Positions 1 through 64,000 of a stretch of 64,000 nt of DNA are shown here, in pieces. Within the stretch, counting starts at the first letter, position 1. Each line of letters begins with the position of its first letter. Origin of the DNA: Escherichia phage AV117; sequence record OR352947.1. One strand, written 5' to 3'. The notes under the pieces are model-generated. The model was not told where the DNA came from, searched no databases, and saw only the letters and a list, made by a program, of their open reading frames with translations. The translations under genes and the position numbers were made by a program.

Positions 1-489
1 AGCTTCAAGTTCACTTAGTAAACCACTTCTTTGGCATCCACGGTCTTGAGTACCCTGTTCAGATAAAAAGGCGACGATGTATTTTTCATCGTCATACGGT
101 TTAGGCAGTTGAGCAAATGTTCCTTTACTTCCAAAAGGAGAGTTATGACGCCACATCACACCGTGAGGAGTTTCAACCTTCGTATATTCATGTGGGCCAT
201 TTTTCTTAGTTTCTTGATGTGGAACTTCGTAGACCTTAGTGTTAGGACATTCAATAAAATGCTCATCTAAATCGGTCGAGAATATTAAAGTAAAACAATG
301 CCTGAATTTACCAACACCTGCCTGATAAATTTTACCTTCAGAAGTTCTAATTTCACAAACCGAGCCGGCATCAGTAACTTCTAAAACTTCAAAAGGCTCG
401 ATAAGGTCATATGAGAACATGTTTTTAAGGCGTGGAGTAATATCCCCATTTTTAAAATTCATTTTATAAAAAGTATTAACTTTAAACAT
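1..489 (-). CDS. hypothetical protein, 3' end outside window (T4 gene 30.x-like region)
   Basis: Manual translation of minus strand from ATG at 489 (MFKVNTFYKMNFKNGDITPRL...) runs to window edge; GAGGAA RBS-like motif upstream. Confidence 0.5.
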   Translation of the reverse strand, partial: MFKVNTFYKMNFKNGDITPRLKNMFSYDLIEPFEVLEVTDAGSVCEIRTSEGKIYQAGVGKFRHCFTLIFSTDLDEHFIECPNTKVYEVPHQETKKNGPHEYTKVETPHGVMWRHNSPFGSKGTFAQLPKPYDDEKYIVAFLSEQGTQDRGCQRSGLLSELEA

Positions 490-501
490 AATTTCCTCAG
501 T

Positions 502-517
502 GGGAGCCGAAGCTCCC
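502..517 (-). terminator. UUCG-tetraloop hairpin (GGGAGC-UUCG-GCUCCC) between two minus-strand genes
   Basis: Perfect 6-bp GC-rich stem with UUCG loop on minus-strand RNA. Confidence 0.5.
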
Positions 518-524
518 AGTTAAA

Positions 525-890
525 TTAGATATCAAATTCGTTAAGAACTACATCAAAGATTGCTTCGAGATGTTCAGGTTTAGCTCGGTTACTCAGGATA
601 TGACGAATCCAAGTTTTAACCAGAAGTTTACGATTAACACCGTTCCAGCAAGGATGAGTACCTAAATCACGTTGACGGAAATCGTCATCTAATGCAATTT
701 TGAAGTTGGAACCTTCCATCGTGATTGAAACCGTGATACCATTTTCAAATCGCATATAAACGTAATTAGGAGTCATATACTGCTCAATTTCACATACTGA
801 ACCGTTATTATGCTTCCATAAGCAAATCGTATCAATAGAACCAGCAATACCGTTAGAAACATATTTACGTTCGAAGTTGATGTAGTTCAT
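525..890 (-). CDS. hypothetical protein (121 aa)
   Basis: ORF track; tightly packed in minus-strand early gene array. Confidence 0.6.
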   Translation of the reverse strand: MNYINFERKYVSNGIAGSIDTICLWKHNNGSVCEIEQYMTPNYVYMRFENGITVSITMEGSNFKIALDDDFRQRDLGTHPCWNGVNRKLLVKTWIRHILSNRAKPEHLEAIFDVVLNEFDI

Positions 891-964
891 TTTATTCTCC
901 AGATGTTTAAGTTGTTTGTTGGTACAGGACTATAATAACAAAACCTGTACCAAAGTAAACTGTT

Positions 965-1333
965 TTATGCAACTTTAATCCAATTGTCTAAATTTAAAAC
1001 ACCTTTGGCTTTCATTTTTTCGATCAGGTTATCTGCTGTAATGCGTCCATTTTGATACCATGTAACATCTTCAGAGTAACCAGTTTCTTCGTCAACATAT
1101 GTTTCTGAACGAATTTTACCGGTAATAATAGTTTTTAATTCGTATGTGTCACCTGTGAAAAAGTTTGCTAACACAATTTTCCAAGAGAAATCATCTGAAG
1201 GACCTTCAGGGGTCATACAACCTACGAACTCAAATTGCTCTTTGTATAACATCCACTGGAATTCTTTAATTTCGATAGCTTTATAACCGTCGTGGTCTTT
1301 ACATTTGATGTATGAGTTCAGATTGATTTTCAT
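965..1333 (-). CDS. hypothetical protein (122 aa)
   Basis: ORF track; promoter-like element upstream. Confidence 0.6.
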   Translation of the reverse strand: MKINLNSYIKCKDHDGYKAIEIKEFQWMLYKEQFEFVGCMTPEGPSDDFSWKIVLANFFTGDTYELKTIITGKIRSETYVDEETGYSEDVTWYQNGRITADNLIEKMKAKGVLNLDNWIKVA

Positions 1334-1374
1334 TTTATTCTCCGATTGTTTTATTGATTAGGTGGTACAAGTCT

Positions 1375-1403
1375 ATAGTAACACATCCTACAGGAGAGTA
1401 AAC
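1375..1403 (-). promoter_or_regulatory. T4 early-type promoter-like element (-35 GTTTAC, -10 TACTAT), approximate
   Basis: gtaaac on + strand at 1398-1403 with A/T hexamer about 17 nt away, directly upstream of minus-strand gene. Confidence 0.4.
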
Positions 1404-1442
1404 ATCTTTTTTTTAAACTTTTTCTGCCCTAAACGCACAAAA

Positions 1443-1460
1443 GGGAGACCGAAGTCTCCC
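1443..1460 (-). terminator. UUCG-tetraloop hairpin (GGGAGAC-UUCG-GUCUCCC)
   Basis: Perfect 7-bp stem with UUCG loop immediately after stop of small ORF 1469..1645. Confidence 0.6.
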
Positions 1461-1468
1461 TAAAATTA

Positions 1469-1645
1469 TGCAACAACCTTTCCAAAACGAGAAGCATCAT
1501 CTCGAAGAACTGCACGTGCTCTGCGCATGATCTTCTCAACTGTTTGATTAATACGAGAGTTCGACCCACGCTTGTATCCAGCGCGTTTAGAGGTACCATC
1601 AACTTTCTTTTCAACTGCTTTCTTTGCTTTAGCTTGTTTTGCCAT
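1469..1645 (-). CDS. small basic protein, 58 aa (MAKQAKAKKAVEKKVDGTSKRAGYKRGSN...), below ORF-track size cut-off
   Basis: Manual translation; stop abuts UUCG hairpin; coordinates hand-counted. Confidence 0.4.
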
Positions 1646-1808
1646 TATAAATTCTCTTTAAATGAAAATGCAGGACTTATTGACATTGCCTGCGCAAGCC
1701 CTCAAGGGGAACATAGGTTTTGGATATTTAACGACAGGATAACCATAAACCCGTCATCATACCTACCATGACTTACACAGCTAACATTTTGCTGACGCAT
1801 GATAGTAA

Positions 1809-2057
1809 TTATTTCAAAGTAATAACAAAATGACGAACTGCTTTACGTGCTGCAGAAGCCAGAGGCTTAGCATATTTCAATTCATCTTTAGCTTCCAGTT
1901 CAGAAGCCAGAGTAGCCTGAGCAGGATTCAGATGTTTGAAATATCGCAGGATTTCCAGTGCTTCGGCTTCAACATCAATAGATGCGCCGTAATTGTCATG
2001 GCCATTATTCCATGCATGGCGTTGCAGTTCAAGAGCGTGTTGTAATTGTTTAGTCAT
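1809..2057 (-). CDS. rIII: rIII lysis-inhibition accessory protein
   Basis: 82 aa, position next to gene 31, sequence matches recalled T4 rIII. Confidence 0.8.
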   Translation of the reverse strand: MTKQLQHALELQRHAWNNGHDNYGASIDVEAEALEILRYFKHLNPAQATLASELEAKDELKYAKPLASAARKAVRHFVITLK

Positions 2058-2173
2058 TTTAAATTCTCAATTCGAGATAATATTTAGTAGCCACGTTCGT
2101 CTGAATTTCACCTTCTTTCGACAAGTCTCTCAGTTGTAGGCTACCGCTTAGAAGAGTGTTCTCTTCATATAGT

Positions 2174-2181
2174 TATTTATA
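2174..2181 (-). promoter_or_regulatory. late promoter-like TATAAATA box upstream of rIII
   Basis: tatttata on + strand, about 115 nt upstream of rIII start on minus strand. Confidence 0.35.
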
Positions 2182-2514
2182 TCACTTATAAAGACACGGA
2201 ATAGCTTTATAGTGGCATGTTACGAATTTCTGTTTAATTTCTTTAGGTTGTTTAAGTCCCAAAGCCACAAATGGATGCGGAACATTTCGAATTTGTCCAA
2301 CTGGTAGTGGAGTCAAATCACCGACTTCAACAAAACCTTCAGGAACATCAGGACCTACAGAATGAACTACACATAGTTCAGGAACTTCACCTTGAACACG
2401 TTTACCAATCACAAGTCCTGATTCTGTAACTTCTTCATCACCTGCTTGTGCGGGTTCAGAAACCAGAATGACATATTCACCAACAGCACGAATTGGGAGT
2501 TGTACTTCAGACAT
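2182..2514 (-). CDS. 31: gp31 co-chaperonin (GroES-like) for capsid protein folding
   Basis: 110 aa; near-identical to recalled T4 gp31 (MSEVQ...[24 protein letters not shown]...). Confidence 0.9.
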
Positions 2515-2571
2515 CTTATTTCCTTGTTGTTTGACGATAGATTAATAATACCATACTATTCGTAAAGCATA

Positions 2572-2880
2572 TTACATAAGAAGCAAACGTTCTACCGGAG
2601 TGCCATCAACCGAAATTACTTTATCAAGGCGGAAAGAACGCCACTGACCTAACTTGGTATCGAATGCTCGAACTGATTCACGAGGTTCATAACGAACTTC
2701 TGTTGCTGGATTGTTATTTTCGTATTTGACTTCAAGTTCATCGCGCGAAGCAAACATAGTGCGTACCTCGCCGTTAGCCTTTTCAAATACAACACAATGA
2801 ACGCCTACAGACAGAATAGTTTTAATACGTTCACGAAGAACCATAGTTTCTTGTTCAGTTAAAATCATATTATTCACCAC
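2572..2880 (-). CDS. hypothetical protein (102 aa), T4 31.x-like position
   Basis: ORF track; synteny. Confidence 0.55.
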   Translation of the reverse strand: MVNNMILTEQETMVLRERIKTILSVGVHCVVFEKANGEVRTMFASRDELEVKYENNNPATEVRYEPRESVRAFDTKLGQWRSFRLDKVISVDGTPVERLLLM

Positions 2881-3451
2881 AAAAGTTTCGGATTTGTTCC
2901 CAATTCAGAGAACGAAGATTATTACGAGAGTACTGAATTACTTCAATACCAGCTTGTTTTAGAATGTCTGCCCAATTTTCAGGAGATCGGTCATATAATT
3001 CTGCATATACAACCTTTTTAATACCTGACTGTGTAATAGCTTTAGTGCAATCAGGACATGGAGAAAGTGTCGTATACAACGTAGCACCTTCAATAGAATT
3101 ACCTTTACGAGCTGCAAACAAAATTGCATTCAGTTCCGCATGGATTTCGTTATTAGCGGACCATGCACTATGAGCAGCCCGATGTTCTTTAGCCAAAACA
3201 AAATTATCGGCCCGTCCAAATGCTGTAGTGCCTTCTTTATGCCCAGCAACGATGACTGGGATTGGTTTATTCTTCAACCAACCATTTTCAGATGCATGTT
3301 CGCAACAGTTAACGCCACCTGCAGGTGAACCGTTATACCCAGTAGAAATAATGCGCCCATCTTTTTCAATGACTGCGCCAACTTTCCATGAACAACATTT
3401 TGATTCTTGAGAAATCAGATATGCAATCTGAAGGTATGTGCTAGCTTTCAT
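2870..3451 (-). CDS. cd: dCMP deaminase
   Basis: 193 aa; cytidine/dCMP deaminase zinc motifs (CAEH...PCPDC); T4 cd position. Confidence 0.9.
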   Translation of the reverse strand: MKASTYLQIAYLISQESKCCSWKVGAVIEKDGRIISTGYNGSPAGGVNCCEHASENGWLKNKPIPVIVAGHKEGTTAFGRADNFVLAKEHRAAHSAWSANNEIHAELNAILFAARKGNSIEGATLYTTLSPCPDCTKAITQSGIKKVVYAELYDRSPENWADILKQAGIEVIQYSRNNLRSLNWEQIRNFCGE

Positions 3452-4443
3452 TATTGAACCTTATTAATATAAGTTAACAGCTCTTTAGTTTGTTCCCAAC
3501 TGATGCACGCATCGGTAACGGAAACGCCATAGGACATATTATCAGAAATTTTTTGATTTCCTTCATGTAGGAATGATTCTATCATAATTCCTTTGACCAA
3601 ATCATTAGCTGCTAAATTTTTACCAATACCAATTTGATTGCTATAATGACCATCAGCGTTTGCATGGCTACAGTCAACCATTACATAATGATTCAGACCT
3701 ACTGCCCTTGCTTTGTTAGAAGCTTCTTGAATATCAGAAGAATGATAGTTCGGGCCGTTGGTCCCGCCACGCAATACGATATGCGTATTCTGATTACCTT
3801 CAGCTTCAACAATGCCTACAGTACCATCGACGTCCATACCCATATACCGATGAGGCCAGGCGGCACTATACATCGCGTCTGTAGCTACTTTAATAGAACC
3901 ATTGGTTGCGTTCTTGAAGCCTACGCACATCGGTAGACCTGAAGCAATTTCACGATGTGTCTGACTTTCAGTCGTACGGGCGCCAATAGCAACCCATGAG
4001 AAAATACCAGAAAGATACTTAATCGTGAATGGGTCTAATACTTCAGTTGCTAATGGAAGTCCCATACGTAGAAGTTTACGACACAATGTTCGTGCAACTA
4101 TAAGACCGTGGTTCATATCAAAACTTCCGTCAAGATATGGATCATTTACAAGACCTTTCCAACCTACGGTAGTTCGAGGCTTTTCAAAATAAACGCGCAT
4201 CACTAACAGAACATTAGGAAGACGAGTTTGAAGTTCAGCCAGACGTTTGCCGTATTCAACAGCAGCAATAGGGTCATGAATTGAACAAGGACCTACAACA
4301 ATAAGTTTGCGTGGGTCTTCACCGTTCATAATCGAATTAACTTGTTCGCGATGAGAAGCCACTTGTGATGCGTAAGCTTCCGACAAAGGAATAATCTCAG
4401 CCAGTTCTTTTGGAGAAATAAGTTTTCTGATGACAGGTAACAT
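3451..4443 (-). CDS. 3-deoxy-7-phosphoheptulonate (DAHP) synthase, class I AroG/AroF-like
   Basis: 330 aa; colinear similarity to E. coli AroG including VMRVYFEKPRTTVGWKGL, IGARTTESQ, GFKN, ILRGG, SHAN, ESxLxEGNQ motifs. Confidence 0.85.
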   Translation of the reverse strand: MLPVIRKLISPKELAEIIPLSEAYASQVASHREQVNSIMNGEDPRKLIVVGPCSIHDPIAAVEYGKRLAELQTRLPNVLLVMRVYFEKPRTTVGWKGLVNDPYLDGSFDMNHGLIVARTLCRKLLRMGLPLATEVLDPFTIKYLSGIFSWVAIGARTTESQTHREIASGLPMCVGFKNATNGSIKVATDAMYSAAWPHRYMGMDVDGTVGIVEAEGNQNTHIVLRGGTNGPNYHSSDIQEASNKARAVGLNHYVMVDCSHANADGHYSNQIGIGKNLAANDLVKGIMIESFLHEGNQKISDNMSYGVSVTDACISWEQTKELLTYINKVQ

Positions 4444-4563
4444 AACAATCCTTAGGAGATATAAACAGATTCTGATTCAACAATACCTTTAACCGGATTA
4501 GACAGGCTAAGTTAGTAGTGCTCAGATTTATGACCATTCTCGATAGTAATTAGATAACTCTCA

Positions 4564-4800
4564 TTATAGTGTTCCATATACTCGAGTTGCTTCAACGAGA
4601 CCATCACTGCCTAATTTAAGATTAGTAATTTGGTCACCATCTTTAGGATTAACGATTATGAGAAAAGAACGAGGAGATTCTTGAATAACTCGTAATGTTG
4701 CATCCTGGAAACGTTCAGACACTTTATTGATGAGTGTTTGAGCGAATTCTTTTACTTTAATCTGAAATTCGTGTACTGTAATTGGATTTTCACTTAGCAT
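4564..4800 (-). CDS. hypothetical protein (78 aa)
   Basis: ORF track; promoter-like element upstream. Confidence 0.5.
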   Translation of the reverse strand: MLSENPITVHEFQIKVKEFAQTLINKVSERFQDATLRVIQESPRSFLIIVNPKDGDQITNLKLGSDGLVEATRVYGTL

Positions 4801-4827
4801 TTCGATTTCCTCATTTTGGTAGAGTTA

Positions 4828-4857
4828 ATCATATCACAACTCTACTGTGTTGTAAAC
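4828..4857 (-). promoter_or_regulatory. early-type promoter-like element (-35 GTTTAC), approximate
   Basis: gtaaac at 4852-4857 on + strand upstream of minus-strand ORF; inverted repeat in spacer. Confidence 0.4.
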
Positions 4858-5133
4858 TTAAATTGCAAAACATTTAATTTCTTGTGAATCGAAATCAACT
4901 TCACATTGAATTACTAGATCAGCGTCAAGTCCAAACACAACAATCACATGAGCCGAACTTGGCAACAGTGTAACAGACACAGAATCCACTTGGTCTGGCA
5001 CCAGCGTATTCAAAACGTAGAGTAGTTCAGAGTGGATCTTAAGCTCGGTGGCCGTATCCGGCTTATCAAAGAAATGATTTGCGATAATCTGACTAAAAAC
5101 TACCTTTACAATTTCAGAATATTTAGGGAACAT
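4858..5133 (-). CDS. hypothetical protein (91 aa)
   Basis: ORF track. Confidence 0.5.
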   Translation of the reverse strand: MFPKYSEIVKVVFSQIIANHFFDKPDTATELKIHSELLYVLNTLVPDQVDSVSVTLLPSSAHVIVVFGLDADLVIQCEVDFDSQEIKCFAI

Positions 5134-5140
5134 AATTACC

Positions 5141-5365
5141 TCAGTGCACAGTATTTACTTTAACTCGAACAACAAATCGCTCGGTTGGTTCACCTACAGG
5201 AACAAACTCTACATGATATTCACCTTTGTAACGAGTATTCAGATCATTACGAATTCCTGCGAGTTTGTTGATTAATGTAGGACTCATATTAAGTCCCACT
5301 AGTTTACGAAGCATTTTGTATGCTTCATCTTCGATTTCATGATGTTTATCGTACATAGTTTTCAT
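5141..5365 (-). CDS. hypothetical protein (74 aa)
   Basis: ORF track. Confidence 0.5.
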   Translation of the reverse strand: MKTMYDKHHEIEDEAYKMLRKLVGLNMSPTLINKLAGIRNDLNTRYKGEYHVEFVPVGEPTERFVVRVKVNTVH

Positions 5366-5536
5366 TTAACCATTCAATTGCCTGGTCGACGTTATCAAAT
5401 ATACTGCCGTCCAACCATTCTTCATGTTCATAGTCCAGCACATCAATACCGAACCGTCCATTTACTAAAGGCCATACTACAAACAAATATTCTTTATGCT
5501 GTTCGATGGCCTCAATCACTTCATATAATCGTTTCA

Positions 5537-5537
<1 letters not shown>
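5346..5537 (-). CDS. hypothetical protein (63 aa)
   Basis: ORF track. Confidence 0.45.
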
Positions 5538-6623
<1,086 letters not shown>

Positions 6624-6624
<1 letters not shown>

Positions 6625-6923
6625 TATTTTATTCCTAAGAAAATTTCAAGAATACGAATGTTATGCTCGCGCCGGTCTTTATTAATTTCAGCAACGTTTT
6701 TATTAATTGACGTACTTCTAACGTTTGAAGAAATAAATTTAATCATATGACTTTTGAGTTGTTGCAAATCCAACCCTTTTTCTTTAGCAGCTTTACGAAG
6801 AGCTTTACCTGCTTCATCTAGTGCCTTTGCTGCATCTTTGTCATAATTGCCAAGTGACATTCCACGACAGATATCAATATACTCATCAGACCGTTTGATG
6901 TAATTCTCTAGTAATGTTTTCAT
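6624..6923 (-). CDS. hypothetical protein (99 aa)
   Basis: ORF track; promoter-like element upstream. Confidence 0.5.
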
Positions 6924-6951
6924 TTAGATTTCCTCAATTATCCATAGGAGC

Positions 6952-6981
6952 ATTATACTCTGCTCCTGAGAGTTTGTAAAC
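6952..6981 (-). promoter_or_regulatory. early-type promoter-like element (-35 GTTTAC, -10 TATAAT) with inverted repeat AGGAGCA/TGCTCCT bracketing -10
   Basis: gtaaac at 6976-6981; attata at 6952-6957; inverted repeat 6946-6967. Confidence 0.5.
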
Positions 6982-7205
6982 TATTTTACTAAAGATTCAA
7001 TATACTCGTGAAGAGCTTTAGTCGCTACTGCCCACTTATTCTGATATTCATTTTTCAGATTAGCACGAGACTGAACTAACAATCGGTCATTAGTCGGAGG
7101 CAAAGATTCTAATCGTTGAATCTGGCGCCCATAAATCATAGCCGCCATTTCAGATTCATAGATAAGCCCTTTAATGTATTCATGCTGTTCTTTAGTCATT
7201 GGCAT
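6981..7205 (-). CDS. hypothetical protein (74 aa)
   Basis: ORF track. Confidence 0.5.
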   Translation of the reverse strand: MPMTKEQHEYIKGLIYESEMAAMIYGRQIQRLESLPPTNDRLLVQSRANLKNEYQNKWAVATKALHEYIESLVK

Positions 7206-7486
7206 TTTTCCTCTTTTAAACCACTACGATAATAACATATCATAGTCTTCTGGTCATGTACATATCTTTTTACGTCGTTTAACCAGATACGAAATTCTTG
7301 AGAGTCTTCAAACGGCATTCCAACCCACGGATTACCATCAATAACCTTTACTTGCCATTTCTGGTTATATTCAACAATAGATTCAGGCCATGGCGGATGT
7401 AAAGTTTCTTTAGGGCTTAAGGGCACATCCTGGGCACATCCGGCCAAAATGCCAATAGATAATACAACTGCGGTTAATTTAATCAT
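7196..7486 (-). CDS. putative lipoprotein (96 aa; signal peptide with LAGC lipobox)
   Basis: N-terminus MIKLTAVVLSIGILAGCAQ. Confidence 0.55.
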   Translation of the reverse strand: MIKLTAVVLSIGILAGCAQDVPLSPKETLHPPWPESIVEYNQKWQVKVIDGNPWVGMPFEDSQEFRIWLNDVKRYVHDQKTMICYYRSGLKEEKCQ

Positions 7487-7839
7487 TCTGAGAGCTTCCT
7501 GAGGTCTTCTGCAAAGGAATCGAAGGACCTGTTGATTTGTTTTTCGACCAATCCTGGTTTACTTGCCACCACGTTCTTCTTCTTCGAATCCTTACGGAGC
7601 TTTTCATTTTCGGCCTTAAGTTGGTCAACTAAAACACGGTTCTTATAAGTCATTTCTTCGATTGACTGATATTGAACCTTGAAGTCGTCTAATACTTTAG
7701 CATTGTTTTTAGCGGTCTCTTTGACAGAAGCTAATTCAGTATTCAACGAATCAACTTTGTTGTTTAAGACAACTATTGTTGCCGTAGAAACTAGAGCAAA
7801 AGCTGTTACTATAGCATAAATCGGATTTACTTTAAGCAT
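7483..7839 (-). CDS. hypothetical membrane-anchored coiled-coil protein (118 aa)
   Basis: N-terminal hydrophobic segment followed by charged heptad-like region. Confidence 0.5.
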   Translation of the reverse strand: MLKVNPIYAIVTAFALVSTATIVVLNNKVDSLNTELASVKETAKNNAKVLDDFKVQYQSIEEMTYKNRVLVDQLKAENEKLRKDSKKKNVVASKPGLVEKQINRSFDSFAEDLRKLSE

Positions 7840-8327
7840 GTTTTAATAATCTCAATGATTTCATCTCGGGATAATCCATTGATAAGAACGGTTTTCGGAC
7901 CATCACACTGGATTTTGTACGATTCAAACAATACACACAACTCTTCTGCTGTATGATATGGACTTGAAATTCCGAGGCGGTTGAATTTGTCGGTAAGAGG
8001 GTCGCAAATAATGTAGAATTTTATACCTGAGATATGTACGTTTGGTTGACTAATATTAATGAACACATTAGCATCATATTTAGTCAAATTGTTTTGAAGA
8101 AATTCTACCATGGCATTAACTGCTTCTGGCATCGCTTCACGTTTCTCTTCGGTGTAACGTGTTGAATATTCCTTTTGCTTTAACTTCTTTTTAGCATTTT
8201 TCGCTAGAGTAGTACGAAGGTCCGTAAGATAACCAACGGCACGGCCTTTCTTAAAGACCCGGATTCCATCTGTAGAATCACCAAATGCTGCCACAACCAT
8301 ATCGTTAGTAATCAATTGCATATTCAT
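7827..8327 (-). CDS. alc: Alc, host transcription termination/unmodified-DNA transcription inhibitor
   Basis: Position between pseT.x and rnlA; start set to internal ATG (MNMQLI...) preceded by GAGGAG; ORF-track start at 8390 lacks RBS. Confidence 0.65.
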   Translation of the reverse strand: MNMQLITNDMVVAAFGDSTDGIRVFKKGRAVGYLTDLRTTLAKNAKKKLKQKEYSTRYTEEKREAMPEAVNAMVEFLQNNLTKYDANVFINISQPNVHISGIKFYIICDPLTDKFNRLGISSPYHTAEELCVLFESYKIQCDGPKTVLINGLSRDEIIEIIKTCLK

Positions 8328-8357
8328 AATTTTCTCCTCGTGATGTTGATAAAAGCC

Positions 8358-8387
8358 ATAGTAACACCTTCCTTGGTGTTTGTAAAC
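8358..8387 (-). promoter_or_regulatory. early-type promoter-like element (-35 GTTTAC) with CACC..GGTG inverted repeat in spacer
   Basis: gtaaac 8382-8387 between rnlA stop and alc start. Confidence 0.4.
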
Positions 8388-8389
8388 CA

Positions 8390-9523
<1,134 letters not shown>

Positions 9524-9540
9524 TCAGTTAGTTTTTTTAA

Positions 9541-9570
9541 ATTGTACCACAATCCTTGTGGCATGTAAAC
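9541..9570 (-). promoter_or_regulatory. early-type promoter-like element (-35 GTTTAC, -10 TACAAT) with CCACAA..TTGTGG inverted repeat
   Basis: gtaaac 9565-9570 upstream of rnlA. Confidence 0.4.
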
Positions 9571-9980
9571 TACTTTTTCTTATGTTGGATATTCCAAGGC
9601 GGGTTGAACTTTTTGATAAAAAGCGGTTCTTCAAGGTCCATTGTTGCGATGGTCATTGAACCAAGTTCATTGGTGACTGAAAGGTCAAAACATTGGCGGG
9701 CCCAGAATTCAACCTTTTTGCCTTGCATTAAGGCATCCAAAATCATAAGTGATTTTCTTGAATCTGAAGTCTGGTCTTTTCGATTTATGGCTGTTCGATA
9801 ATAGTTAATGCGTTTCTTTAAATTCTTGGTTTTACCAATATACACAAGCTCGTCATCTATAGCAATAGCGTATATGACATTTTTCTTATTAGGGACGTCA
9901 ACTGTTTTAATTGTTGCATCTTCTAATAGCTCCAATTCTGTATATTTAATAAAGGAATATTCGGCGGCAATATCTTTCAT
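9570..9980 (-). CDS. denA: endonuclease II (GIY-YIG-like nicking endonuclease for cytosine DNA)
   Basis: 136 aa; GIY-YIG-like segment (VIYAIAIDDELVYIGKTKNLKKRINYY); T4 position next to nrdB. Confidence 0.8.
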   Translation of the reverse strand: MKDIAAEYSFIKYTELELLEDATIKTVDVPNKKNVIYAIAIDDELVYIGKTKNLKKRINYYRTAINRKDQTSDSRKSLMILDALMQGKKVEFWARQCFDLSVTNELGSMTIATMDLEEPLFIKKFNPPWNIQHKKK

Positions 9981-9988
9981 AATAAAGT

Positions 9989-10002
9989 GGGACCGAAGTC
10001 CC
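9989..10002 (-). terminator. UUCG-tetraloop hairpin (GGGAC-UUCG-GUCCC) between nrdB and denA
   Basis: Perfect 5-bp stem with UUCG loop. Confidence 0.5.
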
Positions 10003-10006
10003 GTCC

Positions 10007-11185
10007 TTAGAAATATTTTTTGTATGAATTGATTACATTTTGGTCTACATCATTATCAATTTGTGCGACAAGATAAGAACTGATTTCAACTTCCTGAGGA
10101 GCTGATTGAACTAAATCAGAGTTCAGATATTCACGAATCCAAGGATACGGATGCTTGGTCGGAGCATCAGTGATTGGACATGGCAAACCGCACTGTTTCA
10201 TACGAGACACAGTCAAGTAATCAACAAAAGCACACATACTCTGCGTATTGATACCTGGACATGTACCATCTTTAAAGAGGTGTGCAGCCCATTCCTTCTC
10301 TTGTCTATTTACTTCCATAAAAATGTCAACTGCTTCTTGTTCACATTCTTTAGCAATTTGAACCCACTCATCACCATCAGTACCAGATTGAAGTTGACGG
10401 ATAATGTACTGAGTACCCTTAAGGTGGAGTTGTTCGTCACGAGCAATGAACTTCATAATCTTTGCATTACCTTCCATAATTTCCATATTTTTATGGAAGT
10501 TGAAAGTACATGCAAATGATACGTAAAAACGAATAGCTTCTAAGGCATTGATAACATGCAAACAGAGATAAAGAGACTTCATTAAATCACGCTTAGCAGC
10601 GGCTTCTTGCTTAATAGCACGTTCTAATTGAAGGTCTGCATTAATTGACGCTTTGGCTAGTTCCGTGAATTCTTTCTGGTTTTCCCAATGACGAGTCTTG
10701 ACTAGAACATCATCGTAATATTTACCTATTGATTCAGCTCGTTTCATGATTGCTTCGTCTAATACAATTTCATCAAATACCTTAGATGGGTCTGTATAAA
10801 GATTTCGCATAATATGTGTATACGAACGAGAGTGAATAGTTTCACTGAATGTCCATGTTGCAACCCACGTATCTAATGAAGGGTCAGAAATCAGTGCCAT
10901 AAGTACCGCAGATGGGGCCCTGCCTTGGATAGAATCTAATAATGATTGATACTTAAGATTGTTTGTAAAGATGTCCTGTTGGAACTGAGGAAGCTTATTG
11001 AACTGCGCAGAGTCCAACATCAAGTTTACCTCTTCTGGGCGCCAAAAAAATGATAATTGCTTTTCGGTCAAATCTTCAAAAACTTTATGGCGTTGAATAT
11101 CATAACGCGCAATACCAAGTCCAGAACCAAAGAACATCGGTTCATTCAAAACATCGACTTGTTGTGTGTTAAAAACTGTACTCAT
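10007..11185 (-). CDS. nrdB: ribonucleotide reductase small subunit (class Ia), uninterrupted
   Basis: 392 aa continuous ORF with di-iron/tyrosyl radical protein features; no intron-like interruption. Confidence 0.9.
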   Translation of the reverse strand: MSTVFNTQQVDVLNEPMFFGSGLGIARYDIQRHKVFEDLTEKQLSFFWRPEEVNLMLDSAQFNKLPQFQQDIFTNNLKYQSLLDSIQGRAPSAVLMALISDPSLDTWVATWTFSETIHSRSYTHIMRNLYTDPSKVFDEIVLDEAIMKRAESIGKYYDDVLVKTRHWENQKEFTELAKASINADLQLERAIKQEAAAKRDLMKSLYLCLHVINALEAIRFYVSFACTFNFHKNMEIMEGNAKIMKFIARDEQLHLKGTQYIIRQLQSGTDGDEWVQIAKECEQEAVDIFMEVNRQEKEWAAHLFKDGTCPGINTQSMCAFVDYLTVSRMKQCGLPCPITDAPTKHPYPWIREYLNSDLVQSAPQEVEISSYLVAQIDNDVDQNVINSYKKYF

Positions 11186-11238
11186 TATATTTTCTCACTT
11201 AGTTTAACTCATCCATGAGTAAATTATAATCAAAAGTC

Positions 11239-13494
11239 TTAAAGCTTACAAGCAGAACAATCTTCAGCTTTAGGTGTTTCTAATTCATAGTCATCTGTAC
11301 CTGACCCATCACGAGTGTTATGATAGTAGAGATTTTTTCCACCAAAGTACCAGAAGTAAAGCAGATCGTCAAGCATTACTGACATTGGCACTTTACCTTT
11401 CTCAAATACTGCAGGGTCATAGTAAGTATTAGCAGAAGCAGATTGGCACACCCATTTCAACATGATAGCAACTTGGGTCAAATAAGGTTTATTACCTTTC
11501 TTAGCAAGTTTCCACGCGTAGTCATAAAGACCCATGTTATGTTCTATATTAGGAACAACCTGACGGAAGTTGCCTTCTTTAGATTCTTTAATACTTACCG
11601 GACCGCGCGGGGGCTCAATCCCGTTTGTAGAGTTTGATACTTGACTGCTTGACTCACAAGGCATGAGTGCAGACAACGTTGAGTTACGAATTCCATGTTC
11701 TTTGAGTTCAGCTCGAAGTTCTTCCCAGTCACAGACGTAGTTCGGGGCTGCGATTTGGTCAATCTTTTTATTGTACCAGTCGATAGGTAATTCGCCTCTA
11801 GACCATTTAGTGTCTGAATAATACTCGCAACATCCTTTTTCTTTGGCGAGTTTGATTGAAGCTTTGATAAGGCCATATTGCAATCTCTCAAACAATTCAT
11901 GAGTCAAATCGTTAGCGTCTTCATATGAAGCAAAGTTGGAAGCTAACCATGCAGCATAGTTCGTAACACCAACACCAAGATTACGACGCTTTTTAGCTTT
12001 TAAAGCTTCTGGAACCGGATAATCTTGATAGTCTAACAGGTTATCAAGTGCACGTACTTGTACTTCGGCAAGTTCATTAATTTTGTCTTGGTCTTGCCAA
12101 TCAAATTTATCTAATACAAAAGCAGATAATGTGCATAAACCAATTTCAGCATCGGGACCATTCACATCATTAGTTGGAATAGCGATTTCACAACATAAGT
12201 TACTCTGACGAATTGGAGCTTTTTCACGAATAAATGGAGTATAGTTATTAGTGTTATCAACAAACTGTGGATAAATTCGAGCAGTACCAGAACGTTCAGT
12301 CATGAACAATTCAAAGAGTTCTAGTGCTTTGATTCTTTTCTTTCTGATTGTCGGGTCTTTTTCAGCTTTCTCATAAAGCTCACGGAATTTATCTTGATCT
12401 TCAAAGAACGAGTAGTATAGTTCGCCTGACATTTCGTGAGGGCTAAATAAAGTAATATAATCATTTTTACCAAGGCGTTCCATCATGAGGTCATTAATCT
12501 GAATTCCGTAGTCCATATGTCGAATACGGTTTTCATCCACGCCTTTGTTATTTTTCAGAACTAATAGGTTCTCTACTTCTAAGTGCCACATCGGATAATA
12601 CGCTGTAGCAGCACCACCACGAATACCACCTTGAGAACAAGATTTTACTGCAGTTTGGAAATGTTTCCAGAATGGAATAACACCTGTATGTCGAACTTCA
12701 CCCATACCGATCTTAGAACCTTCTGCACGAAGCATACCAACGTTGATACCGATACCAGCTCGTTTAGAAATATATTCAATAATTGATGCTGAAGTTTTGT
12801 TAATAGATTTTAACGAATCACCGGCTTCAATAACTACACAACTAGAGAACTGGCGAGTCGGAGTACGAGCACCTGCCATAATTGGGGTTGGCAATGAAAC
12901 TTGATGAGTAGAAACGGCATCATAAAAACGAATAATATGTTTCAAACGGTCATGAGTTTCGTCTTGGTGTAAGGCCATACCAATAGCCATGATAGCAAAC
13001 TGTGGAGTTTCATAAATCTTCCCAGTTGTTTTATCTTTAACTAGATATTTTTCTTTAAGCTGCATAGCACCAGCATAAGTCAGGTCAAAGTCTCGTTCAT
13101 GTTTAATCTGTGAATCGAGATAAATGATTTCTTCTGCTGAATATTGAGACAACAGCTCAGGGTCATATTTGCCTTCATTAACACAGTAAGAAATATGGTC
13201 GATAAAAGCAGGCGGTTCAAACTGCCCGTATACATCTTTACGAAGTGCAAACATTAATCCTTTAGCGGCGACATACTGATAATCAGGGTCTTCGACAGAA
13301 ATCAAGTTAGCTGCAACTTTAATACAAATCTTCTGAATATCTTTGGTGCTCATCCCATCGACAAGATGGGTCTTAATTTCTTCGTATAATTCATATGGGT
13401 CAATTTGTGTTCCTTCACATTGCCAAGTTAAAACTTGAATAATTTTCTGTGCATCAAAATTTTGAGATACACCACTGCTCTTAGTTACTTGCAT
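11239..13494 (-). CDS. nrdA: ribonucleotide reductase large subunit (class Ia)
   Basis: 751 aa; ATP-cone N-terminus and C-terminal redox cysteines; T4 NrdA-like. Confidence 0.95.
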   Translation of the reverse strand: MQVTKSSGVSQNFDAQKIIQVLTWQCEGTQIDPYELYEEIKTHLVDGMSTKDIQKICIKVAANLISVEDPDYQYVAAKGLMFALRKDVYGQFEPPAFIDHISYCVNEGKYDPELLSQYSAEEIIYLDSQIKHERDFDLTYAGAMQLKEKYLVKDKTTGKIYETPQFAIMAIGMALHQDETHDRLKHIIRFYDAVSTHQVSLPTPIMAGARTPTRQFSSCVVIEAGDSLKSINKTSASIIEYISKRAGIGINVGMLRAEGSKIGMGEVRHTGVIPFWKHFQTAVKSCSQGGIRGGAATAYYPMWHLEVENLLVLKNNKGVDENRIRHMDYGIQINDLMMERLGKNDYITLFSPHEMSGELYYSFFEDQDKFRELYEKAEKDPTIRKKRIKALELFELFMTERSGTARIYPQFVDNTNNYTPFIREKAPIRQSNLCCEIAIPTNDVNGPDAEIGLCTLSAFVLDKFDWQDQDKINELAEVQVRALDNLLDYQDYPVPEALKAKKRRNLGVGVTNYAAWLASNFASYEDANDLTHELFERLQYGLIKASIKLAKEKGCCEYYSDTKWSRGELPIDWYNKKIDQIAAPNYVCDWEELRAELKEHGIRNSTLSALMPCESSSQVSNSTNGIEPPRGPVSIKESKEGNFRQVVPNIEHNMGLYDYAWKLAKKGNKPYLTQVAIMLKWVCQSASANTYYDPAVFEKGKVPMSVMLDDLLYFWYFGGKNLYYHNTRDGSGTDDYELETPKAEDCSACKL

Positions 13495-13790
13495 ATGTCC
13501 TCTATATTAAATTCATCTTTAAAAAGTTTATTAACCACTAGAGCTATTATATCACCATGACAGGCTTTTGGTTTACATGTGCATCCTAATCGCATCCCAC
13601 GTAAAGGTTCAAGATGAGCTTTTGTGATTTCTCCGCTTCTAATTCTTTTAATAAAATCCTTTTTGAAAAGCTCAATAGCTTCTTCTCGAGAAGAGGCCTC
13701 CTTGCCTACATAATTTCCCCAGAATGTGCCACGATGAATATTAACATCAAAATCTGATTTGTATTTATTCACTACGCGGCATATTTTCAT
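13485..13790 (-). CDS. hypothetical protein (101 aa) with Cys/His cluster (GCTCKPKACHGD)
   Basis: ORF track. Confidence 0.5.
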   Translation of the reverse strand: MKICRVVNKYKSDFDVNIHRGTFWGNYVGKEASSREEAIELFKKDFIKRIRSGEITKAHLEPLRGMRLGCTCKPKACHGDIIALVVNKLFKDEFNIEDICK

Positions 13791-14008
13791 GTTACGTCAA
13801 CCTCAAACCAACAGTCATAAACATTATCCAAAAGATTATGCTTATTATATTCATACACCTTTGTAACAGAGAGAACTCTCTCTTCAAAGCCGTCGACATT
13901 AATTGTCTCAGTTTTAATAGGGAGCTCAAGAGGATTAGCATTATAAAGTTCAGCTAACACCTTTTTACTACCATGTCCTTTACGAACAATACGAATATTG
14001 ATACCCAT
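13787..14008 (-). CDS. hypothetical protein (73 aa)
   Basis: ORF track. Confidence 0.45.
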   Translation of the reverse strand: MGINIRIVRKGHGSKKVLAELYNANPLELPIKTETINVDGFEERVLSVTKVYEYNKHNLLDNVYDCWFEVDVT

Positions 14009-14256
14009 TAGTTATGTTCCAATTCTTCATATTCTTTAGGTGTCAAGACTGTGATATCAAAATAAACCAACGGTTCTTTTTCTATACCGTAACCACCACA
14101 AAATTCACGATATTCATAAATTCGTTCGTGTGAATAACAAATGAATCGTTCACCTTTAACTGTGATTTCACTATTCGGTGAAGGGATATCCAGTTCACTT
14201 GGATTTTTCATTTCAAAAATTGTGGTGCCATATGAATTAATAAAACGTAAAATCAT
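14008..14256 (-). CDS. hypothetical protein (82 aa)
   Basis: ORF track. Confidence 0.45.
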   Translation of the reverse strand: MILRFINSYGTTIFEMKNPSELDIPSPNSEITVKGERFICYSHERIYEYREFCGGYGIEKEPLVYFDITVLTPKEYEELEHN

Positions 14257-15952
<1,696 letters not shown>

Positions 15953-15986
15953 TTTATTCTCCTCTTCACTTTTATTTGATAGGACT

Positions 15987-16016
15987 ACTATAACATAGCC
16001 CTATCTTGTTGTAAAC
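15987..16016 (-). promoter_or_regulatory. early-type promoter-like element (-35 GTTTAC, -10 TATAGT) with GATAGG..CCTATC inverted repeat
   Basis: gtaaac 16011-16016. Confidence 0.45.
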
Positions 16017-16420
16017 TACTTTTTAAAAGTTTTTTGCAAAAGTTTGATGATTTCGTCGACGTTGGTTTCATCTACGATACAATGGATTTTTGTTACACCT
16101 AAAGTTATACCTTCGTTAGTAGGTTGAGGTTTTACTAAATCTACCTCAGTAAAGTACTCAATAAAGTATTTGAACTCGTCAGGATAAATCTCAAAATAAG
16201 TTTCAATTTCACCACCAGCGGAACATACAGTACCGTCTTCCATGGTTACACTTACTACGTTTGGCGTATCGCCATCATAATCAGGTTCCATTCCATTTAC
16301 AACAAAACTAGGTCCGTGGAGTTCAATCAATTTTAACATCTTAGCGTTATTGTGTGGTGCTTCTTGAACAAAGTCGTCTTTAAACAAAGGGTTAATGATA
16401 TAAGATTTTCCGATTTCCAT
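16016..16420 (-). CDS. hypothetical protein (134 aa)
   Basis: ORF track. Confidence 0.5.
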   Translation of the reverse strand: MEIGKSYIINPLFKDDFVQEAPHNNAKMLKLIELHGPSFVVNGMEPDYDGDTPNVVSVTMEDGTVCSAGGEIETYFEIYPDEFKYFIEYFTEVDLVKPQPTNEGITLGVTKIHCIVDETNVDEIIKLLQKTFKK

Positions 16421-16449
16421 TTTGATTTCCTCATGTTGTTGATAGAACT

Positions 16450-16478
16450 ATAATATCACATCTAGTGAAGAAGTAAAC
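16450..16478 (-). promoter_or_regulatory. early-type promoter-like element (-35 GTTTAC, 17-nt spacer, -10 TATTAT)
   Basis: gtaaac 16473-16478; ataata 16450-16455. Confidence 0.5.
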
Positions 16479-16509
16479 AACTTTTTTGGCAATTTACAGA
16501 TACTCAAAA

Positions 16510-16527
16510 GGGAGACCGAAGTCTCCC
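16510..16527 (-). terminator. UUCG-tetraloop hairpin terminator after gene 32
   Basis: GGGAGAC-UUCG-GUCUCCC directly after gp32 stop. Confidence 0.65.
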
Positions 16528-16533
16528 AATTTA

Positions 16534-17433
16534 TTATAGACCAGCTAACAGGTCATCGAGGTCGCCATCGTCAGAAGACGAGGAACTCATGAAGTCATCT
16601 TCAGTTTTTGCAGAACTAAAGGCTTCCATGTCTTTATCAAAATCGTCAAGGTCAGAAGCAACTTTATCTGCAACAGAAGCTGCTGCGGCTGCTGCACCAC
16701 CAAGAGCGGCAGTACCAAGAACTTGATTAAATTTAGTATTCAATTCTTCAAACGATTTGAACTTATCTTTAGAAGTCATTTCAGAAAGGTCAACCATTTG
16801 TTCGAACAATTCTTTCTGGAAAGATTCATCATCAATGTTTGGAATCGCAGATTGATTCAGGAATTTAGATTCGTCGTAGTTACTGAAACCAGAAACCTGT
16901 TTAACTTTCAGCACAAAGTTAGCACCTTCCCATGGGCAAGTTACATCAACAGGAGTTTCACCCATTTCAGTATCGACTGCAATCATTGCATTGATTTTGT
17001 CCCAAATCTTTTTACCAAAACGGTATTTGAATACTTTACCTTCGTTATCTGGAGCTTGTGGGTCTTTAACAACCAGGATATTAGCCCAATAAGAAGTTTT
17101 ACGTTTCAGTTGAGAATATTCTGTTTTGTTTGTATTGTACAGATCATTTTTACTAATGTACTGACATACTGGACAAGAGTCGTAATCGCCGTGTGTAGAT
17201 GAACAGGTTTCAATATACCATTTGCCGTTTTTCTTGAACCCGTGGTTAACAAGAATTGCAAACGGAAGTGCATCATCTGTTTTTGCCGGCAGGAAACGAA
17301 TTACCGCTTGACCATTACCGGATGCATCGAGTTTCAGCTTCCATTCACCTTTATCTTCTGAAGAGAAACCTTTGTTACCATTCAGTTTAGCCATCTGAGC
17401 TGCGAGGTCTGCGGTACTTTTACGTTTAAACAT
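16534..17433 (-). CDS. 32: single-stranded DNA-binding protein gp32
   Basis: 299 aa; matches recalled T4 gp32 incl. acidic C-terminal tail. Confidence 0.95.
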
Positions 17434-17521
17434 TTTATTTGCCTTTATTTAGATTATTAATTAAATTTTACAGTTGGTTGCTACGACACTTATACCTCGT
17501 AGCTGGTATGTTTTATTTATA
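17434..17521 (-). promoter_or_regulatory. gene 32 leader: AU-rich translational operator region, hairpin (GCTACGA..TCGTAGC) and late-promoter TATAAATA box
   Basis: tatttata at 17514-17521 (+); inverted repeat about 17481-17505; A/T-rich run immediately 5' of gp32 start. Confidence 0.4.
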
Positions 17522-17550
17522 CGGTAATTCTAACACAGATAAAATAAAGC

Positions 17551-18204
17551 TTAATACTTACATGATTTGATTGTTTCTATGAACAATTTCTTAGCGGCAT
17601 TTCCATCGATTTGAAGTATTTTTCGATATGCCTTTAATTTGGTAGAATAATTTTGCCAGACTAAGTTATCGGTGAGTTCGTCGTGCTTATCTATAATATT
17701 CAAAAATGAGTCCAACAATAAGAAAGTCTCAAATGAGATTATATTGCTTTGTAGCAATTTGAATATGTAGCTCGACTGAACGTTGTTATTATAATCAAAT
17801 ATCTCTTGAAGCGCACTAACTTCAACTTTCTTACTGAAATAGTAGATGTTACGTACGTCTTCAGCAAACGTCTCCTTGGCTTGTTTGAGACGTCCAATAT
17901 ATTCCCTATAGAAAACTAATGCATCAGCGTCTGATATCTCACCAATCCATGCGTCTTGGTTAGCAACTAAGTTGCTTATGAATATCAAGGTGAGTTCCTT
18001 CAATTTATATTTCTCTGCTAGTTTTTCAAAGAAATATTTATCTCGGCGTTTTTGATACGCATTATCCGAAACACGCATGCACCAGTTATATTTGATTACG
18101 TCATACCGACCATTAAAATGTTGTTTGCACATCAAGTATAGTTTGTATACCGATTTTCCGTTAATATAACGTTCTCCATCAGGAGGCATGCGTATTTTAA
18201 TCAT
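17551..18204 (-). CDS. 59: gp59 helicase loader
   Basis: 217 aa; T4 position between 32 and 33. Confidence 0.85.
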   Translation of the reverse strand: MIKIRMPPDGERYINGKSVYKLYLMCKQHFNGRYDVIKYNWCMRVSDNAYQKRRDKYFFEKLAEKYKLKELTLIFISNLVANQDAWIGEISDADALVFYREYIGRLKQAKETFAEDVRNIYYFSKKVEVSALQEIFDYNNNVQSSYIFKLLQSNIISFETFLLLDSFLNIIDKHDELTDNLVWQNYSTKLKAYRKILQIDGNAAKKLFIETIKSCKY

Positions 18205-18539
18205 AATAAGAAATCTAACGTATTAGTTTTTTCACCACGAGCAACTGATGGGCGAAGCATGTTTTCGTCAATTGCTTCGCTTGTAATTTTTTCAACAATT
18301 CCTGTAGGAATAAATTTAGCAAATTGTGTTTCTGGAATAGAATTTTCTTCCAAGAAAGCAGTTGTTGCTTCTAAATAAGACATACCAAATTGTTCAACCA
18401 TGGATTCGATAATGAATCCGTTTTCTTGTCGGTCAAGCAATTTAGCGATATCATCTTTATCGTGTTTTACTGCTAATTCTTGTTCAGATAAACCGGCCTC
18501 ATCAACCGGTTTAATATCACTTAGTGAAAACTGTGTCAT
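18201..18539 (-). CDS. 33: gp33 late transcription co-activator
   Basis: 112 aa; synteny. Confidence 0.8.
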   Translation of the reverse strand: MTQFSLSDIKPVDEAGLSEQELAVKHDKDDIAKLLDRQENGFIIESMVEQFGMSYLEATTAFLEENSIPETQFAKFIPTGIVEKITSEAIDENMLRPSVARGEKTNTLDFLL

Positions 18540-18804
18540 AAAGCTCGACTACCTCTTCGTTTTCAGCTTCAAATTGGTCACGAGCGTCTTTATGATAAAG
18601 AGCTAACAAACGATTAAACATTTTTCCATCGACGCCAAGCTCTTCTTTAGCACGAGTACGAATGTCTTTAATCAGTTCATTATAACCAGAAATTTTAAGT
18701 TTGTTATCGGAAGCTTCCTTGACTAGTTTAGCCAGTTCTTCACCATGCACATCTTGATTAAATTCAACTGCTTCTTTCTTAGCCATGTTTACCTCAGAAT
18801 TCAT
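18517..18804 (-). CDS. dsbA: DsbA double-stranded DNA-binding protein
   Basis: 95 aa; synteny between 33 and rnh. Confidence 0.7.
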   Translation of the reverse strand: MNSEVNMAKKEAVEFNQDVHGEELAKLVKEASDNKLKISGYNELIKDIRTRAKEELGVDGKMFNRLLALYHKDARDQFEAENEEVVELYDTVFTK

Positions 18805-19711
18805 TAATTACACTTGTTAATTTAGAAAGACCAGATTTTACAAAGTATGAATAAATCTTGCCTTTAGGTTGTGGTTTATATGAGTTATAATACTCTATAA
18901 TGGTTGAAGCAATATTATCAGGGATATAATCAAAATCAATGAGAACCAAATTTTCTTGATACCGTTTATATTCTTCTGCACTTAATAATACTTCAGCTTG
19001 AGAACGGTCATTGGCAATTGCTTCAATAATCGTTGTTTTCATGCTCGGAGTTCGTTCACCATCAACTCTGGTAAACCAGAAGTCGCCACGAACTCGAACA
19101 GATGCAACGCCATCTTTACGGTCGCCTTTAAGAATTTTAGTCATGCAATCAATTTCAGCAGAGCCGTTCTTAATTTTAACCCATTTTTTCTGTGGCGGCG
19201 ACCACTGTTTAACGTTAGGATATTTGTGTAATTGTGTAAAGTCACCATCTGATGCAACAATACATACCTTATGTCCAGCTAATGACAAATATTTAGTTAA
19301 TACACCGATATGGTCATCCGCTTCATATTTGTCAATATCCATTACAACGTATGGCATGTATTTCTTAATCTCATCAACAACTTGACGGAGCGCAGTAAAA
19401 TATCCTTCCCAATCCCACTTTGAAGCTTCACGATCGGTTTTACGATTTTTCTTGTAATAGTAAGCAAAGTCACGACGCCAATAACCTGAAGTAGCATTAT
19501 CCATACACAATACAAATTTTGTATAGCCTTGCTTACGGAACATCACTACGTTTTTACGAATTGAATTCAAGATTACATGGCGAACCATCGGAACAGTAAT
19601 TTTATCGCCGTCTTCAAAGTTGTTTAATGCAGCTGCTAATGCAATATTACTAAAGTCGGCAAGTGCAATACCTTCTTTGTAATCTTCATCCAACATCATT
19701 TCTAAATCCAT
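18794..19711 (-). CDS. rnh: RNase H (5'-3' exonuclease / flap endonuclease)
   Basis: 305 aa; FEN-type acidic residues; T4 position. Confidence 0.9.
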   Translation of the reverse strand: MDLEMMLDEDYKEGIALADFSNIALAAALNNFEDGDKITVPMVRHVILNSIRKNVVMFRKQGYTKFVLCMDNATSGYWRRDFAYYYKKNRKTDREASKWDWEGYFTALRQVVDEIKKYMPYVVMDIDKYEADDHIGVLTKYLSLAGHKVCIVASDGDFTQLHKYPNVKQWSPPQKKWVKIKNGSAEIDCMTKILKGDRKDGVASVRVRGDFWFTRVDGERTPSMKTTIIEAIANDRSQAEVLLSAEEYKRYQENLVLIDFDYIPDNIASTIIEYYNSYKPQPKGKIYSYFVKSGLSKLTSVINEF

Positions 19712-19776
19712 ATGAACCTCTTGTTCAGTTAGTCAACTTGACTATAGTAACATACTCATTTGAAAGCGTAAACTGG

Positions 19777-19784
19777 TATAAATA
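19777..19784 (+). promoter_or_regulatory. late promoter TATAAATA for gene 34
   Basis: Exact TATAAATA about 30 nt upstream of gp34 ATG. Confidence 0.6.
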
Positions 19785-19814
19785 AGTATTATTGAAACAA
19801 TAAAGGAAAAACGA

Positions 19815-22800
19815 ATGGCCGACATCAAACGTAAGTTCAGAGCCGAAGACGGTCTGGACGCCGGTGGCGACAAGATTGTTAACGTAGCATTAGCCGACCG
19901 TACAGTAGGTACTGATGGCGTAAACGTTGACTTCCTGGTACAAGAAAACACCGTTCAAGTATATGATTCTACGCGTGGATATAACAAAGGATTTGTTGTT
20001 CTTTATGACAACCGTTTATATCAAGCAATAAATGATATCGTGTCTCCTTCCGGGGCATTTAACCTTTTACAATGGCGTGCAGTTCGTACCGATGCACAAT
20101 GGATAACTGTCTCTTCTGGGACTTATCAACTTTCTTCAGGTGATTCTATTTCGGTTAACACTGGGGCCGGCAATGATATGGTTTTCACGTTGCCAAATGC
20201 GCCGGTTGATGGTGATACTGTTGTTTTGGCTGATATTGGTGGAAGAACCGGGACAGTTAAAGTACAGATTAACGCGTCTGTGCAGAGTATTTTAAACTTT
20301 AGAGGTGAACAAGTTCGTACAGTTTTAATGACGCGTCCACGTTCACAACTATTGTTTGTGTTTAGTAATCGTTTGTGGCAGATGTATATCATTGATTACG
20401 GTAAAGAATCAATCACTGTTACACCTGCGACACCATATCAAGCACAAGCAAATGATTTTATCGTTCGTCGTTTTACTAGTGCAGCACCAATCAACATTAC
20501 ACTTCCACGTAATGCTAACAATGGCGATATAATCAGCCTAGTCGATTTAGATAAATTAAACCCACTGTATCATACAATTGTTAAAACATTTGATGATACA
20601 ACGTCTATTGGTGAAGTCGGGACTCATATTGCCGAAGGCAGAAATGACTCTGACGCGTTTTTTGTTTTTGATGCTTCAAATAGTTTATGGCGTATATGGG
20701 AAGGCGACCAGAAATCGCGTCTTCGTATTATCCGTGCTGATTCAAATATTCGTCCAAATGAAGAAGTTCTTATTTTTGGCACAAATAACGCTACAACCGG
20801 AACTATTAATCTTACGCTGCCTACTGGAATTTTGAGTGGTGACACTGTTAAAATTTCAATGAACTACATGCGTAAAGGCCAAACAGTAAAAATTAAAGCT
20901 GCCGAAGGTGATACAATTGCTTCTTCTGTTGCGTTGCTTCAGTTCCCTAAACGTTCTGAATATCCACCTGATGCTCAATGGGTCTCTGTTACTGAACTAG
21001 AATTCAATGGCACTACTTCATATGTTCCTGTATTAGAATTATCGTATATCGAAGACACCGTTGCTGGTACACGTTATTGGGTTGTTCAACAAAACGTCCC
21101 AACTGTAGAACGTGTTGATGCTGGATCTGATGCCACACGAGCTCGTTTAGGTGTTATTGCTCTTGCTACTCAAGCGCAAGCAAATGTTGATTTAGAGAAT
21201 ACTCCAGCTAAAGAAGTTGCTATTACTCCTGAAACGTTGGCAAATCGTACAGCAACTGAAGCTCGACGTGGTATCGCTAAAATTGCTACAACAGCACAAG
21301 TTAACCAGAATTCCACAGCATCATTTGTGGACGATACTATTGTTACGCCTAAAAAACTAAATGAGCGTACAGCAACTGAAACTCGCCGCGGTCTTGCTGA
21401 AATTGCTACTCAGACTGAAACCGATGCTGGTCTTGATGACACAACGATTATTACACCTAAGAAATTGCAGGCACGTCAGGGCTCTGAAACGCTGTCTGGT
21501 ATAGTTAAATATGTATCGACTACTTCTGCTACTCCTGCTGAAACTCGTGGGGCCGCAGGCACTAACGTTTATAATAAAACCGTAAATAATTTAACTATTT
21601 CTCCTAAAGCCCTTGACCAATATAAAGCAACTTATGCTCAACAAGGTGCAGTAATTTTAGCTGTTGATAGTGAAGTAATTGCTGGTCAATCCCAAGCAGG
21701 TTATTCTCACGCTGTAGTAACTCCTGAAACACTACATAAGAAAACTTCTACTGATGGACGTATTGGTTTAATTGAAATTGCTACGCAAGCAGAAACTAAT
21801 GCTGGGACTGATTATACACGTGCAGTAACGCCTAAGACGTTAAATGATAGGAGAGCGACGGAAGGATTATCCGGCATAGCCGAAATTGCTACGCAAGTTG
21901 AATTTGATACTGGAACTGATGATACTCGTATCTCAACTCCACTGAAAATTAAAACTCATTTTGATTCTTCTGACCGTACCAGTGTTAATTCTGATTCCGG
22001 ACTTATTGAAGAAGGAACCTTGTGGAACCATTATACTCTTGATATTTCTAAAGCAAATGAAACACAACGTGGTACACTTCGCGTAGCGACACAGGCAGAA
22101 TCTAATGCAGGAACTTTAGATGATGTTCTTATTACTCCTAAAAAGCTTTTAGGGACTAAGTCCACTGAAACGTCTGAAGGTGTAATCAAGGTTGCTACTC
22201 AGGCTGAAACTGTAACAGGAACTTCTGCTAATACTGCTGTATCTCCTAAGAATTTAAAATGGATTGTGCAGAGTGAACCAGCATGGGCTGCTACTACAGC
22301 AATTCGCGGATTCGTTAAAACTTCATCCGGTTCTATTACATTCGTTGGTAATGATACGGTTGGTTCTACACAGAACTTAGAGCTATACGAGAAAAATAGC
22401 TATGCAGTATCACCATATGAATTAAACCGTGTACTTGCTAACTATTTGCCATTAAAAGCAAAAGCTGCTGACACGAATTTATTAGATGGTCTAGATTCAT
22501 CTCAGTTCATTCGTAGGGACATTGCACAGACGGTTAATGGTTCACTAACCTTAACTCAACAAACGAATCTGAGTGCCCCTCTTGTATCATCTAGTACGGC
22601 TACGTTTGGTGGTTCGGTATCTGCTAATAGTACATTAACTATTTCTAATACAGGTGCTTCAACTCGCTTAATATTTGAAAAAGGTCCACAAACTGGAAAC
22701 AACCCTGCTCAGGCGATGAATATCCGTGTATGGGGTAACCAATTCGCCGGCGGTTCTGATACATCTCGTGCTACGATATTTGAAGTTGGTGATGAAACAT

Positions 22801-23690
22801 CTAACCACTTTTATTCACAACGGGATAACCTTGGTAATATTACTTTCAGCATCAACGGTACAGTTCGGCCGATAAATGTCAATGCTTCGGGTTCTTTGAA
22901 CGCGAACGGCGTTGCAACATTTGGTAGTTCAGTTACTGCTAATGGTGAATTCATCAGCAAATCGTCGAATGCTTTTAGAGCTATTAGTGGTAATTACGGA
23001 TTCTTTATTCGTAATGATGGTGCTAATGTCTATTTTATGCTCACTGCATCCGGTGATCAGACTGGCGGATTTAATGGATTACGTCCTTTAGCTATTAATA
23101 ATGCATCTGGTCAAGTAACGATTGGTGAAGGGCTTGTTATTGCTAAAGGAGTCACTATTAACTCTGGCGGATTAACGGTTTATCCAGGAATTCGTTCACA
23201 AGGTTCTAAAACTGCTGACCTATACACCCGTGCACCAACATCTGATACTGTAGGATTCTGGTCAATTGATATTAACGATTCAGCCACTTATAACCAGTTC
23301 CCAGGTTATTTTAAAATGGTTGAAAAAACTAATGAGGTGACTGGACTTCCATACTTAGAACGTGGCGAAGAAGTTAAATCTCCTGGTACTTTGACTCAGT
23401 TTGGTAATACGCTTGATTCTCTTTACCAAGATTGGATTACTTATCCAACAACTCCAGAAGCACGTACAACCCGTTGGACACGTACATGGCAGAAAACTAA
23501 AAATTCTTGGTCGAGTTTTGTTCAGGTATTTGATGGTGGAAACCCTCCTCAACCTTCTGATATTGGCGCTTTACCTTCTGATAATGCAACAATAGGAAAC
23601 TTGACAATAAGAGATTTCTTAAGGATTGGTAACGTCCGCATTATTCCAGACCCTGTGAATAAATCTGTTAAATTCGAGTGGATTGAATAA
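19815..23690 (+). CDS. 34: long tail fiber proximal subunit gp34
   Basis: 1291 aa; T4 gp34-like with repeated beta-rich segments. Confidence 0.95.
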   Translation: MADIKRKFRAEDGLDAGGDKIVNVALADRTVGTDGVNVDFLVQENTVQVYDSTRGYNKGFVVLYDNRLYQAINDIVSPSGAFNLLQWRAVRTDAQWITVSSGTYQLSSGDSISVNTGAGNDMVFTLPNAPVDGDTVVLADIGGRTGTVKVQINASVQSILNFRGEQVRTVLMTRPRSQLLFVFSNRLWQMYIIDYGKESITVTPATPYQAQANDFIVRRFTSAAPINITLPRNANNGDIISLVDLDKLNPLYHTIVKTFDDTTSIGEVGTHIAEGRNDSDAFFVFDASNSLWRIWEGDQKSRLRIIRADSNIRPNEEVLIFGTNNATTGTINLTLPTGILSGDTVKISMNYMRKGQTVKIKAAEGDTIASSVALLQFPKRSEYPPDAQWVSVTELEFNGTTSYVPVLELSYIEDTVAGTRYWVVQQNVPTVERVDAGSDATRARLGVIALATQAQANVDLENTPAKEVAITPETLANRTATEARRGIAKIATTAQVNQNSTASFVDDTIVTPKKLNERTATETRRGLAEIATQTETDAGLDDTTIITPKKLQARQGSETLSGIVKYVSTTSATPAETRGAAGTNVYNKTVNNLTISPKALDQYKATYAQQGAVILAVDSEVIAGQSQAGYSHAVVTPETLHKKTSTDGRIGLIEIATQAETNAGTDYTRAVTPKTLNDRRATEGLSGIAEIATQVEFDTGTDDTRISTPLKIKTHFDSSDRTSVNSDSGLIEEGTLWNHYTLDISKANETQRGTLRVATQAESNAGTLDDVLITPKKLLGTKSTETSEGVIKVATQAETVTGTSANTAVSPKNLKWIVQSEPAWAATTAIRGFVKTSSGSITFVGNDTVGSTQNLELYEKNSYAVSPYELNRVLANYLPLKAKAADTNLLDGLDSSQFIRRDIAQTVNGSLTLTQQTNLSAPLVSSSTATFGGSVSANSTLTISNTGASTRLIFEKGPQTGNNPAQAMNIRVWGNQFAGGSDTSRATIFEVGDETSNHFYSQRDNLGNITFSINGTVRPINVNASGSLNANGVATFGSSVTANGEFISKSSNAFRAISGNYGFFIRNDGANVYFMLTASGDQTGGFNGLRPLAINNASGQVTIGEGLVIAKGVTINSGGLTVYPGIRSQGSKTADLYTRAPTSDTVGFWSIDINDSATYNQFPGYFKMVEKTNEVTGLPYLERGEEVKSPGTLTQFGNTLDSLYQDWITYPTTPEARTTRWTRTWQKTKNSWSSFVQVFDGGNPPQPSDIGALPSDNATIGNLTIRDFLRIGNVRIIPDPVNKSVKFEWIE

Positions 23691-23698
23691 GAGGTATT

Positions 23699-24826
23699 AT
23701 GGAAAAATTTATGGCTAAGTTTGGACAAGGATACGTCCAAACGCCATTTTTATCGGAAAGCAATTCAGTACGATTTAAATTAAGCATAGCGGGCTCTTGC
23801 CCGCTATCAACATCTCCTGCTTATATTAAGTTCCAAGATAATCCACTTGGGTCCCAGGTTTTTTCTGTTGGATTAAACGTTCGTGTAATAAATCCTACAA
23901 CAGGTGCAGTAGTTGAATCTAAGTCATATAATTTCTCTACTGAAAACGACGCCACGTCAAGTGCATTTGTTACTTACATGGACACATATGCACCAAATTT
24001 TATATTTGCTCTTGTTACTAACGCTAAAACAAACTTTCCGCCCGAAGTTCTTGCATGGTTTACTAAAGCCGGGAGTTCTGTTATTCCATTAGCTCAACAA
24101 GTTTTAAATATAGTGGACATTTCTTATTCGGCATTTTATATTTCTGGTAAGAATGCTATAGCACTAGAACATATTAAGTATAGTAATAAGAAAACTTCAA
24201 CCGACTATAGTACACCACTTGATGTTGTGTACGACACGATTGATGATATTGGTGCTACCGGCTTCCCTAGTCGTACGTACGAATCATCAGACACATTTTT
24301 ATCTGCTGTTGGAGGTACTAATAATGAAATTAAAAGGATGCCTACAACATCCCTTATTACACCTCTCGCTGGGTATAAATTGAAGGCTGGAGATTTCCTT
24401 TATATGAAATTCCAACTAATGGCTGATGCTGATTTGTTAGCACAAGGGACGACACGACTTTCTATTCGGTTCTTTAAATCTCCTTCTACTTCACCTATTT
24501 CATTTAAGGATATAAACTTTGATGGGGGTGCAGGTGAATGGAAGATATATGAAGACTACGTAGAAATTCCTGCTGGTGCTGACGGGTTCACGATTTATTG
24601 TTATCGTACAGCTCCAGTCGGGCAGGGTGGATTAAGAAACGTTATATTCACTGAAGTATCATGTAATGGAAGCGTTTCAAAACCTGCTGAGTTTGGTATA
24701 AATGGTATTCGTGTAAATTATGTTTCAGAATCTTTAAGTGCCCCAGACATAATGACATTACCTACTCAATCTTCAACTGATACTGGTAAGGTATTTGGAC
24801 AAGAATTTAAAGAAGCATCAGAATAA
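23699..24826 (+). CDS. 35: long tail fiber hinge protein gp35
   Basis: 375 aa; synteny. Confidence 0.9.
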   Translation: MEKFMAKFGQGYVQTPFLSESNSVRFKLSIAGSCPLSTSPAYIKFQDNPLGSQVFSVGLNVRVINPTTGAVVESKSYNFSTENDATSSAFVTYMDTYAPNFIFALVTNAKTNFPPEVLAWFTKAGSSVIPLAQQVLNIVDISYSAFYISGKNAIALEHIKYSNKKTSTDYSTPLDVVYDTIDDIGATGFPSRTYESSDTFLSAVGGTNNEIKRMPTTSLITPLAGYKLKAGDFLYMKFQLMADADLLAQGTTRLSIRFFKSPSTSPISFKDINFDGGAGEWKIYEDYVEIPAGADGFTIYCYRTAPVGQGGLRNVIFTEVSCNGSVSKPAEFGINGIRVNYVSESLSAPDIMTLPTQSSTDTGKVFGQEFKEASE

Positions 24827-24831
24827 ATTTA

Positions 24832-24849
24832 GGGAGACTTCGGTCTCCC
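24832..24849 (+). terminator. intrinsic terminator: GGGAGAC-UUCG-GUCUCCC followed by U-run
   Basis: Hairpin immediately after gp35 stop followed by ATTTTTG. Confidence 0.7.
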
Positions 24850-24856
24850 ATTTTTG

Positions 24857-24864
24857 TATAAATA
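24857..24864 (+). promoter_or_regulatory. late promoter TATAAATA for gene 36
   Basis: Exact TATAAATA about 25 nt upstream of gp36 ATG. Confidence 0.65.
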
Positions 24865-24888
24865 TGGTATACATATAAGGAGACAACT

Positions 24889-25551
24889 ATGGCCGATTTA
24901 AAAGCTGGTAGTACAACTGGTGGTGCCGTTATATGGCATCAAGGTAATTTCCCTTTAATGCCAGCAGGTGATGACGTCCTGTATAAAACGTTTAAACTCT
25001 ATTCAGAATATAATAAACCACAAGCGGCTGATAACGATTTCGTTTCTAAAGCTAATGGCGGTACTTACGCTGCAACTGTTCGATTTAATGGAGGCGTACA
25101 TGTTCCTACTGTAGGTAGTAGTCAACAATGTGGTGTTTATCCAGGTAACGGAGACGCATCTACTTTTGCTATGGCAAATATTGACATCGTTTCGTGGAAT
25201 GGTATTGGTTTTAAATCATCACAAGGTTCAGCAGACCGAACTGTTGTAATTAATGCACGTAATGGTGATATTAGTACAAAAGGCGTTGTGACAGCAGTAG
25301 GTCAAATAAGAAGTAATGCAGTTGCTCCAGTTGCAGCAAATGATCTCACAAGAAAAGATTATGTTGATGGACGAATAAATATTGTTACGGATAACGCAAA
25401 TTCCCGTGTATTGCGTTCTGGCGATACTATGGCTGGTACTTTAACAGCACCAAACTTTTTCTCACAGAATCCGGCATCTGAGGCTAATCATGTTCCTCGT
25501 TTCGACCAGATTGTAATTAAAGATTCTGTTCAAGATTTCGGCTATTATTAA
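24889..25551 (+). CDS. 36: long tail fiber distal connector gp36
   Basis: 220 aa; synteny. Confidence 0.9.
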
Positions 25552-25559
25552 GAGGACTT

Positions 25560-28500
25560 ATGGCTACATTAAAACAGATACAATTTAAAAGAAGCAAAGT
25601 GGCAGGAGTTAATCCTACTGCAGCACAATTAGCCGAAGGCGAATTAGCGATAAACTTAAAAGATCGAACTCTTTTTACTAAAGATGACCTCGGTAATATT
25701 ATTAGCCTAGGCTTTGCTAAGGGCGGGGATATTAACGGTAATGTAACTCAAAATGGAGATTATTTACAGAACGGTGCATATAATCTCAATGGAAACCAGT
25801 TTGTTTATGCAGGAAAGTATATTGAATTCTTGCCAAAAACTGCTGGAAATGGCGCTTGGGCTAACCAACACACAAATAAAGCCCCTATCTTTACAGATTT
25901 GAGTTCAACTACTTCAACTTCTGAATACCACCCTTTGATTAAGCAACGTTATAAAGACGGTACTTTTTCAGTAGGTACATTAGTAAGCGAAGGCTCATTT
26001 AGAGTTCATTATATTGATTCTACAGCTCCAGACAATTCTAAACACTGGGCCTTTAACCGTAATGGTAATTTTATTGTAGATTCTGGTAGTATTGAGGTCC
26101 GCGCAGGTAATATTTCTGCGTCAGGCAATATTAACTCCGCTAATGGTATAGTTTCTGCTCCACAAGTTAATACGAAAACCATTGTTTTAGACACAAAAGC
26201 ATTCGGACAATATGATTCACAATCATTAGTTCAATATGTTTATCCTGGAACAGGTGAAGAAAATGGTATAAACTATCTTCGTAAAGTTCGAGCTAAATCA
26301 GGCGGAACTATTTACCATGAAATCGCTTCAGCTCAAACTGGTAAGAATGATGAAATTTCTTGGTGGACCGGAAACTCACTTACCACTAAATTAATGGGTC
26401 TTCGTAATGATGGCGCAATGGTATTACGTCGTTCACTTGCTATTGGCACAATTACCACTGACGAAAATACTAACAACTACGGTTCTCCTACTCCAATGGG
26501 AGAAAGATATATTGCTTTGGGCGATGCTGCAACCGGTTTAAAATATATTAAGCAAGGTGTTTATGATTTAGTAGGTAATTGGAATTCTGTTGCTTCTATT
26601 ACTCCTGATAGTTTCCGTAGTACTCGTAAAGCATTATTTGGACGTTCAGAAGACCAAGGCGGAACCTGGACAATGCCTGGCACTAATGCCGCTTTCTTGT
26701 CTGTTCAAACACAAGCTGATAATAACAATGCTGGAGACGGCCGGACACATATTGGTTATAACTCCGGTGGAAAAATGTCGCACTATTTCCGTGGTACAGG
26801 TCAGATGAATATCAATACCCAACAAGGTATGGAAATTAACCCGGGTATTTTGAAATTGGTAACCGGTGCAAATAATGTGATGTTTTATGCTGATGGCGGT
26901 ATTACATCCACTAAGCAGCTTTCAATATATAATGGTGTATATTTAGCAGCTAATAATTCTACTGCTGGGCTAACATTCGCTCCAACTACTACAATTGATG
27001 GCACTAAGCAAATTTTGTGGGAAGGTGGTAAGCGCGCTGGACAGAATAAAAGCTATGTAACTGTTAAAGCGTGGGGTAATTCATTTAACGCATCTGGCGA
27101 TCGTAATCGCGAAACAGTTTTTGAAGTAGCTGACGGACAAGGTTATTATTTTTATTCCCAACGCGTAGCCCCAAGCGGCTCCGAAACTACTGGTCCTGTT
27201 GTAACCCAGTTTGCTGGAGCTGTTAATGCTAGAGGAAGTATTATTACTGACGGAAGTTTTAAAGTTAATGGATTAAGCACTTTAGTCGGTAATGTTACAA
27301 TGAGCAATGGTCTTAATTTAACTGGGGGTTCTTCTATTACAGGCCAAGTAAAAATTGGTGGAACTGCCGATGCATTAAGAATTTGGAATGCTGAATATGG
27401 TGCAATTTTCCGTCGTTCTGAAGATAAGCTTTATATTATTCCAACTCCGCAGAATGCTGGTGAAACAGGCGGTATTTCTAATTTACGTCCATTCTATATT
27501 GCATTAAGTAATGGTAAAGTCAGCATGGATCATGATGTTGATATCGGTGGTGGAAGATTTAAAGTAGAAACTAGTGGAACAACATCGGGGCAACGTATTA
27601 CAGTTAATACTGCCTCCGATGCTATTAGAATAAATGCTCCAACACAAGAGTCTTCTAACTTCATCCAAGGACGTAAAGCAGATGTCACAAAATGGTATTT
27701 GGGTATTGGCGATGGCGGCAACATCGTTCGTATGCACAGTTACACCTATTCCCATGGTATTGCATTAAACTCTGATACGGTTGATATAGCTAAACCTCTT
27801 AGAATAGGTTCAACCCAGATTGGAACCGATGGTAACATCACAGGTGGTTCTAGTAATTTTGCTAACCTGAACACAACTTTAGAACGTAGAGTTAAGGTCG
27901 GAACTTGGTCCGGTAGTTCAACTGCAGGATGGTATAAATTTGCTACTGTAACTATGCCACAATCAGTTTCTACCGTCCAATTTAAGATTATAGGTGGTAA
28001 TGGATATAATGCCAATTCACCAGAACAGGCTACAATTACTGAAGTAGTTCTTCGTACCAGTAATAACAATCCTAAAGGTATTAACGCCACTTTATGGGGG
28101 CGCACGGGTAATGGATTTACTAATATAGCAACAATTAATACCTCCGGTGATGATTATGACGTTTATCTGTATGCTGGGACTTATGCAGACAAACTTATAG
28201 TTGAATATGACGCCACAGAAAATACACGTTATATTTCGGTAATTGGTCTTAATGGTGGATATCAAACACCAGTAACAGAATTACCCGCTGGTCATCTCGT
28301 TGGTCAAGTGTATATGATGTATTCTGATGCTCAAATACCTTATCCGGTCGGTGCTCCGATTCCATGGCCAAGTGATTCAGTTCCTGACGGGTTTGCTTTA
28401 ATGGAAGGTCAGACTTTTGATAAGTCTGCATATCCTAAGCTCGCTATCGCATATCCTACAGGTACTATTCCTGATATGCGTGGACAAACTATCAAGGGTA

Positions 28501-29042
28501 AACCAAGTGGTCGTGCTGTTTTGAGCGCTGAGGCAGATGGTGTTAAGGCTCATAGTCATAGTGCAAGTGCATCAAGCACAGATTTAGGTACTAAAACCAC
28601 ATCAAGCTTTGACTATGGTACTAAGACGACAAGTAGTTTCGACTATGGTACTAAGACCAGTAATAATACTGGTGCTCATACGCATAGTTTGAGCGGTTCC
28701 ACAAACACCGCCGGTGCGCACAGCCACACAAGCGCTCTTTATGCGGGCGATAGAAACTCTCCTGGTGGTAGTTCTGCAAGAGGATCCGCCGGTGGTGGTA
28801 ATACGCTTGGAACTTCTTCTTCTGGGGCACATTCGCACTCTATATCTGGTACTGCTGCAAGCGCAGGCGCTCACGCACATACTGTTGGTATTGGTGCTCA
28901 TACCCATACAGTTGGTATTGGTGCTCACACCCATTCAGTAGCAATTGGTTCACATGGGCATACAATAACTGTAAATAGTACAGGTAATACAGAAAACACG
29001 GTTAAAAACATTGCTTTTAACTATATCGTTCGTTTAGCATAA
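25560..29042 (+). CDS. 37: long tail fiber distal subunit / receptor-recognising protein gp37
   Basis: 1160 aa; C-terminus ...[11 protein letters not shown] as in T4; His-x-His repeats near tip. Confidence 0.95.
28587..28657 (+). repeat. in-frame 30-nt tandem repeat (about 2.3 copies) encoding [10 protein letters not shown] within gp37 tip
   Basis: Direct nucleotide repeat read in sequence. Confidence 0.8.
28868..28960 (+). repeat. in-frame 27-nt tandem repeat (about 3.4 copies) encoding AHTHTVGIG His-x-His units within gp37 tip
   Basis: Direct nucleotide repeat read in sequence. Confidence 0.8.
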
Positions 29043-29047
29043 GGAGA

Positions 29048-29061
29048 GGGGCTTCGGCCCC
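29048..29061 (+). promoter_or_regulatory. UUCG hairpin (GGGGC-UUCG-GCCCC) between Shine-Dalgarno (AAGGAG) and AUG of gene 38
   Basis: SD at 29041-29046, hairpin, ATG at 29070. Confidence 0.6.
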
Positions 29062-29069
29062 TTCTAAAT

Positions 29070-29621
29070 ATGAAAATATATCATTATTATTTTGACACTA
29101 AAGAATTTTACAAAGAAGAAAATTACAAACTGGTTAAAGGTCTTGGTCTTCCCGCTCATTCAACAATTAAAAAACCTTTAGACCCTAAAGAAGGCTATGC
29201 TGTTGTATTTGATGAACGCGAACAAGAATGGGTATATGTTGAAGACCATCGTGGAAAAACAGTATGGACATATGATAAGCAAAAAATTGTTATTGACACT
29301 CCAGGTGCTCTTCAAAATGTTACTACAGAAGAACCTGGTGAATTTGACATTTGGACTGGCGACGGGTGGAAGGAAGATGAAGCATATAAACGCGTAGTTC
29401 AACGTGATAAGAAAATTCATGAACTCTATAAATTATTCAGTGTTTTAAGTTCTCTTATTGACGCAGAGGTTGCTAATAGAGAAGAAAAACGAAAATTTAA
29501 AGAGCTCAAAAAATTCTTTGCCCTTTTAGAAAAACATGAACATCTTGGCGGTGAATTCCCTAAATTCCCTGACCTTGAAAACAAATCTATTATCAAAGCG
29601 ATTATAAATATCTTTAAGTAA
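29070..29621 (+). CDS. 38: gp38 tail fiber assembly chaperone (T4-type)
   Basis: 183 aa; N-terminus MKIYHYYFDTKEFYKEENYK matches T4-type gp38. Confidence 0.9.
   Translation: MKIYHYYFDTKEFYKEENYKLVKGLGLPAHSTIKKPLDPKEGYAVVFDEREQEWVYVEDHRGKTVWTYDKQKIVIDTPGALQNVTTEEPGEFDIWTGDGWKEDEAYKRVVQRDKKIHELYKLFSVLSSLIDAEVANREEKRKFKELKKFFALLEKHEHLGGEFPKFPDLENKSIIKAIINIFK
29603..29610 (+). promoter_or_regulatory. late promoter TATAAATA for holin gene t
   Basis: TATAAATA about 20 nt upstream of t ATG, inside 3' end of gene 38. Confidence 0.5.
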
Positions 29622-29630
29622 GGAGGTATT

Positions 29631-30290
29631 ATGGCAACACCAAAAGTATCATTTTCACTTAGTGATATTCTATTTGGGTTGCTAGATCGTATTTTCAAAG
29701 ATAACGCTACTGGAAAGGTTTTAATGTCCCGAGTAGCGGTAATTGTTCTTTTGTTCCTAATGGCACTAATATGGTACAAAGGAAGTATTTTGCTGGATTA
29801 TTACGTAAGAGCTAAGTATGATACTTATACTGAAATAATCCAAAAAGAACGAGCTTTACGTTTTGAATCTGCGGCTCTAGAACAACTGCAAATAGTTCAT
29901 ATCTCATCTGGTGCAGATTTTAGTGCTGTGTATTCTTTCAGACCTAAAAACTTAAATTATTTTGTCGACCTTATAGCTTATGAAGGCAAACTACCTAGCA
30001 CAATTTCTGAAAAGTCCCTTGGCGGATTCCCGGTGGATAAAACGGCTAATGAATATATAATTCATTTAAGTGGCCGTCATTTCTCATCTAAATCAGAATT
30101 TGCATTTTTGCCTACAAAATCTAAGACTGCCGAACTTTCTTATATGTATAGTTGTCCATACTTTAATTTGGATAACATCTATGCCGGAACTGTGACGATG
30201 TATTGGTATAAGGGGAGTAATATACTTGAGGAAGACCGCTTAGCGGCTATATGCAACCAAGCGGTCCGAATACTAGGAAGGGCTAAATAA
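29631..30290 (+). CDS. t: holin T
   Basis: 219 aa; single N-terminal TM segment and large periplasmic domain; matches T4 T. Confidence 0.9.
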   Translation: MATPKVSFSLSDILFGLLDRIFKDNATGKVLMSRVAVIVLLFLMALIWYKGSILLDYYVRAKYDTYTEIIQKERALRFESAALEQLQIVHISSGADFSAVYSFRPKNLNYFVDLIAYEGKLPSTISEKSLGGFPVDKTANEYIIHLSGRHFSSKSEFAFLPTKSKTAELSYMYSCPYFNLDNIYAGTVTMYWYKGSNILEEDRLAAICNQAVRILGRAK

Positions 30291-30563
30291 TTAGTTGTTA
30301 GAATACATCGCTAAATGACGATAAATATTTTCAAAACCTTCATTGAATTCACTAATCAGTGTTTTCTTTTCTTCGGCAGTTAAATTTGTAATTAGTTTTC
30401 TAAACGAATTCTGATTTAGCTGCCGACCATCTTTTTTAATTCCAATCTCATTCAAGAATCCGATGAAACTTGCTCGGTCTTCAACAATATCTTCCCTAGA
30501 GAATTTAATCAAAATAGAAGCAATAGTAATAATTTCACGTACGATTTCAATGTCTTTATTCAT
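30291..30563 (-). CDS. asiA: anti-sigma-70 factor AsiA
   Basis: 90 aa; matches recalled T4 AsiA. Confidence 0.9.
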   Translation of the reverse strand: MNKDIEIVREIITIASILIKFSREDIVEDRASFIGFLNEIGIKKDGRQLNQNSFRKLITNLTAEEKKTLISEFNEGFENIYRHLAMYSNN

Positions 30564-30609
30564 ATCGTTTTATTCATTCCACTTAGTTGATATGGATATA
30601 GTACCAATA

Positions 30610-30825
30610 TCAGTGTTGATTGTAAACGGCTTTTTCTACGCTTTTAACGTAATTGGTATAGTCTTCCTGTTCGTACGAGTGTAAGGCCAAGAACTGAACT
30701 AATAGTTCATTATAGACTAAAGCCTCACGCTCACGTTCGGCCTCTACTACGTTCTGAAGATTATGACTCATATCGTTCCTTATAACTATCAATGTAGTCC
30801 TGTATGTCGAAGAATGACATTTCAT
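30610..30825 (-). CDS. hypothetical protein; start probably internal (about 30771)
   Basis: ORF track; overlaps next ORF unless shorter start used. Confidence 0.35.
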   Translation of the reverse strand: MKCHSSTYRTTLIVIRNDMSHNLQNVVEAEREREALVYNELLVQFLALHSYEQEDYTNYVKSVEKAVYNQH

Positions 30826-31060
30826 ATTCTAGGGCATTAAGAGCCCGTTCTTCAGTATAGTCAGAACCAAAGACGATAGTGATTTCACCAGGCTTCATGT
30901 GATTGAAATCAACACTAAAAGGAATACGAGAACATACTTCGTCTGCCATATCTGCAACAACACTACGATATACTTCTCGGTTAACCTGATAAAGCTCTGC
31001 GAGTTCTTCGCATAGAATAACAAGTTCAGTTGCAGGATTTTCTTTGATTTTAGTAAGCAT
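30761..31060 (-). CDS. hypothetical protein (99 aa), T4 arn-region position
   Basis: ORF track; synteny only. Confidence 0.5.
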   Translation of the reverse strand: MLTKIKENPATELVILCEELAELYQVNREVYRSVVADMADEVCSRIPFSVDFNHMKPGEITIVFGSDYTEERALNALEYEMSFFDIQDYIDSYKERYES

Positions 31061-31134
31061 AGTCTTTACCCTTATGTTTTTGTTTACGTTTAGATTGAAG
31101 TTCTGATTTCTTCTTGTCCTTATGAACAGAAGCC

Positions 31135-31362
31135 TTATTGAAATCGTGTTTTGCTACAAGATTGTTCATAATGATTTATAACCTCATTTAAACATTTATC
31201 GGTAAAAGAAAACTTTTTAGCCACAGAACATTCGATAATGTGCTCTTTCAAATCTTTAGAGTCAGTATATCCCATCTCAGTAATAAAGTGGCGAATTAAA
31301 GCTTTATTCTTATCATTAACAGAATTAAAATAATCTACTTTAGAATCAATTATTCTCATCAT
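31135..31362 (-). CDS. hypothetical protein (75 aa)
   Basis: ORF track. Confidence 0.5.
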   Translation of the reverse strand: MMRIIDSKVDYFNSVNDKNKALIRHFITEMGYTDSKDLKEHIIECSVAKKFSFTDKCLNEVINHYEQSCSKTRFQ

Positions 31363-31627
31363 CTAATTTCCTTAATTGATATTGCAACGAGCTAATAATT
31401 TCTTCGTTCATTTTAATATACATGTCACGCAAGAAAGGTTTTAACCCATCACGAATAATTGCTAACGTATCACCTTTACATAAATTAACCAAATAAGGAT
31501 GGTCTAAAGCGTCCCAACCAGGCTGATTAGCATACATACCATAGTTTTCTTCCATCATATGATTAAGACGTTTGATATCTTGGATACGTGATTCAATAGC
31601 ATCTTTCTGGAGTTGTTTAATATTCAT
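31346..31627 (-). CDS. hypothetical protein (93 aa)
   Basis: ORF track. Confidence 0.5.
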   Translation of the reverse strand: MNIKQLQKDAIESRIQDIKRLNHMMEENYGMYANQPGWDALDHPYLVNLCKGDTLAIIRDGLKPFLRDMYIKMNEEIISSLQYQLRKLDDENN

Positions 31628-32088
31628 TAATAAAGGTCCTCTGAATAAAGTTCTTTCTCACTTCCGCCACGTTCAATACGTACCTGTCCAGCATACGTTG
31701 CAATAATCATTGCTTCTTCACGAGTCCAGTAATTAGAGTATTGGTCGATAAAGCCTTGGTCGTCGCCACAAACTTGTTGCGAGACTAATTGAGGACCAAC
31801 TATATCAAGTACTTCAGCCATATCTTTAGAGTAATGACGAACTCCAGGAATAACCAGAGTTCCACCACTCTTCAATTTAAACCTATTAGCTGCACATACT
31901 ATAACACGTTGAACTTTTTGGTCATTATTCCAATAGCACGTTTGCCAACAGATTTCAGGAACTTCATTCATTATGTCATCAGCAGAATAATTATAACCGT
32001 AGGACTGGAATTTTTCTGCTAGACTTTCAGGAGTCTCACGAGACAAGGCCAAATCTAATAGCTCTAAACGTTCTTTAAATGATTTCAT
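31627..32088 (-). CDS. hypothetical protein (153 aa)
   Basis: ORF track. Confidence 0.55.
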
Positions 32089-32429
32089 TTAAACCATTCC
32101 TTAATACGTTGCCAAATAGATTTTTGTGCTTGTTTATTTACACCAATCGAACGAATAACAGGTTGTGACTGCTGATATTCTTTATAATCTTCTTTATAGA
32201 TTTCGTAAGCTGCATCAACAAATGAACTGATCGCTGCCATAAAGTTTTTACGTATACCGCCAGGAGCTACTCCATTAGGGAATTCAGAATTTTCGCGAAT
32301 AATTAAATATAACCCAGCTTTAACTTTAACTATAGTTCCAAGATAAGCCCCGTGGTACCAAATATCCCATCCTTCCTGAGTAGGTTCTGCACATTTACGA
32401 AGTTCGTTAATAATATTCAGCTTATTCAT
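32085..32429 (-). CDS. hypothetical protein (114 aa)
   Basis: ORF track. Confidence 0.55.
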
Positions 32430-32439
32430 TATGTATTCC

Positions 32440-33072
32440 TCACAGTACGTTAGTTACAAGGGTAATGATTTCTTTGGACACATTAGGGAAGTCAATGTAA
32501 GTATATTTACCACCGATCTTAATCTTAACATCATTTTCAAGAGAAGTAAACAGCTTTGATTCAGTTTCTGACATGTTGTATGCAAAGATTCTAAGAGAGC
32601 CATTTCGACGAATTTCAATCTGACGAATACCTAGAACTCGTTTTGCAAATCGAACTTCTAAGTTACTACGGTTTTCACCAATTTCTTTAACTTCAACTTT
32701 ATCTTTAATATTTTCAAAAACAAAGTTTGCTAATTCATGCATTTCAGGAGTAACTCCACGTGCTTTTCTAGTGTTACGTTTCTGAAGAAGTTCTGGAGCA
32801 TTTTCTTGGGCAAAGAGGTCTGCAGCTTTTTGGATAATATCCATTGCTTCGCCTGTTGCTATAAGTCCATCACCAGATTTTTCGACTAAACCTTTCTTAA
32901 TCAATACACCAATGTTAGAGTTAACAACCGATGCATTGTATTCCGCTTCCAGAGCTTCACGGACATTGGCAGCAGTGGCGAAGTTGTTCTTAATGATATA
33001 AACCATTATTGCAGCAGTTTTTTCATTCAGAGCGTTTTCGGAAGCTTTGATGATGTAAGCAACTTTAGACAT
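32440..33072 (-). CDS. motA: MotA middle-transcription activator
   Basis: 210 aa; T4 MotA-like N-terminus (MSKV.YIIKAS...NEKTA) and position next to 52. Confidence 0.85.
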   Translation of the reverse strand: MSKVAYIIKASENALNEKTAAIMVYIIKNNFATAANVREALEAEYNASVVNSNIGVLIKKGLVEKSGDGLIATGEAMDIIQKAADLFAQENAPELLQKRNTRKARGVTPEMHELANFVFENIKDKVEVKEIGENRSNLEVRFAKRVLGIRQIEIRRNGSLRIFAYNMSETESKLFTSLENDVKIKIGGKYTYIDFPNVSKEIITLVTNVL

Positions 33073-33109
33073 TTTATTTCTCCAAATTAGTATTTGTTTT
33101 GATAGGTCT

Positions 33110-33138
33110 ATAATATCATGTTTGAAGCAAAAGTAAAC
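33110..33138 (-). promoter_or_regulatory. early promoter (-35 GTTTAC, 17 nt, -10 TATTAT) upstream of motA; copy 1 of duplicated segment
   Basis: gtaaac 33133-33138; ataata 33110-33115. Confidence 0.55.
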
Positions 33139-33175
33139 TTTATTTTGGGCTCTTTTTCAAAAGCCCTGGTAAAAT

Positions 33176-33391
33176 TTACAAACTCATTTCTTTAATAAGG
33201 CTAATAAGTTTTGCCTTTTTAGAACGAAGCTTTTCTAAATGATGTCCATTTGAACCGCGAACCACTAAAGAATTGATTTCAACTTCTAAGAAATTTAATT
33301 CTTCAACGAGTGCTTTACGTGGAGCATTCATACCAGGTTTAACTTTACCGAAACGAGTAGTTGTGTTTTGGGTTAATTTCATTTTAGACAT
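33176..33391 (-). CDS. hypothetical protein (71 aa)
   Basis: ORF track; own promoter copy. Confidence 0.5.
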   Translation of the reverse strand: MSKMKLTQNTTTRFGKVKPGMNAPRKALVEELNFLEVEINSLVVRGSNGHHLEKLRSKKAKLISLIKEMSL

Positions 33392-33430
33392 TTTATTTCT
33401 CCAATTTGGTTGTTTTGTTTTGATAGGTCT

Positions 33431-33459
33431 ATAATATCATGTTTGAAGCACATGTAAAC
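33431..33459 (-). promoter_or_regulatory. early promoter (-35 GTTTAC, 17 nt, -10 TATTAT); copy 2 of duplicated segment
   Basis: gtaaac 33454-33459; ataata 33431-33436; about 50 nt near-identical to 33100-33138. Confidence 0.55.
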
Positions 33460-33484
33460 TGTTTTGTGAGAAAAATGCACAAAA

Positions 33485-33500
33485 GGGAGCCGAAGCTCCC
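33485..33500 (-). terminator. UUCG-tetraloop hairpin (GGGAGC-UUCG-GCUCCC) downstream of gene 52
   Basis: Perfect 6-bp stem. Confidence 0.5.
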
Positions 33501-33576
33501 TAATCATGTTTGTCCAACCAATACAGCCAAATCACTAGTGCAGCTATTGCACCGAGAAATCCTAAGGCTAGGGCAC

Positions 33577-34902
33577 TCAAAGTGCCTCCAAGTCTTTAGT
33601 GTACTCTGTCACAACATCAGTAGACTTCCAATACTCATTTTCTTCTTTCTTAGCTTTAGCTTCTTCTGCCAGTTTACGCGCTTCGTCGGAAGTGATATGG
33701 AAGATGTTAAGACCTACAAGTTTATCGACATGTTCTTTATACATTTCGATTTGTGCCAGCTCTTCAGTCAAAGCTTTACGAGTCTTGCCCTGAATCACAA
33801 TTTCACCTGTAATAACTTTTTTGATGAAGTGTGCCTTAGCAAAAGCCAGTTTAAATGCTTTTTCAGATTCAAGGATTTTGTTGTCAATACGTTTCTGAAC
33901 GTAAGTCTTACGGACTTCAACAAAATCTTTGATTAAGTCCACTACGTTATCGTAGACAGCTAATTTACCCTTTTCATTAATCACTGTGATGTTTTGCGAA
34001 CGACGTTCGATGAGACTAAAATCTTTCATGATTTTTTCATGACGTAGCTCTTCATCATCAGGAAGCGAGTACTCTTTACGGAACTTCACCTTAAACCCAA
34101 AGCCGTGTTCACCGCAATCATCTTCCCATGAGATTAGACCTTTGTCTTCCAACGGGTCAAGAACCTTACTCACATACGTTTCACGGTCGAATTTATATGG
34201 GATTTCAGTTATCTGCATTTGAGTGCGAGATGTGAACTTATATGTTCCGTGAATCTCATAACGCCCATCAACTTCATGTACTTCACCACGGAATTCCGGA
34301 AATTCAACTTTTGGCTTAGTGACATTTTTACCTTGAAGAGCTTGTAATACAGCCTTTTTGACTGATTTAAAACTATGAGGCAGAATATTTGTTGCGTAAC
34401 CGGTTGCAATACCAGAGACGCCATTCAAAAGAACTGTCGGAATAATAGGAAGATAGAATTTTGGTGGAATGTGTTCTTTATCTTCATGAGCCGGAGCATA
34501 TTCAGTATCTTTATATACGTTATAGAAATTTTTACTTACACGAGCAAAAATATAACGAGATGCTGCAGCTTTTTGGACTGTTCGAGAACCAAAGTTGCCT
34601 TGGCCATCTAACAGTGGATAGTTGTTGTTCCATGTGTTAGCCATCAATGCACCTGCATCTTGTGCAGAAGATTCACCATGGTGATAACCTAAATCTGCAA
34701 CACCGCCTGCAATTGACGCAAGTTTATGAAATTTTTCTTTATTACCACGAGCCAAATCTAACGCACGATGAACCACAAAACGTTGAACCGGCTTAAATCC
34801 ATCAATCATGTTTGGGATTGCACGGTTTTCAACGGTGTACATCGCATATGCTAAGGCTTCGTTATCAATAATACTTTTTAGATTACGAGAATTCAATTGC
34901 AT
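33577..34902 (-). CDS. 52: DNA topoisomerase II medium subunit gp52
   Basis: 441 aa; GyrA-like N-terminal domain with active-site Tyr region; matches T4 gp52. Confidence 0.95.
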   Translation of the reverse strand: MQLNSRNLKSIIDNEALAYAMYTVENRAIPNMIDGFKPVQRFVVHRALDLARGNKEKFHKLASIAGGVADLGYHHGESSAQDAGALMANTWNNNYPLLDGQGNFGSRTVQKAAASRYIFARVSKNFYNVYKDTEYAPAHEDKEHIPPKFYLPIIPTVLLNGVSGIATGYATNILPHSFKSVKKAVLQALQGKNVTKPKVEFPEFRGEVHEVDGRYEIHGTYKFTSRTQMQITEIPYKFDRETYVSKVLDPLEDKGLISWEDDCGEHGFGFKVKFRKEYSLPDDEELRHEKIMKDFSLIERRSQNITVINEKGKLAVYDNVVDLIKDFVEVRKTYVQKRIDNKILESEKAFKLAFAKAHFIKKVITGEIVIQGKTRKALTEELAQIEMYKEHVDKLVGLNIFHITSDEARKLAEEAKAKKEENEYWKSTDVVTEYTKDLEAL

Positions 34903-34906
34903 ATTT

Positions 34907-35047
34907 TCACCATATTAATGAACGAATAACCATTATAACATCTGAAATGAAAAGCACTACTTGGACTAGCCCAAACATCACACCGTAGTACAGAACCGTA
35001 AGCAACAACAAGAGCCCGAAGGCTCCTGCTAAGATTTTCTTAATCAT
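34907..35047 (-). CDS. small hydrophobic membrane protein, 46 aa (MIKKILAGAFGLLLLLTVLYYGV...)
   Basis: Manual translation; below ORF-track cut-off; hand-counted coordinates. Confidence 0.4.
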   Translation of the reverse strand: MIKKILAGAFGLLLLLTVLYYGVMFGLVQVVLFISDVIMVIRSLIW

Positions 35048-35193
35048 TGCTCGCCTTTTAATACGTTAAGAAGAGCTAAGACCGCTAAGGTACCTTGTGA
35101 CACAGCCTGTTGAAATACTGTTGTTTCGCCTGTAACTAAAGTGTTAACGAATAAAAACGACCAACATAGCAATGCAATAATCCATGCTACCAT
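35044..35193 (-). CDS. small hydrophobic membrane protein, 49 aa (MVAWIIALLCWSFLFVNTLVTGE...)
   Basis: Manual translation; GAGGT RBS; stop overlaps next start (ATGA). Confidence 0.4.
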   Translation of the reverse strand: MVAWIIALLCWSFLFVNTLVTGETTVFQQAVSQGTLAVLALLNVLKGEQ

Positions 35194-35245
35194 TTTAATT
35201 ACCTCAAAAATAAATTAAAGGCCTAGCTTAATAGGCCCGTATAAA

Positions 35246-35692
35246 TTAGTAACTCTGCAGAATGAATTTGAAATTATCTGCCAGAAGACGGTTCATTTCA
35301 GTGAGTGTTTGATATTCTGATGTATGATTGCGAGTGAATGCCAGAGCCAATTGCCCTTTACCATAACCTGTAGTCAGGGGTTTCATGTTCTTAGCTGCAA
35401 CAAAGATTACATCATATTCAATATTGTTAGTGCCCATAGTACGGGCTAGTTGCGAACGGCCTTGACGAATGTGAGAAAGAATTGCGTCCAACCCTTGTTT
35501 AGAACGTTGACGTCCTACAAAGAATCGTGCTGCTACTTGTCGCCAATCAGATGAACCTTTAACAAAGAAGTAAAAACCTTCACGAGAACGAAACTCTTTA
35601 GAAACTTCAGAACCGTATTCGCCATTACGAACTACTGCAACAACTTCACCACCAACTGCCAGAAGGTCTTTACGAGTTAAATATTTGGACAT
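35246..35692 (-). CDS. ndd: Ndd nucleoid disruption protein
   Basis: 148 aa; conserved block RFYVGNQRSKQG..LSHIRQ.RSQLART...[37 protein letters not shown] matches recalled T4 Ndd. Confidence 0.85.
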
Positions 35693-35736
35693 GCTAATTT
35701 CCTCAATTGATTAATGTTTTTGTAATCCATGAGAGC

Positions 35737-35766
35737 ATTATACTCTGCTCTCAAGAGTTTGTACAA
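35737..35766 (-). promoter_or_regulatory. early-type promoter-like element (variant -35 TTGTAC, -10 TATAAT) with GAGAGCA/TGCTCTC inverted repeat
   Basis: Near-duplicate of element at 6946-6981. Confidence 0.4.
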
Positions 35767-35768
35767 TT

Positions 35769-35969
35769 TTATTCGGTTATATCAGAACGTTCAAAAAGCT
35801 CTTCAACAGTTAAACATTCTGTGTCATCCTCAATAAAGAATCGGGTCCAACACGTTGGGGCGATACAGTTATGAGTTTGTCCGGCGATAGAAGCTACACG
35901 AATAAGCTGCTGACCATTATTCAGAACAAATTTTTCACCAATTTCAACATCTTTAAAAAGCTTAGCCAT
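35769..35969 (-). CDS. hypothetical protein (66 aa)
   Basis: ORF track. Confidence 0.45.
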   Translation of the reverse strand: MAKLFKDVEIGEKFVLNNGQQLIRVASIAGQTHNCIAPTCWTRFFIEDDTECLTVEELFERSDITE

Positions 35970-35979
35970 TGATAGGACT

Positions 35980-36009
35980 ACTATACCATAATCCTACCTT
36001 GATGTAAAC
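35980..36009 (-). promoter_or_regulatory. early-type promoter-like element (-35 GTTTAC, -10 TATAGT)
   Basis: gtaaac 36004-36009. Confidence 0.45.
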
Positions 36010-36198
36010 AATTAAATTACATTAAAATATGTTAAAGCCAACCATGTTCCAGTGAACGAACATGCGATGTAAAAACCCGTATCACAAATTGTTCTTAGTA
36101 CAATAAGTGCATTTTTCATAAGTACCTCAATGCAATTGAAAATATTATACAAATCATAGGGATACTAAGCAACCATATTCCGATCCACATTTTAGAGC

Positions 36199-36462
36199 TC
36201 ATATCTCAACTTCCGCGAGTTCCATATATCCTTTGTTGATAACCTCTTTAAGGTCTTTAGAAAGAATAACACTAAAATGGTCGTTCATGTGTCCATTAAC
36301 CAGACGAGTTATTTCGGCTTCAGATGACATATAAGGCACGTCTGAGTCCCAATGAGATAGACCCAAATGGGTATAAATCATCCCTTCGTCATCTGCAGTG
36401 TTGTACATTGAAACAAATTCGCCTGTTACTTTATGTTTTGCGTAGAAAAATTTAAATTTCAT
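36199..36462 (-). CDS. hypothetical protein (87 aa)
   Basis: ORF track. Confidence 0.5.
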   Translation of the reverse strand: MKFKFFYAKHKVTGEFVSMYNTADDEGMIYTHLGLSHWDSDVPYMSSEAEITRLVNGHMNDHFSVILSKDLKEVINKGYMELAEVEI

Positions 36463-36488
36463 GATGTTATCCTCTTTTAGATAGGACT

Positions 36489-36518
36489 ACTATATCATAG
36501 TCCTACTTAGTTGTAAAC
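36489..36518 (-). promoter_or_regulatory. early-type promoter-like element (-35 GTTTAC, -10 TATAGT) with TAGGACTA/TAGTCCTA inverted repeat bracketing -10
   Basis: gtaaac 36513-36518. Confidence 0.5.
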
Positions 36519-36530
36519 ACTTTTATGAAA

Positions 36531-37088
36531 TTAAAGTTGAAGATACCACCCGTTGTAGTTGCTCTTGCGGACGATTTTCTTTAGGTCTTCATGGTCTCCC
36601 ACGAACTTTATAGAATAAGAGAAGACGTCAGGTGAGGTTTCTTTGACATCTAATATAATAATGCAATCTGCGACTCTATGGTTCAAGAAGGGCCCTATAT
36701 TGATTCCATTACCACCCGGATAATCACCGCTGTATCCTGTGGTAACCGAAATCCATTTAGAATCTATCTGGTGTGTCTTGACTTCTACACGAATTCCACA
36801 ATACTTGGGGTGGGCCAACACGTCCCATGCATACGTGTACGGGTCTTCTACGTCTTCAATACCTTTATTAACATACCCGTCTAGCCAATTTGCTACTACA
36901 TACTCTGCAAAGACCGCAACCTTACAACGTCGAACTACATCTTCTTTGTTTTGGCCAGGATTTTGGCTCAGGGAATACCGAGCAGTGTCAGCAATCTTCA
37001 CCTTCATTTCACTAGTCAAAAACTCATTCGACAGGATAAATGTCGGAAGATTCTTCAGTCTCAACAGTCCCAAGTTCGTCTTTACCAT
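36531..37088 (-). CDS. denB: endonuclease IV-like (DenB), start chosen at internal ATG with GAGGT RBS
   Basis: Synteny (adjacent to rIIB) and 185-aa length from ATG at 37088; ORF-track start 37151 lacks RBS. Confidence 0.55.
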   Translation of the reverse strand: MVKTNLGLLRLKNLPTFILSNEFLTSEMKVKIADTARYSLSQNPGQNKEDVVRRCKVAVFAEYVVANWLDGYVNKGIEDVEDPYTYAWDVLAHPKYCGIRVEVKTHQIDSKWISVTTGYSGDYPGGNGINIGPFLNHRVADCIIILDVKETSPDVFSYSIKFVGDHEDLKKIVRKSNYNGWYLQL

Positions 37089-37311
37089 AGATACCTCTGA
37101 TGTGTAGTTCGCCAAAATAAATGCGGTCACCTTCTTCAAGATATTCTGCATCTACCGGTGGGATTTCAATAACAACTTCGTCGCATTCTAACCAGCCGTA
37201 GTGTGCATCACCAGGATGTTTTACCAATTTAGCGCAATAAACTGATTTACACTTATGATGACCACGAAGATTAGCAATTTTGGATTCTGATACGTCAAAT
37301 GGATGAATCAT
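37024..37311 (-). CDS. hypothetical protein (about 95 aa from ATG at 37311), 3' end overlaps denB 5' end
   Basis: ORF track 37024..37362 would overlap rIIB and the hairpin; shorter start follows hairpin. Confidence 0.4.
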   Translation of the reverse strand: MIHPFDVSESKIANLRGHHKCKSVYCAKLVKHPGDAHYGWLECDEVVIEIPPVDAEYLEEGDRIYFGELHIRGIYGKDELGTVETEESSDIYPVE

Positions 37312-37330
37312 AATTACCCCTAAAGAAAAA

Positions 37331-37346
37331 GGGGACCGAAGTCCCC
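37331..37346 (-). terminator. UUCG-tetraloop hairpin (GGGGAC-UUCG-GUCCCC) after rIIB
   Basis: Perfect 6-bp stem 6 nt after rIIB stop. Confidence 0.55.
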
Positions 37347-37351
37347 AATTA

Positions 37352-38299
37352 TTATTCTGCAAATAATTCAGTAACGTCTGAAATTACTTCATAACGACAA
37401 GTACGCATCTTAGCATCACCGTAGTCAACTGGGATAGATACAACATCACGTGGATGAACTTTAACCTTAACAACTTTATCTGAGCTAGAACCAAAGTAAC
37501 GAATATATGATTTAGCACAAACATGTAGACCACGGGAGCAGGTTTGAGTATCATCATCGTTAACACGAGTACGAGGCATTGAAACAACTTTACCAGGCGA
37601 GTTATCAAATGTGCCGCTATAGCAATCTAAATAGTCCTTACGAACTACTTTCCACGCATAGAAATGCCCATCTTCAGTGATTTCAATATCGTTTGCAACC
37701 AAGAAGTCGAATAAACGTTGTACAGCTTTTTCGCTTGGGTTTTCTAACAGGTTTTCAAGGAATGGCAGATAGAATTTAAAGTCTTCGCCTTTTTCCATGG
37801 AATCAATAATACGGTTAACCAGTCCTGAACGAATTTCTATACCTTGATAAAATAAACTACCACCTTCAATAGTAACATTACCGTCAACAAACTTACTAAT
37901 AGCTTTCTTGATGTTAATAAGTTCGACAGCTTTACTAAGGTTTCCTGCGACCAAATTAGCTTTAATTTCTTCAAAATTTGCATGACTTGATGGGGTCGCA
38001 TTGTATGCTACGCGTCCTTCAATAATTGAAATAAATTTAGATGACGCGTTCCATACGATTTCTGGACGATGACCGCCGATAATAGGTTCATCATTTTCTG
38101 GAACTTCTTCGATTACATAAGAGGCATCGTTTGCTTCAGGGACAACGCCTTCTGCTTTAAAATTCTTAACAATCTTACGAAGAGTATCTGTTGAAATGTC
38201 GAAGTAATCGGCAATTTCTTTACGAGTCCATTTGCCCGATTCAACCAGGCCATAAGCTTCTAACTGTTCTTCTTGGGACAAGCATTTAATATTGTACAT
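37352..38299 (-). CDS. rIIB: rIIB membrane-associated protein
   Basis: 315 aa; long C-terminal block identical to recalled T4 rIIB (LFDFLVANDIEITEDG.FYAWKVVR...). Confidence 0.9.
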   Translation of the reverse strand: MYNIKCLSQEEQLEAYGLVESGKWTRKEIADYFDISTDTLRKIVKNFKAEGVVPEANDASYVIEEVPENDEPIIGGHRPEIVWNASSKFISIIEGRVAYNATPSSHANFEEIKANLVAGNLSKAVELINIKKAISKFVDGNVTIEGGSLFYQGIEIRSGLVNRIIDSMEKGEDFKFYLPFLENLLENPSEKAVQRLFDFLVANDIEITEDGHFYAWKVVRKDYLDCYSGTFDNSPGKVVSMPRTRVNDDDTQTCSRGLHVCAKSYIRYFGSSSDKVVKVKVHPRDVVSIPVDYGDAKMRTCRYEVISDVTELFAE

Positions 38300-38308
38300 A
38301 ATGTTTCC

Positions 38309-40522
38309 TTATTTGGCCGCTTCCACGGCCTTCATGAATTTAACGATTTGAGCGACCTGTTCTTTGGAAAGAGTACCACGTCGTCCCATGTATTCCGACA
38401 CAATATGATAATTGGTTTCGAATTCAATAACCATTTTATCATCATTATCGTAAGCATTATCTTTAAGCTTATCGAAAATTTTAGCACACAGTTCTAACTT
38501 CTTATTCAGATCTCTGTTAGTAGCACCTGAGAATCGATTCCATCCCCATCGATTATTTACTGTTGAAAGTTTTGCAAAATCTTTACTGATTTCTTTGTTC
38601 TTAGAGCTAAAATACTTACTAAGGAAGTTAAGCTCTTCATTACGAGTAATATGATTCAAATAAGGCTGTGCTCTACGACTTGGTGATACATACTCATCAT
38701 AATCTACTTTATCGATTAGCATAATATAGTCATTAATTGATTTTTCGAACAAGCATTCTACTTCACCAAGTTTACGAACTTTCTTAGCAATCTGTGGACG
38801 GACTACAGTGAACTCTTTAATACCTGACAAATCAGCAATACGGGTCAAGAAATTGGAGTCATAGTTCAACCAACCTTTATCTGCGTCAAGACATTCAGCA
38901 TTAGAACGATTACGAACTATAGCATAACCTTGGATTTCATCAGCTTCACTCGCCGGAATAAAGAGATCTTCTGATACCCAAACATCGTTTTCATTCTTAA
39001 AGAACCGATGAGCACTTGGGGATTTAGGACGAGGCCCATTAGAACGAGTCTTGACTTCAATCCATGGCTTAACGATTTGTAAAAGCTCTGAAGTCTTGTA
39101 CATGTTAATGTTGTCGCCATCAAAGATAACTTTAAGGCGTTCCAGAAGTTTCATTGCATCTTCGTCTGTAGGGTCAACGAATAGTACGCTTTTACCAAAA
39201 CCGCGTGGAACTTTACCTGTTAATTTAACCTCGTCTTTAGACATTTCAATTGAATTAAGAGCTCGCATTAATGGAACACGTCCCTTAACGTCGTCAATAA
39301 CAATTTCAACATTTTTAATGTTAATGCCAATCAGACTGTTAATTGAAATAGTTGACGATGAGCTACCACTTTCACGAATACGACGAAGACGAGGGTCTTC
39401 AATGATATCGTATACGACGCCTAGATTACACCATTCAGGTCCCATTTTAAAACGTTTGTACAACTCAGAATAAGTTAGTTGTTCTTTAGAATATTTCAGT
39501 GATTCAATATTAGAACCAGCTTTTTCCATGTATTTACGAGCTGTATAGCCAAGAGAATCGATTTCACGGAATACATGACGTGGATATTCACAATCAATCC
39601 ATTTCTTAGAATCTTCAGCAAATAATTTTGCATCGATTTCTGCAACACGTTTATGGATATTTGCTACTGTACGTTTATCAAATGACAATGCTTCACGAGA
39701 CGGGGCTACATCTAGTTCACCCATAGGGAATTTAATATAAGCTGTAGTGCATCGCGTCATCATCCATGTTTGTTCTTTAATAACACTTCCAATTGGATAT
39801 ACAATACCACCATAAACAGCCATGATATTACCACGTTCACCCCATGGAGCTTCCTTGGCCAAATATACATCATCGAATTCCGGGAAGTATTTGATATCTT
39901 TAACACCACGAACTTCTGCAATATCGCCGAGAGGACGCATAACATAAGCAATTTCGGATGCGAACTTTTCAAAATCTTCTGGGTTAACAGGCACAACTAC
40001 TTCAACGCCGGTCCGGTCATCAGGGCCCATCTTATCTACGAAGGTTGGCTTAATTTGTGGGCCTGTGTCATCTTGGTAGATTACGTAACCACGAACTTCA
40101 CCATTGTGATAAGACGTAAGGTTAAACGTATCAGTATATGCTAATGGAGCTTTAGAACCGAGTCCGAATCCACCGATGAAATCGTTACTCGATGTTTTAG
40201 TTGAAGCAAAATATGAGTTATAGATTCCTGGCTCTTCATCATTACCTCGAATGGTGAAATCACTCATACCAGGACCAAAGTCTCGAACTACAAAACGTGG
40301 GTCTAAACGACCTGGAGCCTGAACAATAAACTTATCAGTGCAACCATTAAGAATTTGTCCATCGATACAGTTTGTGATTAATTCACGTACACAAGCCAAT
40401 TCTTTGTTTGTATAAAGGTCATTAGACAAAATCTTATAAACTTTACTATTGCCTTGAATAGTAAATGCTGTGCTCTTACCGCCTGAACCAATAATTGTTT
40501 CTTTAGCCGTTTCAATAATCAT
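38309..40522 (-). CDS. rIIA: rIIA protein
   Basis: 737 aa; N-terminal region matches recalled T4 rIIA (MII.T.KETI.G.G.KS.AF.I....KV.KILS.DLYTNK). Confidence 0.9.
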   Translation of the reverse strand: MIIETAKETIIGSGGKSTAFTIQGNSKVYKILSNDLYTNKELACVRELITNCIDGQILNGCTDKFIVQAPGRLDPRFVVRDFGPGMSDFTIRGNDEEPGIYNSYFASTKTSSNDFIGGFGLGSKAPLAYTDTFNLTSYHNGEVRGYVIYQDDTGPQIKPTFVDKMGPDDRTGVEVVVPVNPEDFEKFASEIAYVMRPLGDIAEVRGVKDIKYFPEFDDVYLAKEAPWGERGNIMAVYGGIVYPIGSVIKEQTWMMTRCTTAYIKFPMGELDVAPSREALSFDKRTVANIHKRVAEIDAKLFAEDSKKWIDCEYPRHVFREIDSLGYTARKYMEKAGSNIESLKYSKEQLTYSELYKRFKMGPEWCNLGVVYDIIEDPRLRRIRESGSSSSTISINSLIGINIKNVEIVIDDVKGRVPLMRALNSIEMSKDEVKLTGKVPRGFGKSVLFVDPTDEDAMKLLERLKVIFDGDNINMYKTSELLQIVKPWIEVKTRSNGPRPKSPSAHRFFKNENDVWVSEDLFIPASEADEIQGYAIVRNRSNAECLDADKGWLNYDSNFLTRIADLSGIKEFTVVRPQIAKKVRKLGEVECLFEKSINDYIMLIDKVDYDEYVSPSRRAQPYLNHITRNEELNFLSKYFSSKNKEISKDFAKLSTVNNRWGWNRFSGATNRDLNKKLELCAKIFDKLKDNAYDNDDKMVIEFETNYHIVSEYMGRRGTLSKEQVAQIVKFMKAVEAAK

Positions 40523-40534
40523 ATTTTTCTCTCA

Positions 40535-40735
40535 TCACAAGTTACGTTTAAAAATTTCTGCTACTTCAAGAAGTTCTTCTTTAGTAGCTGTATCGGTTTG
40601 TATTTTATATCGAATTTCCTTAAAGCGTTCTTTAAAGGCTTCGGCTGATTCGATATCAAAAAATCTTTGGATAAGCCGGAATTCCCGGAGCACTGCTTTA
40701 TCAAAAAGTTCCAAGTCCACGTTATATGTTCTCAT
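40535..40735 (-). CDS. hypothetical protein (66 aa), rIIA.1-like position
   Basis: ORF track; synteny. Confidence 0.5.
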   Translation of the reverse strand: MRTYNVDLELFDKAVLREFRLIQRFFDIESAEAFKERFKEIRYKIQTDTATKEELLEVAEIFKRNL

Positions 40736-40827
40736 AATATTCTCTTCAGTAGATTCCTAGGGCACTATTACTAAAGACCATATAATCTATCATCTTATGT
40801 GTAATAGTGCCTCAGGCTATTCAGGAT

Positions 40828-41928
40828 TTACGCTGCGAAGATTTTATCCCACATCGCAACAACTGCATCTCGATTATACTTCTTCCATACTGCTTCAGCA
40901 CGTTTAACTCGAGCTTCGTATGTGTCAGTGAATTCTAATACAGCTTTTGTGTAAAGCGCAACTACTTCTTTCTTAGGAGTAGAGGAATCAATTTCTACAC
41001 GCACAGTATCTGGGTCGTATTCGAATGTCGCATGAGGATAATCCTTAAAAACTAACTGGATTACAGGGACACCTTTAGAGATAGCTTCAATAGAACTATT
41101 CTCTACTGTACCCGTGTCAGGACACGTATTAATAAGTGCTTTAGCTGTTTTAAGACGTTCCATGATTTCACTGTGTGGAGCATCAATAATAACAGGATAT
41201 TTAGCTGGTGGTGCCCATTTGCTTGGACAGTATCCTGCGCCATTTTCGCCTAGTGCTTTAATCGCTTCAAGAGCAACATCAGTACGACGCATTTTAGTGT
41301 CATAACGTTGTGCACTAATAATCAGATCAGTCGCCGGAAGAACTTCAGGTTTCTCATTCAAACAAATAACCGGATAATCTTCGGCTTCAAACAACGGATT
41401 TGCTCGCCAATAATCATAATCAATTTTGTCAGTCAGACCTGAAGTCATATAACAATATTTGCGTTCAAATTCACGGAAGGCTTTAGTAGGAGCATAACTC
41501 TTACCACCATTCTTATGAATTTGAATAGTCTGGTCCCAAATTTGAACAATGCCACGAGATACCGGTTCAAATGGTGTTGCCATAAAATTCTTATGAACTT
41601 TAGAGAGACCTGCGTCTTTAATTGCCTGAACGGTTAGTTTAGTCGGTTCCATAGTAACAACAAAATCGTATTCATGGATGCCGGCTAGTTCAACAATCTT
41701 ACGAGCCATAGTATAACTCATACCTAGACTGAATTTAGTCAGATGACCAACAGGATGGTGTGTAACTTTCCAGTCACCAAACGTGTCATTGTCAAAGCCG
41801 ATATAATCAATATCAGCACCGATGGACACAAGATATTTCAACACATTTAAATGTACTGCTTCAAGACCACCTTGTACACGGTCAGGATTAAATGGGACTG
41901 CACGAGATGGGATAAACATAACTTTCAT
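40828..41928 (-). CDS. GT-B fold glycosyltransferase-like protein (GT4-like E-x7-E region), candidate DNA or other sugar transferase
   Basis: 366 aa; segment DTGTVENSSIEAISKGVPVI resembles GT4 donor-binding motif; sits between rIIA.1 and gene 39. Confidence 0.6.
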   Translation of the reverse strand: MKVMFIPSRAVPFNPDRVQGGLEAVHLNVLKYLVSIGADIDYIGFDNDTFGDWKVTHHPVGHLTKFSLGMSYTMARKIVELAGIHEYDFVVTMEPTKLTVQAIKDAGLSKVHKNFMATPFEPVSRGIVQIWDQTIQIHKNGGKSYAPTKAFREFERKYCYMTSGLTDKIDYDYWRANPLFEAEDYPVICLNEKPEVLPATDLIISAQRYDTKMRRTDVALEAIKALGENGAGYCPSKWAPPAKYPVIIDAPHSEIMERLKTAKALINTCPDTGTVENSSIEAISKGVPVIQLVFKDYPHATFEYDPDTVRVEIDSSTPKKEVVALYTKAVLEFTDTYEARVKRAEAVWKKYNRDAVVAMWDKIFAA

Positions 41929-41954
41929 AATTAAGCCTTATTAAAATTAAAATG

Positions 41955-41972
41955 AAGCTCCCGAAGGAGCTT
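41955..41972 (-). terminator. UUCG-tetraloop hairpin (AAGCUCC-UUCG-GGAGCUU) overlapping gene 39 stop
   Basis: Perfect 7-bp stem. Confidence 0.5.
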
Positions 41973-43788
41973 AGGACATCCATTCTTTACGAAGTTCTGA
42001 ATCATCACCCAACAACATTTCAAAGAGTTCTTTCCAATTTTCAGGAAGTTTAACTACGTCGTACACAGGGTTTTGAATCATTTCACGATATTCTGACTTT
42101 TCAAGTGAGCCCAATCCCTTGATGTATCGAATACTATGCTTAGGCAGTGTATCTTTAGCTTCTTCATACTCAGCTACAGTATAAAACCATTTTTGAGTTT
42201 TGCCAATTTGTGCAATAATTACAGGCGTTTTAACAAAGCGAATACGTCCTTGTTCAAACAATTCAGGCCAATTACTAAAGAAAGCAAGCAAAGCCGGATA
42301 AATACTTCCAAGACCGTCATGATCGGCATCGGTCATAATTGCAATATTACGATAGTTCGTATTCTCTGCCTTTTCACCAAGAATAAGACCTGTGATAGCA
42401 CAGATATCAAAGAGCTCTTTGTTCTTCATCATATCAGCATATGACATACCCCAGCTATTCATCACCTTACCACGTAATGGGAATCCACCGTGTAGTTCAC
42501 GGTCACGAACATCAATGAGATAACCAATTGCCGAATCACCTTCTGTTAAAAACAATGTCGTATCCGCATCTTTACCGCATTGGTTAGCTTTAATATGCTT
42601 ATGAACCTTAGCTTTAGTTGCCTTTTTAGCTGCTTTAGTTTCTGCAGCCTTTTCTGCTGCCAATTTACGAGCTAATGCTGCTTCAACAATAGGCATAATC
42701 AAGGCTTCGTTTTTAAGAAGTGCCTGAGCAATTTTCTTAGCATCTAATTGGATATGATTACGAATATCACCATACGTTGACGTTAAACGTTCTTTAGTCT
42801 GAGAATCAAAACGCATGTTGCTCATGTCTCTAATAAACATCAACATTGTGAGACATTCTTTAACACGAGCTTTAGTGACTTCAATACCCTTATATTTCTT
42901 TTTAATACCCGGCAAAAGATGTTCGCAGATATCATCCATTACACATTCAACATGATGACCACCATTTTTAGTATGGATGTTATTCACATAAGTTAAATGA
43001 CGGAAGCCGTCTGGTGATGTTGTGAATGCTATAGAGACTTTATCATTTTCTTGAATGATGTTATCTTCACCAAATTGTTTAGCAAATCGTTTAAAATTAC
43101 CATCAACCTTTTTACCATTAAATGTGAACTTGATATCAGGATAAACGACTGCCAATGTTTGAAGCCGGTCTAAAGTAATATCTAAATAAATTTGAGATAA
43201 ATTATGTTCTTCAAATGAAGAGAAATCAGGAGTGAAGATTACTTTAGTGCCTTTACCTTTAGATTTCTTAGAAGACCATGATTTGTTTTCCATCCCGTTT
43301 GAACAGTTAACAGTGATTTCATTTTCGCCATCTGACGTTATGCCTGTAAACAACGTAGAGAAGATATTAGTTAAACTACTCCCGACGCCGTTCATACCAC
43401 CGGTCTTACGTTCAGAGTCATCGCCAAAGTTACCACCAGCCTTTGGAATAGTCCAGGCTGCTACAGGCCCAGGAATTTGTTCACCTGTTTGGTCGGTAAC
43501 TAAACCTTGAGGAATACCACGTCCGTTATCTTCCACCGAAACTTGATTATTTTTAATTTGCACATCAATTTTATTTGCAAACTTAAATGATGTACGAATA
43601 GCTTCATCAACCGAGTTGTCAATAATCTCATCGATTAATTTAACCAGACCAGGAACATATTCAACTTGTTGATATTTACCAAACAAAAAACGTTCGTGGG
43701 CTTCTTTGGCCGAAGAACCAATATACATGCCACTTCGTTTCTTAATATGTTCTACATCTGACAATACCTTAATTTCATTTTTAATCAT
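41971..43788 (-). CDS. 39: DNA topoisomerase II large (ATPase) subunit, single uninterrupted ORF (equivalent to T4 gp39 + gp60)
   Basis: 605 aa; GHKL ATPase N-terminus and Toprim region (LFLTEGDSA) in one ORF. Confidence 0.95.
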   Translation of the reverse strand: MIKNEIKVLSDVEHIKKRSGMYIGSSAKEAHERFLFGKYQQVEYVPGLVKLIDEIIDNSVDEAIRTSFKFANKIDVQIKNNQVSVEDNGRGIPQGLVTDQTGEQIPGPVAAWTIPKAGGNFGDDSERKTGGMNGVGSSLTNIFSTLFTGITSDGENEITVNCSNGMENKSWSSKKSKGKGTKVIFTPDFSSFEEHNLSQIYLDITLDRLQTLAVVYPDIKFTFNGKKVDGNFKRFAKQFGEDNIIQENDKVSIAFTTSPDGFRHLTYVNNIHTKNGGHHVECVMDDICEHLLPGIKKKYKGIEVTKARVKECLTMLMFIRDMSNMRFDSQTKERLTSTYGDIRNHIQLDAKKIAQALLKNEALIMPIVEAALARKLAAEKAAETKAAKKATKAKVHKHIKANQCGKDADTTLFLTEGDSAIGYLIDVRDRELHGGFPLRGKVMNSWGMSYADMMKNKELFDICAITGLILGEKAENTNYRNIAIMTDADHDGLGSIYPALLAFFSNWPELFEQGRIRFVKTPVIIAQIGKTQKWFYTVAEYEEAKDTLPKHSIRYIKGLGSLEKSEYREMIQNPVYDVVKLPENWKELFEMLLGDDSELRKEWMS

Positions 43789-43839
43789 GTTGTCTCCTCG
43801 TTATGAAGGTATTCTATCATCCTAAATCTAAAGCAAAAA

Positions 43840-43851
43840 GGGCCGAAGCCC
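43840..43851 (-). terminator. UUCG-tetraloop hairpin (GGGC-UUCG-GCCC) immediately after upstream gene stop
   Basis: 4-bp GC stem with UUCG loop. Confidence 0.4.
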
Positions 43852-44277
43852 TTATTTAAATTTAATTTTCTGAAGTGCATCAATTGCAGCCAAACGCCCT
43901 TGTTCACTTTTAACTGTAATAACCACATCACCTGATACGATCACCGAACCATCAACAAATTCTACAGAGCCTTTTTTGAAATCGACAGCTGTATCTGGTT
44001 CCGGAACTTCTTCAAAGAATTTAAATTCTGCACCATAAAGCAGAATATCACCTTGCATACTATGAATAGTTCGGCCATAATCGCCTACGGCTTCTACGGC
44101 AATAACCGAAACGCCGTAACCAATCATCTCTTCCACAATAAAATCTTTGGACAATAAAGTAGTATGCAGATTAGTATTAAGACGTTTACCAGTCGTATTA
44201 AGAATTCTCAAGAAATTATCTTCTTGACCTTTGATAATACGATATTTCTTACCAACTTCAAAACCTTTAAAAGCCAT
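43852..44277 (-). CDS. hypothetical protein (141 aa)
   Basis: ORF track. Confidence 0.55.
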   Translation of the reverse strand: MAFKGFEVGKKYRIIKGQEDNFLRILNTTGKRLNTNLHTTLLSKDFIVEEMIGYGVSVIAVEAVGDYGRTIHSMQGDILLYGAEFKFFEEVPEPDTAVDFKKGSVEFVDGSVIVSGDVVITVKSEQGRLAAIDALQKIKFK

Positions 44278-44279
44278 AA

Positions 44280-44459
44280 TTAACCCTTCTTAAGTAAGTC
44301 GTAAAAGCCGCCGTTCACATGTTTAGGAGCAGAAACCCGGCGAGTAGACAGACGATGACATTCAGGGCAAACATCGTTTTCTCGTTCAGAAATCCTTTTA
44401 ATTTTTTCATATTCATGGCCACAATCTTCAGATTGACATTTATAGTCGTATAACGGCAT
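44280..44459 (-). CDS. small zinc-ribbon protein, 59 aa (CxxC...CxxC; FmdB-like), below ORF-track cut-off
   Basis: Manual translation MPLYDYKCQSEDCGHEYEKIKRISERENDVCPECHRLSTRRV... Confidence 0.5.
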   Translation of the reverse strand: MPLYDYKCQSEDCGHEYEKIKRISERENDVCPECHRLSTRRVSAPKHVNGGFYDLLKKG

Positions 44460-44461
44460 TA

Positions 44462-44890
44462 TTATTCCTTAAAATGTGCTTTCAACATTTGATACAAAGA
44501 CCATGCCTGGTCGTTATTTTCGATAGTAATCGTCATCACCGGAAATTCAGACAATTCGTCAAGTTCACCAGAATCTTGCTCTTCGGACGCTTGATATGGA
44601 TTTTCAACTTCGTCAAAGAACTCTGCTTCATTCGTGGAGAGCCAGATAAAGTTTTCATCAAGGATATCACCGCCTGTTGCGTATCCAACCGTGCCAGTAG
44701 ATGTCACAATTTTAGTAGGACGTCCGAGATGGTCAACATCTAAAATTTTAAATGGCTCCATGCCAAGACGTCGTGCATAAATCCCATTATCAGTGTGGTT
44801 TTTAATAAACTCTTCTTGGGCACGTTTATCTTTAAATTGGTACCATGAGTTAACGCGGAATTTATTAGCCATTAGTAAGTTTCCTTCCAA
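44462..44890 (-). CDS. hypothetical protein (start possibly at 44872)
   Basis: ORF track. Confidence 0.5.
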
Positions 44891-45144
44891 TAAGTTGTAC
44901 CATTTTCAGTGATTTCACGGAAGATGCCATAGATAGGCATTTCGTCACCGAGTTTTTCGTAAACGTAAACCACTTCGGTGTAGCATAAAAATTCGGTCCA
45001 GTTTTTCTGTACAACAACTAAATCAGGATTAAACAGAACATCTTCAAACTCATCGATGTTTGAATCAGTAGTTACGTTTTTAATGATTTGACGTTTCATA
45101 ATATTCTCCTCTTGTTTTGATAGGTCTATAGTATCATAGACCAT
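44872..45144 (-). CDS. hypothetical protein (90 aa)
   Basis: ORF track. Confidence 0.5.
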
Positions 45145-45157
45145 AGTTGTTGTACAT
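45128..45157 (-). promoter_or_regulatory. early-type promoter-like element with GGTCTAT/ATAGACC inverted repeat
   Basis: variant -35 on minus strand; -10 TACTAT. Confidence 0.35.
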
Positions 45158-45681
45158 CATTTTAGCAAAATAAAATCAACTTGTTCTGACAATGAACGTC
45201 TAAACATTAATTGACAACTTCCGAGGATGAAATCAGGTGCTTCATAGACCGCGATGTAGTATCCTTTAGCTTTCAAGAGTTCAACATCCACCTGGTCATC
45301 AAACCATGCATAAACCGCGTCAACACTTTCAAATCCAAAATATAACCCTTTAGCCCAATCTTCACTCAATTCAAATGAGTGGTCAATTCTATAGTATCTT
45401 AAGATATTTTGTTCAAGGAGTTTGTCTTCATTTACTGTAGGACGATTAGGGACATTATAGTTGTCGCCGTGATGGTAGAAGTTACCTGAGAGTATTCCAT
45501 GCTTATCAAGGAACTCCCATGTTTCTTCAGAGTTGTCGGTGCCCGACCAACCGTATGGCGAACGAGGTTCTTTATTCCAAGAGGTTTCCCAAATTCTGAC
45601 GGCTTTACCATCTTCGATAGCAATTCCTGGTAATGATTCACGTTGAGTACAAAAACTACGTTCTACGCGGTAAACTAACAT
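45157..45681 (-). CDS. hypothetical protein (174 aa)
   Basis: ORF track. Confidence 0.55.
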   Translation of the reverse strand: MLVYRVERSFCTQRESLPGIAIEDGKAVRIWETSWNKEPRSPYGWSGTDNSEETWEFLDKHGILSGNFYHHGDNYNVPNRPTVNEDKLLEQNILRYYRIDHSFELSEDWAKGLYFGFESVDAVYAWFDDQVDVELLKAKGYYIAVYEAPDFILGSCQLMFRRSLSEQVDFILLK

Positions 45682-45707
45682 ATTATTCTCCTCTGGTTGA
45701 TATGGTT

Positions 45708-45736
45708 ATAATATCAAAACCAGAGGAGAAGTAAAC
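45708..45736 (-). promoter_or_regulatory. early promoter (-35 GTTTAC, 17 nt, -10 TATTAT); spacer carries reverse complement of downstream SD region
   Basis: gtaaac 45731-45736; ataata 45708-45713; inverted repeat 45684-45696 / 45717-45729. Confidence 0.55.
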
Positions 45737-45740
45737 AACT

Positions 45741-46160
45741 TTATGCAAAAGATGCTGGACAATATTTTTTGATTTGGAACTCAGGAACTACCATGAACTG
45801 TCCAGCGAAAACGATGTTATAAAGCTTAACACCATCTTCTACCCATTGGTCCGAAATAAAACCAGCAACTTGATTCGTTGTCCATGGAGACCCGTCAGTT
45901 GCAGAAGCAATAGTAAATTCATGGTCTTTTACAACTAAAACAGACCTGCACAGTTTCCATTTGAACGCACGTTCTTCTGGTTCAATGAATTGGCTTTTAA
46001 CATAACCAATGTTACCATCGGCGTCACGAACTTTAACTTCGTTACGTCCAAAAACCGGATCACTCACGTAAAGAACTTCAACCAACTTCCCGGCAACTTT
46101 AGAGCGAGAAGCAACAGATACATATACGTAATCACCTGTAGAGAGATTTACAATATTCAT
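45741..46160 (-). CDS. hypothetical protein, paralog family member 1 (139 aa)
   Basis: Shares DQWVEDG.KLYNIVF.G.F.VV and VS.ASRSK.AG.LVEV blocks with 46170..46688. Confidence 0.6.
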   Translation of the reverse strand: MNIVNLSTGDYVYVSVASRSKVAGKLVEVLYVSDPVFGRNEVKVRDADGNIGYVKSQFIEPEERAFKWKLCRSVLVVKDHEFTIASATDGSPWTTNQVAGFISDQWVEDGVKLYNIVFAGQFMVVPEFQIKKYCPASFA

Positions 46161-46169
46161 AATAATTCC

Positions 46170-46688
46170 TTAAGCTTTAAGAGGAGACACATAGCGAGTG
46201 ATTTCAGATTCTTTAACAACTCGGAAGTCACCTAAGAATACGATATTGTATAGCTTTTCACCATCTTCAACCCATTGGTCGCTAATGAAGCCACACATGA
46301 TATCAGTTGTGCTTGGATAACCGTATTCGTCGATGTAATCAAATTCTTTATCGGTTATAAATTCAACGCCTTTGCAAAGAGCCCATTTGAACTGTACATT
46401 AGGTTCAGTAGAAGCAAAATGAGCGCTCACACGAGTTTCCAGGAATTTAGGACTTACGTAAGCGTACTGAGTATCCTGACGTCCAAAACTAGGAATGATT
46501 CGAACTTTAACTTCTTTAATGCGTCCCATGCCATTTGTGCGAAGTCCGACAACTTCAACCAGACGACCTGCGGCTTTAGACCGGGATGCAGTTGATACAC
46601 GCTTAATTTCACCAATAGTAATCATAATTTCTCTCTCTTTGTTTAAATTGAATTCACTATACTCCATCCATCCTTGGATGTACAACAT
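46170..46688 (-). CDS. hypothetical protein, paralog family member 2 (start possibly internal)
   Basis: Paralog similarity. Confidence 0.6.
   Translation of the reverse strand: MLYIQGWMEYSEFNLNKEREIMITIGEIKRVSTASRSKAAGRLVEVVGLRTNGMGRIKEVKVRIIPSFGRQDTQYAYVSPKFLETRVSAHFASTEPNVQFKWALCKGVEFITDKEFDYIDEYGYPSTTDIMCGFISDQWVEDGEKLYNIVFLGDFRVVKESEITRYVSPLKA
46656..46685 (-). promoter_or_regulatory. early-type promoter-like element with CATCC/GGATG inverted repeat
   Basis: variant -35 TTGTAC; -10 TATAGT. Confidence 0.35.
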
Positions 46689-47224
46689 TAATTAAGGATA
46701 TTAACTACTGCACTACGTGGAACCACACTAAAATCACCGGCATGAACAACGTTCAGAAGTTCAACACCGTCTTCAATCCATTGGTCAGTTACCCATCCAT
46801 TTACTGGACCATCGAATGGGCGTCGAATTGAAACATATTTACACAATAAATCAGTAGGCTCAATAGGCTTAATCAGAGTACCGTACATACAAACGATATC
46901 CATATCAAAGTGGAGACCATCTTTAACAGGTGCTTCTTCAATCAAGAGTTCAAAGTCGGTGCTTGGAAGGGCGGTAGTAGAAATTGTACCGTATAAATTT
47001 TTAATTTCTAAGAATAACCAAGGGCCTTCAACTTGTTTAATGAAGTTAACAATAGTGAAACTATTACCTTGAGTGGCGCCTAAAATTTCACAAAACTTTT
47101 CGTAAGCTCGCACTGAAGCACCGTACCAATTGATTTGTTTTTCGTCTTTCAGGATGTAAGTAGCCGTAGTATTGATATTCATAATGTTTTCCCGTTTGGT
47201 TAAGATAGAAAGATTATACTCCAA
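46688..47224 (-). CDS. hypothetical protein, paralog family member 3 (178 aa)
   Basis: C-terminal DQWIEDGVELLNVVHAGDFSVV block. Confidence 0.6.
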   Translation of the reverse strand: MEYNLSILTKRENIMNINTTATYILKDEKQINWYGASVRAYEKFCEILGATQGNSFTIVNFIKQVEGPWLFLEIKNLYGTISTTALPSTDFELLIEEAPVKDGLHFDMDIVCMYGTLIKPIEPTDLLCKYVSIRRPFDGPVNGWVTDQWIEDGVELLNVVHAGDFSVVPRSAVVNILN

Positions 47225-47242
47225 CCGTCCTTGGTTGTAAAC
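47213..47242 (-). promoter_or_regulatory. early-type promoter-like element (-35 GTTTAC, -10 TATAAT) with CAACC/GGTTG inverted repeat
   Basis: gtaaac 47237-47242. Confidence 0.45.
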
Positions 47243-47246
47243 TGTT

Positions 47247-47939
47247 TTATCGCTGTTTTACACTTAACGGGTCAGGATTCTCAGGGACATCTTCAAGGCC
47301 AAGCGCATAACGCTGAGCATATTTTAACATCAAAATATCTTTAGCACAATCATGAATACTATCATGGGCAACGAATCCTTTTAGCGTACCCATCGGTAAT
47401 GGACACATACTTAATCCTCGTGTCAACGAGTAAGCTTCGATTGCCGTACGAATATCGCGTTGAGCCCAGAATTTAACCGGTTCTAATTTATCAGTATCAA
47501 TATCCGGTTCAAGAACACCTTCATCACGATAGAGGTCACGAATCAAATCGACCAAGATCGGGAAGTCAAAGCTCATACCACGGCACCACATCTGTGATTT
47601 CCATTGGTCAACTTTATTAGCTCGGCAATAGTCTAAAAAGATTTTAATGCCTTCAAGCGTAGTGACATCGTCTTCAGACGGAGCCAAGTTTTTACGTGCT
47701 TCAGCCGATTGTTCTTTCCACCATTTCATAGTGGATTTAGCAAAAACTCGCTTCCCTTTCTGAGAAGCCAAATTAAATTTAATTCGCTTACCTCGTTGAA
47801 CAAGTTCTTCAAATGATTCAACAACTTCAGGGTCGGAATTATATGCAATAACCGCAAGGTCAATAACAGCCGCTTTTGATGTATTGCCGAATGTTTCAAA
47901 ATCTATAATAACATCAGTGCTCATAATTTTCTCTCTCAA
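47247..47939 (-). CDS. dexA: exonuclease A (DEDD-type 3'-5' exonuclease)
   Basis: 230 aa; N-terminal IIDFETFG acidic motif; position upstream of dda. Confidence 0.7.
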   Translation of the reverse strand: MREKIMSTDVIIDFETFGNTSKAAVIDLAVIAYNSDPEVVESFEELVQRGKRIKFNLASQKGKRVFAKSTMKWWKEQSAEARKNLAPSEDDVTTLEGIKIFLDYCRANKVDQWKSQMWCRGMSFDFPILVDLIRDLYRDEGVLEPDIDTDKLEPVKFWAQRDIRTAIEAYSLTRGLSMCPLPMGTLKGFVAHDSIHDCAKDILMLKYAQRYALGLEDVPENPDPLSVKQR

Positions 47940-49249
47940 ATAAAATGGACGTCAAACCGACCACGAGTTGTGCCGACATACAATAACTGTTTAGCTAATT
48001 CTGAATCGGCATAATGGATACACGGTGTATAAACAAAGGCCGTGTCAACAGACATACCCTGGGCCTTATGGAAGGTTGATACTGGTAGTGCCTTCACCTT
48101 AGTGAACATACGTTTAGCATCCCAGAATTCGCTCCATGGAGCTTTACCACCTTTATTCCAAAATTTGTATGTTTCTGCGGTCTTAGCCAAAAACAAATTG
48201 AATTTATAAAGCTCTTCTTCAGAAGAAATAACCTTTATATCTTCGCGGATGTATTCTTCATCATCCCCATATGTTTCTACTGTAAGATTCCAGTATCGTA
48301 TCATATATTCGCCTGAAACACCACGTGCTTTAACGAATGTAGACGTTTCTACAGCATCTCGAATACGAACGAATTGGCCGTTATTGAAAAGCATTTCGGT
48401 CATATTTTTACCATCTAGCTTATATGTCTTAGTAAATGGCTCCTGTAGAACAATGACTTCGTCTTTAATAAATGGTTTTTCTGTTTCAAGAAGTTTTCGG
48501 CGAATAATTGAATTTAGCTTGTCCACCGACTTATTTGTGAATGCCATCATTCGATTTTCGAAAAGGTCTTCAGGAGTTTTAACGACGTTAAAATAGTTCA
48601 TCATATACGATTTAAGGTCTGTATATCCATGAACACCGTGCCCATCAACTACTTTATCGTAAATCCATTTGCCGTTACGAATATCAGTCGCAACATCAAT
48701 AATTGGTGCATTGCTACGTTTAACTTCCGTAAGGTTGCATTGCACGAAGTCTTTGTGAGTGAAGAAAGGACTTAGATACGCAGTTGATTCGCCTGGGTCT
48801 ACCGGACGAATCTGGCATCGGTCGCCGATGCCAATTACTGTACACCATTTAGGGATACTAGCTAACATTATTTTAAACAGAGAACGGTCGCACATTGACG
48901 CTTCATCAAATAACAGTACACGGCACAAGGCTAAGTCGGGGACCTTTTTCTGTTCAAACAATACGTTTTCTTCGTATGTAGTTGGGTTGATTTTAAGAAT
49001 GCTATGAATAGTCGATGCTTCTTGACCTGCAAGTTTGCTTAGAACCTTTTTAGCGGCATGTGTAGGGGCTGCTAAAATAATACCTGATTCTCCAGAAGAA
49101 ATAAGGGCTTCAACGATGAATCTAGTAAGGGTTGTTTTACCTGTACCAGCAGGCCCATTAATAGTTACATGATGTTTCTTTTCTTTAATAGCGTTCATAA
49201 CAACGTTGAAGGCGTTTTTCTGGCCTTCAGTCAAATCATCAAATGTCAT
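47936..49249 (-). CDS. dda: Dda DNA helicase (SF1B)
   Basis: 437 aa; Walker A GPAGTGKTT; matches recalled T4 Dda. Confidence 0.9.
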   Translation of the reverse strand: MTFDDLTEGQKNAFNVVMNAIKEKKHHVTINGPAGTGKTTLTRFIVEALISSGESGIILAAPTHAAKKVLSKLAGQEASTIHSILKINPTTYEENVLFEQKKVPDLALCRVLLFDEASMCDRSLFKIMLASIPKWCTVIGIGDRCQIRPVDPGESTAYLSPFFTHKDFVQCNLTEVKRSNAPIIDVATDIRNGKWIYDKVVDGHGVHGYTDLKSYMMNYFNVVKTPEDLFENRMMAFTNKSVDKLNSIIRRKLLETEKPFIKDEVIVLQEPFTKTYKLDGKNMTEMLFNNGQFVRIRDAVETSTFVKARGVSGEYMIRYWNLTVETYGDDEEYIREDIKVISSEEELYKFNLFLAKTAETYKFWNKGGKAPWSEFWDAKRMFTKVKALPVSTFHKAQGMSVDTAFVYTPCIHYADSELAKQLLYVGTTRGRFDVHFI

Positions 49250-49557
49250 CGTAAAGTCCCTGCAATTGGAATACTAACAATACGGCCTGTGTCCAGGATT
49301 CGTTGATACAATTTTTGCGTCTCCGCATCTAGTTTAATGTGTTTCATTTCAAGCTTATTAAACCAGAACTTACGCGGAGTTTCGACCATTCTTAGAACTC
49401 CCATTTTTAAATCTGTTTTATACTGTGTTTTCAAAGTATCAAAAACTTTATCTGCAATATCCTTTCTAAAAAATACTGCAGGACGATGCTCATCAAGTGG
49501 AACCGGGACAGTAAATCCTTCCATATCTCGATAAACTATTGCATATACATAAACCAT
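49246..49557 (-). CDS. hypothetical protein (103 aa), dda.1-like
   Basis: ORF track; synteny. Confidence 0.5.
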   Translation of the reverse strand: MVYVYAIVYRDMEGFTVPVPLDEHRPAVFFRKDIADKVFDTLKTQYKTDLKMGVLRMVETPRKFWFNKLEMKHIKLDAETQKLYQRILDTGRIVSIPIAGTLR

Positions 49558-49559
49558 AA

Positions 49560-50306
49560 TTAACCTTTAATCAGTTGGAATAATGATGCGCTAAGTGGTA
49601 AGCCACGTTTCAATTTTAATTTACCAATGAAACCAATCTTTTCAAAACGTTGCAGACCTTGGATAACTTTATCATATGTATCGAAAAGCGATTCAGCGTC
49701 AGTTAATTTAGTTTTAGTTTTCCAGTCAGAGCCTTTAAGAAGAACGTTGAGTTTAGTAAGTTCATGGCCTTCTGCTTGATGTGAGCCATTAATGCGTGCT
49801 TTCAAAGCAACAATTCTAAGTTTAGATTCGTTAGATAAAGGTTGATTTTTCATCATGTTCGCCATATGCTTAACACGATTTTCACGTTTTGCTCGGATTT
49901 TTAAAATAGTACCATAAACCTTTTTAATTTGGGCCCATTTCTTCTCGTCGAGATTAAGTTTCTCTACTTTACGGGCAGAAGGATTAGCGATACGTCTTGC
50001 AATGGCATCACGTTTCTCAATAAGTTCTTCTAATGTTAAATCAGAACGAGCCGTGTTATATTTTTTCTTAACTGGGATAACATTACCTTTAATGTAGCCG
50101 ATATCGTTATTAAAACGTTCTAAGGATAATTTCTCACCTTCAACAGAGTTATTGAAAGATTCACCTGAGTAAGCGCAGACCTTTTGATCAAGAATGTTTT
50201 TAAGGTAATTAAAATCTAAGTTAAAATCCTTAGAGCGTCTCTTCGCAGAAGCTCTGGTGTGGTCAAGACGACGATTGATTTTGTTAATTTTATTATTTGA
50301 TAACAT
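49560..50306 (-). CDS. srd: Srd-like protein (putative anti-sigma / sigma-mimic)
   Basis: 248 aa; assigned by synteny between dda.1 and modA only. Confidence 0.5.
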   Translation of the reverse strand: MLSNNKINKINRRLDHTRASAKRRSKDFNLDFNYLKNILDQKVCAYSGESFNNSVEGEKLSLERFNNDIGYIKGNVIPVKKKYNTARSDLTLEELIEKRDAIARRIANPSARKVEKLNLDEKKWAQIKKVYGTILKIRAKRENRVKHMANMMKNQPLSNESKLRIVALKARINGSHQAEGHELTKLNVLLKGSDWKTKTKLTDAESLFDTYDKVIQGLQRFEKIGFIGKLKLKRGLPLSASLFQLIKG

Positions 50307-50355
50307 AATATTTTCCTCTGTCTTACGGACGTTAGGTCATTTAGCTGATAGGTCT

Positions 50356-50384
50356 ATAATATCATGCCCTCAGGTAGTGTACAC
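50356..50384 (-). promoter_or_regulatory. early-type promoter-like element (-35 GTGTAC, 17 nt, -10 TATTAT)
   Basis: Shares GATAGGTCTATAATATCATG block with motA promoters. Confidence 0.45.
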
Positions 50385-50458
50385 TCTTTTTTCGTAAAAT
50401 GCTTTAATTTTTTATGTGTTATAATGGTTCTGAGTTCCATCTGGTTATTCCAATCCAG

Positions 50459-51067
50459 TCAGTAACTGACAATAGACAGATTCCAGATTGTATAACGTCC
50501 GTCTTGAATAATAGAATCTACACGCAGTGTAGTCCCTATAGGGAGCATAAATTCACATTCGTCAGATATAAGTCTAGCATTAGACCGTCTTGTCGCTTCA
50601 GGGAAAGCTCCATTGAACTCGCAAGATGGTGCAGCCAGAATCATATTAAGCATATGTTCACGGAAGTTGAAAGCAAATGGTGCATCTTTGATGCAGAACA
50701 TATTAAATGTTCCATAAAAATTATATGAAGCAAAGTTACGTGCCACACCAAACACTGGACTAAAGCTCATTACTCTGTCAAATTTAATAATACTACCAAC
50801 GCCTTTATCATCGAGTGTGGCCATAGTTTTCTTAGAGATTCCACGATACATTGTCTCAGGAACTGAAGAAGACCAATTTCTACGAACAATTGCACTTAAA
50901 TCTTGTTGGATGCTGTCTGGCTTGTTTTCCATACACTGCCACAGTACACTTTGTTCAATGTCACTGAATTGCTCATCGATTTTGTACTGAAGCATATCTT
51001 GATAATCCGGGCATTGAGCACGACGAACCATTTCTTCAATTTCACACTCGTTATACGGCATAAACAT
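50459..51067 (-). CDS. modA: ADP-ribosyltransferase ModA-like
   Basis: 202 aa; R (YRG) - S-x-S - E-x-E (DECEF) ART motif spacing; synteny. Confidence 0.7.
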   Translation of the reverse strand: MFMPYNECEIEEMVRRAQCPDYQDMLQYKIDEQFSDIEQSVLWQCMENKPDSIQQDLSAIVRRNWSSSVPETMYRGISKKTMATLDDKGVGSIIKFDRVMSFSPVFGVARNFASYNFYGTFNMFCIKDAPFAFNFREHMLNMILAAPSCEFNGAFPEATRRSNARLISDECEFMLPIGTTLRVDSIIQDGRYTIWNLSIVSY

Positions 51068-51095
51068 TTAGGTTTCTCCTGTGGTTGATAAAGGT

Positions 51096-51125
51096 ATAGT
51101 ATCATCATCGGAAGAGTTTGTACAC
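51096..51125 (-). promoter_or_regulatory. early-type promoter-like element
   Basis: variant -35 GTGTAC; -10 TACTAT. Confidence 0.35.
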
Positions 51126-51706
51126 TAAAAATTCAACATTTTCAAATGAATGATTTTGTATAATCGAGATAAAGGGTCATATTCTAAGTCTTCAATTTCC
51201 ACAATCTCAAATCTAGAGATACCTGAGACCATGTACTCTTGTTCAGATTCAATCATATCTAGGACATCGATACGAGTTTCTTCCATAACATGCTTAGGGT
51301 TTTTTCCGGCAAGTACAATGTTAATCATGTTTTGGTAGTAATCAAAAATGAATGGAGCATTCCTGAGACTAAGAATAGTGTACGTCTGATATTCCCAGCT
51401 CCCGGAGAATTGACGAGCTGTACTGAAATCAGTTGTGAACGATGTTACTCGTCCAGGAGACCAATGACATCCAACAGAAAGAAGGGAAAGTCGTTCTACT
51501 TCTTCCGGAGTTACACCGCGGTAGAGTTCTACTGGTACTGTAGAAGTCATATGCTTACGAACAAGATGGTCTAATTCATAGTGGAAATCCGGGTCTTCCT
51601 TAGAATCGGTGCAAGCCCAGAGAATATTTTGTTCTTGGCGGGTGAATTTGCTATCAATCAGATTTGTTAGGTATTCACGTTCTTGAAGTTCAGATTGACA
51701 TGTCAT
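51125..51706 (-). CDS. modB: ADP-ribosyltransferase ModB-like
   Basis: 193 aa; YRG ... SFTT ... E-x-E motifs; paralog of adjacent modA. Confidence 0.65.
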   Translation of the reverse strand: MTCQSELQEREYLTNLIDSKFTRQEQNILWACTDSKEDPDFHYELDHLVRKHMTSTVPVELYRGVTPEEVERLSLLSVGCHWSPGRVTSFTTDFSTARQFSGSWEYQTYTILSLRNAPFIFDYYQNMINIVLAGKNPKHVMEETRIDVLDMIESEQEYMVSGISRFEIVEIEDLEYDPLSRLYKIIHLKMLNF

Positions 51707-51733
51707 GATAGACCTCCATTTAAAGATAAGCCT

Positions 51734-51762
51734 ATCATAACACGAGAGGAGGGAATGTAAAC
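51734..51762 (-). promoter_or_regulatory. early-type promoter-like element (-35 GTTTAC)
   Basis: gtaaac 51757-51762. Confidence 0.4.
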
Positions 51763-51922
51763 TACTTTTTAAGCTTTCCTACTAAAGGTCCATCAGGTCC
51801 AGGTTGTTCTAACATGAATAAGGATGCTTTAAAAAGCAATGTCAACCCTTTCACCATTCGATACCATATCTCAAAGTCTTTTTCCTTGATTTCTAGTAAG
51901 AATTTCTCTTTAAATTTCTCTT

Positions 51923-52111
51923 TCATTTCCAAGGACTCCATGGTGGAGGGTCGTCATAATAAGAGGCAAGGTCTTTCAGGGCTTCAACAGGTAAACTAAA
52001 GCCGTGACGTTGTATAATACTATCTAGTTCATCAACAAGTTCACTACGATGCACTTTAGGAGCCTCAACTTCGGGCTCATCAAACATACTCATCAAGTCC
52101 ATATTATTCAC
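51923..52111 (-). CDS. hypothetical protein (62 aa)
   Basis: ORF track. Confidence 0.4.
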   Translation of the reverse strand: MNNMDLMSMFDEPEVEAPKVHRSELVDELDSIIQRHGFSLPVEALKDLASYYDDPPPWSPWK

Positions 52112-52568
52112 CGAGATAAAAACTAGCAGGTTCAGAGAATGTTTCTAGCGCTACACCTTTTGTCTTAAAAAATTTCCAAATAGCTCGTTGCAAATGGGTT
52201 AAATCTGCTAATGATGTAATAAAGTATTTTTTAGCAAAATACTTATGGTCTCGCTTTTCAAACAAGTCTAAACGCTTTTCAGGATTCACATAAACTGCAT
52301 TTTCCGTAGATTCATAACCTAAGTCCTTTATGCCTTCTTCAAGACTAAACGGAGAATTTTTAGAACGAGTAATAGCTCCAACTCGCTCTACACGAATTTT
52401 GTAACCTTTAGGAATCTGCAATTTACAGAATTCTTCTACGATATATTGCGGATTATTTAGACTTTTGTTAATGAGAATAGCTATTTCTAGTGGAGTCTTA
52501 TCTTCTACTGGTATATGTTTAAACGACTTGGCTTCAAGCAAATACATTTTAAATAACATAGCATCCAT
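52104..52568 (-). CDS. hypothetical protein (154 aa)
   Basis: ORF track. Confidence 0.55.
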   Translation of the reverse strand: MDAMLFKMYLLEAKSFKHIPVEDKTPLEIAILINKSLNNPQYIVEEFCKLQIPKGYKIRVERVGAITRSKNSPFSLEEGIKDLGYESTENAVYVNPEKRLDLFEKRDHKYFAKKYFITSLADLTHLQRAIWKFFKTKGVALETFSEPASFYLGE

Positions 52569-52774
52569 TATAATTTCCTCGATGGTTCACCCATATAAAG
52601 TTTTACAATACGTTCGCCTTCATCTTCGATGAGCTTCTCTTCGTGTTTCTGGAATTCTTTAGCCATATTCTCTTCAAGAACATCCAGCCAATCTTCTGGA
52701 CCGACACCATCGTCCCAGCTTTTAAACCATTTTACTATTCTGTTCATTCGCAGCTCCCTGAGCTTGAACCACAA
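52568..52774 (-). CDS. hypothetical protein (68 aa)
   Basis: ORF track. Confidence 0.45.
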   Translation of the reverse strand: MWFKLRELRMNRIVKWFKSWDDGVGPEDWLDVLEENMAKEFQKHEEKLIEDEGERIVKLYMGEPSRKL

Positions 52775-53067
52775 TCAGAATAACTTGACCCAGAATCACC
52801 AGGCCAAGACGATACGTATGAATGATTATAATCGGAAGAGCTTGAAGCATTAACCTGTTTTGTTTTTGGACGAACAACTTCTTCCATCATTCCGTCGCCG
52901 ATATATTCCCAACTTTTTTCGTGTGTATCAGGAATAGGCATCATACCTTCGCCTGGTTTAACAGCAAACAACTTCTTCAGCATCGTAAGCATTAATTGTT
53001 CCTCGAACAAAACGAACACCACCATCGTCCCAACGAATTTCGGCATTAAATTTGACGTCTTCACCAT
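52744..53067 (-). CDS. hypothetical Ser-rich protein (start uncertain, possibly near 52992)
   Basis: ORF track; overlaps neighbour unless internal start used. Confidence 0.4.
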   Translation of the reverse strand: MVKTSNLMPKFVGTMVVFVLFEEQLMLTMLKKLFAVKPGEGMMPIPDTHEKSWEYIGDGMMEEVVRPKTKQVNASSSSDYNHSYVSSWPGDSGSSYSDCGSSSGSCE

Positions 53068-53224
53068 CCATCATGAATGAGTGTACGACTACATCATCAT
53101 AATATCCAAGACCGTATTTCAACGAAACTTCTTGAGCAATCAAAGCACCTAATGTGTTATTAGGTTTAATCCAGCGATTTAACATATTGTTCTCCTCTTG
53201 AGTAAGTAAAGAATATCTTAACAC
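52958..53224 (-). CDS. hypothetical protein (88 aa)
   Basis: ORF track. Confidence 0.5.
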   Translation of the reverse strand: MLRYSLLTQEENNMLNRWIKPNNTLGALIAQEVSLKYGLGYYDDVVVHSFMMDGEDVKFNAEIRWDDGGVRFVRGTINAYDAEEVVCC

Positions 53225-53267
53225 AGTTTTTAGTGGTTGTAAACTGTAGGTAGAAACAAAAAAAAAA

Positions 53268-53285
53268 GGAATCCCGAAGGATTCC
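53268..53285 (-). terminator. intrinsic terminator after soc: GGAAUCC-UUCG-GGAUUCC followed by U9
   Basis: Hairpin plus poly-A on + strand (poly-U on transcript). Confidence 0.75.
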
Positions 53286-53294
53286 TTAAATTAT

Positions 53295-53531
53295 TTAACC
53301 GCTTACTGGTGTAGGGGTAAACATTGCGGCATTCTTAGTTTTCCAATCAGCTGCGTCAGAAACTACAGTAGAATATGCTGCCTTTTCTGATGGAAAGATT
53401 TGGTAATGAGAATCCGCAATCCGATGTTCGTTTGAATAAATCTCAAACGGTACAGAAACTTCCATACCTTTAACTTCTTTGCCTTCACCCGCTGGATGAG
53501 TAAAGGTCTTGATGTTAACGAAACCACCCAT
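53295..53531 (-). CDS. soc: small outer capsid protein Soc
   Basis: 78 aa; block HYQ.FPSEKAAYSTV matches recalled T4 Soc. Confidence 0.85.
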   Translation of the reverse strand: MGGFVNIKTFTHPAGEGKEVKGMEVSVPFEIYSNEHRIADSHYQIFPSEKAAYSTVVSDAADWKTKNAAMFTPTPVSG

Positions 53532-53562
53532 AATTAACTCCTTTGTTGTTTAATTACAGGTG

Positions 53563-53570
53563 TATTTATA
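53563..53570 (-). promoter_or_regulatory. late promoter TATAAATA for soc
   Basis: tatttata on + strand about 30 nt upstream of soc start. Confidence 0.55.
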
Positions 53571-53577
53571 TCAGTAA

Positions 53578-54099
53578 TCAGTAACCATTATCCTGGCGTT
53601 CAAAGTTGTGTTGGTTTTTCAAGTAGTAAAGTTTAAAGATTTCTTCAGCGGAAAGACCAAGACCTTGGAACATATTCAGAACAAAGTGCAGAATATCAAT
53701 CATCTCGAATTTAATTTCGAGCTGGTCTTCAGGAGACAGTTCATCGATACGACGATTTCGATATTCAGCATGTTGAGCTTTCCAAGGCTTCCATACAGAG
53801 CTAGCGGCTTTTTCACCATTGCTCATACCACCGAGTGAAGTCAACAGTTCACGGAATTCATCATCAATATAATCTTTCTGATTACGCAGCCAATCAACAA
53901 CATCGCCAGCAGTGGCCAATTCGTCAGGATGTTTGTTATGTTCAGGCTTATCATTTGCCAGACGAATCTGTAAAGATTTCTGCATATCAAGCATTACCTG
54001 CAGAGGGTCTTTATCTTCATGAATCAGAGCATTAAAATAAGCTTCTTCTGCTTTATCAACACCAGAAATAAGTTGTGAACATTCGTTAAAGTGCGCCAT
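53578..54099 (-). CDS. 56: dCTP pyrophosphatase (gp56-like, MazG-type)
   Basis: Synteny next to soc; start set to ATG with AGGA RBS (MAHFNE...). Confidence 0.6.
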   Translation of the reverse strand: MAHFNECSQLISGVDKAEEAYFNALIHEDKDPLQVMLDMQKSLQIRLANDKPEHNKHPDELATAGDVVDWLRNQKDYIDDEFRELLTSLGGMSNGEKAASSVWKPWKAQHAEYRNRRIDELSPEDQLEIKFEMIDILHFVLNMFQGLGLSAEEIFKLYYLKNQHNFERQDNGY

Positions 54100-54189
54100 T
54101 ATTTTTCCTTTCAATTCAGTATAAGAGAGTTTAATTCTAACATTAATTTTATAAAGCGTAATAAATAATAAGGTAACTAAGGAGATATT

Positions 54190-54387
54190 ATGTTTAAACT
54201 TCCATCGTTAATCAACGCTATTAAAGGCAATAAAAAGAAAACTGCTATCGCTGCAATAGTTGTAGGTGGCATTATTTCATGGAACTTCGGGATTGCGCCA
54301 TTGTTAGTTGCCCATGGTGTTATGGTTCCTTCTGTTCCATTGGATACTGTAGTTGATTTAGCCTTTGCTATTATAGGGCTTGTCTAA
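54190..54387 (+). CDS. small membrane protein (65 aa) on + strand inside minus-strand early region
   Basis: Strong RBS AAGGAGATATT-ATG; hydrophobic segments. Confidence 0.55.
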   Translation: MFKLPSLINAIKGNKKKTAIAAIVVGGIISWNFGIAPLLVAHGVMVPSVPLDTVVDLAFAIIGLV

Positions 54388-55406
54388 ATCTTAGAATAAT
54401 GAGATAATCTCATTTTAGCATGCAACCCACTTGAAATATTCTGTTTCATATATTCTAAAATTTCTTGTGGTGTTGCATTTTCTTTCATTACCATATCATT
54501 CACATCCTTTGATCTCCACGGAGCTCGGTCCCAGAACATGACACGTTCGCCTGCATCAACTAATCGCTTCATGCGAGCTATAGTATCCGGATGCCTAGGT
54601 TCATTATCCATTACCCATACCCGACGTTCTTTAAATGGTACCACATCTAAATCTATTGAGCCGCCTGTAATAGCGATTGCATTGGGTATGAATAAACTAT
54701 CAATAGGGCCTTCCATCACCCAGACGTCTCCTTCCTTAACACGTTCAACACCATAAATTTTTGTTGCAGACTCAAACGCTTTAATAGTGATATATTTCTG
54801 AGGAGCATCTTTACGAAGTGCACGTCCTTGGAATGACTCAGCCTTCCCATCTTTATTAAAAATAGGAATCACTAAACGTGGTTCGGGAATCTCTTTCTTA
54901 TACGTACCAGGTTGAATCTTGTTGACCAATTTAGGCCATTCTAATGTGAACCATAATCTGTCCCATGATTCTTTAGGAATGCATCGAGACTTAACATATT
55001 TCACAATAGGATGCTCTTCAGGCAGCTTGTCCAGACGAGAACAAGACGGCAAAGAATTTATAGTCTTTTTCTCCGGTTCTGGTTTATGTTCAGGAACCTT
55101 TTCAATCTTTGGTTCCATTCTAGCTTTTTCTTTACGAACTTCCATTAGATATTCGCGGTAAAGCTCTTCATCATACTCTTTTAAGTATCCGGAAATTGTA
55201 TTGTGGTATTGACAATTATAGCAATGTACATTACCAGGAGTACCGCCATAATACCATCCGCGAGCTTTCATTGCATCTGTCTGGGAGTCGCCACAAACCG
55301 GACAACGAAATGTTAATTTAAATGTACTTGAATTATTGATTTGTCTAAAACGAGGGAGGTGAGAAAACGCACGATAAGCAAATTCATTATCTATCCATTC
55401 AGCCAT
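54384..55406 (-). CDS. 61: DNA primase gp61
   Basis: 340 aa; zinc-ribbon CPVCGD...CYNC and Toprim-like core. Confidence 0.9.
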   Translation of the reverse strand: MAEWIDNEFAYRAFSHLPRFRQINNSSTFKLTFRCPVCGDSQTDAMKARGWYYGGTPGNVHCYNCQYHNTISGYLKEYDEELYREYLMEVRKEKARMEPKIEKVPEHKPEPEKKTINSLPSCSRLDKLPEEHPIVKYVKSRCIPKESWDRLWFTLEWPKLVNKIQPGTYKKEIPEPRLVIPIFNKDGKAESFQGRALRKDAPQKYITIKAFESATKIYGVERVKEGDVWVMEGPIDSLFIPNAIAITGGSIDLDVVPFKERRVWVMDNEPRHPDTIARMKRLVDAGERVMFWDRAPWRSKDVNDMVMKENATPQEILEYMKQNISSGLHAKMRLSHYSKI

Positions 55407-55445
55407 AGTATTCTCCAGAGGCCTTAAATTAATAAGGCCATCATA

Positions 55446-55940
55446 TCACAACTTATTAATATTTACTTTAATTCGCTTTCTTTTCTTGGAAGGAATTTGT
55501 TCTGGACCTTTATTTACGACTGCACCTGTAGTTGTTCCTGATGCAATAGCTTGAGGACTACCGCCTGAATCACCAGCAACCATATCCTCAAATAAAGGGA
55601 GTTCTTTAAATATTTCTTTCTGTTGTTCTTCCGTAATGTTATAGCGTGAAGCTACAGCACTCCAGGCAGACATCATTGAGGCCATTCCATTAAGACCTGG
55701 AACAGTGCTCATCATTCGCTTCATTGAACGAACTGAAGCATGAAAAGGTGTATACGCAGCTTTCTCTTCGGGAGTAGAAGGACGTTTAAGAACACTTCCA
55801 CGTTCATCGATGATTTTGGCTTCGTATGCTTTCCATTCGGTAAAAGGTTTTTGCATTAGTCGAATAAACTTATATGCGTAAACAGAATCTATTGCAGTGT
55901 TAATAATACCCATAGGTACCTCCTGAGTATATTTAATCAA
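55446..55940 (-). CDS. hypothetical protein (164 aa)
   Basis: ORF track. Confidence 0.55.
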   Translation of the reverse strand: MIKYTQEVPMGIINTAIDSVYAYKFIRLMQKPFTEWKAYEAKIIDERGSVLKRPSTPEEKAAYTPFHASVRSMKRMMSTVPGLNGMASMMSAWSAVASRYNITEEQQKEIFKELPLFEDMVAGDSGGSPQAIASGTTTGAVVNKGPEQIPSKKRKRIKVNINKL

Positions 55941-56130
55941 TTACAAAGATTGCTTTGTCACCATTTATATCTGTGACTTCATATGTAGTGCCTTCATACT
56001 GTGGAATATTCCAAATTACACCATCATTAGCTTTTACGCTAATATGGTATTGGTGTTTTGAAACAACTTCATAATCTTCAAAACTTGTAAAAACACTAAT
56101 TTTAGAACCAGTGCAAATTGCAGTAGTCAT
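55933..56130 (-). CDS. hypothetical protein (65 aa)
   Basis: ORF track. Confidence 0.45.
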   Translation of the reverse strand: MTTAICTGSKISVFTSFEDYEVVSKHQYHISVKANDGVIWNIPQYEGTTYEVTDINGDKAIFVID

Positions 56131-56131
56131 T

Positions 56132-56791
56132 TTAACCTCGATTCATAAATGCATTAAATATTTGGTCATCAACAGAAATTTCTAATTCGACTTCAATTGC
56201 TTCAGCCTTTTCTTCAGGTGGTAATTCGTATCCACACACTACAATTTTTTCATCAATATCAAAATATACGGAAGCAATATGATTAATGTTATTTTCGGTT
56301 AAGTCTAAATCAACATCAACATCTTTTTGACCTACACTTAAAGGATAACTAATACGGGTTATTTTATTATCTTTAACAAAGAGACCACCGACATACTCTG
56401 TACTACGTTTGAAGTTTACACGTTTCCGAAATGAAAGATATGATGCATCTTTACCGTGAGCTCGGCTCATAGGACATAATGAATAGCTAGAATAAGAGAT
56501 GTCAAATCCTACACCTTCAATATGAGCCAACGCGTCATGATTAAACCAATTATAATCATATGCCAAATCCATTATATTGTAATATGTGAAAGGCACCGGA
56601 TTAACATCATACGTTGTACCTTTAAAATCTGCCCAGGCAACGATTTCGTTATCTTTAACAATTACAAAAATTACACCAATATGGTATCCGTTATTATTTT
56701 CGTTCGGCGTTATATTATAACATTGTGCATTAGGAAATTTACCATATTTAAATGGCGCATTTTTGTGCATATAATAAATCATATTATTCAC
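56132..56791 (-). CDS. hypothetical protein (219 aa)
   Basis: ORF track. Confidence 0.55.
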   Translation of the reverse strand: MNNMIYYMHKNAPFKYGKFPNAQCYNITPNENNNGYHIGVIFVIVKDNEIVAWADFKGTTYDVNPVPFTYYNIMDLAYDYNWFNHDALAHIEGVGFDISYSSYSLCPMSRAHGKDASYLSFRKRVNFKRSTEYVGGLFVKDNKITRISYPLSVGQKDVDVDLDLTENNINHIASVYFDIDEKIVVCGYELPPEEKAEAIEVELEISVDDQIFNAFMNRG

Positions 56792-57077
56792 CTGTGATTT
56801 CGGTTACGATATCTTTGTTATCGAAATTAGGGTCACAATACAAAACATAATTGTACTGCATGATGCCGCCAGTCTTAAGTTGTTCAACAACTTTATTAAC
56901 CATATTAGGACGGTCTCGTTTAGTGATGTTCATGATATCAGAGAAGATTTGTTGTTCAACATCTTCTTGATTTGCAGTCATTGACCACTCACAGAGGTCT
57001 TTATCATAACCTGCTGTAACTGGAGCCGGTGCACATGATACTGCAAGTAAGATTGCTGCCAATGATAACTTTTTCAT
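56784..57077 (-). CDS. secreted/periplasmic protein with signal peptide (Sp/spackle-like position)
   Basis: 97 aa; N-terminus MKKLSLAAILLAVSCAPAPVTA. Confidence 0.5.
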   Translation of the reverse strand: MKKLSLAAILLAVSCAPAPVTAGYDKDLCEWSMTANQEDVEQQIFSDIMNITKRDRPNMVNKVVEQLKTGGIMQYNYVLYCDPNFDNKDIVTEITGE

Positions 57078-57106
57078 TTTAACTCCTTAGTTGATTTGAT
57101 AGGACT

Positions 57107-57136
57107 ACTATACTATAGTCCATCTATAATGTAAAC
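57107..57136 (-). promoter_or_regulatory. early-type promoter-like element (-35 GTTTAC) with GGACTA/TAGTCC inverted repeat
   Basis: gtaaac 57131-57136. Confidence 0.45.
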
Positions 57137-57140
57137 AAGT

Positions 57141-57389
57141 TTATTCTTTTTCGCGAATAATAATTACTTGTTGAGTCTGCTGAGCAGATTTCTTTTCGGC
57201 AACGATAGACCAAATTAAAGTTCCAATCCAACCAACCATCGTCCAGTTAAAGAGTAAAGATACAAAGAAGATTGCTGTTGTGCTTTTTGTGCCACGAATA
57301 AGTGCGATTACCCAAGGCAACATGTAAATGATGATTGAACCAATACCTGCGATTAAAACTGCTACTGAACTAGCTACGAATAATTCCAT
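57141..57389 (-). CDS. small integral membrane protein (82 aa, 2 predicted TM)
   Basis: Hydrophobic segments. Confidence 0.5.
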   Translation of the reverse strand: MELFVASSVAVLIAGIGSIIIYMLPWVIALIRGTKSTTAIFFVSLLFNWTMVGWIGTLIWSIVAEKKSAQQTQQVIIIREKE

Positions 57390-57417
57390 GTTAATTTCCT
57401 CTTGATTTGTTATGTTT

Positions 57418-57447
57418 ATAATATCTTGTTTTGACTTTGGCGTAAAC
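57418..57447 (-). promoter_or_regulatory. early-type promoter-like element (-35 GTTTAC, -10 TATTAT)
   Basis: gtaaac 57442-57447. Confidence 0.45.
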
Positions 57448-57450
57448 CAA

Positions 57451-57819
57451 TTAATTAAATTTGTTTAAACGTTCAATACACTGGACGTAGTTATTTGCGA
57501 TTTGTTTCTGGGTAGGCTCTTTACCGGTTGTTTCAACATAGCGAATGAATGCTATTTCAGTAGCCTGTAGACAATGTTCTTTAACGCGTTGTTCTTTTGG
57601 CAATGCTACAGTATCAGAGTCACGATAACGTTGAGCATGGGCATCAGCTTGAATCATTCGATTACCTACAGTAACCGGGTCTTCCACTTCAACTTTAGGT
57701 TGGTCATACTGTTTAACATTCGGATTGTAAATCAGTTGGCCAACGTTATTAGGGATAAAGCCATGGGCACCACATCCGGTTAATCCAAATACCATTGCTA
57801 AAGCGATTAATTTTTTCAT
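57451..57819 (-). CDS. putative lipoprotein (122 aa; LTGC lipobox)
   Basis: N-terminus MKKLIALAMVFGLTGCGA. Confidence 0.55.
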   Translation of the reverse strand: MKKLIALAMVFGLTGCGAHGFIPNNVGQLIYNPNVKQYDQPKVEVEDPVTVGNRMIQADAHAQRYRDSDTVALPKEQRVKEHCLQATEIAFIRYVETTGKEPTQKQIANNYVQCIERLNKFN

Positions 57820-57837
57820 TTCAATTTCCTCTGTAGT

Positions 57838-57867
57838 TGATAGAAAGATAGTAACACAGTATGCGAT
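57838..57867 (-). promoter_or_regulatory. early-type promoter-like element (-35 GTTTAC, -10 TACTAT)
   Basis: gtaaac 57862-57867. Confidence 0.45.
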
Positions 57868-57879
57868 GCTTGTAAACAG

Positions 57880-58092
57880 CTATTTTAAACTTTTGCGAAA
57901 TTTGCGTTTTTCTTGACGAATCTGTCGTTTAGTCGGACGTACAGCAAATTTAACGAAGTCCACTTTGCCATGTGGAAACTTTTCAGATGCTTCACAGTCC
58001 ATCATTAGTTCCCATCCTTCCAGAATAAGAGCTTTCCATTGCGTAGTTGATGCAAATTCGTATGTTGATGGTTTAAACACAGTTGAATACAT
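57880..58092 (-). CDS. hypothetical protein (70 aa)
   Basis: ORF track. Confidence 0.45.
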   Translation of the reverse strand: MYSTVFKPSTYEFASTTQWKALILEGWELMMDCEASEKFPHGKVDFVKFAVRPTKRQIRQEKRKFRKSLK

Positions 58093-58093
58093 A

Positions 58094-58306
58094 TTATCCT
58101 CTTAAATCAGCTTCAAAAACTTTCTCGTCATTAACAAATGCTTTAACTAATGCGTTGTTCACTTCAGCAAGTTGTACAGCAACCCACTCAATTTCTTCAC
58201 GGTCACCTGATAACATGATATCTTTAGTGAACATCTCACCGCTTTTAAACCAACCAATAAAAGTAACTTTAGTTAATTTGCTCATATTTCCTCGCAAAAT
58301 GCCCAT
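58094..58306 (-). CDS. hypothetical protein (70 aa)
   Basis: ORF track. Confidence 0.45.
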   Translation of the reverse strand: MGILRGNMSKLTKVTFIGWFKSGEMFTKDIMLSGDREEIEWVAVQLAEVNNALVKAFVNDEKVFEADLRG

Positions 58307-58599
58307 TCAGCGTGATAAACTGTAGCACCTTTAGTATCATTCATTTGAACTACATCTACCGGAGAAATTACTCGATAGAGACGTGGTTCACCTCCATAAG
58401 AGCGTGCTGCTCGTCCTGCATAAATCTTTGCTAAACCGATATCTTCAGTAAAGAATACCCGATCCAAGTTTTTCTTACGTCCTGTTTCAGACAGAACTCC
58501 TGTTTCTTCAGGAGGACAAAGCATGTTTTCGATGTTAGCTGAACTACTTGAACCGTGATAAAAAATCTTAAATTCTGCTTTACAATCGATGGTTTTCAT
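58282..58599 (-). CDS. hypothetical protein (105 aa)
   Basis: ORF track. Confidence 0.5.
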   Translation of the reverse strand: MKTIDCKAEFKIFYHGSSSSANIENMLCPPEETGVLSETGRKKNLDRVFFTEDIGLAKIYAGRAARSYGGEPRLYRVISPVDVVQMNDTKGATVYHAEWAFCEEI

Positions 58600-58625
58600 T
58601 TTGTTCTCCAGTAGTTGATAGGTCT

Positions 58626-58654
58626 ATAATAACACAACTACTGGAGAAGTAAAC
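58626..58654 (-). promoter_or_regulatory. early promoter (-35 GTTTAC, 17 nt, -10 TATTAT); spacer carries reverse complement of downstream SD region
   Basis: gtaaac 58649-58654; ataata 58626-58631; inverted repeat 58606-58617 / 58635-58648. Confidence 0.55.
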
Positions 58655-59029
58655 TTAAAAACGTAATTTAGATACATCTGCGTTGATTTCGCTTTGGTTT
58701 GCGTCGTATGCAATTAAACGAACAGCTTTAGATGGGTCATTCAATGCATAGAAATGATGGAACATTGCTCGAACGATATCACCATTTACGAGTTCTACCT
58801 GGATAGGAGAACCTTTTTCGAGTTGGAAATGTTCATAAGCTTTGATGGTTCGCAGATAATCAAGTTTTTGATTTCCGGCTCCAACAATTTGTACAATACG
58901 TTTGCCCATGTTTTCCATACGAGATACAATAGTTTTAGGAGCAAGAATAACGTAGGTTGCCAGCGGAGAAACTACTTCAACAGTTGTGTTTTCGGTGATT
59001 GCAGTAAAAATTGCTTGAGACATATTCAT
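58655..59029 (-). CDS. hypothetical protein (124 aa)
   Basis: ORF track. Confidence 0.5.
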   Translation of the reverse strand: MNMSQAIFTAITENTTVEVVSPLATYVILAPKTIVSRMENMGKRIVQIVGAGNQKLDYLRTIKAYEHFQLEKGSPIQVELVNGDIVRAMFHHFYALNDPSKAVRLIAYDANQSEINADVSKLRF

Positions 59030-59058
59030 AATGTTTTCCTCTTGGTTTGTGTAAGTAC

Positions 59059-59088
59059 ATCATATCATGCCTAGAGGAAGATGTAAAC
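59059..59088 (-). promoter_or_regulatory. early-type promoter-like element (-35 GTTTAC) directly downstream of gp41 terminator hairpin
   Basis: gtaaac 59083-59088. Confidence 0.4.
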
Positions 59089-59094
59089 CCCGAA

Positions 59095-59112
59095 AGGAGA
59101 CCGAAGTCTCCT
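59095..59112 (-). terminator. UUCG-tetraloop hairpin terminator after gene 41 (AGGAGAC-UUCG-GUCUCCU)
   Basis: 7-bp stem; T-run follows on + strand side. Confidence 0.55.
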
Positions 59113-59117
59113 TTTTG

Positions 59118-60560
59118 TTAAAATTTTAACTCATTGGCTAAGCTATCTAGGTCAGCACGTGTTGCTTTGGCTTTACCTACGCGTTCCGTACGATTCACCT
59201 CTGCCTGACGCATCTGAGCACCTGCGTTTTCATTTACTGTGTTAGGTGTGTTCATGCCTTCTTGCTCAATCTCAACCCATTTCTGGTTGCCTTTACGTAC
59301 ACCCATCAGGAATTTATTCCACTTATTCTTATCACCATATCGTGATTTGATCTGTTTGATAAGTTGTTGTTCAGCTTGTGCAAGTTCTTCGGTTTCAATT
59401 ACGGCCAACATGAAATCTGCTGTTGCTGGTAAACCTGCTGATTCTGCAATATCACTCATGTTCATATCCGAAGCATCCCATGCTGCACGTCCTACTTGAG
59501 CTGCAGTCCATAGAACTGTTTCAGATTCTACTGCTAATGCACGAAGTTCTTCTGCGATAGCTTTAACTAATGTGTAGCTATTTTCAGTGTAAACTCTGAT
59601 ACGACAAGACCCACAAATACCTAAGTAATCAACCATGATTACAGATGGCACAAAGTTCTTCTTGAGTTTCAATTCATTAAGCAATGCACGGAATGTATTA
59701 GCATTAGCTCCGCCAGTAGGATACTGTTTAACTACTAAACGTCCTAATGTTGTTTTTGAACGCCATTTTTCCATCTTGGCTTTATATTCAGCATAAGATA
59801 CGTTACCATCATCAATATCATCAAGTGATACGTCAAGCATGTTTGCATCTATACGCTTAGCGCAAACTTCTTCGGCCATTTCCATGGAAATATAAAGAAC
59901 ATTATGACCTGTTTGAAGATAATCTGCAGCAAGTGAACAAAGGCCTAAAGATTTACCAACGTTAACACCAGCCATTAAAACATTCAGCGTACCGGTTTCA
60001 GCACCACCTTTAGTGATTTTATTCAGAACGTTTAATTTGAACGGGACCTTACGTGCTTTATTTAGATAAGAAAGCCAGCGTGCTTCATAGTCTTCCATCC
60101 AGTCATGTCCAACATAACTATCAAACGAAATTGAAAGTGCTTGACGCATAATATCAGGAATAGCTCCTACGTCAGGCATTTTCTTGTTACGTTGTTCTGG
60201 AGGTAGTTCAGCATTAGACTGAATCTCAATGATTTTGGACGTAGCGTTATACATCGCTTTTTGCTGGACGTATTTCTCAGTTTCTTTAACCAACCATTCG
60301 TGGTCTTCAGGAGTATCAGCCAATTTTTCAATTAGGTCTGAAGTTCCTTTATATTCAGCTTCAGTTAAAGAACTGTTATCTAAAGCCACCTTTAATGCAT
60401 TTATAGACGGCATTGCATTATATTCGTTAACGTGGCTCTTTATAATTTTAAAGACATTTTTTGCCGGTCCACGCTCAAAATACTCAGAATCCATATAAGG
60501 CCAGACCTTAGAAAAATAAGCCTGGTCATATACTAGATGAGACAAAATAATTTCTACCAC
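59118..60560 (-). CDS. 41: replicative DNA helicase gp41 (DnaB-like)
   Basis: 480 aa; Walker A GVNVGKS; matches recalled T4 gp41. Confidence 0.95.
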   Translation of the reverse strand: MVEIILSHLVYDQAYFSKVWPYMDSEYFERGPAKNVFKIIKSHVNEYNAMPSINALKVALDNSSLTEAEYKGTSDLIEKLADTPEDHEWLVKETEKYVQQKAMYNATSKIIEIQSNAELPPEQRNKKMPDVGAIPDIMRQALSISFDSYVGHDWMEDYEARWLSYLNKARKVPFKLNVLNKITKGGAETGTLNVLMAGVNVGKSLGLCSLAADYLQTGHNVLYISMEMAEEVCAKRIDANMLDVSLDDIDDGNVSYAEYKAKMEKWRSKTTLGRLVVKQYPTGGANANTFRALLNELKLKKNFVPSVIMVDYLGICGSCRIRVYTENSYTLVKAIAEELRALAVESETVLWTAAQVGRAAWDASDMNMSDIAESAGLPATADFMLAVIETEELAQAEQQLIKQIKSRYGDKNKWNKFLMGVRKGNQKWVEIEQEGMNTPNTVNENAGAQMRQAEVNRTERVGKAKATRADLDSLANELKF

Positions 60561-60569
60561 GATAACTCC

Positions 60570-60932
60570 TTAAAAGAATTTAAATTTTTTCTTGGTCCGT
60601 TCATTAAAAGCTTGTTGTACTTGCATTGTAACACATTTTTCAACATGCGGTGCAAGTTCTGCTTTTCTGTCCTGGTCAAGAACTGCAAAGTCCATTACGA
60701 TTTTACCATCAACCCAGTCTAGTTTTGTAATATAGACTATATGATGAGAACCATCTTCAAGTGTAATCAGAATCTCTTGAATGACATTTTCCATTGCTGA
60801 ACGGATAATTTTAAGAGATTCATTAAACACTCGTTCTTTGCGAATGTCTTCCCCTTCCGAAGAAGGGGATTCATCAACGATTTCTAGATTTAAATCATCG
60901 AGATTATTCATCGAAATCTTCCATTTCGTCAA
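60570..60932 (-). CDS. 40: gp40-like head assembly accessory protein
   Basis: 120 aa; synteny between uvsX and 41. Confidence 0.6.
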   Translation of the reverse strand: MTKWKISMNNLDDLNLEIVDESPSSEGEDIRKERVFNESLKIIRSAMENVIQEILITLEDGSHHIVYITKLDWVDGKIVMDFAVLDQDRKAELAPHVEKCVTMQVQQAFNERTKKKFKFF

Positions 60933-62076
60933 GGTCGTTTTCTATATCTGCTGCAGACGGAGCATCAGAAGTTTTAACCGGAACTTTAGTTGTGGCTTTG
61001 CAATTAATAAGGTCATTAACAGCGTCATCAACTTCTTTAATAGAAGAGATAGCACCTAGTTTATATTTAGTTTCAATTGCATCTCGGAAAGGTTTGTGTT
61101 TAAACAAAGGTCCCCAGAATTCTACACAATCAGTAGCTTTAGCACGCCATGATTTTTCTTCACGAATCATTTCGCCAGTTTCTTCGTCAAGGAATTCACG
61201 AGCATACCAACCAGCTTTAGGCTTAACTACAAAACCAATTTCAGTTGCCATTTCTAACAAGCCACTGAATGGGTCGATACCACCATCAAAATTAACAGTG
61301 ATTGGGAAAGTAGATTTTTCTTTAACGGTGCGAGATTTTTCTGCTTTCAACGTGAAGTCATAACCGGTCAATTCTGTACCTTCTTTAACCTGACGTTTAG
61401 AGATAAAAAATACCGTGTTGGCAGAATAAAGAATACCTGTACCACCACCCATAATCTCTTTAGGATACAATCCGCCGATTTCCATTGCTGTATGGTTGAT
61501 TGCAACACATGGAATATCTTTAATAGTCAGATAAGGAGTCACAATGCGGAACAGAGATTTAAGTGCCTTAGCACGAGACATATCACCTACAACTTTCTCG
61601 TTCAATGCATCTTCAGTTTCTTTCTTAGATGCAGTATTACCGATTGAATCGATAAAGATAATAACTTTATCACCGCGTTCAATCGCGTCAAGCTGATTAG
61701 TCATATCAACTTTAAGTTGTTCGACAGATTGAATCGGAGTATGAACTACACGGTCTAAATCAACACCCATTGAACGAAAATAAGATTCTGAAGCACCAAA
61801 TTCCGAATCATAGAACAAACAAATTGCATCTTTATATTTCTTCATATATGCTGCAACCATGGTCAGCCCAAACAACGTTTTAAAGTGTTTAGAAGGAGCA
61901 GCAAAAATAGTTAAGCCTGATTGCAACCCGGCATTCAGTGCACCACCTAATGCAATATTCAACATCGGAATACGAGTAGGGACTTCATCGCGATTATTAA
62001 ACAACTTAGACTTAGTCAAGTCTGCAGTCATTTTAGAAGTAGAAGCTTTAATCAGACGAGATTTTAAATCAGACAT
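60904..62076 (-). CDS. uvsX: UvsX recombinase (RecA-like)
   Basis: 390 aa; matches recalled T4 UvsX (MSDLKSRLIKASTSK...). Confidence 0.95.
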   Translation of the reverse strand: MSDLKSRLIKASTSKMTADLTKSKLFNNRDEVPTRIPMLNIALGGALNAGLQSGLTIFAAPSKHFKTLFGLTMVAAYMKKYKDAICLFYDSEFGASESYFRSMGVDLDRVVHTPIQSVEQLKVDMTNQLDAIERGDKVIIFIDSIGNTASKKETEDALNEKVVGDMSRAKALKSLFRIVTPYLTIKDIPCVAINHTAMEIGGLYPKEIMGGGTGILYSANTVFFISKRQVKEGTELTGYDFTLKAEKSRTVKEKSTFPITVNFDGGIDPFSGLLEMATEIGFVVKPKAGWYAREFLDEETGEMIREEKSWRAKATDCVEFWGPLFKHKPFRDAIETKYKLGAISSIKEVDDAVNDLINCKATTKVPVKTSDAPSAADIENDLDEMEDFDE

Positions 62077-62175
62077 TGTATTTTTCCATAGGCATCATTA
62101 TATTTTACTCATGTTTAAAAGATAAGACGATTATATACTAACGGTTATACAGCATTTAAAACTTTAAACAGGCTC

Positions 62176-62724
62176 TTAACGAGCCCATTTGATAATTTCT
62201 GTAATCAAATTATTACGTTCGCTTGCATTAAATCCTATAACTTTGTTAGCACCATCATGATTAAGTAATTGATACGTTTGGATTTTGTTATGAATTGCAA
62301 ACTCTTCAAAATATGAAATGACTGTATTAAAACCGAATGAAGACAAAGTAATAAGGTCGTCTTCAAAACTTTCAGTCATTTCGTTACGTGTTAAAATAAT
62401 TGTGAACACATCATGGTTTTGGCAAAGACGAACATAATCCTGTTCATAAACGTCAAGAACCGAGTCCACATCTTGTCGAATACGTCCATAAACCCAGTTA
62501 CTAATATATCCACGGTCTAACAGATAAATCTTAGTAGGGTCTAAATAATTCAACATCGTTTCGAAACAGCCAACTTCATTTCGAGACTTAACATCGAAAC
62601 GTCCATCAACTGTTCGTTTAGGGAAATCAATCTTTACATATCTTTCACTAATTTCCATTATGTCATTAATGAAAGTTGTTTTACCAGCATTATCCGGGCC
62701 ATCTACTAAAATAATTTTAGCCAT
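62176..62724 (-). CDS. P-loop nucleoside/nucleotide kinase-like protein (thymidylate-kinase-like fold signature)
   Basis: 182 aa; Walker A VDGPDNAGKTT and DRGYISNWVYG resembling the DRY..S..AYQ lid region of dNMP kinases. Confidence 0.6.
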   Translation of the reverse strand: MAKIILVDGPDNAGKTTFINDIMEISERYVKIDFPKRTVDGRFDVKSRNEVGCFETMLNYLDPTKIYLLDRGYISNWVYGRIRQDVDSVLDVYEQDYVRLCQNHDVFTIILTRNEMTESFEDDLITLSSFGFNTVISYFEEFAIHNKIQTYQLLNHDGANKVIGFNASERNNLITEIIKWAR

Positions 62725-62725
62725 T

Positions 62726-63625
62726 TTATTCCTCGATTACGACATCTTCATATTTAGGTATATTATACGGCGAAGAAATTAAAGCATTAAAGTAGATGAA
62801 CTCGCCAAGACCTGGATGGAATACTTCTTCAGGATTTTCGAAGTATTGAATCTTCGGACGTCCTTTAAGAATTTGATAGTACTCAGTTTTAGTTGGTTTA
62901 AAAATTCGAATCAGCGCTTCTTCAGGATACTTATTTCTGTCGAAGCTATTATTTGGATCGGTTATATAAAGCGGTTGACCTAATTGAATTGCACATTCAA
63001 CCACTTGTTCAAAACGATAGCACGGGTCACTAATTCGAAATGGATGAAAAATACCATCTAGATGAATAGGAGCCAAATCACCTACAAGACGCTGCATGAT
63101 GGAAGGACGTATAACTTTCTGCGTTACGATAATCTTATTACCATCTGCACCTGCGTTAACCAGCACTTCTTTTTGACGTTCATTCAACACAGTAGTTTGA
63201 AGTGAACGATTAACAGACAACATGTCGGTTTTTAAGAATTCGTCAATATAAAAACGTGGTTTATTAGGGTCTGCAGTGATATTGAAATTGAATTCTACGT
63301 CAAAAGTGCCGTCATATCCAGTGATATCTGTGATTAGAAAATCACAATCATAATAATCAATTAATGAATCAACCACAAATTCATTTTCAGACCAGAAATA
63401 TTTACGAGTGTTATATGCGTTATCTTTATACCATAATGGAACAAACTTAAATTCTGGGAAAAGTCGTTCACATTCTTTAATATCAGATGCATTACGTGGA
63501 TATGTAATCACATCACCCGGATTAGCACGGTGCAAATGAAGTTGGAAGTTGCCATCCTTAAGGATAGCATACTGTCCAGTTTCATAAGACCGCATACTCA
63601 AGATAGGTACGCGGAAAATAGCCAT
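62726..63625 (-). CDS. hypothetical protein (299 aa), no recognisable motif
   Basis: ORF track; abuts kinase-like ORF (stop 62726, next start 62724). Confidence 0.6.
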   Translation of the reverse strand: MAIFRVPILSMRSYETGQYAILKDGNFQLHLHRANPGDVITYPRNASDIKECERLFPEFKFVPLWYKDNAYNTRKYFWSENEFVVDSLIDYYDCDFLITDITGYDGTFDVEFNFNITADPNKPRFYIDEFLKTDMLSVNRSLQTTVLNERQKEVLVNAGADGNKIIVTQKVIRPSIMQRLVGDLAPIHLDGIFHPFRISDPCYRFEQVVECAIQLGQPLYITDPNNSFDRNKYPEEALIRIFKPTKTEYYQILKGRPKIQYFENPEEVFHPGLGEFIYFNALISSPYNIPKYEDVVIEE

Positions 63626-64000
63626 TAGTCAAGGAATCCTTTAACATAATCAAAATCACGTTCAAACACATGGGCACTTACCATGGTATGAGTATAATCA
63701 CCAACTTCTACACCACATTCTTTAGCGATATAATGAAGTAATTTTCCTTGGAGATAAAAATCCAACTGCATAACAACAGCACAGTTCTGAGAACGCATAT
63801 GGCAGTGGGTATAAAGCTTACCATCACGAATATAATAAGTCACTGAGTCAGTACATGGATATTCAAGTGTTTCGTCCGAATCAAGCAAAGCCTGATCTGA
63901 ACTTTCAAGAATTTGAAACACAACTCTTCGAGAGTTAGGTTTTTCTTTAAGTTCTTTTAGAAGAGTTGGTAACTGGGCCGCAATGCGAGGACCGTAGAAA
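63625..64000 (-). CDS. thymidylate-synthase-family pyrimidine hydroxymethylase (gene 42-like), C-terminal part; 5' end outside window
   Basis: Open frame continues past the GTG reported by ORF track to the window edge; motifs P.SRR, catalytic PCTD, YYIRD, MRSQN align with the TS/dCMP-hydroxymethylase fold. Confidence 0.6.
   Translation of the reverse strand, partial: FYGPRIAAQLPTLLKELKEKPNSRRVVFQILESSDQALLDSDETLEYPCTDSVTYYIRDGKLYTHCHMRSQNCAVVMQLDFYLQGKLLHYIAKECGVEVGDYTHTMVSAHVFERDFDYVKGFLD

Follow-up and report, generated by a model that had tools for sequence, protein, structure and literature searches.

Twelve intergenic hairpins with a UUCG loop occur in the 64,000-nt stretch of Escherichia phage AV117 DNA analysed here (the window), and they are very probably T4-type C(UUCG)G elements that act at the RNA level, the use of each being set by what follows it. 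A short GC-rich stem with the unusually stable UUCG tetraloop would fold once transcribed. AV117 is a Mosigvirus (RB69/JS09 group, T-even coliphages) and a relative of T4. Although real and conserved, the hairpins are the classic T4 "CUUCGG hairpins", which the initial annotation did not name as such; its observation is correct and, since these hairpins were first described in phage T4 in 1988, ordinary, with all its aspects already present in the T4 literature. That literature describes CUUCGG hairpins in T4 mRNA as exceptionally stable, common in intergenic regions and able to stop reverse transcriptase (PMC4371310; PMC8948821 citing Tuerk et al. 1988). T4 (Tuerk et al. 1988, PNAS 85:1364, as cited in PMC4371310 and PMC8948821) and AV117, which belong to the same phage group, share the C(UUCG)G on a GC-rich stem and the intercistronic preference. 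Orthologous T4 sites also carry a hairpin, namely those following soc, 30.9 and 39.1, the one inside gene 40, and the 35/36 and 37/38 junctions. The phages differ in number, with 14 perfect UUCG copies on stems of at least 5 bp in this region of AV117 versus about 6 in T4.

All twelve perfect GC-rich stems reported by the initial annotation were located, its start coordinates being off by 0-2 nt and corresponding to the G-rich core of each inverted repeat (Table 1). Every stem is a perfect 5-9 bp inverted repeat around TTCG, closed by C(UUCG)G. The calculated ΔG ranges from -9 to -14 kcal/mol across the twelve, with stability z-scores of -1.9 to -4.9 against shuffles. Their placement at gene ends was borne out, each starting -2 to +7 nt from the upstream ORF stop. 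Ten lie on the minus strand and two on the plus strand, and the sense strand of the neighbouring genes carries every UUCG hairpin in the window. Two further structured UUCG copies, missing from the earlier list, lie inside coding sequence (gene 40 and, at 35012-35025, a 52.1-like ORF, for which Table 1 gives the extent with G-U pairs).

Table 1 UUCG hairpins in the AV117 window, with their 3' tails, U-tract scores and downstream elements
Hairpin	Coordinates	Strand	Stem-loop	Relation to upstream stop	Tail (score)	Downstream element
After 30.7-like ORF	501-518	-	UGGGAGC-UUCG-GCUCCCA	6 nt past	(0.6)	CU-GAGG (SD, 495-498); next ORF AUG 11 nt on
After 30.9	1442-1461	-	AGGGAGAC-UUCG-GUCUCCCU	4 nt past	UUUUGUG (3.6)	early-type promoter GTTTAC-N17-TACTAT, 1375-1403
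nrdB-denA	9989-10002	-	GGGAC-UUCG-GUCCC (14 nt)	UAAGGA (nrdB stop + SD-like), 10004-10009	weak (1.2)	denA AUG 8 nt downstream
After gene 32	16510-16527	-	GGGAGAC-UUCG-GUCUCCC	6 nt past	UUUUG (3.4)	early-type promoter, 16450-16478
After gene 35	24832-24849	+	GGGAGAC-UUCG-GUCUCCC	5 nt past	AUUUUUG (2.5)	late promoter TATAAATA, 24857-24864, ahead of gene 36
Gene 38	29047-29062	+	AGGGGC-UUCG-GCCCCU	SD UAAGGAG, 29040-29046, overlaps gene 37 stop		gene 38 AUG at 29070
Distal to gene 52	33484-33501	-	AGGGAGC-UUCG-GCUCCCU	overlaps stop of 26-aa ORF	UUUUGUGCAUUUUU (3.7)	early-type promoter, 33431-33459
In 52.1-like ORF	35008-35029	-	GCAGGAGCC-UUCG-GGCUCUUGU (G-U pairs included; ΔG -14.3)			
After rIIB	37331-37346	-	GGGGAC-UUCG-GUCCCC	5 nt past	UUUUUCUUU (4.6)	SD AGGGG; AUG 19 nt on
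After gene 39	41955-41972	-	AAGCUCC-UUCG-GGAGCUU	overlaps stop codon	CAUUUUAAUUUU (2.8)	next AUG 26 nt on
After 39.1	43838-43853	-	AAGGGC-UUCG-GCCCUU	overlaps stop of 39.1-like ORF	U-tract merges into MotA box	MotA box UUUGCUUUA, -10 TAGAAT (43811-43835), ahead of gene 39
After soc	53266-53287	-	AAGGAAUCC-UUCG-GGAUUCCUU	7 nt past	U10 (6.4)	early-type promoter, 53215-53244
After gene 41	59093-59114	-	AAAGGAGAC-UUCG-GUCUCCUUU	3 nt past	UUUCGGGG (2.6)	early-type promoter, 59059-59088, immediately after
In gene 40	60850-60869	-	UCCCCUUC-UUCG-GAAGGGGA (ΔG -14.3)	34 nt past uvsX stop	no U-run	

A promoter lies directly downstream of 7 of the 12 hairpins (five early, one MotA-box middle, one late). 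Since a promoter comes directly after each, these seven hairpins would close transcription units, and they belong to the published PeSL/PmSL type of terminator-promoter cassette. Such cassettes, described in T4-like phages (Arbiol et al. 2010; Comeau et al. 2014), lie between small early genes and consist of a stem-loop, a promoter just downstream of it, an SD and a start codon, in that order; the AV117 window has five early-type and one middle-type. Their promoter is either early (TTTACW-N17-TAYWAT) or middle, with a TGCTT Mot box (PMC4122927), and the PeSL stem-loops are effective terminators (PMC2839356). The main subject of the PeSL/PmSL papers is recombination and the shuffling of genes, and the UUCG loop is not taken up in them; PMC2839356 contains none of the terms TTCG, UUCG or tetraloop. 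Most likely, the seven AV117 copies are intrinsic terminators, often partial ones, that end one unit just ahead of the start of the next. That start is an early promoter for the copies following 30.9, 32, the gene 52-distal ORF, soc and 41, a middle promoter for the one before 39 and a late promoter for the one before 36.

The U-tracts are graded. They are strong (scores 3.4-6.4) in six copies, those after 30.9, 32, the gene 52-distal ORF, rIIB, 39.1 and soc, which include five of the seven promoter-adjacent copies, and moderate after 35, 41 and 39, where the hairpins may terminate weakly or not at all. Of the two U-runs singled out initially, that after soc is indeed strong, but that after gene 35 is intermediate. 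Six to eight copies resemble canonical Rho-independent terminators in the GC-rich 5-9 bp stem, the short loop and the immediate 3' U-tract. The AV117 hairpins differ from such terminators in having short stems, a loop that is nearly always UUCG and a position no more than 7 nt from the stop, and several have a weak U-tract or none. A terminating ribosome would cover hairpins that start within 7 nt of the stop and, where transcription and translation are coupled, could keep them from folding.

The soc-distal hairpin is predicted to be a canonical intrinsic terminator. The 1442 copy is a PeSL-type terminator-promoter cassette, and a 30.9-distal hairpin with a U-run is found in 20 of 20 distinct relatives, with varying stem and loop. 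The 16510 copy, flagged as terminator-like, is the predicted gene 32 terminator in a PeSL-type cassette; the hairpins distal to gene 32 in relatives have UUCG, UACG or CUAGU loops on different stems, and that of T4 has a CUAGA loop. Conserved terminators after gene 32 and between genes 35 and 36 have already been predicted for T4, RB69 and relatives, in 5/6 and 6/6 T4-like genomes, respectively (PMC1524935). At the T4 35/36 junction, a U-run and the same late promoter TATAAATA accompany a UUCG hairpin that is imperfect. The 33484 copy follows an unannotated, hydrophobic 26-aa ORF (33500-33580) downstream of gene 52. The 43838 copy is a terminator plus middle-promoter (PmSL-type) cassette, and T4 has AAAGGCC-UUCG-GGCCUUU at its 39.1/39 junction, followed by AGCUUUA...TATAAT. 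After gene 41, several lineages have a UUCG hairpin with a U-run and GUUUAC behind it; its stem comes in six forms, one of which contains a sense-strand G-U pair. Comparison of this junction across relatives found no hairpin in T4 and no such UUCG hairpin in the T4-like lineages.

The other five hairpins are intercistronic and lie outside promoter cassettes, unlike the PeSL/PmSL stem-loops. Inspection of the downstream sequence found no promoter between the 37331 hairpin and the next ORF, or between the 41955 hairpin and the next AUG. The rIIB-distal hairpin, with the second-strongest U-tract, is probably a leaky terminator/attenuator or a 3' stabiliser inside an operon, and the gene 39-distal hairpin is probably an attenuator or 3' stabiliser in the same kind of setting. 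Relatives carry rIIB-distal hairpins with UUCG or UCCG loops on GGAGGC, GGGGC or GGGAC stems just before the next SD. The 41955 hairpin is found in the closest relative only, and other lineages have different hairpins there.

A broader role in RNA stability would make the hairpins mainly 3'-end stabilisers or processing barriers that transcription reads through; after cleavage by RegB (at GGAG in SDs) or RNase E, trimming by 3' exonucleases would be halted at the hairpin, which would thereby set stable 3' ends of the mRNAs. We consider this possible but somewhat doubtful. The lack of a good U-tract at 501, 9989, 29047, 41955 and 59093 is consistent with it, as is the position of many hairpins directly upstream of SDs that match or resemble GGAGAAUAAAA, the consensus for RegB (as seen after the 1442 and 33484 cassettes), and T4 mRNAs are degraded by E. 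coli 3' exonucleases (PMC3014915). However, six copies have a canonical U-tract directly after the stem, stem and U-run are conserved together after soc, 30.9 and 32, the fresh promoter after seven copies is the layout expected of real terminators, and PeSL stem-loops terminated transcription in RB49 reporter assays (PMC2839356). Under termination by the promoter-adjacent copies, the hairpin-ended RNA would also resist 3'-to-5' exonucleases. In T4 infection, GGAG-containing intergenic stem-loops, often UUCG-looped and including terminators, resist RegB (PMC1702504). Our literature search found no Term-seq study of T4; we infer termination, stabilisation and translational effects in AV117 or carry them over from T4 work.

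The three copies without a U-run (501, 9989 and 29047) each adjoin a ribosome-binding site. The mix of intrinsic terminators and non-terminating hairpins proposed initially fits the anatomy and the T4 literature, but the view of the latter as stability or processing elements does not hold for the 29047 hairpin. By its sequence this is the split ribosome-binding site published for gene 38, and its role would be translational. It corresponds to the gene 38 case itself among the T4 gene 38/25 split ribosome-binding sites (Nivinskas and colleagues; reviewed in PMC3014915), and the T4 junction is almost identical. The gene 38 structure cuts the SD-AUG spacing from 22 nt to 5 nt, and mutations destabilising the gene 38 and gene 25 leader structures lower translation initiation (PMC3014915). 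As established for T4, the AV117 hairpin would loop out 16 nt and bring the SD and AUG to a working distance.

The nrdB-denA hairpin has a like layout (SD, 14-nt hairpin, 8 nt, AUG) and probably acts in the same way. The order SD, tetraloop hairpin, 7-10 nt and AUG is kept at denA in 17 of 19 distinct relatives; the loop is GCAA in T4, and A-U, G-C and C-G all occur as the second pair counted from the loop. On this layout and conservation, the hairpin is a candidate split ribosome-binding site, and our literature search found no listing of denA as such. Some relatives have U-rich tails at the nrdB-denA junction, which would fit an attenuator. Since it lacks a U-run, the 501 copy is classed as an intercistronic pre-SD hairpin; lying just 5' of the SD, it could serve to insulate the SD or, once cleavage has occurred, to protect the RNA upstream. 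Orthologous hairpins at the 30.7 junction have GGGGC, GGAGGC or GGGCC stems ahead of a conserved UGAGGAAA-AUG, and the T4 hairpin has a UUCA loop.

Hairpins occupy the same junctions in T4 and in about 90 related loci, with compensatory changes in their stems. The soc hairpin is kept after soc in 37 loci; in an alignment of 18 sequences, 98% of cells are paired, 5 of 9 pairs are changed on both sides, and the covariation score (0.373 vs 0.143) is reached by 0 of 500 shuffles. A hairpin is also kept on differing stems at the junctions after 30.9, 32, 41 and rIIB and at nrdB-denA and 30.7. Since orthologous sites use other loops (UUCU, UUUG, UACG, a 5-nt loop, or inverted CGAA or AGAA), the UUCG loop is preferred but not required. 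Among 46 related loci, UUCG hairpins number 104 on the sense and 5 on the antisense strand, sense-strand G-U pairs occur in two loci (L041 and L008), and the closing base is C in 60 of 60 distinct UUCG copies from relatives. Selection thus acts on the RNA strand.

These data bear on whether the hairpins could be mainly DNA-level elements, either the conserved cores of mobile PeSL cassettes or hot spots of recombination, with recombination spreading or homogenising them and RNA folding secondary. Identical stems do recur. GGGAGAC/GUCUCCC, counted four times by the initial annotation, occurs exactly three times (1442, 16510 and 24832), the fourth copy (59093) being GGAGAC/GUCUCC; GGGAGC occurs twice here and GGACUCC twice in T4. 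Five copies form early-promoter cassettes, PeSLs have been implicated in modular shuffling and mini-circle formation (PMC2839356, PMC4122927), and the CGAA and AGAA inversions are palindrome events in DNA. A palindrome, however, gives no reason for UUCG on the sense strand, and sense-strand G-U pairs are C-A mismatches on the opposite strand. The same gene junctions are occupied over 37-95% protein identity with compensatory changes, which argues for vertical descent under structural selection, and the five hairpins outside cassettes do not fit. We therefore regard a mainly DNA-level origin as improbable. The DNA-level and RNA-level views are not exclusive, since the PeSL papers treat the stem-loops as terminators.

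The two coding-sequence copies are also conserved as structures. The 60850 hairpin lies in the 5' part of the gene 40 coding sequence, and nearly all relatives have a hairpin at this site, on unrelated stems with UUCG, UUUG, UCAG, GGAA, GAAG, CUAGU or other loops; that of T4 is UCCCCCUC-UUCG-GAGGGGGA. The 35008 hairpin lies at about codons 6-12 of an unannotated ORF of 46 aa, a homologue of T4 52.1; the same codons hold a hairpin in T4 and other relatives, with another stem and a loop of 5 nt.

UUCG stems are in large excess over 300 dinucleotide shuffles, with 15 observed and 0.64 expected at 5 bp or more, 12 and 0.15 at 6 bp or more, and 9 and 0.03 at 7 bp or more. Among tetraloops on stems of at least 6 bp in the window, UUCG occurs 12 times and the next loop twice, and UUCG closes 12 of the 24 stable sense-strand intergenic hairpins. 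A compositional or coding artefact, either chance palindromes in an AT-rich genome or a by-product of codon patterns, has next to no probability: CTTCGG does occur 24 times outside hairpins in the window and the weakest hits look like chance, but this excess, the confinement of the 12 intergenic copies to the non-coding 6.4% of the window, and the strand bias, conservation and covariation refute it. The fifteenth hit on a stem of at least 5 bp (13987-14000) was rejected as noise, since it has an AU stem and a ΔG of 0 and lies inside an ORF. Four 4-bp UUCG stems look chance-like.

At all twelve gene ends to which the initial annotation had assigned a UUCG hairpin, we found a perfect inverted repeat around TTCG beside a stop codon, on the strand of the neighboring genes. 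Relative to the stop codon of the preceding ORF, the hairpins start at −2 to +7 nt, and all twelve are intergenic. A C-G pair closes the loop (CTTCGG) and the arms are perfectly complementary in all of them, as well as in two structured copies missing from the original list, located in genes 40 and 52.1. The observation is thus confirmed and slightly extended. Nearest-neighbor predictions, which the annotation had proposed as a check, gave clean single hairpins with ΔG values of −9 to −14 kcal/mol for the twelve. The stem GGGAGAC/GUCUCCC, stated to recur four times, has three exact copies (1442, 16510, and 24832), and the supposed fourth (59093) is GGAGAC/GUCUCC; GGGAGC/GCUCCC has two copies (501 and 33484).

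Chance or base composition (G+C, 37.8%) as the cause of these repeats is ruled out by shuffling, the intergenic concentration, and the strand bias. In 300 dinucleotide-preserving shuffles, 0.64 stems of at least 5 bp were expected against 15 observed, with 0.15 against 12 for at least 6 bp and 0.03 against 9 for at least 7 bp. A scan of the window for hairpins with loops of 3–8 nt and ΔG ≤ −7 detected 24 sense-strand hairpins in the non-coding 6.4%, half of which (12/24) have a UUCG loop, and UUCG is the commonest tetraloop in the window by a wide margin. The fifteenth match (13987–14000), an all-AU stem with a ΔG of 0 inside a 73-aa ORF, and four 4-bp stems, all within coding sequence, were regarded as noise. 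Rfam returned zero matches for the whole window at gathering thresholds, as expected for such short generic hairpins, which therefore lie outside every curated family.

By megablast, the window derives from a T-even phage of the genus Mosigvirus (RB69/JS09 group) and shares long stretches of 96–98% identity with Escherichia phage ST0 and many like isolates. Gene positions were carried over from the ST0 RefSeq gene table by tblastn, and gene ends were sharpened by ORF listing. Between nrdA and an nrdA.2-like ORF (13485–14008, minus strand), about 440 nt are absent from ST0; two ORFs, 101 and 73 aa long, lie in this additional DNA, and T4 has nrdA.1 and nrdA.2 there. Gene 39 (41974–43788, minus strand) is one undivided 605-aa ORF, unlike the T4 topoisomerase large subunit, which genes 39 and 60 encode in two parts. 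The translational bypass hairpin of T4 gene 60 (T4 2837–2854) is likewise UUCG-looped. The hairpins are also of use in annotation, flagging small ORFs that are unannotated in ST0: a 26-aa hydrophobic ORF directly after gene 52 (33500–33580, minus strand), whose stop overlaps the 33484 hairpin, and a 46-aa membrane-peptide ORF (34905–35045, minus strand), the homologue of T4 52.1.

UUCG hairpins and gene blocks of the window. Single positions give the lower hairpin coordinate; gene blocks were transferred from ST0.
Feature	Position	Strand	Context	U-tail score	Downstream element or gene content
Hairpin	501	minus	after 30.7-like	0.6	no promoter
Hairpin	1442	minus	after 30.9	3.6	early promoter
Hairpin	9989	minus	after nrdB	1.2	no promoter
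Hairpin	16510	minus	after 32	3.4	early promoter
Hairpin	24832	plus	after 35	2.5	late promoter TATAAATA, ahead of gene 36
Hairpin	29047	plus	after 37	2.3	no promoter
Hairpin	33484	minus	after gene 52-distal ORF	3.7	early promoter
Hairpin	37331	minus	after rIIB	4.6	no promoter
Hairpin	41955	minus	after 39	2.8	no promoter
Hairpin	43838	minus	after 39.1-like	4.3	MotA-box middle promoter
Hairpin	53266	minus	after soc	6.4	early promoter
Hairpin	59093	minus	after 41	2.6	early promoter
Gene 40 hairpin	60850–60869	minus	34 nt past uvsX stop, in 5' coding sequence of gene 40	0.1	not applicable
52.1 hairpin	35012–35025, extended by G-U pairs to 35008–35029	minus	unannotated 46-aa ORF; ΔG −14.3		
Early and middle genes	1–19711	minus			30.x, rIII, 31, cd, pseT, alc, rnlA, denA, nrdB, nrdA, td, frd, 32, 59, 33, dsbA, rnh
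Late tail-fiber genes	19815–30287	plus			34–38, t
Early and middle genes	30294–64000	minus			asiA, motA, 52, ndd, denB, rIIB, rIIA, 39, motB, dexA, dda, srd, modA/B, mrh, soc, 56, 61, sp, imm, dmd, 41, 40, uvsX

A DNA palindrome that reads UUCG on one strand reads CGAA on the other. In the window, UUCG lies on the mRNA (sense) strand in every copy. Around gp41 homologues of 61–99% identity (46 loci, 965 kb, oriented by gp41), 104 copies are sense and 5 antisense. UUCG accounts for 60 of the 160 distinct GC-rich tetraloop hairpins in these loci, followed by GAAA with 16, and the closing base is C in all 60 distinct UUCG copies. Two relatives (loci L041 and L008) have G-U or U-G pairs that are workable on the sense strand only. 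Selection acts at the RNA level. A purely DNA-level role, in which the repeats are mobile palindromes, has a low probability, being at odds with both the strand asymmetry and the sense-strand G-U pairs.

The proposed conservation check, for which the sequence 3' of each orthologous stop codon was taken from about 90 related loci, showed that these loci and T4 keep hairpins at the same junctions. T4 has UUCG hairpins after 30.9, at 39.1/39, after soc, in gene 40, and at 37/38, imperfect UUCG hairpins at the 35/36 junction and after rIIB, and other loops after 30.7 (UUCA), at nrdB-denA (GCAA), and after gene 32 (CUAGA). The soc-distal hairpin and its U-run are kept in 37 loci with Soc identities of 37–95%. 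In an alignment of 18 soc-distal sequences, 98% of cells are paired and five of the nine pairs show changes on both sides; the covariation score was reached by none of 500 shuffles, and slid registers scored far lower. Among the relatives, a hairpin is also retained on varying stems after 30.9, 32, 41, rIIB, and 30.7 and at nrdB-denA; the one after gene 41 is present in some lineages and absent in others, and locus L082 has a different sequence after gene 39. The stem GGACUCC is common to the soc and 30.9 sites in several lineages, suggesting that the recurrence of stems within a genome is partly ancient.

Orthologous loops are mostly UUCG, at times UCCG or UACG (UNCG), UUCU, UUUG, or UUCA, or 5–6 nt long. 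Since other loops occur at orthologous sites, UUCG is preferred and not indispensable. Three related loci carry the exact inverse loop on an unchanged stem, CGAA for UUCG or AGAA for UUCU: L042 (~16050) and L022 (~16055) after soc, and L053 after 30.9. These cases look like loop inversion within the palindrome, and such flips happen at the DNA level.

U-tracts were evaluated with a d'Aubenton-Carafa-type tail score, in which basal A-U pairs were counted as tail. Intrinsic terminator anatomy, a hairpin with a direct U-tract, is present after 30.9, 32, the gene 52-distal ORF, rIIB, 39.1, and soc (3.4–6.4) and borderline after 35, 39, and 41 (2.5–2.8). By this score, no terminator U-tract was found at 501, at 9989, or in the gene 40 copy. 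The U-runs that had been reported after soc and 35 are therefore strong at the former and only borderline at the latter. The 35/36 terminator was predicted to be conserved in 6/6 genomes, including RB69 and T4, and the gene 32-distal terminator in 5/6 (PMC1524935).

The spacer from each hairpin to the next start codon was searched for T4-type promoters. Since promoters were found downstream, seven of the twelve hairpins lie at terminator-promoter junctions. The early promoters fit GTTTAC-N17-TAnnAT and start within about 5–60 nt of the hairpin. At 43838, the U-tract leads directly into the MotA box TTTGCTTTA, after which comes the −10 element TAGAAT ahead of gene 39. The spacer search detected no promoter before the next start at 501, 9989, 29047, 37331, and 41955. 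The seven junctions have exactly the layout of the PeSL and PmSL cassettes of T4-like phages, in which a stem-loop lies just upstream of an early promoter (TTTACW-N17-TAYWAT) or a TGCTT Mot box, followed by a Shine-Dalgarno (SD) site and a start codon (PMC4122927). Five correspond to the early-type cassette (1442, 16510, 33484, 53266, and 59093) and one to the Mot-box cassette (43838). In RB49, the cassette stem-loops have been reported to be effective terminators (PMC2839356). At 43829–43837 (minus strand) and many soc-distal loci, the U-tract of the terminator often passes without a break into the MotA box belonging to the next middle promoter (CCUUUUUUGCUUUUA...), so that one short stretch would serve both termination and activator binding.

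The 37331 and 41955 hairpins combine U-rich tails with the lack of a following promoter; the best reading is that they are attenuators or 3' stabilizers inside operons. The 501 hairpin directly precedes the next SD, and the same holds for its orthologues and for many of the rIIB-distal orthologues. During T4 infection, intergenic GGAG stem-loops, often UUCG-looped and including terminators, resist the RegB endonuclease (PMC1702504); this resistance is relevant here because several of the 5' arms contain GGAG. A search of the accessible literature yielded no usable mapping of 3' ends in T4, by Term-seq or otherwise. On the basis of anatomy, conservation, and the precedent of T4, we infer effects on termination, stabilization, and translation in AV117. 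The original interpretation, with likely terminators at hairpins followed by U-runs and possible stability or processing elements at those without, is broadly supported.

Two hairpins stand between an SD and a start codon. At 29047, the hairpin separates the AUG of gene 38 from the SD UAAGGAG, itself overlapping the stop of gene 37, in the order UAAGGAG, 16-nt hairpin, 7 nt, AUG. This is the arrangement of T4 gene 38, and the sequence here is nearly identical to that of T4. In T4, the hairpin cuts the SD-AUG spacing of gene 38 from 22 nt to 5 nt, and hairpin-destabilizing mutations in the gene 38 and gene 25 leaders lower translation initiation (PMC3014915). The 9989 hairpin shows the same split layout ahead of denA (UAAGGA, 1 nt, 14-nt hairpin, 8 nt, AUG). 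The order SD-hairpin-AUG is kept in 17 of 19 distinct relatives, and the orthologues have A-U, G-C, or C-G as the pair adjoining the closing pair. By analogy with gene 38, 9989 is probably a split ribosome-binding site for denA.

The copies in genes 40 and 52.1 lie in coding sequence; the 35012 hairpin was excluded from the intergenic set for its position in the 52.1 homologue. Both are within the first 10–20 codons of a small gene starting at an upstream stop, which the 52.1 start overlaps and which the gene 40 start precedes by a few nt (uvsX stop). Nearly all relatives have a hairpin at the gene 40 position, on unrelated stems and with many loops; T4 and others likewise carry one at the corresponding 52.1 codons, where the stems differ and the loops are of 5 nt. 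Judged from these comparisons, both look like conserved RNA structures. In the closest metagenomic relative (99%; locus L005, ~2405), the gene 40 loop is UUUG instead of UUCG on the same stem, a single-base change within the same lineage.

We propose tentatively, and with considerable doubt, a combined reading: nrdB-denA would join genes 38 and 25 as a third conserved case, not listed before, of a split ribosome-binding site, its tetraloop hairpin (with UUCG in most lineages and GCAA in T4) looping out the UAAGGA(G)-AUG spacer, and, separately, the early-codon hairpins of genes 40 and 52.1 would form a distinct structure class that could fix where the upstream message ends or adjust translational coupling. 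If true, the denA layout and the gene 40 and 52.1 hairpins would add further cases of established principles, with no new mechanism.

The window hairpins have the features of the T4 CUUCGG hairpin, namely C(UUCG)G on a Watson-Crick stem, on the sense strand, mostly in intercistronic positions, and at junctions shared with T4. As Tuerk et al. (1988) are cited in PMC4371310 and PMC8948821, the CUUCGG hairpin was found in T4 mRNA, has a C-G closing pair and extraordinary stability, is common in intergenic regions, and stops reverse transcriptase. Since UUCG stability was recognized from exactly these T4 intercistronic hairpins, their presence here has little discovery value, and every main element is already published (UUCG in T4, PeSL/PmSL, the RB69-group terminator predictions, and gene 38). 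The comparison adds that UUCG is replaceable though preferred, that loops are occasionally inverted, that UUCG copies invariably have C-G closure, and that denA has the gene 38 layout. The hairpins and the promoter motifs that follow them also provide a ready transcription-unit map of an RB69/JS09-like phage.

Two other hairpin types were seen on the minus strand. A second recurring intergenic family (15978–16005, 35971–35998, 36481–36506, 45123–45142, and 57102–57121) has long stems, (G)AUAGGNCUAU / AUAGUAGUCCUAUC, and the loop G(G/U/A)UAUA, a form that places a −10-like TATAGT or TATAAT within the loop and 3' arm. The same type occurs immediately after gene 41 in T4 and other relatives. This family is probably the PeSL variant whose stem-loop overlaps the −10 box (PMC2839356). 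The hairpins at 6946–6967 and 35730–35753 are near-identical (AGGAGCA-GAGUAUAA-UGCUCCU and UGAGAGCA-GAGUAUAA-UGCUCUCA); in both, an SD-like 5' arm is paired with the 3' arm and AUG follows immediately, and they may be translation-masking structures, as known for T4 gene e.

Follow-up and report, generated by a model that had tools for sequence, protein, structure and literature searches.

Early promoters of a T4-like coliphage with embedded hairpins that are probably selected in read-through RNA

The early promoters of phage T4 have been described in terms of UP, −35, TGn and −10 elements (Hinton 2010), and cassettes that combine a promoter with a stem-loop (PeSLs) have already been described in T4-type genomes (Arbiol 2010; Comeau 2014). 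Stems overlapping the −10 box are a common class there; the commonest PeSL stems sit between −35 and −10 or overlap −10 (Arbiol et al. 2010; PMC2839356), and in a reporter assay the PeSL stem-loop of phage RB49 terminated strongly (PMC2839356). We analyzed a stretch of 64,000 nucleotides from Escherichia phage AV117 (OR352947.1), hereafter the window, which corresponds to the early-gene region of a T4-like coliphage, a Mosigvirus. Its repeated elements are strong early promoters of the T4 type; roughly one in two additionally specifies an RNA hairpin around the −10 box, and the cassettes are of the PeSL kind. An earlier note had pointed out the PeSL resemblance, which is supported by the promoter anatomy, the early genes downstream and indels that run from cassette to cassette. 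Its further suggestion that a −10 box within the loop distinguishes these elements from PeSLs was wrong, as such stems are the commonest PeSL arrangement. The whole explanation, in which sigma-70 early promoters carry a hairpin selected in read-through RNA and take part in PeSL-type shuffling, appears fairly probable.

Scanning both strands of the whole window for GTTTAC-N17/18-TAnnnT revealed 25 matches, all on the minus strand. The chance expectation for both strands was 2.0 ± 1.3, and 25 matches were reached in none of 100 shuffles. Twenty-three matches were in gaps upstream of minus-strand genes, and those at 19897 and 32522 were intragenic. Adding the GTGTAC, TTGTAC and ATGTAC variants gave 28 elements in total. 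A generic TTGACA/TATAAT scan of the window showed no enrichment, so the signal depends specifically on a −35 hexamer of the T4 type. Thus, the previously claimed family of more than 20 early-promoter-like elements was confirmed, whereas its placement in almost every minus-strand gap was overstated (25 of the 43 gaps that measure 35 nt or more). Judged by sequence, the elements show the full T4 early-promoter anatomy, consisting of a UP-like A/T tract (75% versus 62% A/T), GTTTAC, TGn (22 of 28), the −10 box and an A at the predicted start (seventh nucleotide after −10 in 22 of 28), in agreement with the published description. Downstream lie genes that are classic early genes of T4, including asiA, motA, ndd, srd, imm, sp and alc, and the syntenic region of T4 contains these elements as well. 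The elements are best explained as early promoters that depend on sigma-70, and each shares a gap of about 55–65 nt with the leader and Shine-Dalgarno (SD) sequence of the next small early gene. The core block GATAGGTCTATAATATCATG, reported as near-identical at four sites, was exact at 33101, 33422 and 50347; the fourth copy, at 58617, has three mismatches, and an additional copy at 45119 has two.

The earlier note also held that most copies contain an inverted repeat with one arm in the spacer and the other just after −10. Perfect repeats of at least 6 bp were present in 12 of the 28 elements and of at least 7 bp in 9, as compared to 14% and 4.4%, respectively, in a control that joined left and right halves taken from different promoters. 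None of 10,000 permutations of the 28 elements attained the actual mean or count, and permutation of the first 25 likewise supported the repeats. The repeats are thus significant, although "most copies" is true only when G:U pairs are allowed (stems of at least 6 bp in 15 of 28). The remaining 13 promoters lack such a stem, indicating that it is not required for promoter function. Folding of the sense-strand RNA gave a mean z-score of −1.72, with values below −2 in 9 of 25 cases.

All features located below are on the minus strand. The promoter of ORF 525–890 (GTTTAC-17-TATTAT, 919..960) has a 10-bp stem, TTGGTACAGG/CCTGTACCAA, around −10 (class B; z −3.4); this element, at 932–960, falls outside the range given in the earlier note (1375–59088). 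Its 75% paralogue upstream of ORF 965–1333 (GTTTAC-17-TACTAT, 1375..1403) is without a significant inverted repeat. An 8-bp stem, GTAGAGTT/AACTCTAC, surrounds −10 in the promoter of ORF 4564–4800 (GTTTAC-18-TATGAT, 4819..4857), the asiA promoter (gene 30291–30563; GTTTAC-18-TACTAT, 30588..30627) has the 6-bp stem TGATAT/ATATCA, and that of cef (44872–45099; ATGTAC-18-TACTAT, 45123..45157) has GGTCTAT/ATAGACC. Hairpins within the spacer occur in the alc promoter (gene 7827–8327; GTTTAC-18-TACTAT, 8358..8387), located between gene 63 (rnlA) and alc (ACACC/GGTGT), and in that of the RNA ligase/gene 63 homologue (8390–9514; GTTTAC-18-TACAAT, 9541..9570; CCACAA/TTGTGG, z −2.1). No stem spans −10 in the rnh promoter (gene 18794–19711; GTTTAC-18-TACTAT, 19744..19773), and stems are absent from the promoters of imm (57141–57389; GTTTAC-18-TATTAT, 57418..57447) and ORF 57451–57819 (GTTTAC-18-TACTAT, 57848..57877). 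One ADP-ribosyltransferase gene (50459–51067) is preceded by GTGTAC-18-TACTAT at 51096..51125.

Two cassette families of the window, which also occur in T4 and in IMG/VR phages, have stems with compensatory changes. Family 1 (ACAAACTCT-stem-AGAGTATAAT-stem) includes the promoters of ORF 6624–6923 (6946..6981; stem AGGAGCA/TGCTCCT) and ndd (35246–35692; TTGTAC-18-TATAAT, 35730..35766; stem TGAGAGCA/TGCTCTCA, −13.9 kcal/mol, z −3.6). Family 2 (TAGGxCTA..TATAGTAGTCCTA) includes those of the frd.1-like ORF 15704–15952 (15978..16016; 10-bp stem with one G:U, sense −16.0 versus antisense −8.9 kcal/mol), the ndd.1-like ORF 35769–35969 (35973..36009; TAGGATTA/TAGTCCTA with one U:G), ORF 36199–36462 (36482..36518; z −3.2) and sp (56784–57077; 57102..57136; GGACTA/TAGTCC). 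The stem at 36482..36518, TAGGACTA/TAGTCCTA, had been the earlier note's example and was recovered at 36482–36505. Family 1 was 99.1% paired, both sides had changed in four of seven pairs, and none of 500 shuffles was as good; family 2 was 95.6% paired, with both sides changed in three of nine pairs. Chance matches to the two search patterns in unrelated contigs showed no complementarity. Mismatches in 69 unique stems comprised 23 G:T and 5 A:C (p = 0.0009, from counts without phylogeny correction), as compared to 241:216 in swapped halves, and family 1 alone gave 14:1. Part of the G:T excess could reflect a C-to-T bias linked to transcription on the non-template strand. Because the changes are compensatory and G:U is tolerated but A:C is not, the hairpin was probably selected in the sense-strand RNA. 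The two segments that carry little promoter information, namely the spacer and the nucleotides immediately following −10, are complementary in about half of the promoters. With a predicted start some 7 nt past −10, a promoter's own RNA never includes the left arm, and hence the hairpin would form only in RNA reading through from an upstream promoter.

The proposed role of this hairpin is that of a transcript boundary or insulator, acting as an attenuator, a 3′-end stabilizer or a processing barrier. No U tract follows the embedded hairpins, which are thus not canonical intrinsic terminators; they would be the equivalent of the UUCG terminator hairpins upstream of other promoters. Such terminators are found directly upstream of promoters 16478 (16510..16527, followed by Us), 53244 (53266..53287, a 9-bp stem followed by T10) and 59088 (59096..59111, GGAGAC-TTCG-GTCTCC), and upstream of promoter 33459 (33484..33501). 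Promoter 53244 (GTTTAC-18-TAAGAT, 53215..53244; ORF 52958–53185) has no embedded stem. A stem-loop, GGGCT..AGCCC (33147..33166), is just upstream of the motA promoter, where the upstream 50 nt fold at −12.3 kcal/mol. Among 24 orthologous promoters of ORF 58282–58599, embedded hairpins tended to be weaker where the upstream terminator was stronger (Spearman −0.41, p = 0.046, without phylogeny correction). Within the window, a complementary distribution of upstream terminators and embedded hairpins was not significant (Fisher p = 0.36–0.63).

The cassettes are also the largest direct-repeat families of the window. Comparison with five related Mosigvirus genomes showed that both ends of 5 of 10 indels were in cassettes (conservative binomial test, p = 0.0014), and crossovers were visible as hybrid promoters; cassette boundaries therefore do coincide with gene-content breakpoints, the check proposed in the earlier note. 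An 86-bp direct repeat spans −35 to ATGTCTAAA; its lower copy is the motA cassette (33062..33147; GTTTAC-17-TATTAT, 33110–33138), and the upper copy (33383..33468; GTTTAC-17-TATTAT, 33431–33459) is the cassette of a 71-aa ORF (33176–33391). This ORF, situated between the two copies, is absent from phages moha and mar005P1. In phage ST2, ORF 46688–47182 is deleted between its promoter, 47242 (GTTTAC-18-TATAAT, 47213..47242), and the promoter of a motB-like ORF at the 46688 gene junction (TTGTAC-18-TATAGT, 46656..46685), which have the spacer CCAAGGAyGGwTGGAG in common; the cef promoter is a recombination partner in ST2. The 61.4-like deletion has one of its ends 13–23 nt upstream of promoter 57877, and the srd promoter (gene 49560–50306; GTGTAC-17-TATTAT, 50356..50384) carries an exact core-block copy. 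Because cassettes share 30–90 bp of similar sequence, the small genes that they flank would be inserted, deleted and swapped by homologous recombination, a PeSL-type modular shuffling. On these comparisons, PeSL cassettes here again mark sites of gene exchange between related phages.

We also considered the possibility that the stems are mainly translational, hiding the ribosome-binding site in read-through RNA such that expression of a gene requires either its own early promoter or a ribosome that terminates at the upstream stop codon and thereby opens the stem. The arrangement would amount to the T4 e/soc/49/I-TevI switch in an early-promoter form. In six cassettes the spacer pairs with the SD sequence (59088, 58654, 51762, 45736, 33138 and 16478) and masks it in read-through RNA only, so that these genes would be translated freely from their own early transcripts and poorly, or only by coupling, from read-through RNA. 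The pairing is TTCCTCT with AGAGGAA at promoter 59088 (GTTTAC-18-TATGAT, 59036..59088; 124-aa ORF 58655–59029; z −2.3), CCTCC with GGAGG at 51762 (GTTTAC-17-TATGAT, 51713..51762; ADP-ribosyltransferase gene 51125–51706) and TTCTTCA with TGAGGAA at 16478 (GTTTAC-17-TATTAT, 16427..16478; frd.2-like ORF 16016–16420; class A). The probability that the SD sequence is unpaired fell from 0.64 in the own transcript to 0.24 in read-through RNA at 51762 and from 0.62 to 0.22 at 16478, with 0 of 24 swaps as low in either case. Promoter 58654 (GTTTAC-17-TATTAT, 58604..58654; 105-aa ORF 58282–58599) has a 14-bp stem, TTCTCCAGTAGTTG/CAACTACTGGAGAA, and promoter 45736 (GTTTAC-17-TATTAT, 45686..45736; motB.2-like ORF 45157–45681) a 13-bp stem, TTCTCCTCTGGTT/AACCAGAGGAGAA. 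Their read-through RNAs fold at −22.1 (z −5.0) and −23.9 kcal/mol (z −5.2), respectively, and GGAG is base-paired in them, whereas transcripts beginning at the predicted start have no structure (0 kcal/mol). At five promoters (58654, 51762, 45736, 16478 and 8387) the masking was unmatched by any swapped upstream half. Moreover, the 58654 stem is kept in another phage through two G:U changes, an ST2 hybrid promoter keeps 9 bp of pairing with its new SD sequence, and in T4 a different stem at motB.2 follows the same principle. However, masking across all 25 promoters was on a par with the swapped control (Wilcoxon p = 0.2) and is confined to a subset, ten stems hug −10 and end at or near the predicted +1, clear of the ribosome-binding site, and orthologs of the same gene have other hairpin types. 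A mainly translational role is thus possible but not likely.

Explanations that dispense with RNA fared worse than that. The inverted repeats could act in DNA, as cruciforms or hairpins that are recombination hot spots, for example as substrates of structure-specific nucleases, and the indels ending in cassettes are in keeping with this. If they acted as double strands or cruciforms, G:T and A:C should be tolerated equally, in contrast to the 23:5 and 14:1 ratios seen. In addition, crossovers fell in the longest shared stretches (the 86-bp repeat into the first codons; shared spacers of 27 and 75 bp) and not specifically in stems, and stemless promoters recombine too (33138/33459 and 47242/46685), making a DNA-level role improbable. 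It is similarly doubtful that the repeats are functionless by-products of cassette duplication and of quasi-palindrome mutation perfecting imperfect palindromes. The cassettes have clearly been duplicated and exchanged, and template switching, known from T4 mutagenesis, could copy a change in one arm to the other without selection. However, template switching yields perfect Watson-Crick arms and leaves the strand-specific excess of G:T intermediates unexplained, as it does the recurrence of sequence-unrelated stems at promoters in the swap test, the targeting of SD sequences by some stems and the inverse relation with upstream terminators among orthologs. Least probable by far is an operator function of the dyad, in which a dimer of some phage or host protein would bind there and shut off early promoters. 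The repeats do overlap −10, where a repressor would be expected to act, and the mechanism of T4 early-promoter shut-off is described as not completely understood (PMC3014915). Nevertheless, only about half of the promoters have the repeat, loop size and arm position vary, and the arm sequences differ wholly among promoters (CTCCAGTAGTTG, GGTACAGG, TGAGAGC and TAGGACTA). A protein site would keep sequence rather than pairing, whereas the arm changes within families are compensatory substitutions.

A search of the window for GTTTAC, a spacer of 17 or 18 nt and TAnnnT returned 25 matches, all on the minus (gene) strand, against an expectation of 2.0 for both strands. The family of early-promoter-like elements proposed in an earlier note on this DNA is thus real. 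Twenty-three of the matches sit in gaps upstream of genes, and five GTGTAC, TTGTAC or ATGTAC variants were also found; counted with the variants, the elements number 28. The note had placed the family between 1375 and 59088, which holds except for one element at 932-960, and had located a shared core block at four sites. The block is exact at 33101, 33422 and 50347, agrees at only 17 of 20 positions at 58617, and has a further copy at 45119. The statement that almost every minus-strand gap carries the motif was too strong: 43 such gaps measure 35 nt or more, and 25 of them contain it.

The aligned elements give the consensus aaaaA..aGTTTACa ... taTGnTAttATag.CcTATCaaa. TG at -15/-14 (TGn, an extended -10) and an A at the seventh nucleotide after the -10 box are each present in 22 of 28 elements, and the 25 nt upstream of the -35 box contain 75% A+T, compared with 62% for the window. 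These features correspond to the UP/-35/TGn/-10 sigma-70 architecture of T4 early promoters (Hinton 2010, PMC2988021), with which the elements share the GTTTAC -35 box, the 17-18 nt spacer, TGn, TAnnnT, the A/T-rich tract and the start region. The early genes that they precede are also those of T4, whose homologous cassettes are found at motB (7215), dmd (20612) and motB.2 (8218), with the stems described below. We found no essential difference from the T4 promoters; the elements are Mosigvirus orthologues and paralogues of them, with predicted start sites. The T4 records NC_000866 and AF158101 carry no annotated promoter features, and a limited literature search yielded no usable T4 start-site or termination maps. 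A generic sigma-70 scan (TTGACA/TATAAT) of the window gave no enrichment over shuffled sequence and was therefore uninformative for these elements. The sequence TGCTTCA in the spacers of promoters 33138 and 33459 (promoters are named by their upper coordinate) was considered as a MotA box and rejected by eye, as it lies 7 nt from the -10 box rather than 11-13 nt.

The promoters are upstream of and co-oriented with early genes, including asiA, motA, ndd, srd, mod, imm, sp, alc and gene 63, from which they are separated by leaders of 20-43 nt. A 10-kb piece of the window is 96-98% identical to ST0, HX01 and many other Mosigvirus Escherichia phages (Straboviridae); genomes at 95-99% identity number roughly 140. 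Gene identities were assigned from the annotation of relatives and from PHROG matches. The minus-strand genes, which run from 1 to 19.7 kb and from 30.3 to 64 kb on either side of a plus-strand tail-fibre block (genes 34-38 and t), are T4 pre-replicative genes: pseT, alc, gene 63, denA, nrdAB, td, frd, 32, 59, rnh, asiA, motA, 52, ndd, denB, rIIB/A, 39, cef, motB, dexA, dda, srd, modA/B, mrh, soc, 56, 61, sp, imm, dmd and 41. Promoter 8387 lies in the 62-nt gap between gene 63 and alc. Because the PHROG match is full-length (166 aa), and given the position of this promoter, the real start of alc is the ATG at 8327 rather than the start of the longest ORF at 8390 (7827-8390).

The earlier note had also described inverted repeats with one arm in the spacer and the other just downstream of the -10 box. 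To evaluate these stems, each spacer was paired with the 30 nt following its own -10 box and, as a control that keeps position-specific composition, with the 30 nt of every other promoter. Perfect stems of at least 6 bp were present in 12 of 28 promoters and of at least 7 bp in 9 of 28, compared with 14% and 4.4% of swapped pairs, and none of 10,000 permutations reached the observed values. With G:U pairs allowed, stems of 6 bp or more spanning the -10 box were present in 15 of 28 promoters. The sense-strand RNA from spacer to leader folded with z averaging -1.72, and in 9 of 25 cases z was lower than -2. The swapped-halves and folding results together establish that the repeats are real.

The embedded stems have loops of 6-10 nt with the -10 box inside the loop. 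In six promoters (59088, 58654, 51762, 45736, 33138 and 16478; class A) the right arm lies on the Shine-Dalgarno sequence, whereas in ten (57136, 45157, 36518, 36009, 35766, 30627, 16016, 6981, 4857 and 960) the stem hugs the -10 box and ends between -2 and +7. Four or five others (33459, 9570, 8387, 47242 and 46685) have a small hairpin within the spacer, and the remaining promoters have no stem of any class. As the gaps of about 55-65 nt are filled by promoter and leader, a hairpin is confined to the spacer and the bases after the -10 box. The same excess of repeats was found in T4 itself, where 6 of 16 promoters in the syntenic 56 kb have repeats bracketing the -10 box (permutation p of 0.0008 and 0.006).

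This arrangement resembles the PeSLs of RB49 and phi1, which combine early promoters with stem-loops, have stems in five positional classes, contain G-T pairs and recombine with one another; terminator activity is shown there only for RB49 PeSL211/210 (Arbiol 2010, PMC2839356). PeSLs have been extended to PST/T4 (TTTACW-N17-TAYWAT) and nt-1/KVP40 in a second report (Comeau 2014, PMC4122927). The PeSL concept also includes mini-circles, which would arise when neighbouring cassettes recombine. Both PeSLs and the window cassettes are intergenic units of upstream stop codon, early promoter, stem-loop, Shine-Dalgarno sequence and ATG; both have stems with G-T pairs that lie between the -35 box and the -10 box, overlap the -10 box or stand upstream as a terminator; and both are clustered among small accessory genes where indels of close relatives end. 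The window promoters are of the T4 type (GTTTAC), unlike the TTGACA type of RB49 PeSLs, and their stems are not polyG/polyC. The published PST/T4 stems lie just upstream of the promoter, whereas many stems in the window and in T4 bracket the -10 box. Location of the -10 box in the loop had been put forward as a departure from PeSLs, but stems located between the -35 box and the -10 box, or that overlap the latter, are the commonest PeSL classes (PMC2839356), so this difference disappears. In every property that can be read from DNA (a promoter and stem-loop unit, an excess of stems and indel endpoints), the window elements agree with PeSLs. To judge by sequence, T4-type early promoters are arranged here in PeSL-like cassettes, and the interpretation given in the note is supported, with overstated quantifiers.

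The indel endpoints came from alignment of the window with 50-kb syntenic stretches of ST0, ST2, LF82-35, moha and mar005P1. Ten indels were found in the early regions of these five Mosigvirus genomes, five of which run from cassette to cassette. The ORF at 33176-33391 is absent from moha and mar005P1 and lies exactly between two 86-bp repeats that extend from the -35 box to ATGTCTAAA. In ST2, absence of the motB.2-like gene leaves promoters 45736 and 45157 fused into a hybrid, in which 9 bp of pairing with the Shine-Dalgarno sequence persist, and the ORF at 46688-47224 is missing from between promoters 47242 and 46685, which share spacers. LF82-35 lacks the ORF at 58655-59029, with endpoints in promoters 59088 and 58654, and contains an additional frd.2 paralogue whose junctions are at promoter cassettes. 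One more indel ends 13-23 nt upstream of a -35 box, and four are unrelated to promoters. Assuming that endpoints fall at gene junctions, about 31% of which have a promoter, the binomial probability of 5 of 10 indels with both ends in cassettes is 0.0014. The association with breakpoints that the note had proposed to examine was thus borne out, with hybrid promoters read directly. An independent repeat search identified the cassettes as the largest direct-repeat families in the window. These results extend to RB69/JS09-like Mosigvirus phages, which are widely isolated for phage therapy, both PeSL-type cassettes and the connection of such cassettes with the gain and loss of genes, and the list of cassettes predicts sites at which accessory genes with their own expression signals can be inserted or removed.

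Several other differences among the relatives were observed. The site upstream of frd.1 in LF82-35 (5360-5470) carries the cassette CAGGGTA..TACTAT..TACCCTG, like T4 at 7144, while the orthologous site in the window (15978-16016) carries one of a different family, TAGGGCTA/TAGTCCTA; the whole promoter was therefore replaced, not just mutated. Between promoter 36009 and the ndd.1-like ORF at 35769-35969, the window lacks 18 bp (at 35966-35985) that are present in all five relatives. The missing segment comprises leader and the Shine-Dalgarno sequence GAGGAA, leaving the ATG about 4 nt after the predicted start, such that the ndd.1-like mRNA would be nearly leaderless. Two extra small genes, soc.1 and soc.2, lie between gene 56 and soc in moha (43157-43543, corresponding to 53571-53614 of the window), and no early promoter is associated with this indel. 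Upstream of soc there is a late-type TATAAATA box (about 53561-53568).

The five close relatives alone, at 95-98% identity, provided too few substitutions for covariation, and we therefore turned to paralogous families and IMG/VR. A search of viral contigs for relatives of the motB.2-like protein gave only three near-identical loci, which were not useful. Pattern searches of IMG/VR extended two cassette families beyond the window. Family 1, with the pattern ACAAACTCT-[7]-AGAGTATAAT-[7], includes promoters 35766 (ndd) and 6981 of the window and 7215 (motB) of T4, and in different phages stands upstream of six or more distinct genes. Its arms are 99.1% paired, and in four of seven pairs both partners have changed (as in GGGACC/GGTCCC, GAGAGC/GCTCTC and GGGGTC/GACCCC); none of 500 shuffles reached the observed pairing, and sliding the partners lowered it to 35-50%. 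Family 2, with the stem TAGGACTA..TAGTCCTA, includes 36518, 36009, 57136 and 16016 of the window and 20612 (dmd) of T4, and is 95.6% paired with three of nine pairs compensated. Chance matches to the two patterns in unrelated contigs had no complementarity and served as an internal negative control.

Nearly all the mismatches in these stems were G:T on the sense strand. Family 1 had 14 G:U mismatches on the sense strand against one C:A. We then counted mismatches in 197 distinct promoters from all loci collected, treating G:T and A:C alike, and found 23 G:T against 5 A:C in 69 unique stems (p = 0.0009), while swapped halves gave 241:216. Corresponding to this excess of G:T on the sense strand, family 2 stems are much more stable on that strand (-16.0 versus -8.9 kcal/mol at 16016). 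An inverted repeat that brackets a -10 box could also be the operator of a dimeric DNA-binding protein; however, the arms are unrelated between promoters and covary within families, the half-sites are not conserved, and we rejected this possibility. Since neither a protein site nor a cruciform would give such asymmetry between strands, the simplest reading is that selection acts on the sense-strand RNA. Canonical intrinsic terminators combine a G+C-rich hairpin with an immediate U tract. The embedded stems have no U tract and are followed by ATCAA-type sequence instead, and they were rejected as such terminators; separate UUCG hairpins in the window do have this form.

The left arm falls within the spacer and so precedes the predicted start; with the start sites as predicted, the hairpin would be confined to RNA reading through from an upstream promoter. 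When folded, the read-through RNAs of 58654 and 45736 gave -22.1 and -23.9 kcal/mol (z of about -5) with GGAG fully paired, whereas the RNAs beginning at their predicted starts had no structure. For promoters 58654, 45736, 51762, 16478 and 59088, the Shine-Dalgarno sequence is predicted to be base-paired in the long transcript but accessible in the short one, and in five promoters (58654, 51762, 45736, 16478 and 8387) no swapped upstream half masked it equally well. The ten stems ending near +1 never touch the ribosome-binding site, and over all promoters masking was not significant (p = 0.2); we rejected it as a universal property and retained it for a subset only. The hairpin may serve in insulation or attenuation, with masking of the ribosome-binding site in this subset.

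Hairpins that sequester a ribosome-binding site and contain an internal late promoter are known for T4 e, soc, 49 and I-TevI (Uzan and Miller 2010, PMC3014915). As in those genes, the promoter of the six class A cassettes lies within the 5′ arm or loop region, and the short transcript lacking the arm is predicted to be translatable while the long read-through transcript would hide the Shine-Dalgarno sequence. The internal promoter of the T4 hairpins is late (gp55, TATAAATA), whereas here it is early (sigma-70, GTTTAC/TAnnnT), and the effect of such a switch would therefore be to promote expression in the immediate-early period instead of postponing it. Also unlike the T4 hairpins, most stems in the window make no contact with the ribosome-binding site.

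What the present data add is modest: the sequence evidence, namely covariation and a strand-specific excess of wobble pairs, indicates that the embedded stems are RNA structures which only read-through transcripts contain and which are selected there. The available portions of Arbiol 2010 (PMC2839356) and Comeau 2014 (PMC4122927) make no mention of covariation or strand asymmetry, and a limited literature search found no description of such Mosigvirus cassettes or of these two properties. Such elements were previously discussed mainly as recombination sites or terminators, and a role in insulation, sometimes with masking of the ribosome-binding site, can be tested. A broader proposal, which we consider possible but rather doubtful, is that the embedded stems are a general T-even device, T4 included, that marks an RNA by its start point: the promoter's own RNA would be unstructured and translatable, and read-through RNA would carry an insulating hairpin that in a subset hides the ribosome-binding site. 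If so, the small early genes would each be self-contained and portable as a unit of expression, and the cassettes would be the early-promoter mirror image of the late switch of T4 lysozyme, soc and 49, maintained by compensatory evolution at the RNA level.

Eight C(UUCG)G hairpins on the gene strand, most of them followed by Us, are separate from the promoter-embedded stems; they lie on the minus strand at 9989-10002, 16510-16527, 33484-33501, 37331-37346, 41955-41972, 43838-43853, 53266-53287 and 59096-59111. They are of the same kind as the intercistronic or terminator hairpins of T4 with this tetraloop, reportedly described by Tuerk et al. in 1988. Four of the eight are directly upstream of early promoters, forming terminator-promoter composites, and a terminator-type hairpin precedes five promoters in all, with a UUCG tetraloop and then Us in four of the five. 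Within the window, a strong stem was found in only one of the five terminator-bearing promoters, and the trend toward complementarity between terminator and stem was not significant. Among 24 distinct orthologous promoters of the ORF at 58282-58599 from diverse T4-like phages, those with an upstream UUCG terminator had a weak embedded stem. Lineages without it had strong stems, either a 14-bp anti-Shine-Dalgarno stem (Mosigvirus) or, elsewhere, a GGGAC/GTCCC stem hugging the -10 box (Spearman -0.41, p = 0.046, uncorrected for phylogeny). This inverse relation suggests that upstream and embedded hairpins are interchangeable as transcript-boundary elements. In two T4-like IMG/VR contigs (L056 and L060), upstream of the homologue of this ORF, the -35 box and spacer are replaced by a G+C-rich terminator hairpin (GGGGC..GCCCC and then T5), after which comes TGnTATAAT, giving a terminator fused to an extended -10 promoter.

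Across the window, no Rfam family matched at gathering score and a tRNA scan was empty. A plus-strand ORF of 65 aa (54190-54387) lies inside the minus-strand early block with genes 56 and 61 on either side; all five relatives list it as a hypothetical protein. Against ST2 and LF82-35, parts of the plus-strand tail-fibre genes 34-38 (22644-29600) are about 73% identical or unalignable, compared with 90-97% identity in the flanks; this region is a host-range mosaic. Internal repeats are present in gene 34 (21159-22090), and 27-nt repeats in gene 37 (28866-28946).

Follow-up and report, generated by a model that had tools for sequence, protein, structure and literature searches.

A phage-encoded DAHP synthase with a substituted feedback-inhibition site and its possible link to a U32-family protein of the 5-hydroxycytosine DNA-modification cluster

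Introduction

The closest described relatives of the enzyme considered here are the DAHP synthases (DAHPS) of Escherichia coli, AroF, AroG and AroH (PDB 6agm, 1kfl/1gg1). In AroG, it has been reported that Q151 and S180 contact the inhibitor and that P150L, S180F and F209A are feedback-resistant mutants (PMC9529685). Another related group is that of the bacterial bifunctional DAHPS-chorismate mutase proteins (for example of the NCBIfam NF009239 type). A second family that bears on this locus is peptidase U32, of which RlhA and TrhP are enzymes that depend on prephenate as hydroxyl donor (PMC13602947).

A third described system is the arabinosyl-5-hydroxycytosine pathway of phages RB69 and HY126 (Afh genes), where RB69 gp48 and a dNMP kinase suffice for E. 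coli to produce 5hodC when O2 is present (PMC13326640), so that no U32-family protein is required in air. Their ThyA homologue has been reported to work with flavin and O2 and not as a folate-dependent hydroxymethylase, and the authors guessed that the U32 protein is a "sugar or heterocycle reductase" (PMC13326640). In this account the U32 label is that of a tentative reductase, and DAHPS and chorismate mutase are unmentioned.

A DAHPS gene is already annotated in about 200 T4-like phage genomes and is not itself new; the new points are its loss of regulation, its co-occurrence with U32 and its independent recurrence. In a literature search of partial coverage, no functional study of any phage DAHPS was found, and the sole mention found of such a gene was a domain listing for phage phiC120 (PMC8022965). 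Here we describe the gene in Escherichia phage AV117 (OR352947.1), an RB69-like phage of the genus Mosigvirus, using a stretch of 64,000 nucleotides (the window) that ends inside the arabinosyl-5-hydroxycytosine cluster.

The DAHPS gene and its surroundings

The gene lies on the minus strand, which the earlier note had left unstated, in a T4-type block with the order gp31-cd-[DAHPS]-pseT-rnlA-denA-nrdB-nrdA-td-frd, and its immediate surroundings are as follows:

4828..4856, minus strand: candidate sigma-70-like promoter, TTTACA-17-TATGAT with TG, upstream of the DUF7320-DAHPS-cd run (10/12 match, weak)
4564..4800, minus strand: small DUF7320 ORF, a cd.2 homologue, directly upstream of DAHPS (PF24005, 3e-35)
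4449..4454, minus strand: Shine-Dalgarno sequence TAAGGA, with a spacer of 5 nt to the DAHPS ATG (direct sequence reading)
3451..4443, minus strand: DAHPS gene, type I-alpha, 330 aa, with intact catalytic core, missing N-terminal regulatory strand and substituted allosteric pocket (TIGR00034, 428 bits)
2870..3451, minus strand: dCMP deaminase gene (cd), its start codon overlapping the DAHPS stop (PF00383, 1.5e-26)

No start codon lies between the preceding stop and the one at 4443, so the 330-aa ORF has no possible upstream extension. Its third-position GC content (29%) is similar to that of its neighbours, as opposed to 50-57% in E. coli aroF and aroG. The DUF7320 ORF and DAHPS probably belong to one early transcription unit, and no minus-strand terminator-like site was found in the scan between the promoter match and cd. 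Promoter and terminator sites around DAHPS are, however, no more numerous than in shuffled sequence, and no firm claim is made for the transcription unit.

The earlier note had described the DAHPS stop as overlapping the cd start in an ATGA and had taken the two genes to be coupled. The overlap is real, but it reads TAATG, with one shared A (...CAA TAATG AAA...). Translational coupling in AV117 thus stands, while a conserved functional pairing with cd does not, as small ORFs separate DAHPS from cd in Winklervirus and Bragavirus. Since the direct overlap is not universal, the coupling is best regarded as positional, within a plastic cd-pseT interval. In at least one natural Mosigvirus, JK42, the DAHPS gene is cleanly missing and the DUF7320 ORF abuts cd directly, which indicates that the gene is dispensable under laboratory conditions.

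Identity and active site of the enzyme

The assignment to the class I AroF/G/H type, proposed in the earlier note, is confirmed by profile searches, with a Pfam match to PF00793 (E=5e-75, 252 bits), a full-length match to NCBIfam TIGR00034 aroFGH (428.5 bits, cut-off 173.2) and a match to NF009395 (455.9, cut-off 343). The scores against the AroG and AroH equivalog models of NCBIfam are under their cut-offs (364.5 for a cut-off of 568 and 386.7 for 463, respectively). The closest solved structure is E. coli AroF (6agm, E=4e-105), followed by AroG at E=1e-91, and full-length homology to the solved AroF leaves no doubt about the fold. Identity to E. coli AroG is 47% over the full length, and the motifs KPRTTVGWKGL, IGARTTESQ and ESFLHEGNQ quoted from the sequence are all present. 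Compared with AroH, AroG and AroF, the phage enzyme lacks 18-26 residues, in part because its N-terminal strand is missing.

A careful alignment, which had been named as a way in which lost catalytic residues would come to light, revealed no such loss. The metal ligands Cys61, His268, Glu302 and Asp326 (AroG numbering) are kept in AV117 and in 28/28 phage-clade sequences, and the PEP and erythrose-4-phosphate (E4P) residues R92, K97-P98-R99-T100 (KPRT), G163-A164-R165, K186 and R234 are likewise all kept, so that metal ligands, both substrate sites and KPRT are identical to those of AroF, AroG and AroH. Altogether 14/14 catalytic and substrate-binding residues are invariant in the 28 phage-clade sequences. 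KdsA carries a KANRS-type motif where DAHPS has KPRT, and none of the significant NCBIfam matches of the phage protein is to a KDO8PS model. From its identity and its intact active site, the product is predicted to be a catalytically competent type I-alpha DAHP synthase that would condense PEP and erythrose-4-phosphate to DAHP.

Loss of the feedback-inhibition site

While the catalytic residues are unchanged, every conserved position that contacts the inhibitor is substituted (P150I, Q151K, D155G, S180P and F209Y in AroG numbering), and P182 of AroG is likewise replaced. Among 98 cellular homologues these positions are nearly invariant (Q151 in 98/98, S180 and F209 each in 97/98, D155 in 95/98, P150 in 91/98), whereas the phage clade has K or R at 151, P at 180 and Y at 209 in 28/28 sequences and G at 155 and I at 150 in 27/28. 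The N-terminal strand, which completes the inhibitor site, is absent as well: the alignment to AroF begins at AroF residue 17 and phage residue 8, so that the first ~9 residues relative to AroF are missing, and 28/28 phage-clade sequences have gaps opposite AroG D6 and D7.

The phage changes fall at the same positions as those of the engineered feedback-resistant enzymes AroG P150L, S180F and F209A and AroF P148L (PMC9529685), as opposed to which they are natural, multiple and kept clade-wide. With the N-terminal regulatory strand missing and the inhibitor contacts replaced, the phage DAHPS is probably feedback-insensitive, and the clade would offer a natural collection of DAHP synthases with probable resistance to such inhibition, of relevance to the metabolic engineering of aromatic compounds.

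Age and distribution of the phage clade

The phylogeny that had been proposed as a check places the phage enzymes in a clade of their own (neighbour joining, 200 bootstrap replicates; monophyletic in 166/200), separate from AroF, AroG and AroH and about 50-55% identical to any cellular DAHPS. The clade is old: the gene occupies the same pseT-cd slot in the four genera examined, and its third-position GC content resembles that of its neighbours. Sequence identity within the clade falls as low as 57-77%. T4 and most of the ~960 T4-like records sharing the td/frd/nrd block are without it.

The location in a variable cd-pseT interval of a hyperplastic region, together with the clean absence from JK42, would suit a functionless or decaying passenger gene. 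Such a gene would hardly be expected to keep its position in at least four genera, to conserve its catalytic residues at 100% and to retain clade-specific pocket substitutions at 57-77% identity, which makes a passenger barely credible.

Co-occurrence with U32 and chorismate mutase

Among phage records, 212 encode DAHPS and 221 encode U32, with 191 encoding both in a union of 242. The 21 records with DAHPS only comprise 17 at under 60% identity and ~4 others that are apparently genome fragments; the inspected records under 60% proved to be bacterial DNA under a wrong label, metagenomic fragments that are unverified, or Aeromonas phage HJ05, an unrelated phage with a DAHPS-like gene and no U32. 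Matches from "Acinetobacter phage MD-2021a" were set aside because the contig inspected is clearly bacterial, as were those from "Bacteriophage sp.", which are short, unverified and unannotated fragments. Among T4-like phages, DAHPS is confined to genomes that carry the peptidase-U32 protein in the 5-hydroxycytosine DNA-modification cluster, and its distribution follows neither arabinose genes nor folate enzymes. As there may have been one ancestral acquisition of both genes, this co-occurrence may represent few independent events.

A third gene is part of this pattern. A chorismate mutase (PF01817, CM_2) lies between U32 and the ThyA homologue (dCMP hydroxylase) in 54 phage records, and most of the T4-like lineages with DAHPS and U32 also encode it. 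Mosigvirus and Marfavirus keep DAHPS and have no chorismate mutase, while Tegunavirus and Serratia phage 92A1 show the reverse. A tblastn search of the Mosigvirus U32-ThyA interval and of the whole window for a decayed chorismate mutase gave nothing significant (best E=0.08-0.6).

The folate rationale of the earlier note, in which more chorismate would give more pABA and folate for td, frd and the dCMP-modifying enzymes, has to be weighed against this distribution. Chorismate is the pABA precursor, and DAHPS shares its early block with td and frd. DAHPS tracks U32, however, and most of the td/frd block carriers are without it; the co-occurring chorismate mutase would divert chorismate from pABA synthesis; no pabA/B/C or fol genes stand beside DAHPS at any locus examined; and the ThyA homologue, which would have been one beneficiary, is reported to use flavin and O2 (PMC13326640). 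The folate rationale is thus not supported, and we regard it as quite improbable.

A role in arabinose supply was rejected on the distribution in Acinetobacter as opposed to Klebsiella and Proteus phages: 57 Acinetobacter phage records carry arabinose-5-phosphate (A5P) isomerase with neither U32 nor DAHPS, while phages Marfa and Pm5461 carry U32 and DAHPS with no A5P isomerase.

Recurrence in non-T4 viral contigs

Another association of the two genes is found in unrelated viral contigs, where a U32 homologue lies at most ~0.7 kb from a type I-beta DAHPS. These loci were found with the U32 alignment as query; the single I-beta DAHPS of one contig (L015), used as query, found no viral relatives. 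The I-beta enzyme near U32 is core-only in L015 and L023 and is a DAHP_synth_1 + CM_2 fusion in L040, L046/L047, L049 and L053. The fusions resemble the bacterial bifunctional proteins, from which they differ in that the chorismate mutase is C-terminal and the I-beta N-terminal regulatory domain is absent, their matches beginning at profile position ~92-120 of the DAHPS models (~92-95 of 338 in NF006421). The AV117 enzyme differs from the bacterial bifunctional proteins in being I-alpha and unfused. The I-beta proteins score under the NCBIfam curated cut-offs, and none of 64 ORFs around four of these non-T4 U32/DAHPS genes is ThyA-like. Shared occurrence, neighbourhood and fusion of the genes lead us to infer a link between DAHPS, chorismate mutase and U32.

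The non-T4 genes lie amid SIS isomerase, HAD phosphatase and NTP-transferase genes that resemble the KDO pathway, which bears on a further suggestion of the earlier note, namely that the enzyme uses another sugar phosphate. It might, for example, condense PEP with A5P in a KDO8P-like reaction, either to build a sugar that decorates the DNA or to control the amount of arabinose phosphate. E. coli DAHPS(Phe) does accept A5P, if poorly. It has also been reported that the phage makes A5P for DNA arabinosylation (PMC13326640). Against this, KPRT and all metal, E4P and PEP ligands are identical to those of bona fide DAHPS, the I-beta proteins score 2-4 fold higher with DAHPS models than with KDO8PS models, the fusion partner is chorismate mutase, and, as mentioned above, DAHPS does not track A5P isomerase, being missing from the 57 isomerase-positive Acinetobacter records and present in the isomerase-negative Marfa and Pm5461. 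We consider another sugar substrate highly improbable.

A further reading is a general supply of aromatic amino acids. A deregulated DAHPS would boost Phe, Tyr and Trp for the burst of phage protein synthesis while the host pathway is repressed, which agrees with an enzyme that is intact and probably deregulated, and large phages often carry auxiliary metabolic genes that lift bottlenecks of the host. Any T4-like phage would gain from such a supply, yet DAHPS is confined to the U32-bearing lineages and recurs beside U32, or fused to chorismate mutase, in unrelated phages. A chorismate mutase alone, without prephenate dehydratase or dehydrogenase, would also leave the regulated steps to Phe and Tyr unrelieved, and on balance general aromatic supply seems unlikely.

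The U32 protein and the 5-hydroxycytosine cluster

At its far end, the window enters the 5-hydroxycytosine/arabinosylation cluster, with the following genes:

62176..62724, minus strand: thymidylate-kinase-like nucleotide kinase (RB69 gp45 homologue), first gene of the cluster (same position as the HY126 gene; function per PMC13326640)
62726..63625, minus strand: putative DNA arabinosyltransferase 1 (RB69 gp46:47 homologue; PMC13326640 Table 1)
63625..64000, minus strand: ThyA-homologue 5-hydroxy-dCMP synthase (RB69 gp48 homologue), C-terminal part, cut by the window end (HY126 comparison)

The 98-aa fragment of the ThyA homologue agrees at all but one residue with the C-terminal end of its HY126 counterpart, which matches PF00303. 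The U32 gene is placed just past the window end, its HY126 counterpart being at 108517-109677 and matching PF01136 at 7e-11. The phage U32 proteins belong to the same family as the Fe-S hydroxylases RlhA (5-hydroxycytidine, ho5C2501) and TrhP (5-hydroxyuridine, ho5U34) and as UbiU/UbiV, to which they are only remotely similar as a distinct subfamily of ~360-390 aa. Within this subfamily C193/C204/C210/C234 and a C-terminal CX4CX3CX2C, candidate ligands of an Fe-S cluster, are conserved. The best E. coli paralogue by hhalign is RlhA (84%, E=7e-6; TrhP 9%, UbiU 5%), and in this alignment of modest probability (84%) a single pair of cysteines coincides with the RlhA motif; a phmmer search against PDB chains gave no matches. 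The presumed substrate of the phage protein is a deoxycytidine nucleotide or DNA, as opposed to the RNA or quinone on which RlhA, TrhP and UbiU/UbiV act.

Prephenate or chorismate could also be drawn on elsewhere, for example for host TrhP/CmoA-dependent (c)mo5U34 in host or phage tRNAs or for anaerobic ubiquinone synthesis. TrhP and CmoA consume prephenate (PMC13602947), and T4-like phages rely on host translation. The phage U32 gene, however, sits within deoxynucleotide and DNA-glycosylation clusters in every lineage examined, and no CmoA/CmoB homologues were found in those clusters, which leaves such a sink decidedly improbable.

A proposed role for DAHPS in cytosine hydroxylation

Because the characterised U32 enzymes use prephenate, the best explanation of the linked genes is that the shikimate pathway is reopened for cytosine hydroxylation. 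We give somewhat better than an even chance to the proposal that DAHPS supplies prephenate to a phage U32 hydroxylase for 5-hydroxycytosine DNA. In this scheme, DAHPS would be expressed early alongside the nucleotide-metabolism genes and would reopen the shikimate pathway of the host at its first step. With its allosteric apparatus lost, it should stay active in cells whose own AroG, AroF and AroH are shut down by Phe, Tyr and Trp, and would provide more chorismate and then more prephenate. The step from chorismate to prephenate would be carried out by the phage-encoded chorismate mutase in most related lineages, while Mosigvirus and Marfavirus, in which that gene would have been lost, would rely on the chorismate mutase activity of host PheA/TyrA. 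The phage U32 protein, which is encoded beside the flavin/O2-dependent dCMP hydroxylase and whose chemistry and oxygen independence we infer from family membership, would then provide an O2-independent, prephenate-dependent route to the ~64,000 5-hydroxycytosines of each genome, an advantage in a gut that is anoxic. Against the scheme count the aerobic sufficiency of gp48 and a kinase, the modest similarity of the phage U32 to RlhA, the possibly few independent co-occurrences, the I-beta scores under the curated cut-offs, the HJ05 gene that stands with no U32, and, within Mosigvirus itself, the missing chorismate mutase and the DAHPS-free JK42.

A broader and more tentative proposal, whose chance we put a little short of even, is that DAHPS, chorismate mutase and U32 form a recurrent viral module in which prephenate is the oxygen donor for O2-independent cytosine 5-hydroxylation in DNA precursors. 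Beside the flavin/O2 ThyA homologue there would then be a second route, an anaerobic one, and the module would have been assembled at least twice, from I-alpha and I-beta DAHPS, both without regulatory elements.

If the link between DAHPS and U32 is true, the U32 gene of the recently described 5-hydroxycytosine/arabinosyl DNA pathway, so far unexplained, would have a function. The link would also explain how gut phages could make 5-hydroxycytosine without oxygen, and the prephenate-dependent hydroxylation by U32 enzymes would reach beyond RNA and quinones to DNA precursors. To our knowledge, no earlier case is known in which a virus takes over the shikimate pathway for a co-substrate of DNA hypermodification. 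The natural DAHPS-deletion phage JK42 makes the hypothesis directly testable.

A DAHP synthase gene beside cd

Over its first 12 kb, the window shares 96-97% identity with RB69-like Mosigvirus genomes (JS09, F2 and HY126 among them), and the genes of the window follow the order gp31-cd-DAHPS-pseT-rnlA-denA-nrdB-nrdA-td-frd, where cd encodes dCMP deaminase and DAHPS a DAHP synthase. The 330-aa reading frame described in the earlier note was recovered on the minus strand, and all of the motifs quoted for it are found in the protein. Features of this region are:

3451..4443, minus strand: DAHPS, 330 aa, starting at the earliest start codon that the preceding stop allows
4449-4454, minus strand: ribosome-binding site TAAGGA of DAHPS, 5 nt from the ATG
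2572-2880, minus strand: 102-aa WYL_2 (Sm-like SH3 barrel) domain protein, between gp31 and cd at the position of T4 31.1
1466-1645, minus strand: 59-aa lysine-rich ORF

In HY126, the counterpart of the 102-aa protein is labelled 'tail fibers protein', apparently in error, and the label '1,4-alpha-glucan branching enzyme' on the counterpart of the 59-aa ORF is a clear annotation artefact.

The last A of the DAHPS stop codon TAA is the first base of the cd ATG (…CAA TAATG AAA…), so that the proposed coupling to cd is real in this phage, but the overlap reads TAATG and not ATGA as had been given. This overlap is not conserved, since small ORFs keep the two genes apart in CHI14 and PM2. The pseT-cd interval holds DAHPS in Mosigvirus, Winklervirus, Marfavirus and Bragavirus alike, and the gene is phage-like in composition (GC 41%, GC3 29%; compared with GC 52-53% for E. 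coli aroF, aroG and aroH, and GC3 50-57% for aroF and aroG); the common site in four genera together with this composition points to one old acquisition. In a natural Mosigvirus isolate, Shigella phage JK42 (MK962756.1; 4481-5298 of fetched locus L068, equivalent to window 2870-4800), DAHPS has been cleanly deleted and cd directly abuts the cd.2/DUF7320 ORF. DAHPS is therefore an accessory gene, dispensable in the laboratory, and JK42 is a ready-made knockout for experiments.

By tblastn, the protein is present in 212 phage records, 139 of them Mosigvirus-type at at least 95% identity and the others including, at 57-77% identity, T4-like phages that infect Klebsiella, Serratia, Proteus, Enterobacter, Edwardsiella and Erwinia. 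The usual annotation is phospho-2-dehydro-3-deoxyheptonate aldolase, AroF or AroG, so the gene is already known in phages and is by itself an ordinary finding. Some records filed as phage look bacterial or unverified, which inflates such counts; these include L006 (CAKLQH020000056.1) and the MT83xxxx 'Bacteriophage sp.' records, and in the MD-2021a contig aroF lies beside cobalamin and aerobactin genes. No functional study of a phage DAHPS was found in the searchable literature, where the only mention is a domain listing for phage phiC120 (PMC8022965).

An intact active site and a lost regulatory site

The AroG-like identity proposed in the earlier note is borne out by matches to Pfam DAHP_synth_1 (5e-75) and NCBIfam TIGR00034 aroFGH (428 bits, cut-off 173), and by the closest solved structures, E. 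coli AroF (E=4e-105) followed by AroG (E=1e-91); the protein scores under the AroG and AroH equivalog cut-offs. In an alignment of 28 phage-clade sequences and 98 cellular homologues (the three E. coli enzymes AroG, AroF and AroH included), the metal ligands C61, H268, E302 and D326, the PEP residues R92, K97, G163-A164-R165, K186 and R234, and the erythrose-4-phosphate (E4P) residues P98-R99-T100 of the KPRT motif were invariant (AroG numbering here and below). No catalytic or substrate-binding residue has thus been lost. The phage proteins form a group of their own in a neighbour-joining tree (bootstrap 166/200), with the nearest cellular sequences no closer than ~55% identity. Judged by sequence, the phage gene is a genuine DAHP synthase with predicted catalysis.

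The inhibitor pocket has changed in the same proteins, which do not have the N-terminal residues that include D6 and D7 in AroG, and the substitutions are themselves conserved across the clade.

Inhibitor-pocket residues in cellular homologues and in the phage clade
P150: P in 91/98 cellular; I in 27/28 phage
Q151: Q in 98/98 cellular; K or R in 28/28 phage
D155: D in 95/98 cellular; G in 27/28 phage
S180: S in 97/98 cellular; P in 28/28 phage
P182: P in 90/98 cellular; C, T or A in 27/28 phage
F209: F in 97/98 cellular; Y in 28/28 phage

Two of these residues, Q151 and S180, contact the main chain of the bound inhibitor in AroG, for which P150L, S180F and F209A are published feedback-resistant mutants (PMC9529685); all three of these mutated positions are also changed in the phage enzyme. 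The phage DAHPS is likely to be an active enzyme that Phe, Tyr and Trp do not inhibit, and the conserved natural loss of its regulatory site is a new observation.

Co-occurrence with a peptidase-U32 family protein

DAHP synthase opens the pathway whose end product is chorismate, from which prephenate is made. Prephenate is the hydroxyl donor of the characterised U32 enzymes, which are Fe-S hydroxylases; RlhA forms 5-hydroxycytidine in 23S rRNA and TrhP forms 5-hydroxyuridine in tRNA (PMC13602947). In RB69-type phages cytosine is replaced by arabosylated 5-hydroxycytosine, and the pathway genes, between uvsX and the DNA polymerase gene, encode a flavin- and O2-using ThyA homologue for dCMP hydroxylation, kinases, arabinosyltransferases, arabinose-5-phosphate (A5P) isomerase and AfhE/AfhF-type sugar-activating enzymes (PMC13326640). 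The window ends within this cluster (62176-64000), and just past the window end lies a further gene of the cluster, that for RB69 gp50, a peptidase-U32 family protein (PF01136; U32 below). This protein has only tentatively been labelled 'sugar or heterocycle reductase', in a paper that makes no mention of DAHP synthase, chorismate or prephenate (PMC13326640).

U32 was found in 221 phage records, with a host distribution almost that of DAHPS. A chimeric DAHPS+U32 query matched 242 records, so that, given 212 and 221 for the single queries, 191 carry both. Among the 21 DAHPS-only records, 17 fall below 60% identity and the other ~4 look like genome fragments. Bacterial DNA (a mislabelled contig and a genome record) and unverified metagenomic fragments are among those below 60% that were inspected or listed, as is the unrelated Aeromonas phage HJ05, in which no U32 homologue was detected:

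L005 (fetched locus) 6257-7420: 387-aa DAHP_synth_1 protein of Aeromonas phage HJ05 (OQ594355.1), a 79-kb non-T4 phage; 38% identity

The HJ05 protein has intact catalytic residues and its own allosteric-site changes (P150A, Q151H, S180P), and nearby genes encode, among others, a SAM methyltransferase and an Asn-synthase/ThiI-like protein. The 30 U32-only records include six from Yersinia Tegunavirus and Serratia 92A1.

The A5P isomerase is distributed differently. It matched 275 records, 57 of them from Acinetobacter phages with neither U32 nor DAHPS, and Klebsiella is absent among its matches, though U32 occurs in 26 Klebsiella phage records; Klebsiella phage Marfa and Proteus phage Pm5461 have U32 and DAHPS with no A5P isomerase within 10 kb of U32. 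From this overlap and the isomerase distribution, DAHPS tracks U32 and not arabinosylation or folate enzymes. A general boost to aromatic amino acids is a possible role for DAHPS, but it leaves the restricted distribution unexplained. Acinetobacter is a strict aerobe, and the hosts of U32-bearing phages are facultative anaerobes, a split that fits an oxygen-independent role of U32 only circumstantially.

Chorismate mutase as a companion gene

Enterobacter phage Entb_45 and Serratia phage LC53 both encode a small chorismate mutase of the AroQ type (CM; PF01817, 2e-10 and 2e-11). Its gene is set between those for U32 and the ThyA homologue and overlaps each of them by 4 nt. By tblastn, CM is present in 54 records, always at or beside the ThyA-homologue and U32 genes; outside Mosigvirus almost all U32 lineages have it, Tegunavirus, which lacks DAHPS, among them. 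No CM or remnant was detected in Mosigvirus or Marfavirus, which both retain DAHPS. The ~280-bp U32-ThyA interval of HY126 (L002 13107-13385, past the window end) holds only 35-40-aa ORFs with no significant CM similarity; the corresponding interval holds CM in other genera, and Mosigvirus seems to have lost the gene but kept the spacer. Every U32-bearing T4-like lineage examined thus keeps at least one of DAHPS and CM, single isolates such as JK42 excepted.

Two steps are feedback-inhibited on the E. coli route to prephenate, DAHP synthase and chorismate mutase, the latter fused in PheA and TyrA. It is for exactly these two steps that phages bring stand-alone enzymes of their own. The earlier rationale that DAHPS feeds the folate supply is contradicted by both its distribution and this companion CM.

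DAHP synthase and U32 outside T4-like phages

The phage U32 subfamily, with invariant cysteines in two clusters, has many metagenomic relatives (~50-58% identity). In large viral contigs these always sit among genes with deoxynucleotide or DNA-glycosylation functions (dCMP deaminase, thymidylate-kinase-like, UDG, dUTPase, TAGT-like, GLF). In a profile comparison with four E. coli U32 proteins, RlhA was best (probability 84%, E=7e-6, 205 columns including one Cys pair), followed by TrhP (9%) and UbiU (5%), which is suggestive, not conclusive, of RlhA as the closest; phmmer against PDB sequences gave no match. In two megaphage-size contigs (L014 7447-9086, L018 7504-9083), a U32 homologue lies directly downstream of dCMP deaminase, so that U32 has the association with cd that DAHPS has in the window; genes for UDG, a polymerase of the DnaE type and a thymidylate-kinase-like protein adjoin it.

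Across 47 IMG/VR loci from a U32 profile search and seven Logan/ENA/JGI loci, seven non-T4 loci, or six distinct contigs, have a DAHP synthase no more than ~0.7 kb from U32. In L015 and L023 it is a 248-aa type I-beta catalytic core directly downstream of U32 (NCBIfam NF006421, 237 and 221 bits; KDO8P synthase models, 59-67 bits), and in L040, L046/L047, L049 and L053 a DAHP_synth_1 + CM_2 fusion with both Pfam domains significant. All I-beta proteins carry the KPRT motif and begin at ~92-95 of the 338-position NF006421 model, and so have no N-terminal regulatory domain.

The earlier suggestion of a related aldolase acting on a different sugar phosphate is contradicted by this fusion, by the conserved E4P site and by the lack of correlation between DAHPS and A5P isomerase. 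As U32 co-occurs with an I-alpha enzyme in T4-like phages and lies near I-beta enzymes elsewhere, the DAHPS-(CM)-U32 module has come together on at least two occasions, from distinct DAHPS classes and in unregulated forms both times, which is the strongest argument for a functional and not merely inherited association. This recurrent linkage of DAHPS to CM and a hydroxylase-family protein in DNA-hypermodification clusters is new.

A compact cluster from a glycosyltransferase-like gene to U32 occupies ~4-11 kb of the L040, L047, L049 and L053 loci, from large non-T4 phages; in the first three the order is glycosyltransferase-like, SIS isomerase, NTP-transferase/kinase, Tmk-like kinase, DAHPS-CM, HAD phosphatase, U32. 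These clusters resemble the RB69 arabinosylation cluster but differ from it in having no ThyA-like hydroxylase nearby (none among 64 ORFs within 10 kb in four of the non-T4 loci), and U32 may be the sole hydroxylase in these phages.

A candidate role in cytosine hydroxylation

The lost regulatory site and the recurrent CM/U32 linkage give DAHPS a specific, testable candidate function. In the mechanism judged most likely, the deregulated enzyme, expressed early with cd and other nucleotide genes, would push PEP and E4P into the host common shikimate pathway, which is otherwise largely unregulated, and flux would continue with plentiful aromatic amino acids and host transcription off. The step from chorismate to prephenate would fall to the phage CM or, in phages that have none, to the host, and U32 would use prephenate for hydroxylation at C5 of cytosine, either in a deoxycytidine nucleotide or in DNA, backing up or replacing the O2-dependent ThyA homologue under anoxia. 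Against this proposal count the CM-less Mosigvirus, the JK42 deletion, the DAHPS of HJ05 without U32, and the sufficiency of RB69 gp48, the ThyA homologue, plus a kinase for 5hodC synthesis in air (PMC13326640). A 169-kb genome at 37.8% GC holds ~64,000 cytosines. If a typical burst is assumed to release some hundred phages or more, millions of hydroxylations would be needed, a plausible demand on the phage.

Follow-up and report, generated by a model that had tools for sequence, protein, structure and literature searches.

A C(UUCG)G hairpin between the Shine-Dalgarno sequence and start codon of gene 38 in Escherichia phage AV117: a probable split ribosome binding site of the T4 type

The junction between genes 37 and 38 of Escherichia phage AV117 carries the only Shine-Dalgarno (SD) sequence available to gene 38 on the stop codon of gene 37, and a hairpin closed by a C(UUCG)G tetraloop lies between this SD and the gene 38 start codon. 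We consider it probable that the junction forms a split, or non-contiguous, ribosome binding site (RBS) of the T4 type, in which a generic hairpin would be looped out on the 30S subunit. Here we describe the anatomy and stability of this element, its orthology with T4, and its conservation and covariation among relatives, as found in and around a stretch of 64,000 nucleotides of sequence record OR352947.1 (hereafter the window). Judged by its sequence it has its orthologue in a textbook feature of T4, and is therefore already known. What we add is small: the occurrence of the hairpin in phages that lack the split arrangement, and a further case of the arrangement at the nrdB-denA junction.

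The source phage is T4-like (Tevenvirinae), and 208 phage records match the stretch at the megablast level. The features of the junction are as follows.

25560-29042, plus strand: gene 37, long tail fibre distal subunit, 1160 aa (from the ORF list; homologues are annotated gp37).
29040-29042, plus strand: stop codon TAA of gene 37.
29040-29046, plus strand: SD sequence UAAGGAG, with its core AAGGAG at 29041-29046, overlapping the gene 37 stop codon (from the sequence).
29047-29062, plus strand: hairpin made of GGGGC (29048-52), a UUCG loop (29053-56) and GCCCC (29057-61), with a closing A29047-U29062 pair (from the folds).
29063-29069, plus strand: single-stranded spacer UCUAAAU (by direct count).
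29070-29621, plus strand: gene 38, T4-type tail fibre assembly chaperone, 183 aa, with its AUG at 29070-72 (from the ORF list and Pfam).
29631-30290: holin gene t, directly after gene 38.

On the plus strand the junction reads ...GCA TAA GGAG A GGGGC TTCG GCCCC TTCTAAAT ATG AAA.... All 7 nt of UAAGGAG are complementary to the 3' end of 16S rRNA, with a predicted duplex energy of -9.3 kcal/mol, and no alternative SD for gene 38 is present when a match of at least 4 nt is sought 3-13 nt upstream of the AUG. The gene 37 stop is in frame with gene 38, and between that stop and 29070 there is no other in-frame ATG, GTG or TTG from which gene 38 could start. A preliminary description of this DNA had placed the hairpin GGGGC-UUCG-GCCCC at 29048-29061 between SD and AUG, which is exact to the base. 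It had also located AAGGAG correctly at 29041-29046, but the distance of 24 nt that it gave from SD to AUG is the difference between the two positions, the number of intervening nucleotides being 23, well over the roughly 15 nt at which an SD still functions. Its expectation that folding would bring the SD to normal spacing agrees with our count, as 6-7 nt are left between SD and AUG once the hairpin is folded, within the canonical range of about 5-9 nt (6 after a maximal 7-bp stem, which takes in G29046-U29063 as an optional further pair). The downstream protein, gp38, has a Pfam Caudo_TAP match and is 95-99% identical to tail fibre assembly proteins of F2, ZQ3 and the Mosigvirus type, and gp37 carries a Collar domain and phage fibre repeats within its C-terminal 400 aa.

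In the mechanism that we propose, the strong SD on the gene 37 stop codon would act as the only SD of gene 38 from 23 nt 5' of the AUG, and the 16 nt between them (29047-29062) would form a C(UUCG)G tetraloop hairpin of great stability. With that hairpin looped out on the 30S subunit, 6-7 single-stranded nt would be left from SD to AUG, a normal spacing, and initiation would take place on a late transcript that spans genes 36, 37 and 38. Additionally, the hairpin would probably protect or weakly terminate the mRNA of gene 37. The looping-out on the ribosome and the stimulation of translation would be as the T4 literature has it, and the part played at the 3' end would be that suggested by homologues of the hairpin.

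The predicted stability of the hairpin is high at the scale of the hairpin itself. By itself it has a folding energy of -12.5 kcal/mol, and a 38-nt segment around it reaches -15.4 kcal/mol (z = -3.09), a value that one shuffle in 200 equalled. With 80 nt of context the z-score of the whole segment is only -1.34; with 150 nt, the probability of the five core pairs is 0.99-1.0. An Rfam scan of 28800-29300 at E values up to 10 returned three chance-level matches (E 4.5-9.4), none of them over the hairpin.

The 37-38 junction of the T4 reference (NC_000866), TAAGGAGAGGGGCTTCGGCCCTTCTAAATATG, is one base apart from that of the source phage. The T4 gene 38 site has the same succession of an SD overlapping the gene 37 TAA, a C(UUCG)G hairpin, a spacer and the start codon; it differs in the 3' arm of the stem, which is GCCC in T4 and GCCCC here. 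Because of this one extra C, the present hairpin has five G-C pairs where T4 has four and a G-U, and the spacing is 23 nt where that of T4 is 22. A further difference lies downstream, where gp38 is only 69% identical to T4 gp38. In the T4 gene 38 mRNA, structure is reported to cut the 22-nt spacing to about 5 nt (PMC3014915), and the same source cites Nivinskas 1999 for the finding that destabilising mutations reduce initiation. PMC7297116 gives Gold 1988 as the source for gene 38 and Nivinskas 1999 for gene 25; there, the positive effect of the gene 38 hairpin 'was suggested', and sites of this kind are called 'noncontiguous or split'. The mutational tests of a split RBS cited in these two papers concern gene 25.

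Gene 25 of T4 (the 26-25 junction) is an analogue: a stable hairpin between SD and AUG likewise restores functional spacing, and close T-even phages share the arrangement, although the locus and the sequence are different and the spacing is reduced from 27 to 11 nt (PMC3014915). Mutants, reporter fusions and DMS probing are reported to have been used to test the gene 25 site (Nivinskas et al. 1999; Malys and Nivinskas 2009); the gene 38 element described here is a predicted one. Gene 25 itself is absent from the window. The earlier proposal of a split RBS of the T4 gene 38 type gains support from the orthologous junction that differs by one base, from an invariant SD, from compensatory changes in the stem and from the normal residual spacing. 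There is little scientific gain over the T4 textbook case. The description has value for annotation, where automatic pipelines misplace the gene 38 RBS or start codon, and for the engineering of host-range cassettes, where gene 37/38 swaps made without the SD-hairpin-AUG unit could alter expression of the chaperone.

The comparison with relatives covered 15 distinct T-even-type junctions, from four Tevenvirinae genera (Tequatrovirus, Mosigvirus, Gaprivervirus and Dhakavirus), an IMG/VR contig and metagenomes. AAGGAG follows the T of the stop codon directly in every one of them. The loop takes the forms UUCG, UUCU, UUAU, UUAG and GUUA, and the fourth stem pair is G-C in 7 cases, A-U in 4-5 and C-G in 1-2, with a G-U intermediate in phage Mizar. 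Standard pairs occupy 98.8% of cells across the 14 distinct hairpin segments, and the covariation score and percentage paired were reached by none of 500 shuffles. Sliding the stem partners against each other lowers pairing to 25-76%, and the RNAalifold consensus is exactly the 5-bp core. Furthermore, the linear spacing from SD to AUG in the relatives is 22-27 nt, of which 4-6 nt are left after the maximal stem. These alignments indicate that the element is not due to chance and that it is conserved with covariation in relatives; the covariation evidence is real but modest, coming from a single covarying pair in related phages. A search of IMG/VR with gp38 for related loci gave one locus only. 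Scanning for a pattern of the gp38 N-terminus returned 3 viral and 27 metagenome matches, mostly to unrelated ORFs, and the real junctions among them are only those labelled L145-147, L157, L159, L165, L166 and L169. As deposited, one record places the RBS within the hairpin, and another begins gp38 at an AUG that arises in the loop.

The transcript that carries gene 38 probably spans genes 36, 37 and 38, given the following arrangement of promoter-like and terminator-like sites.

24832-24849: terminator-like hairpin preceding the gene 36 late-promoter motif.
24857-24864, plus strand: late-promoter motif TATAAATA before gene 36, the nearest upstream of gene 38 (pattern search).
29603-29610, plus strand: late-promoter motif TATAAATA within the end of gene 38, before the holin gene t (pattern search).

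The T4 late-promoter consensus is established, and it is from this consensus that promoter use is deduced here. Between 24857 and 29603 the pattern search found no TATAAATA motif. As no late-promoter motif belongs to gene 38 itself, the majority of transcripts have to pass the hairpin, which therefore cannot terminate efficiently. It does have the GC-rich stem-loop of an intrinsic terminator (five G-C pairs plus an A-U and a G-U, with a tetraloop). Its tail, TTCTAAAT, falls short of a U tract of at least 5 T in the 8 nt right after the stem, and a terminator scan of the window made no call at 29048-61. The version of the hairpin in Mosigvirus NBG1 is likewise uncalled by the terminator scan. 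Mosigvirus versions carry CCCTTTTTAT, and several depositors annotate a 'terminator' at them; one Mosigvirus version reads UUUUUAUAAU, as against the tail UUCUAAAU of the source phage.

The preliminary description had further held it probable that the same hairpin ends gene 37 translation and transcript structure. The former holds only loosely, as translation stops at the TAA upstream of the hairpin. The latter is suggested by a terminator in Yersinia phages, described below, and has against it the lack of a call in the terminator scan of the window. By analogy with these homologues, a leaky terminator or a 3'-protective role is plausible. We also considered a function of the element on the minus strand and rejected it; there is no terminator-like call on that strand and no minus-strand gene end nearby.

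The hairpin is also found in phages where it does not separate an SD from a start codon, and fibre-chaperone junctions exist that do without it.

Karamvirus CkP1: TAATTTA-GGGCC-TTCG-GGCCC-TT-GGAG-AAAAT-ATG, with the SD 3' of the hairpin and normally spaced.
L146, a 170-kb IMG/VR contig: TAATAGATT-GGGGC-TTCG-GCCCC-TCT-GAGGA-AACT-ATG, with the SD 3' of the hairpin and normally spaced.
50-kb Yersinia phages X1 and YenM_22: TAATCAAA-GGGGC-TTCG-GCCCC-TTTATTTTTTTAT, lacking both an SD and a chaperone gene.
Lambdoid and other phages: TAATG stop/start overlap without a hairpin, at nearly all of 121 sampled junctions, and in lambda itself.

In the Yersinia phages the homologous fibre gene ends ...NYIVRLA*, and BLAST homology stops at the hairpin. 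The hairpin is there called as a terminator, with a U7 tract in its tail ATTTTTTTAT, and a promoter-like site comes next. The lambdoid stf-tfa junctions share the homologous fibre C-terminus ...NYIVRLA* and a Caudo_TAP chaperone that begins at the end of the fibre gene, but their stop and start codons overlap and they have neither hairpin nor spacer. When further Karamvirus-type junctions were sought by tblastn with CkP1 gp38, this protein proved to be a singleton in the phage collection. As the hairpin is kept in phages that have a downstream SD, it is not maintained solely to shorten the distance from SD to AUG. Hairpins of this type are abundant in the window, where CTTCGG occurs 38 times against 15.8 expected; 14 of these occurrences form C(UUCG)G hairpins with a stem of 5 pairs or more, against 0.28 expected in random sequence, and most of the 14 lie just 3' of stop codons, ahead of T runs. 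Intercistronic C(UUCG)G hairpins and intrinsic terminators of T-even phages were reportedly described by Tuerk et al. in 1988. The gene 38 hairpin resembles these in its GC-rich stem, its C(UUCG)G closure and its position immediately past a stop codon, and differs from the terminators in that its U tract is broken (UUCUAAAU) and that it sits within an RBS. The hairpin is probably a generic element at gene 3' ends that has been accommodated by the gene 38 RBS. Taken across these phages, it appears to travel with the 3' end of the fibre gene, the T-even genera having the SD on its upstream side, and it would be older and more general than the split arrangement.

One alternative takes the hairpin as a 3'-end element of gene 37, acting as a leaky terminator and/or a barrier to 3'-5' exonucleases, so that gp37 would be high and gp38 low, with the distant SD merely tolerated and nothing gained for initiation. 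The identical stem-loop past the Yersinia fibre gene, where SD and chaperone are both missing and homology ends, speaks for such a role, as do the retention of the hairpin in CkP1 and L146 despite their downstream SD, the position of most C(UUCG)G hairpins of the window, and the Mosigvirus tails with their depositor annotations. However, the tails of the source phage and of NBG1 escape the terminator scan, gene 38 depends on read-through, and an invariant SD that abuts the hairpin at a normal residual spacing is left unexplained, so that we regard this alternative as quite unlikely. Translational coupling as the main route has some claim to be considered and is compatible with a split RBS: ribosomes ending at the gene 37 TAA would be held by the SD and would re-initiate 27 nt downstream, with the hairpin only shortening the path. 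The TAATG overlap at lambdoid and other junctions is a classic coupling layout, and the position of the SD on the stop codon, besides being invariant in T-even junctions, recurs at nrdB-denA. Against this, a 7-nt SD with so favourable a predicted duplex should draw free 30S subunits unaided, and the SD lies away from the stop codon in CkP1 and L146; we therefore hold coupling as the main route to be rather unlikely.

The split RBS that we favour must also be set against the thermodynamic prediction. In the lowest-energy folds the stem reaches into the SD, with A29045-G29046-A29047 paired to U29063-C29064-U29065, and the CAUA at the end of gene 37 pairs with UAUG. The AUG is predicted to be unpaired with a probability of only 0.09-0.17, and most SD bases with one of 0.22-0.59; as modelled the gene 38 RBS is not open, which counts against the split-RBS reading. 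These values favour an inhibitory structure, in which the extended stem and the CAUA:UAUG helix would hide SD and AUG and keep the chaperone low, and in Mosigvirus-type junctions a U run could pair with GGAGAA to similar effect. We nevertheless consider an inhibitory role improbable, because the outer A-U and G-U pairs are weaker than the SD:anti-SD duplex and are missing from the RNAalifold consensus, because the SP18, TH58, ESCO47 and PhiZZ30 junctions lack an intact CAUA:UAUG helix, and because the SD becomes less accessible when the core stem is disrupted in silico. The last effect is predicted for disruption of either arm, and a compensatory double change brings back the wild-type pattern. 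The GGAG within the SD was also considered as a target of the RegB endoribonuclease and rejected: late transcripts are reportedly resistant, and the RegB consensus GGAGRAYARAA, with its A-rich single-stranded 3' side, is a misfit to GGAGAGGGGCU, which lies inside the stem.

The architecture of the 37-38 junction is met again in the window between nrdB and denA, and in other phages the same junction has the following forms.

10009-9978, minus strand: nrdB-denA junction with the same architecture as 37-38.
T4 and PST, nrdB-denA junction: TAAGGAG-T-GGGCC-GCAA-GGCCC-ATTTTATT-ATG.
Klebsiella phage KPV15, nrdB-denA hairpin: GGGGC-TTCG-GCCCC.
Serratia phage X20, nrdB-denA hairpin: GGGAGAC-TTCG-GTCTCCC.

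In the source phage, reading along the minus strand, the nrdB TAA (10009-10007) overlaps UAAGGA, and GGGAC-UUCG-GUCCC (10002-9989), ACUUUAUU and the AUG at 9980 follow in turn. The arrangement is kept, with stem covariation and changes of loop, from Tequatrovirus to Jiaodavirus and Winklervirus, and we found no description of the nrdB-denA junction in the searchable literature. It is conceivable, and we put it forward only tentatively, that the gene 38 site is one case of a recurrent T-even design, made of an SD on the stop codon, a tetraloop hairpin, about 6-9 U-rich nt and an AUG. Three effects would then come from the same mobile 3'-end hairpin: protection or partial termination of the mRNA upstream, insulation of the cistrons, and control over the amount of a low-abundance downstream protein through structure-dependent initiation or re-initiation. 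The split RBS would have arisen secondarily, by accommodating a fibre-gene terminator that was already there, having been gained when host-range modules were exchanged horizontally. The comparative points, namely an SD on either side of the hairpin, the Yersinia terminator and the nrdB-denA junction, offer a cleaner and testable evolutionary story, which would show how a stable structure becomes tolerated within an RBS.

The pattern by itself is weak evidence, because a generic search of the window for an SD, a hairpin and any start codon showed no enrichment (5 observed against 3.65 +/- 1.9 in random sequence). The weight rests instead on a real ORF, on the absence of any other SD and on conservation. 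By a crude test, an SD at normal distance is missing in 14 of about 70 putative genes in the window, and among those 14 gene 38 and denA alone combine a strong far-upstream SD with a GC-rich hairpin.

The architecture of the gene 38 site, where a hairpin separates the SD from the AUG, is the same as that of a second junction in the window, between nrdB and denA (window 10009-9978, minus strand), at which the linear spacing is 23 nt.

Elements of the nrdB-denA junction, minus strand
10009-9978: junction, with the nrdB stop TAA overlapped by UAAGGA
10002-9989: hairpin GGGAC-UUCG-GUCCC
directly after the hairpin, before the denA AUG: ACUUUAUU
9980: denA AUG

Sequence comparison shows that this junction is kept in other phages with covariation of both stem and loop, the hairpin being GGGCC-GCAA-GGCCC in T4 and PST, GGGGC-TTCG-GCCCC in Klebsiella phage KPV15, and GGGAGAC-TTCG-GTCTCCC in Serratia phage X20. 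In the searchable literature, we found no paper that describes the nrdB-denA junction as a split RBS. Some records label it a terminator.

The whole window contains 38 copies of CTTCGG, where 15.8 are expected, and 14 of them lie inside hairpins whose stems have 5 or more pairs, compared with 0.28 in random sequence; this is the preference for C(UUCG)G hairpins already known from T-even phages. The majority of the 14 are located just 3' of stop codons and are followed by T runs.

C(UUCG)G hairpins in the window
501-518
1442-1461
9989-10002, nrdB-denA junction
16510-16527
24832-24849, gene 35-36 junction
29046-29063, gene 37-38 junction
33484-33501
35006-35031
37331-37346
41955-41972
43838-43853
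53266-53287
59093-59114
60850-60869

At 518-487 (minus strand), the hairpin GGGAGC-TTCG-GCTCCC, which holds a GGAG within its stem, immediately precedes the ordinary SD GAGGA and the ATG (489) of a 163-aa ORF; the resulting order of hairpin and then SD is that of the 37-38 junction of the Karamvirus CkP1 type. The gene 35-36 junction (24832-24864) carries a terminator-like hairpin, GGGAGAC-TTCG-GTCTCCC followed by ATTTTTGT, and immediately 3' of these, before gene 36, is the late-promoter motif TATAAATA (24857).

By sequence comparison of 25560-29621 and 9570-11185, the AV117 genome is a mosaic. Its gp37 has 1160 aa, whereas the coordinates of T4 gene 37 correspond to 1026 aa; its gp38 shares 69% identity with T4 gp38 but 95-99% with the F2 and Mosigvirus-type proteins. 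Several phages (vB_EQ1, ST2, LH01) match the nrdB-denA stretch at 100% identity and Mosigvirus mar005P1 matches it at 99.5%, but T4 at only about 76%. The unrelated, 50-kb Yersinia phages vB_Yen_X1 and vB_YenM_22 (L004, L005) have a fibre gene of which the final ~50 nt, together with the hairpin (locus positions about 401-480), are 85-87% identical to the window. The hairpin itself, GGGGC-TTCG-GCCCC, is identical, and the homology stops there. This match, up to and including the hairpin, suggests that a fibre-tip module with its terminator was exchanged horizontally.

Automatic annotation mishandles the gene 37-38 junction, as two records show. In E. coli O157 typing phage 6 (L018, locus 221-241) a G comes straight after the UUAU loop, and an in-frame AUG thereby arises within the loop of the hairpin; this AUG, 9 nt past the SD, is the gp38 start in its record. 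For phage Mizar (L020, locus 222-224), the RBS is annotated inside the hairpin.
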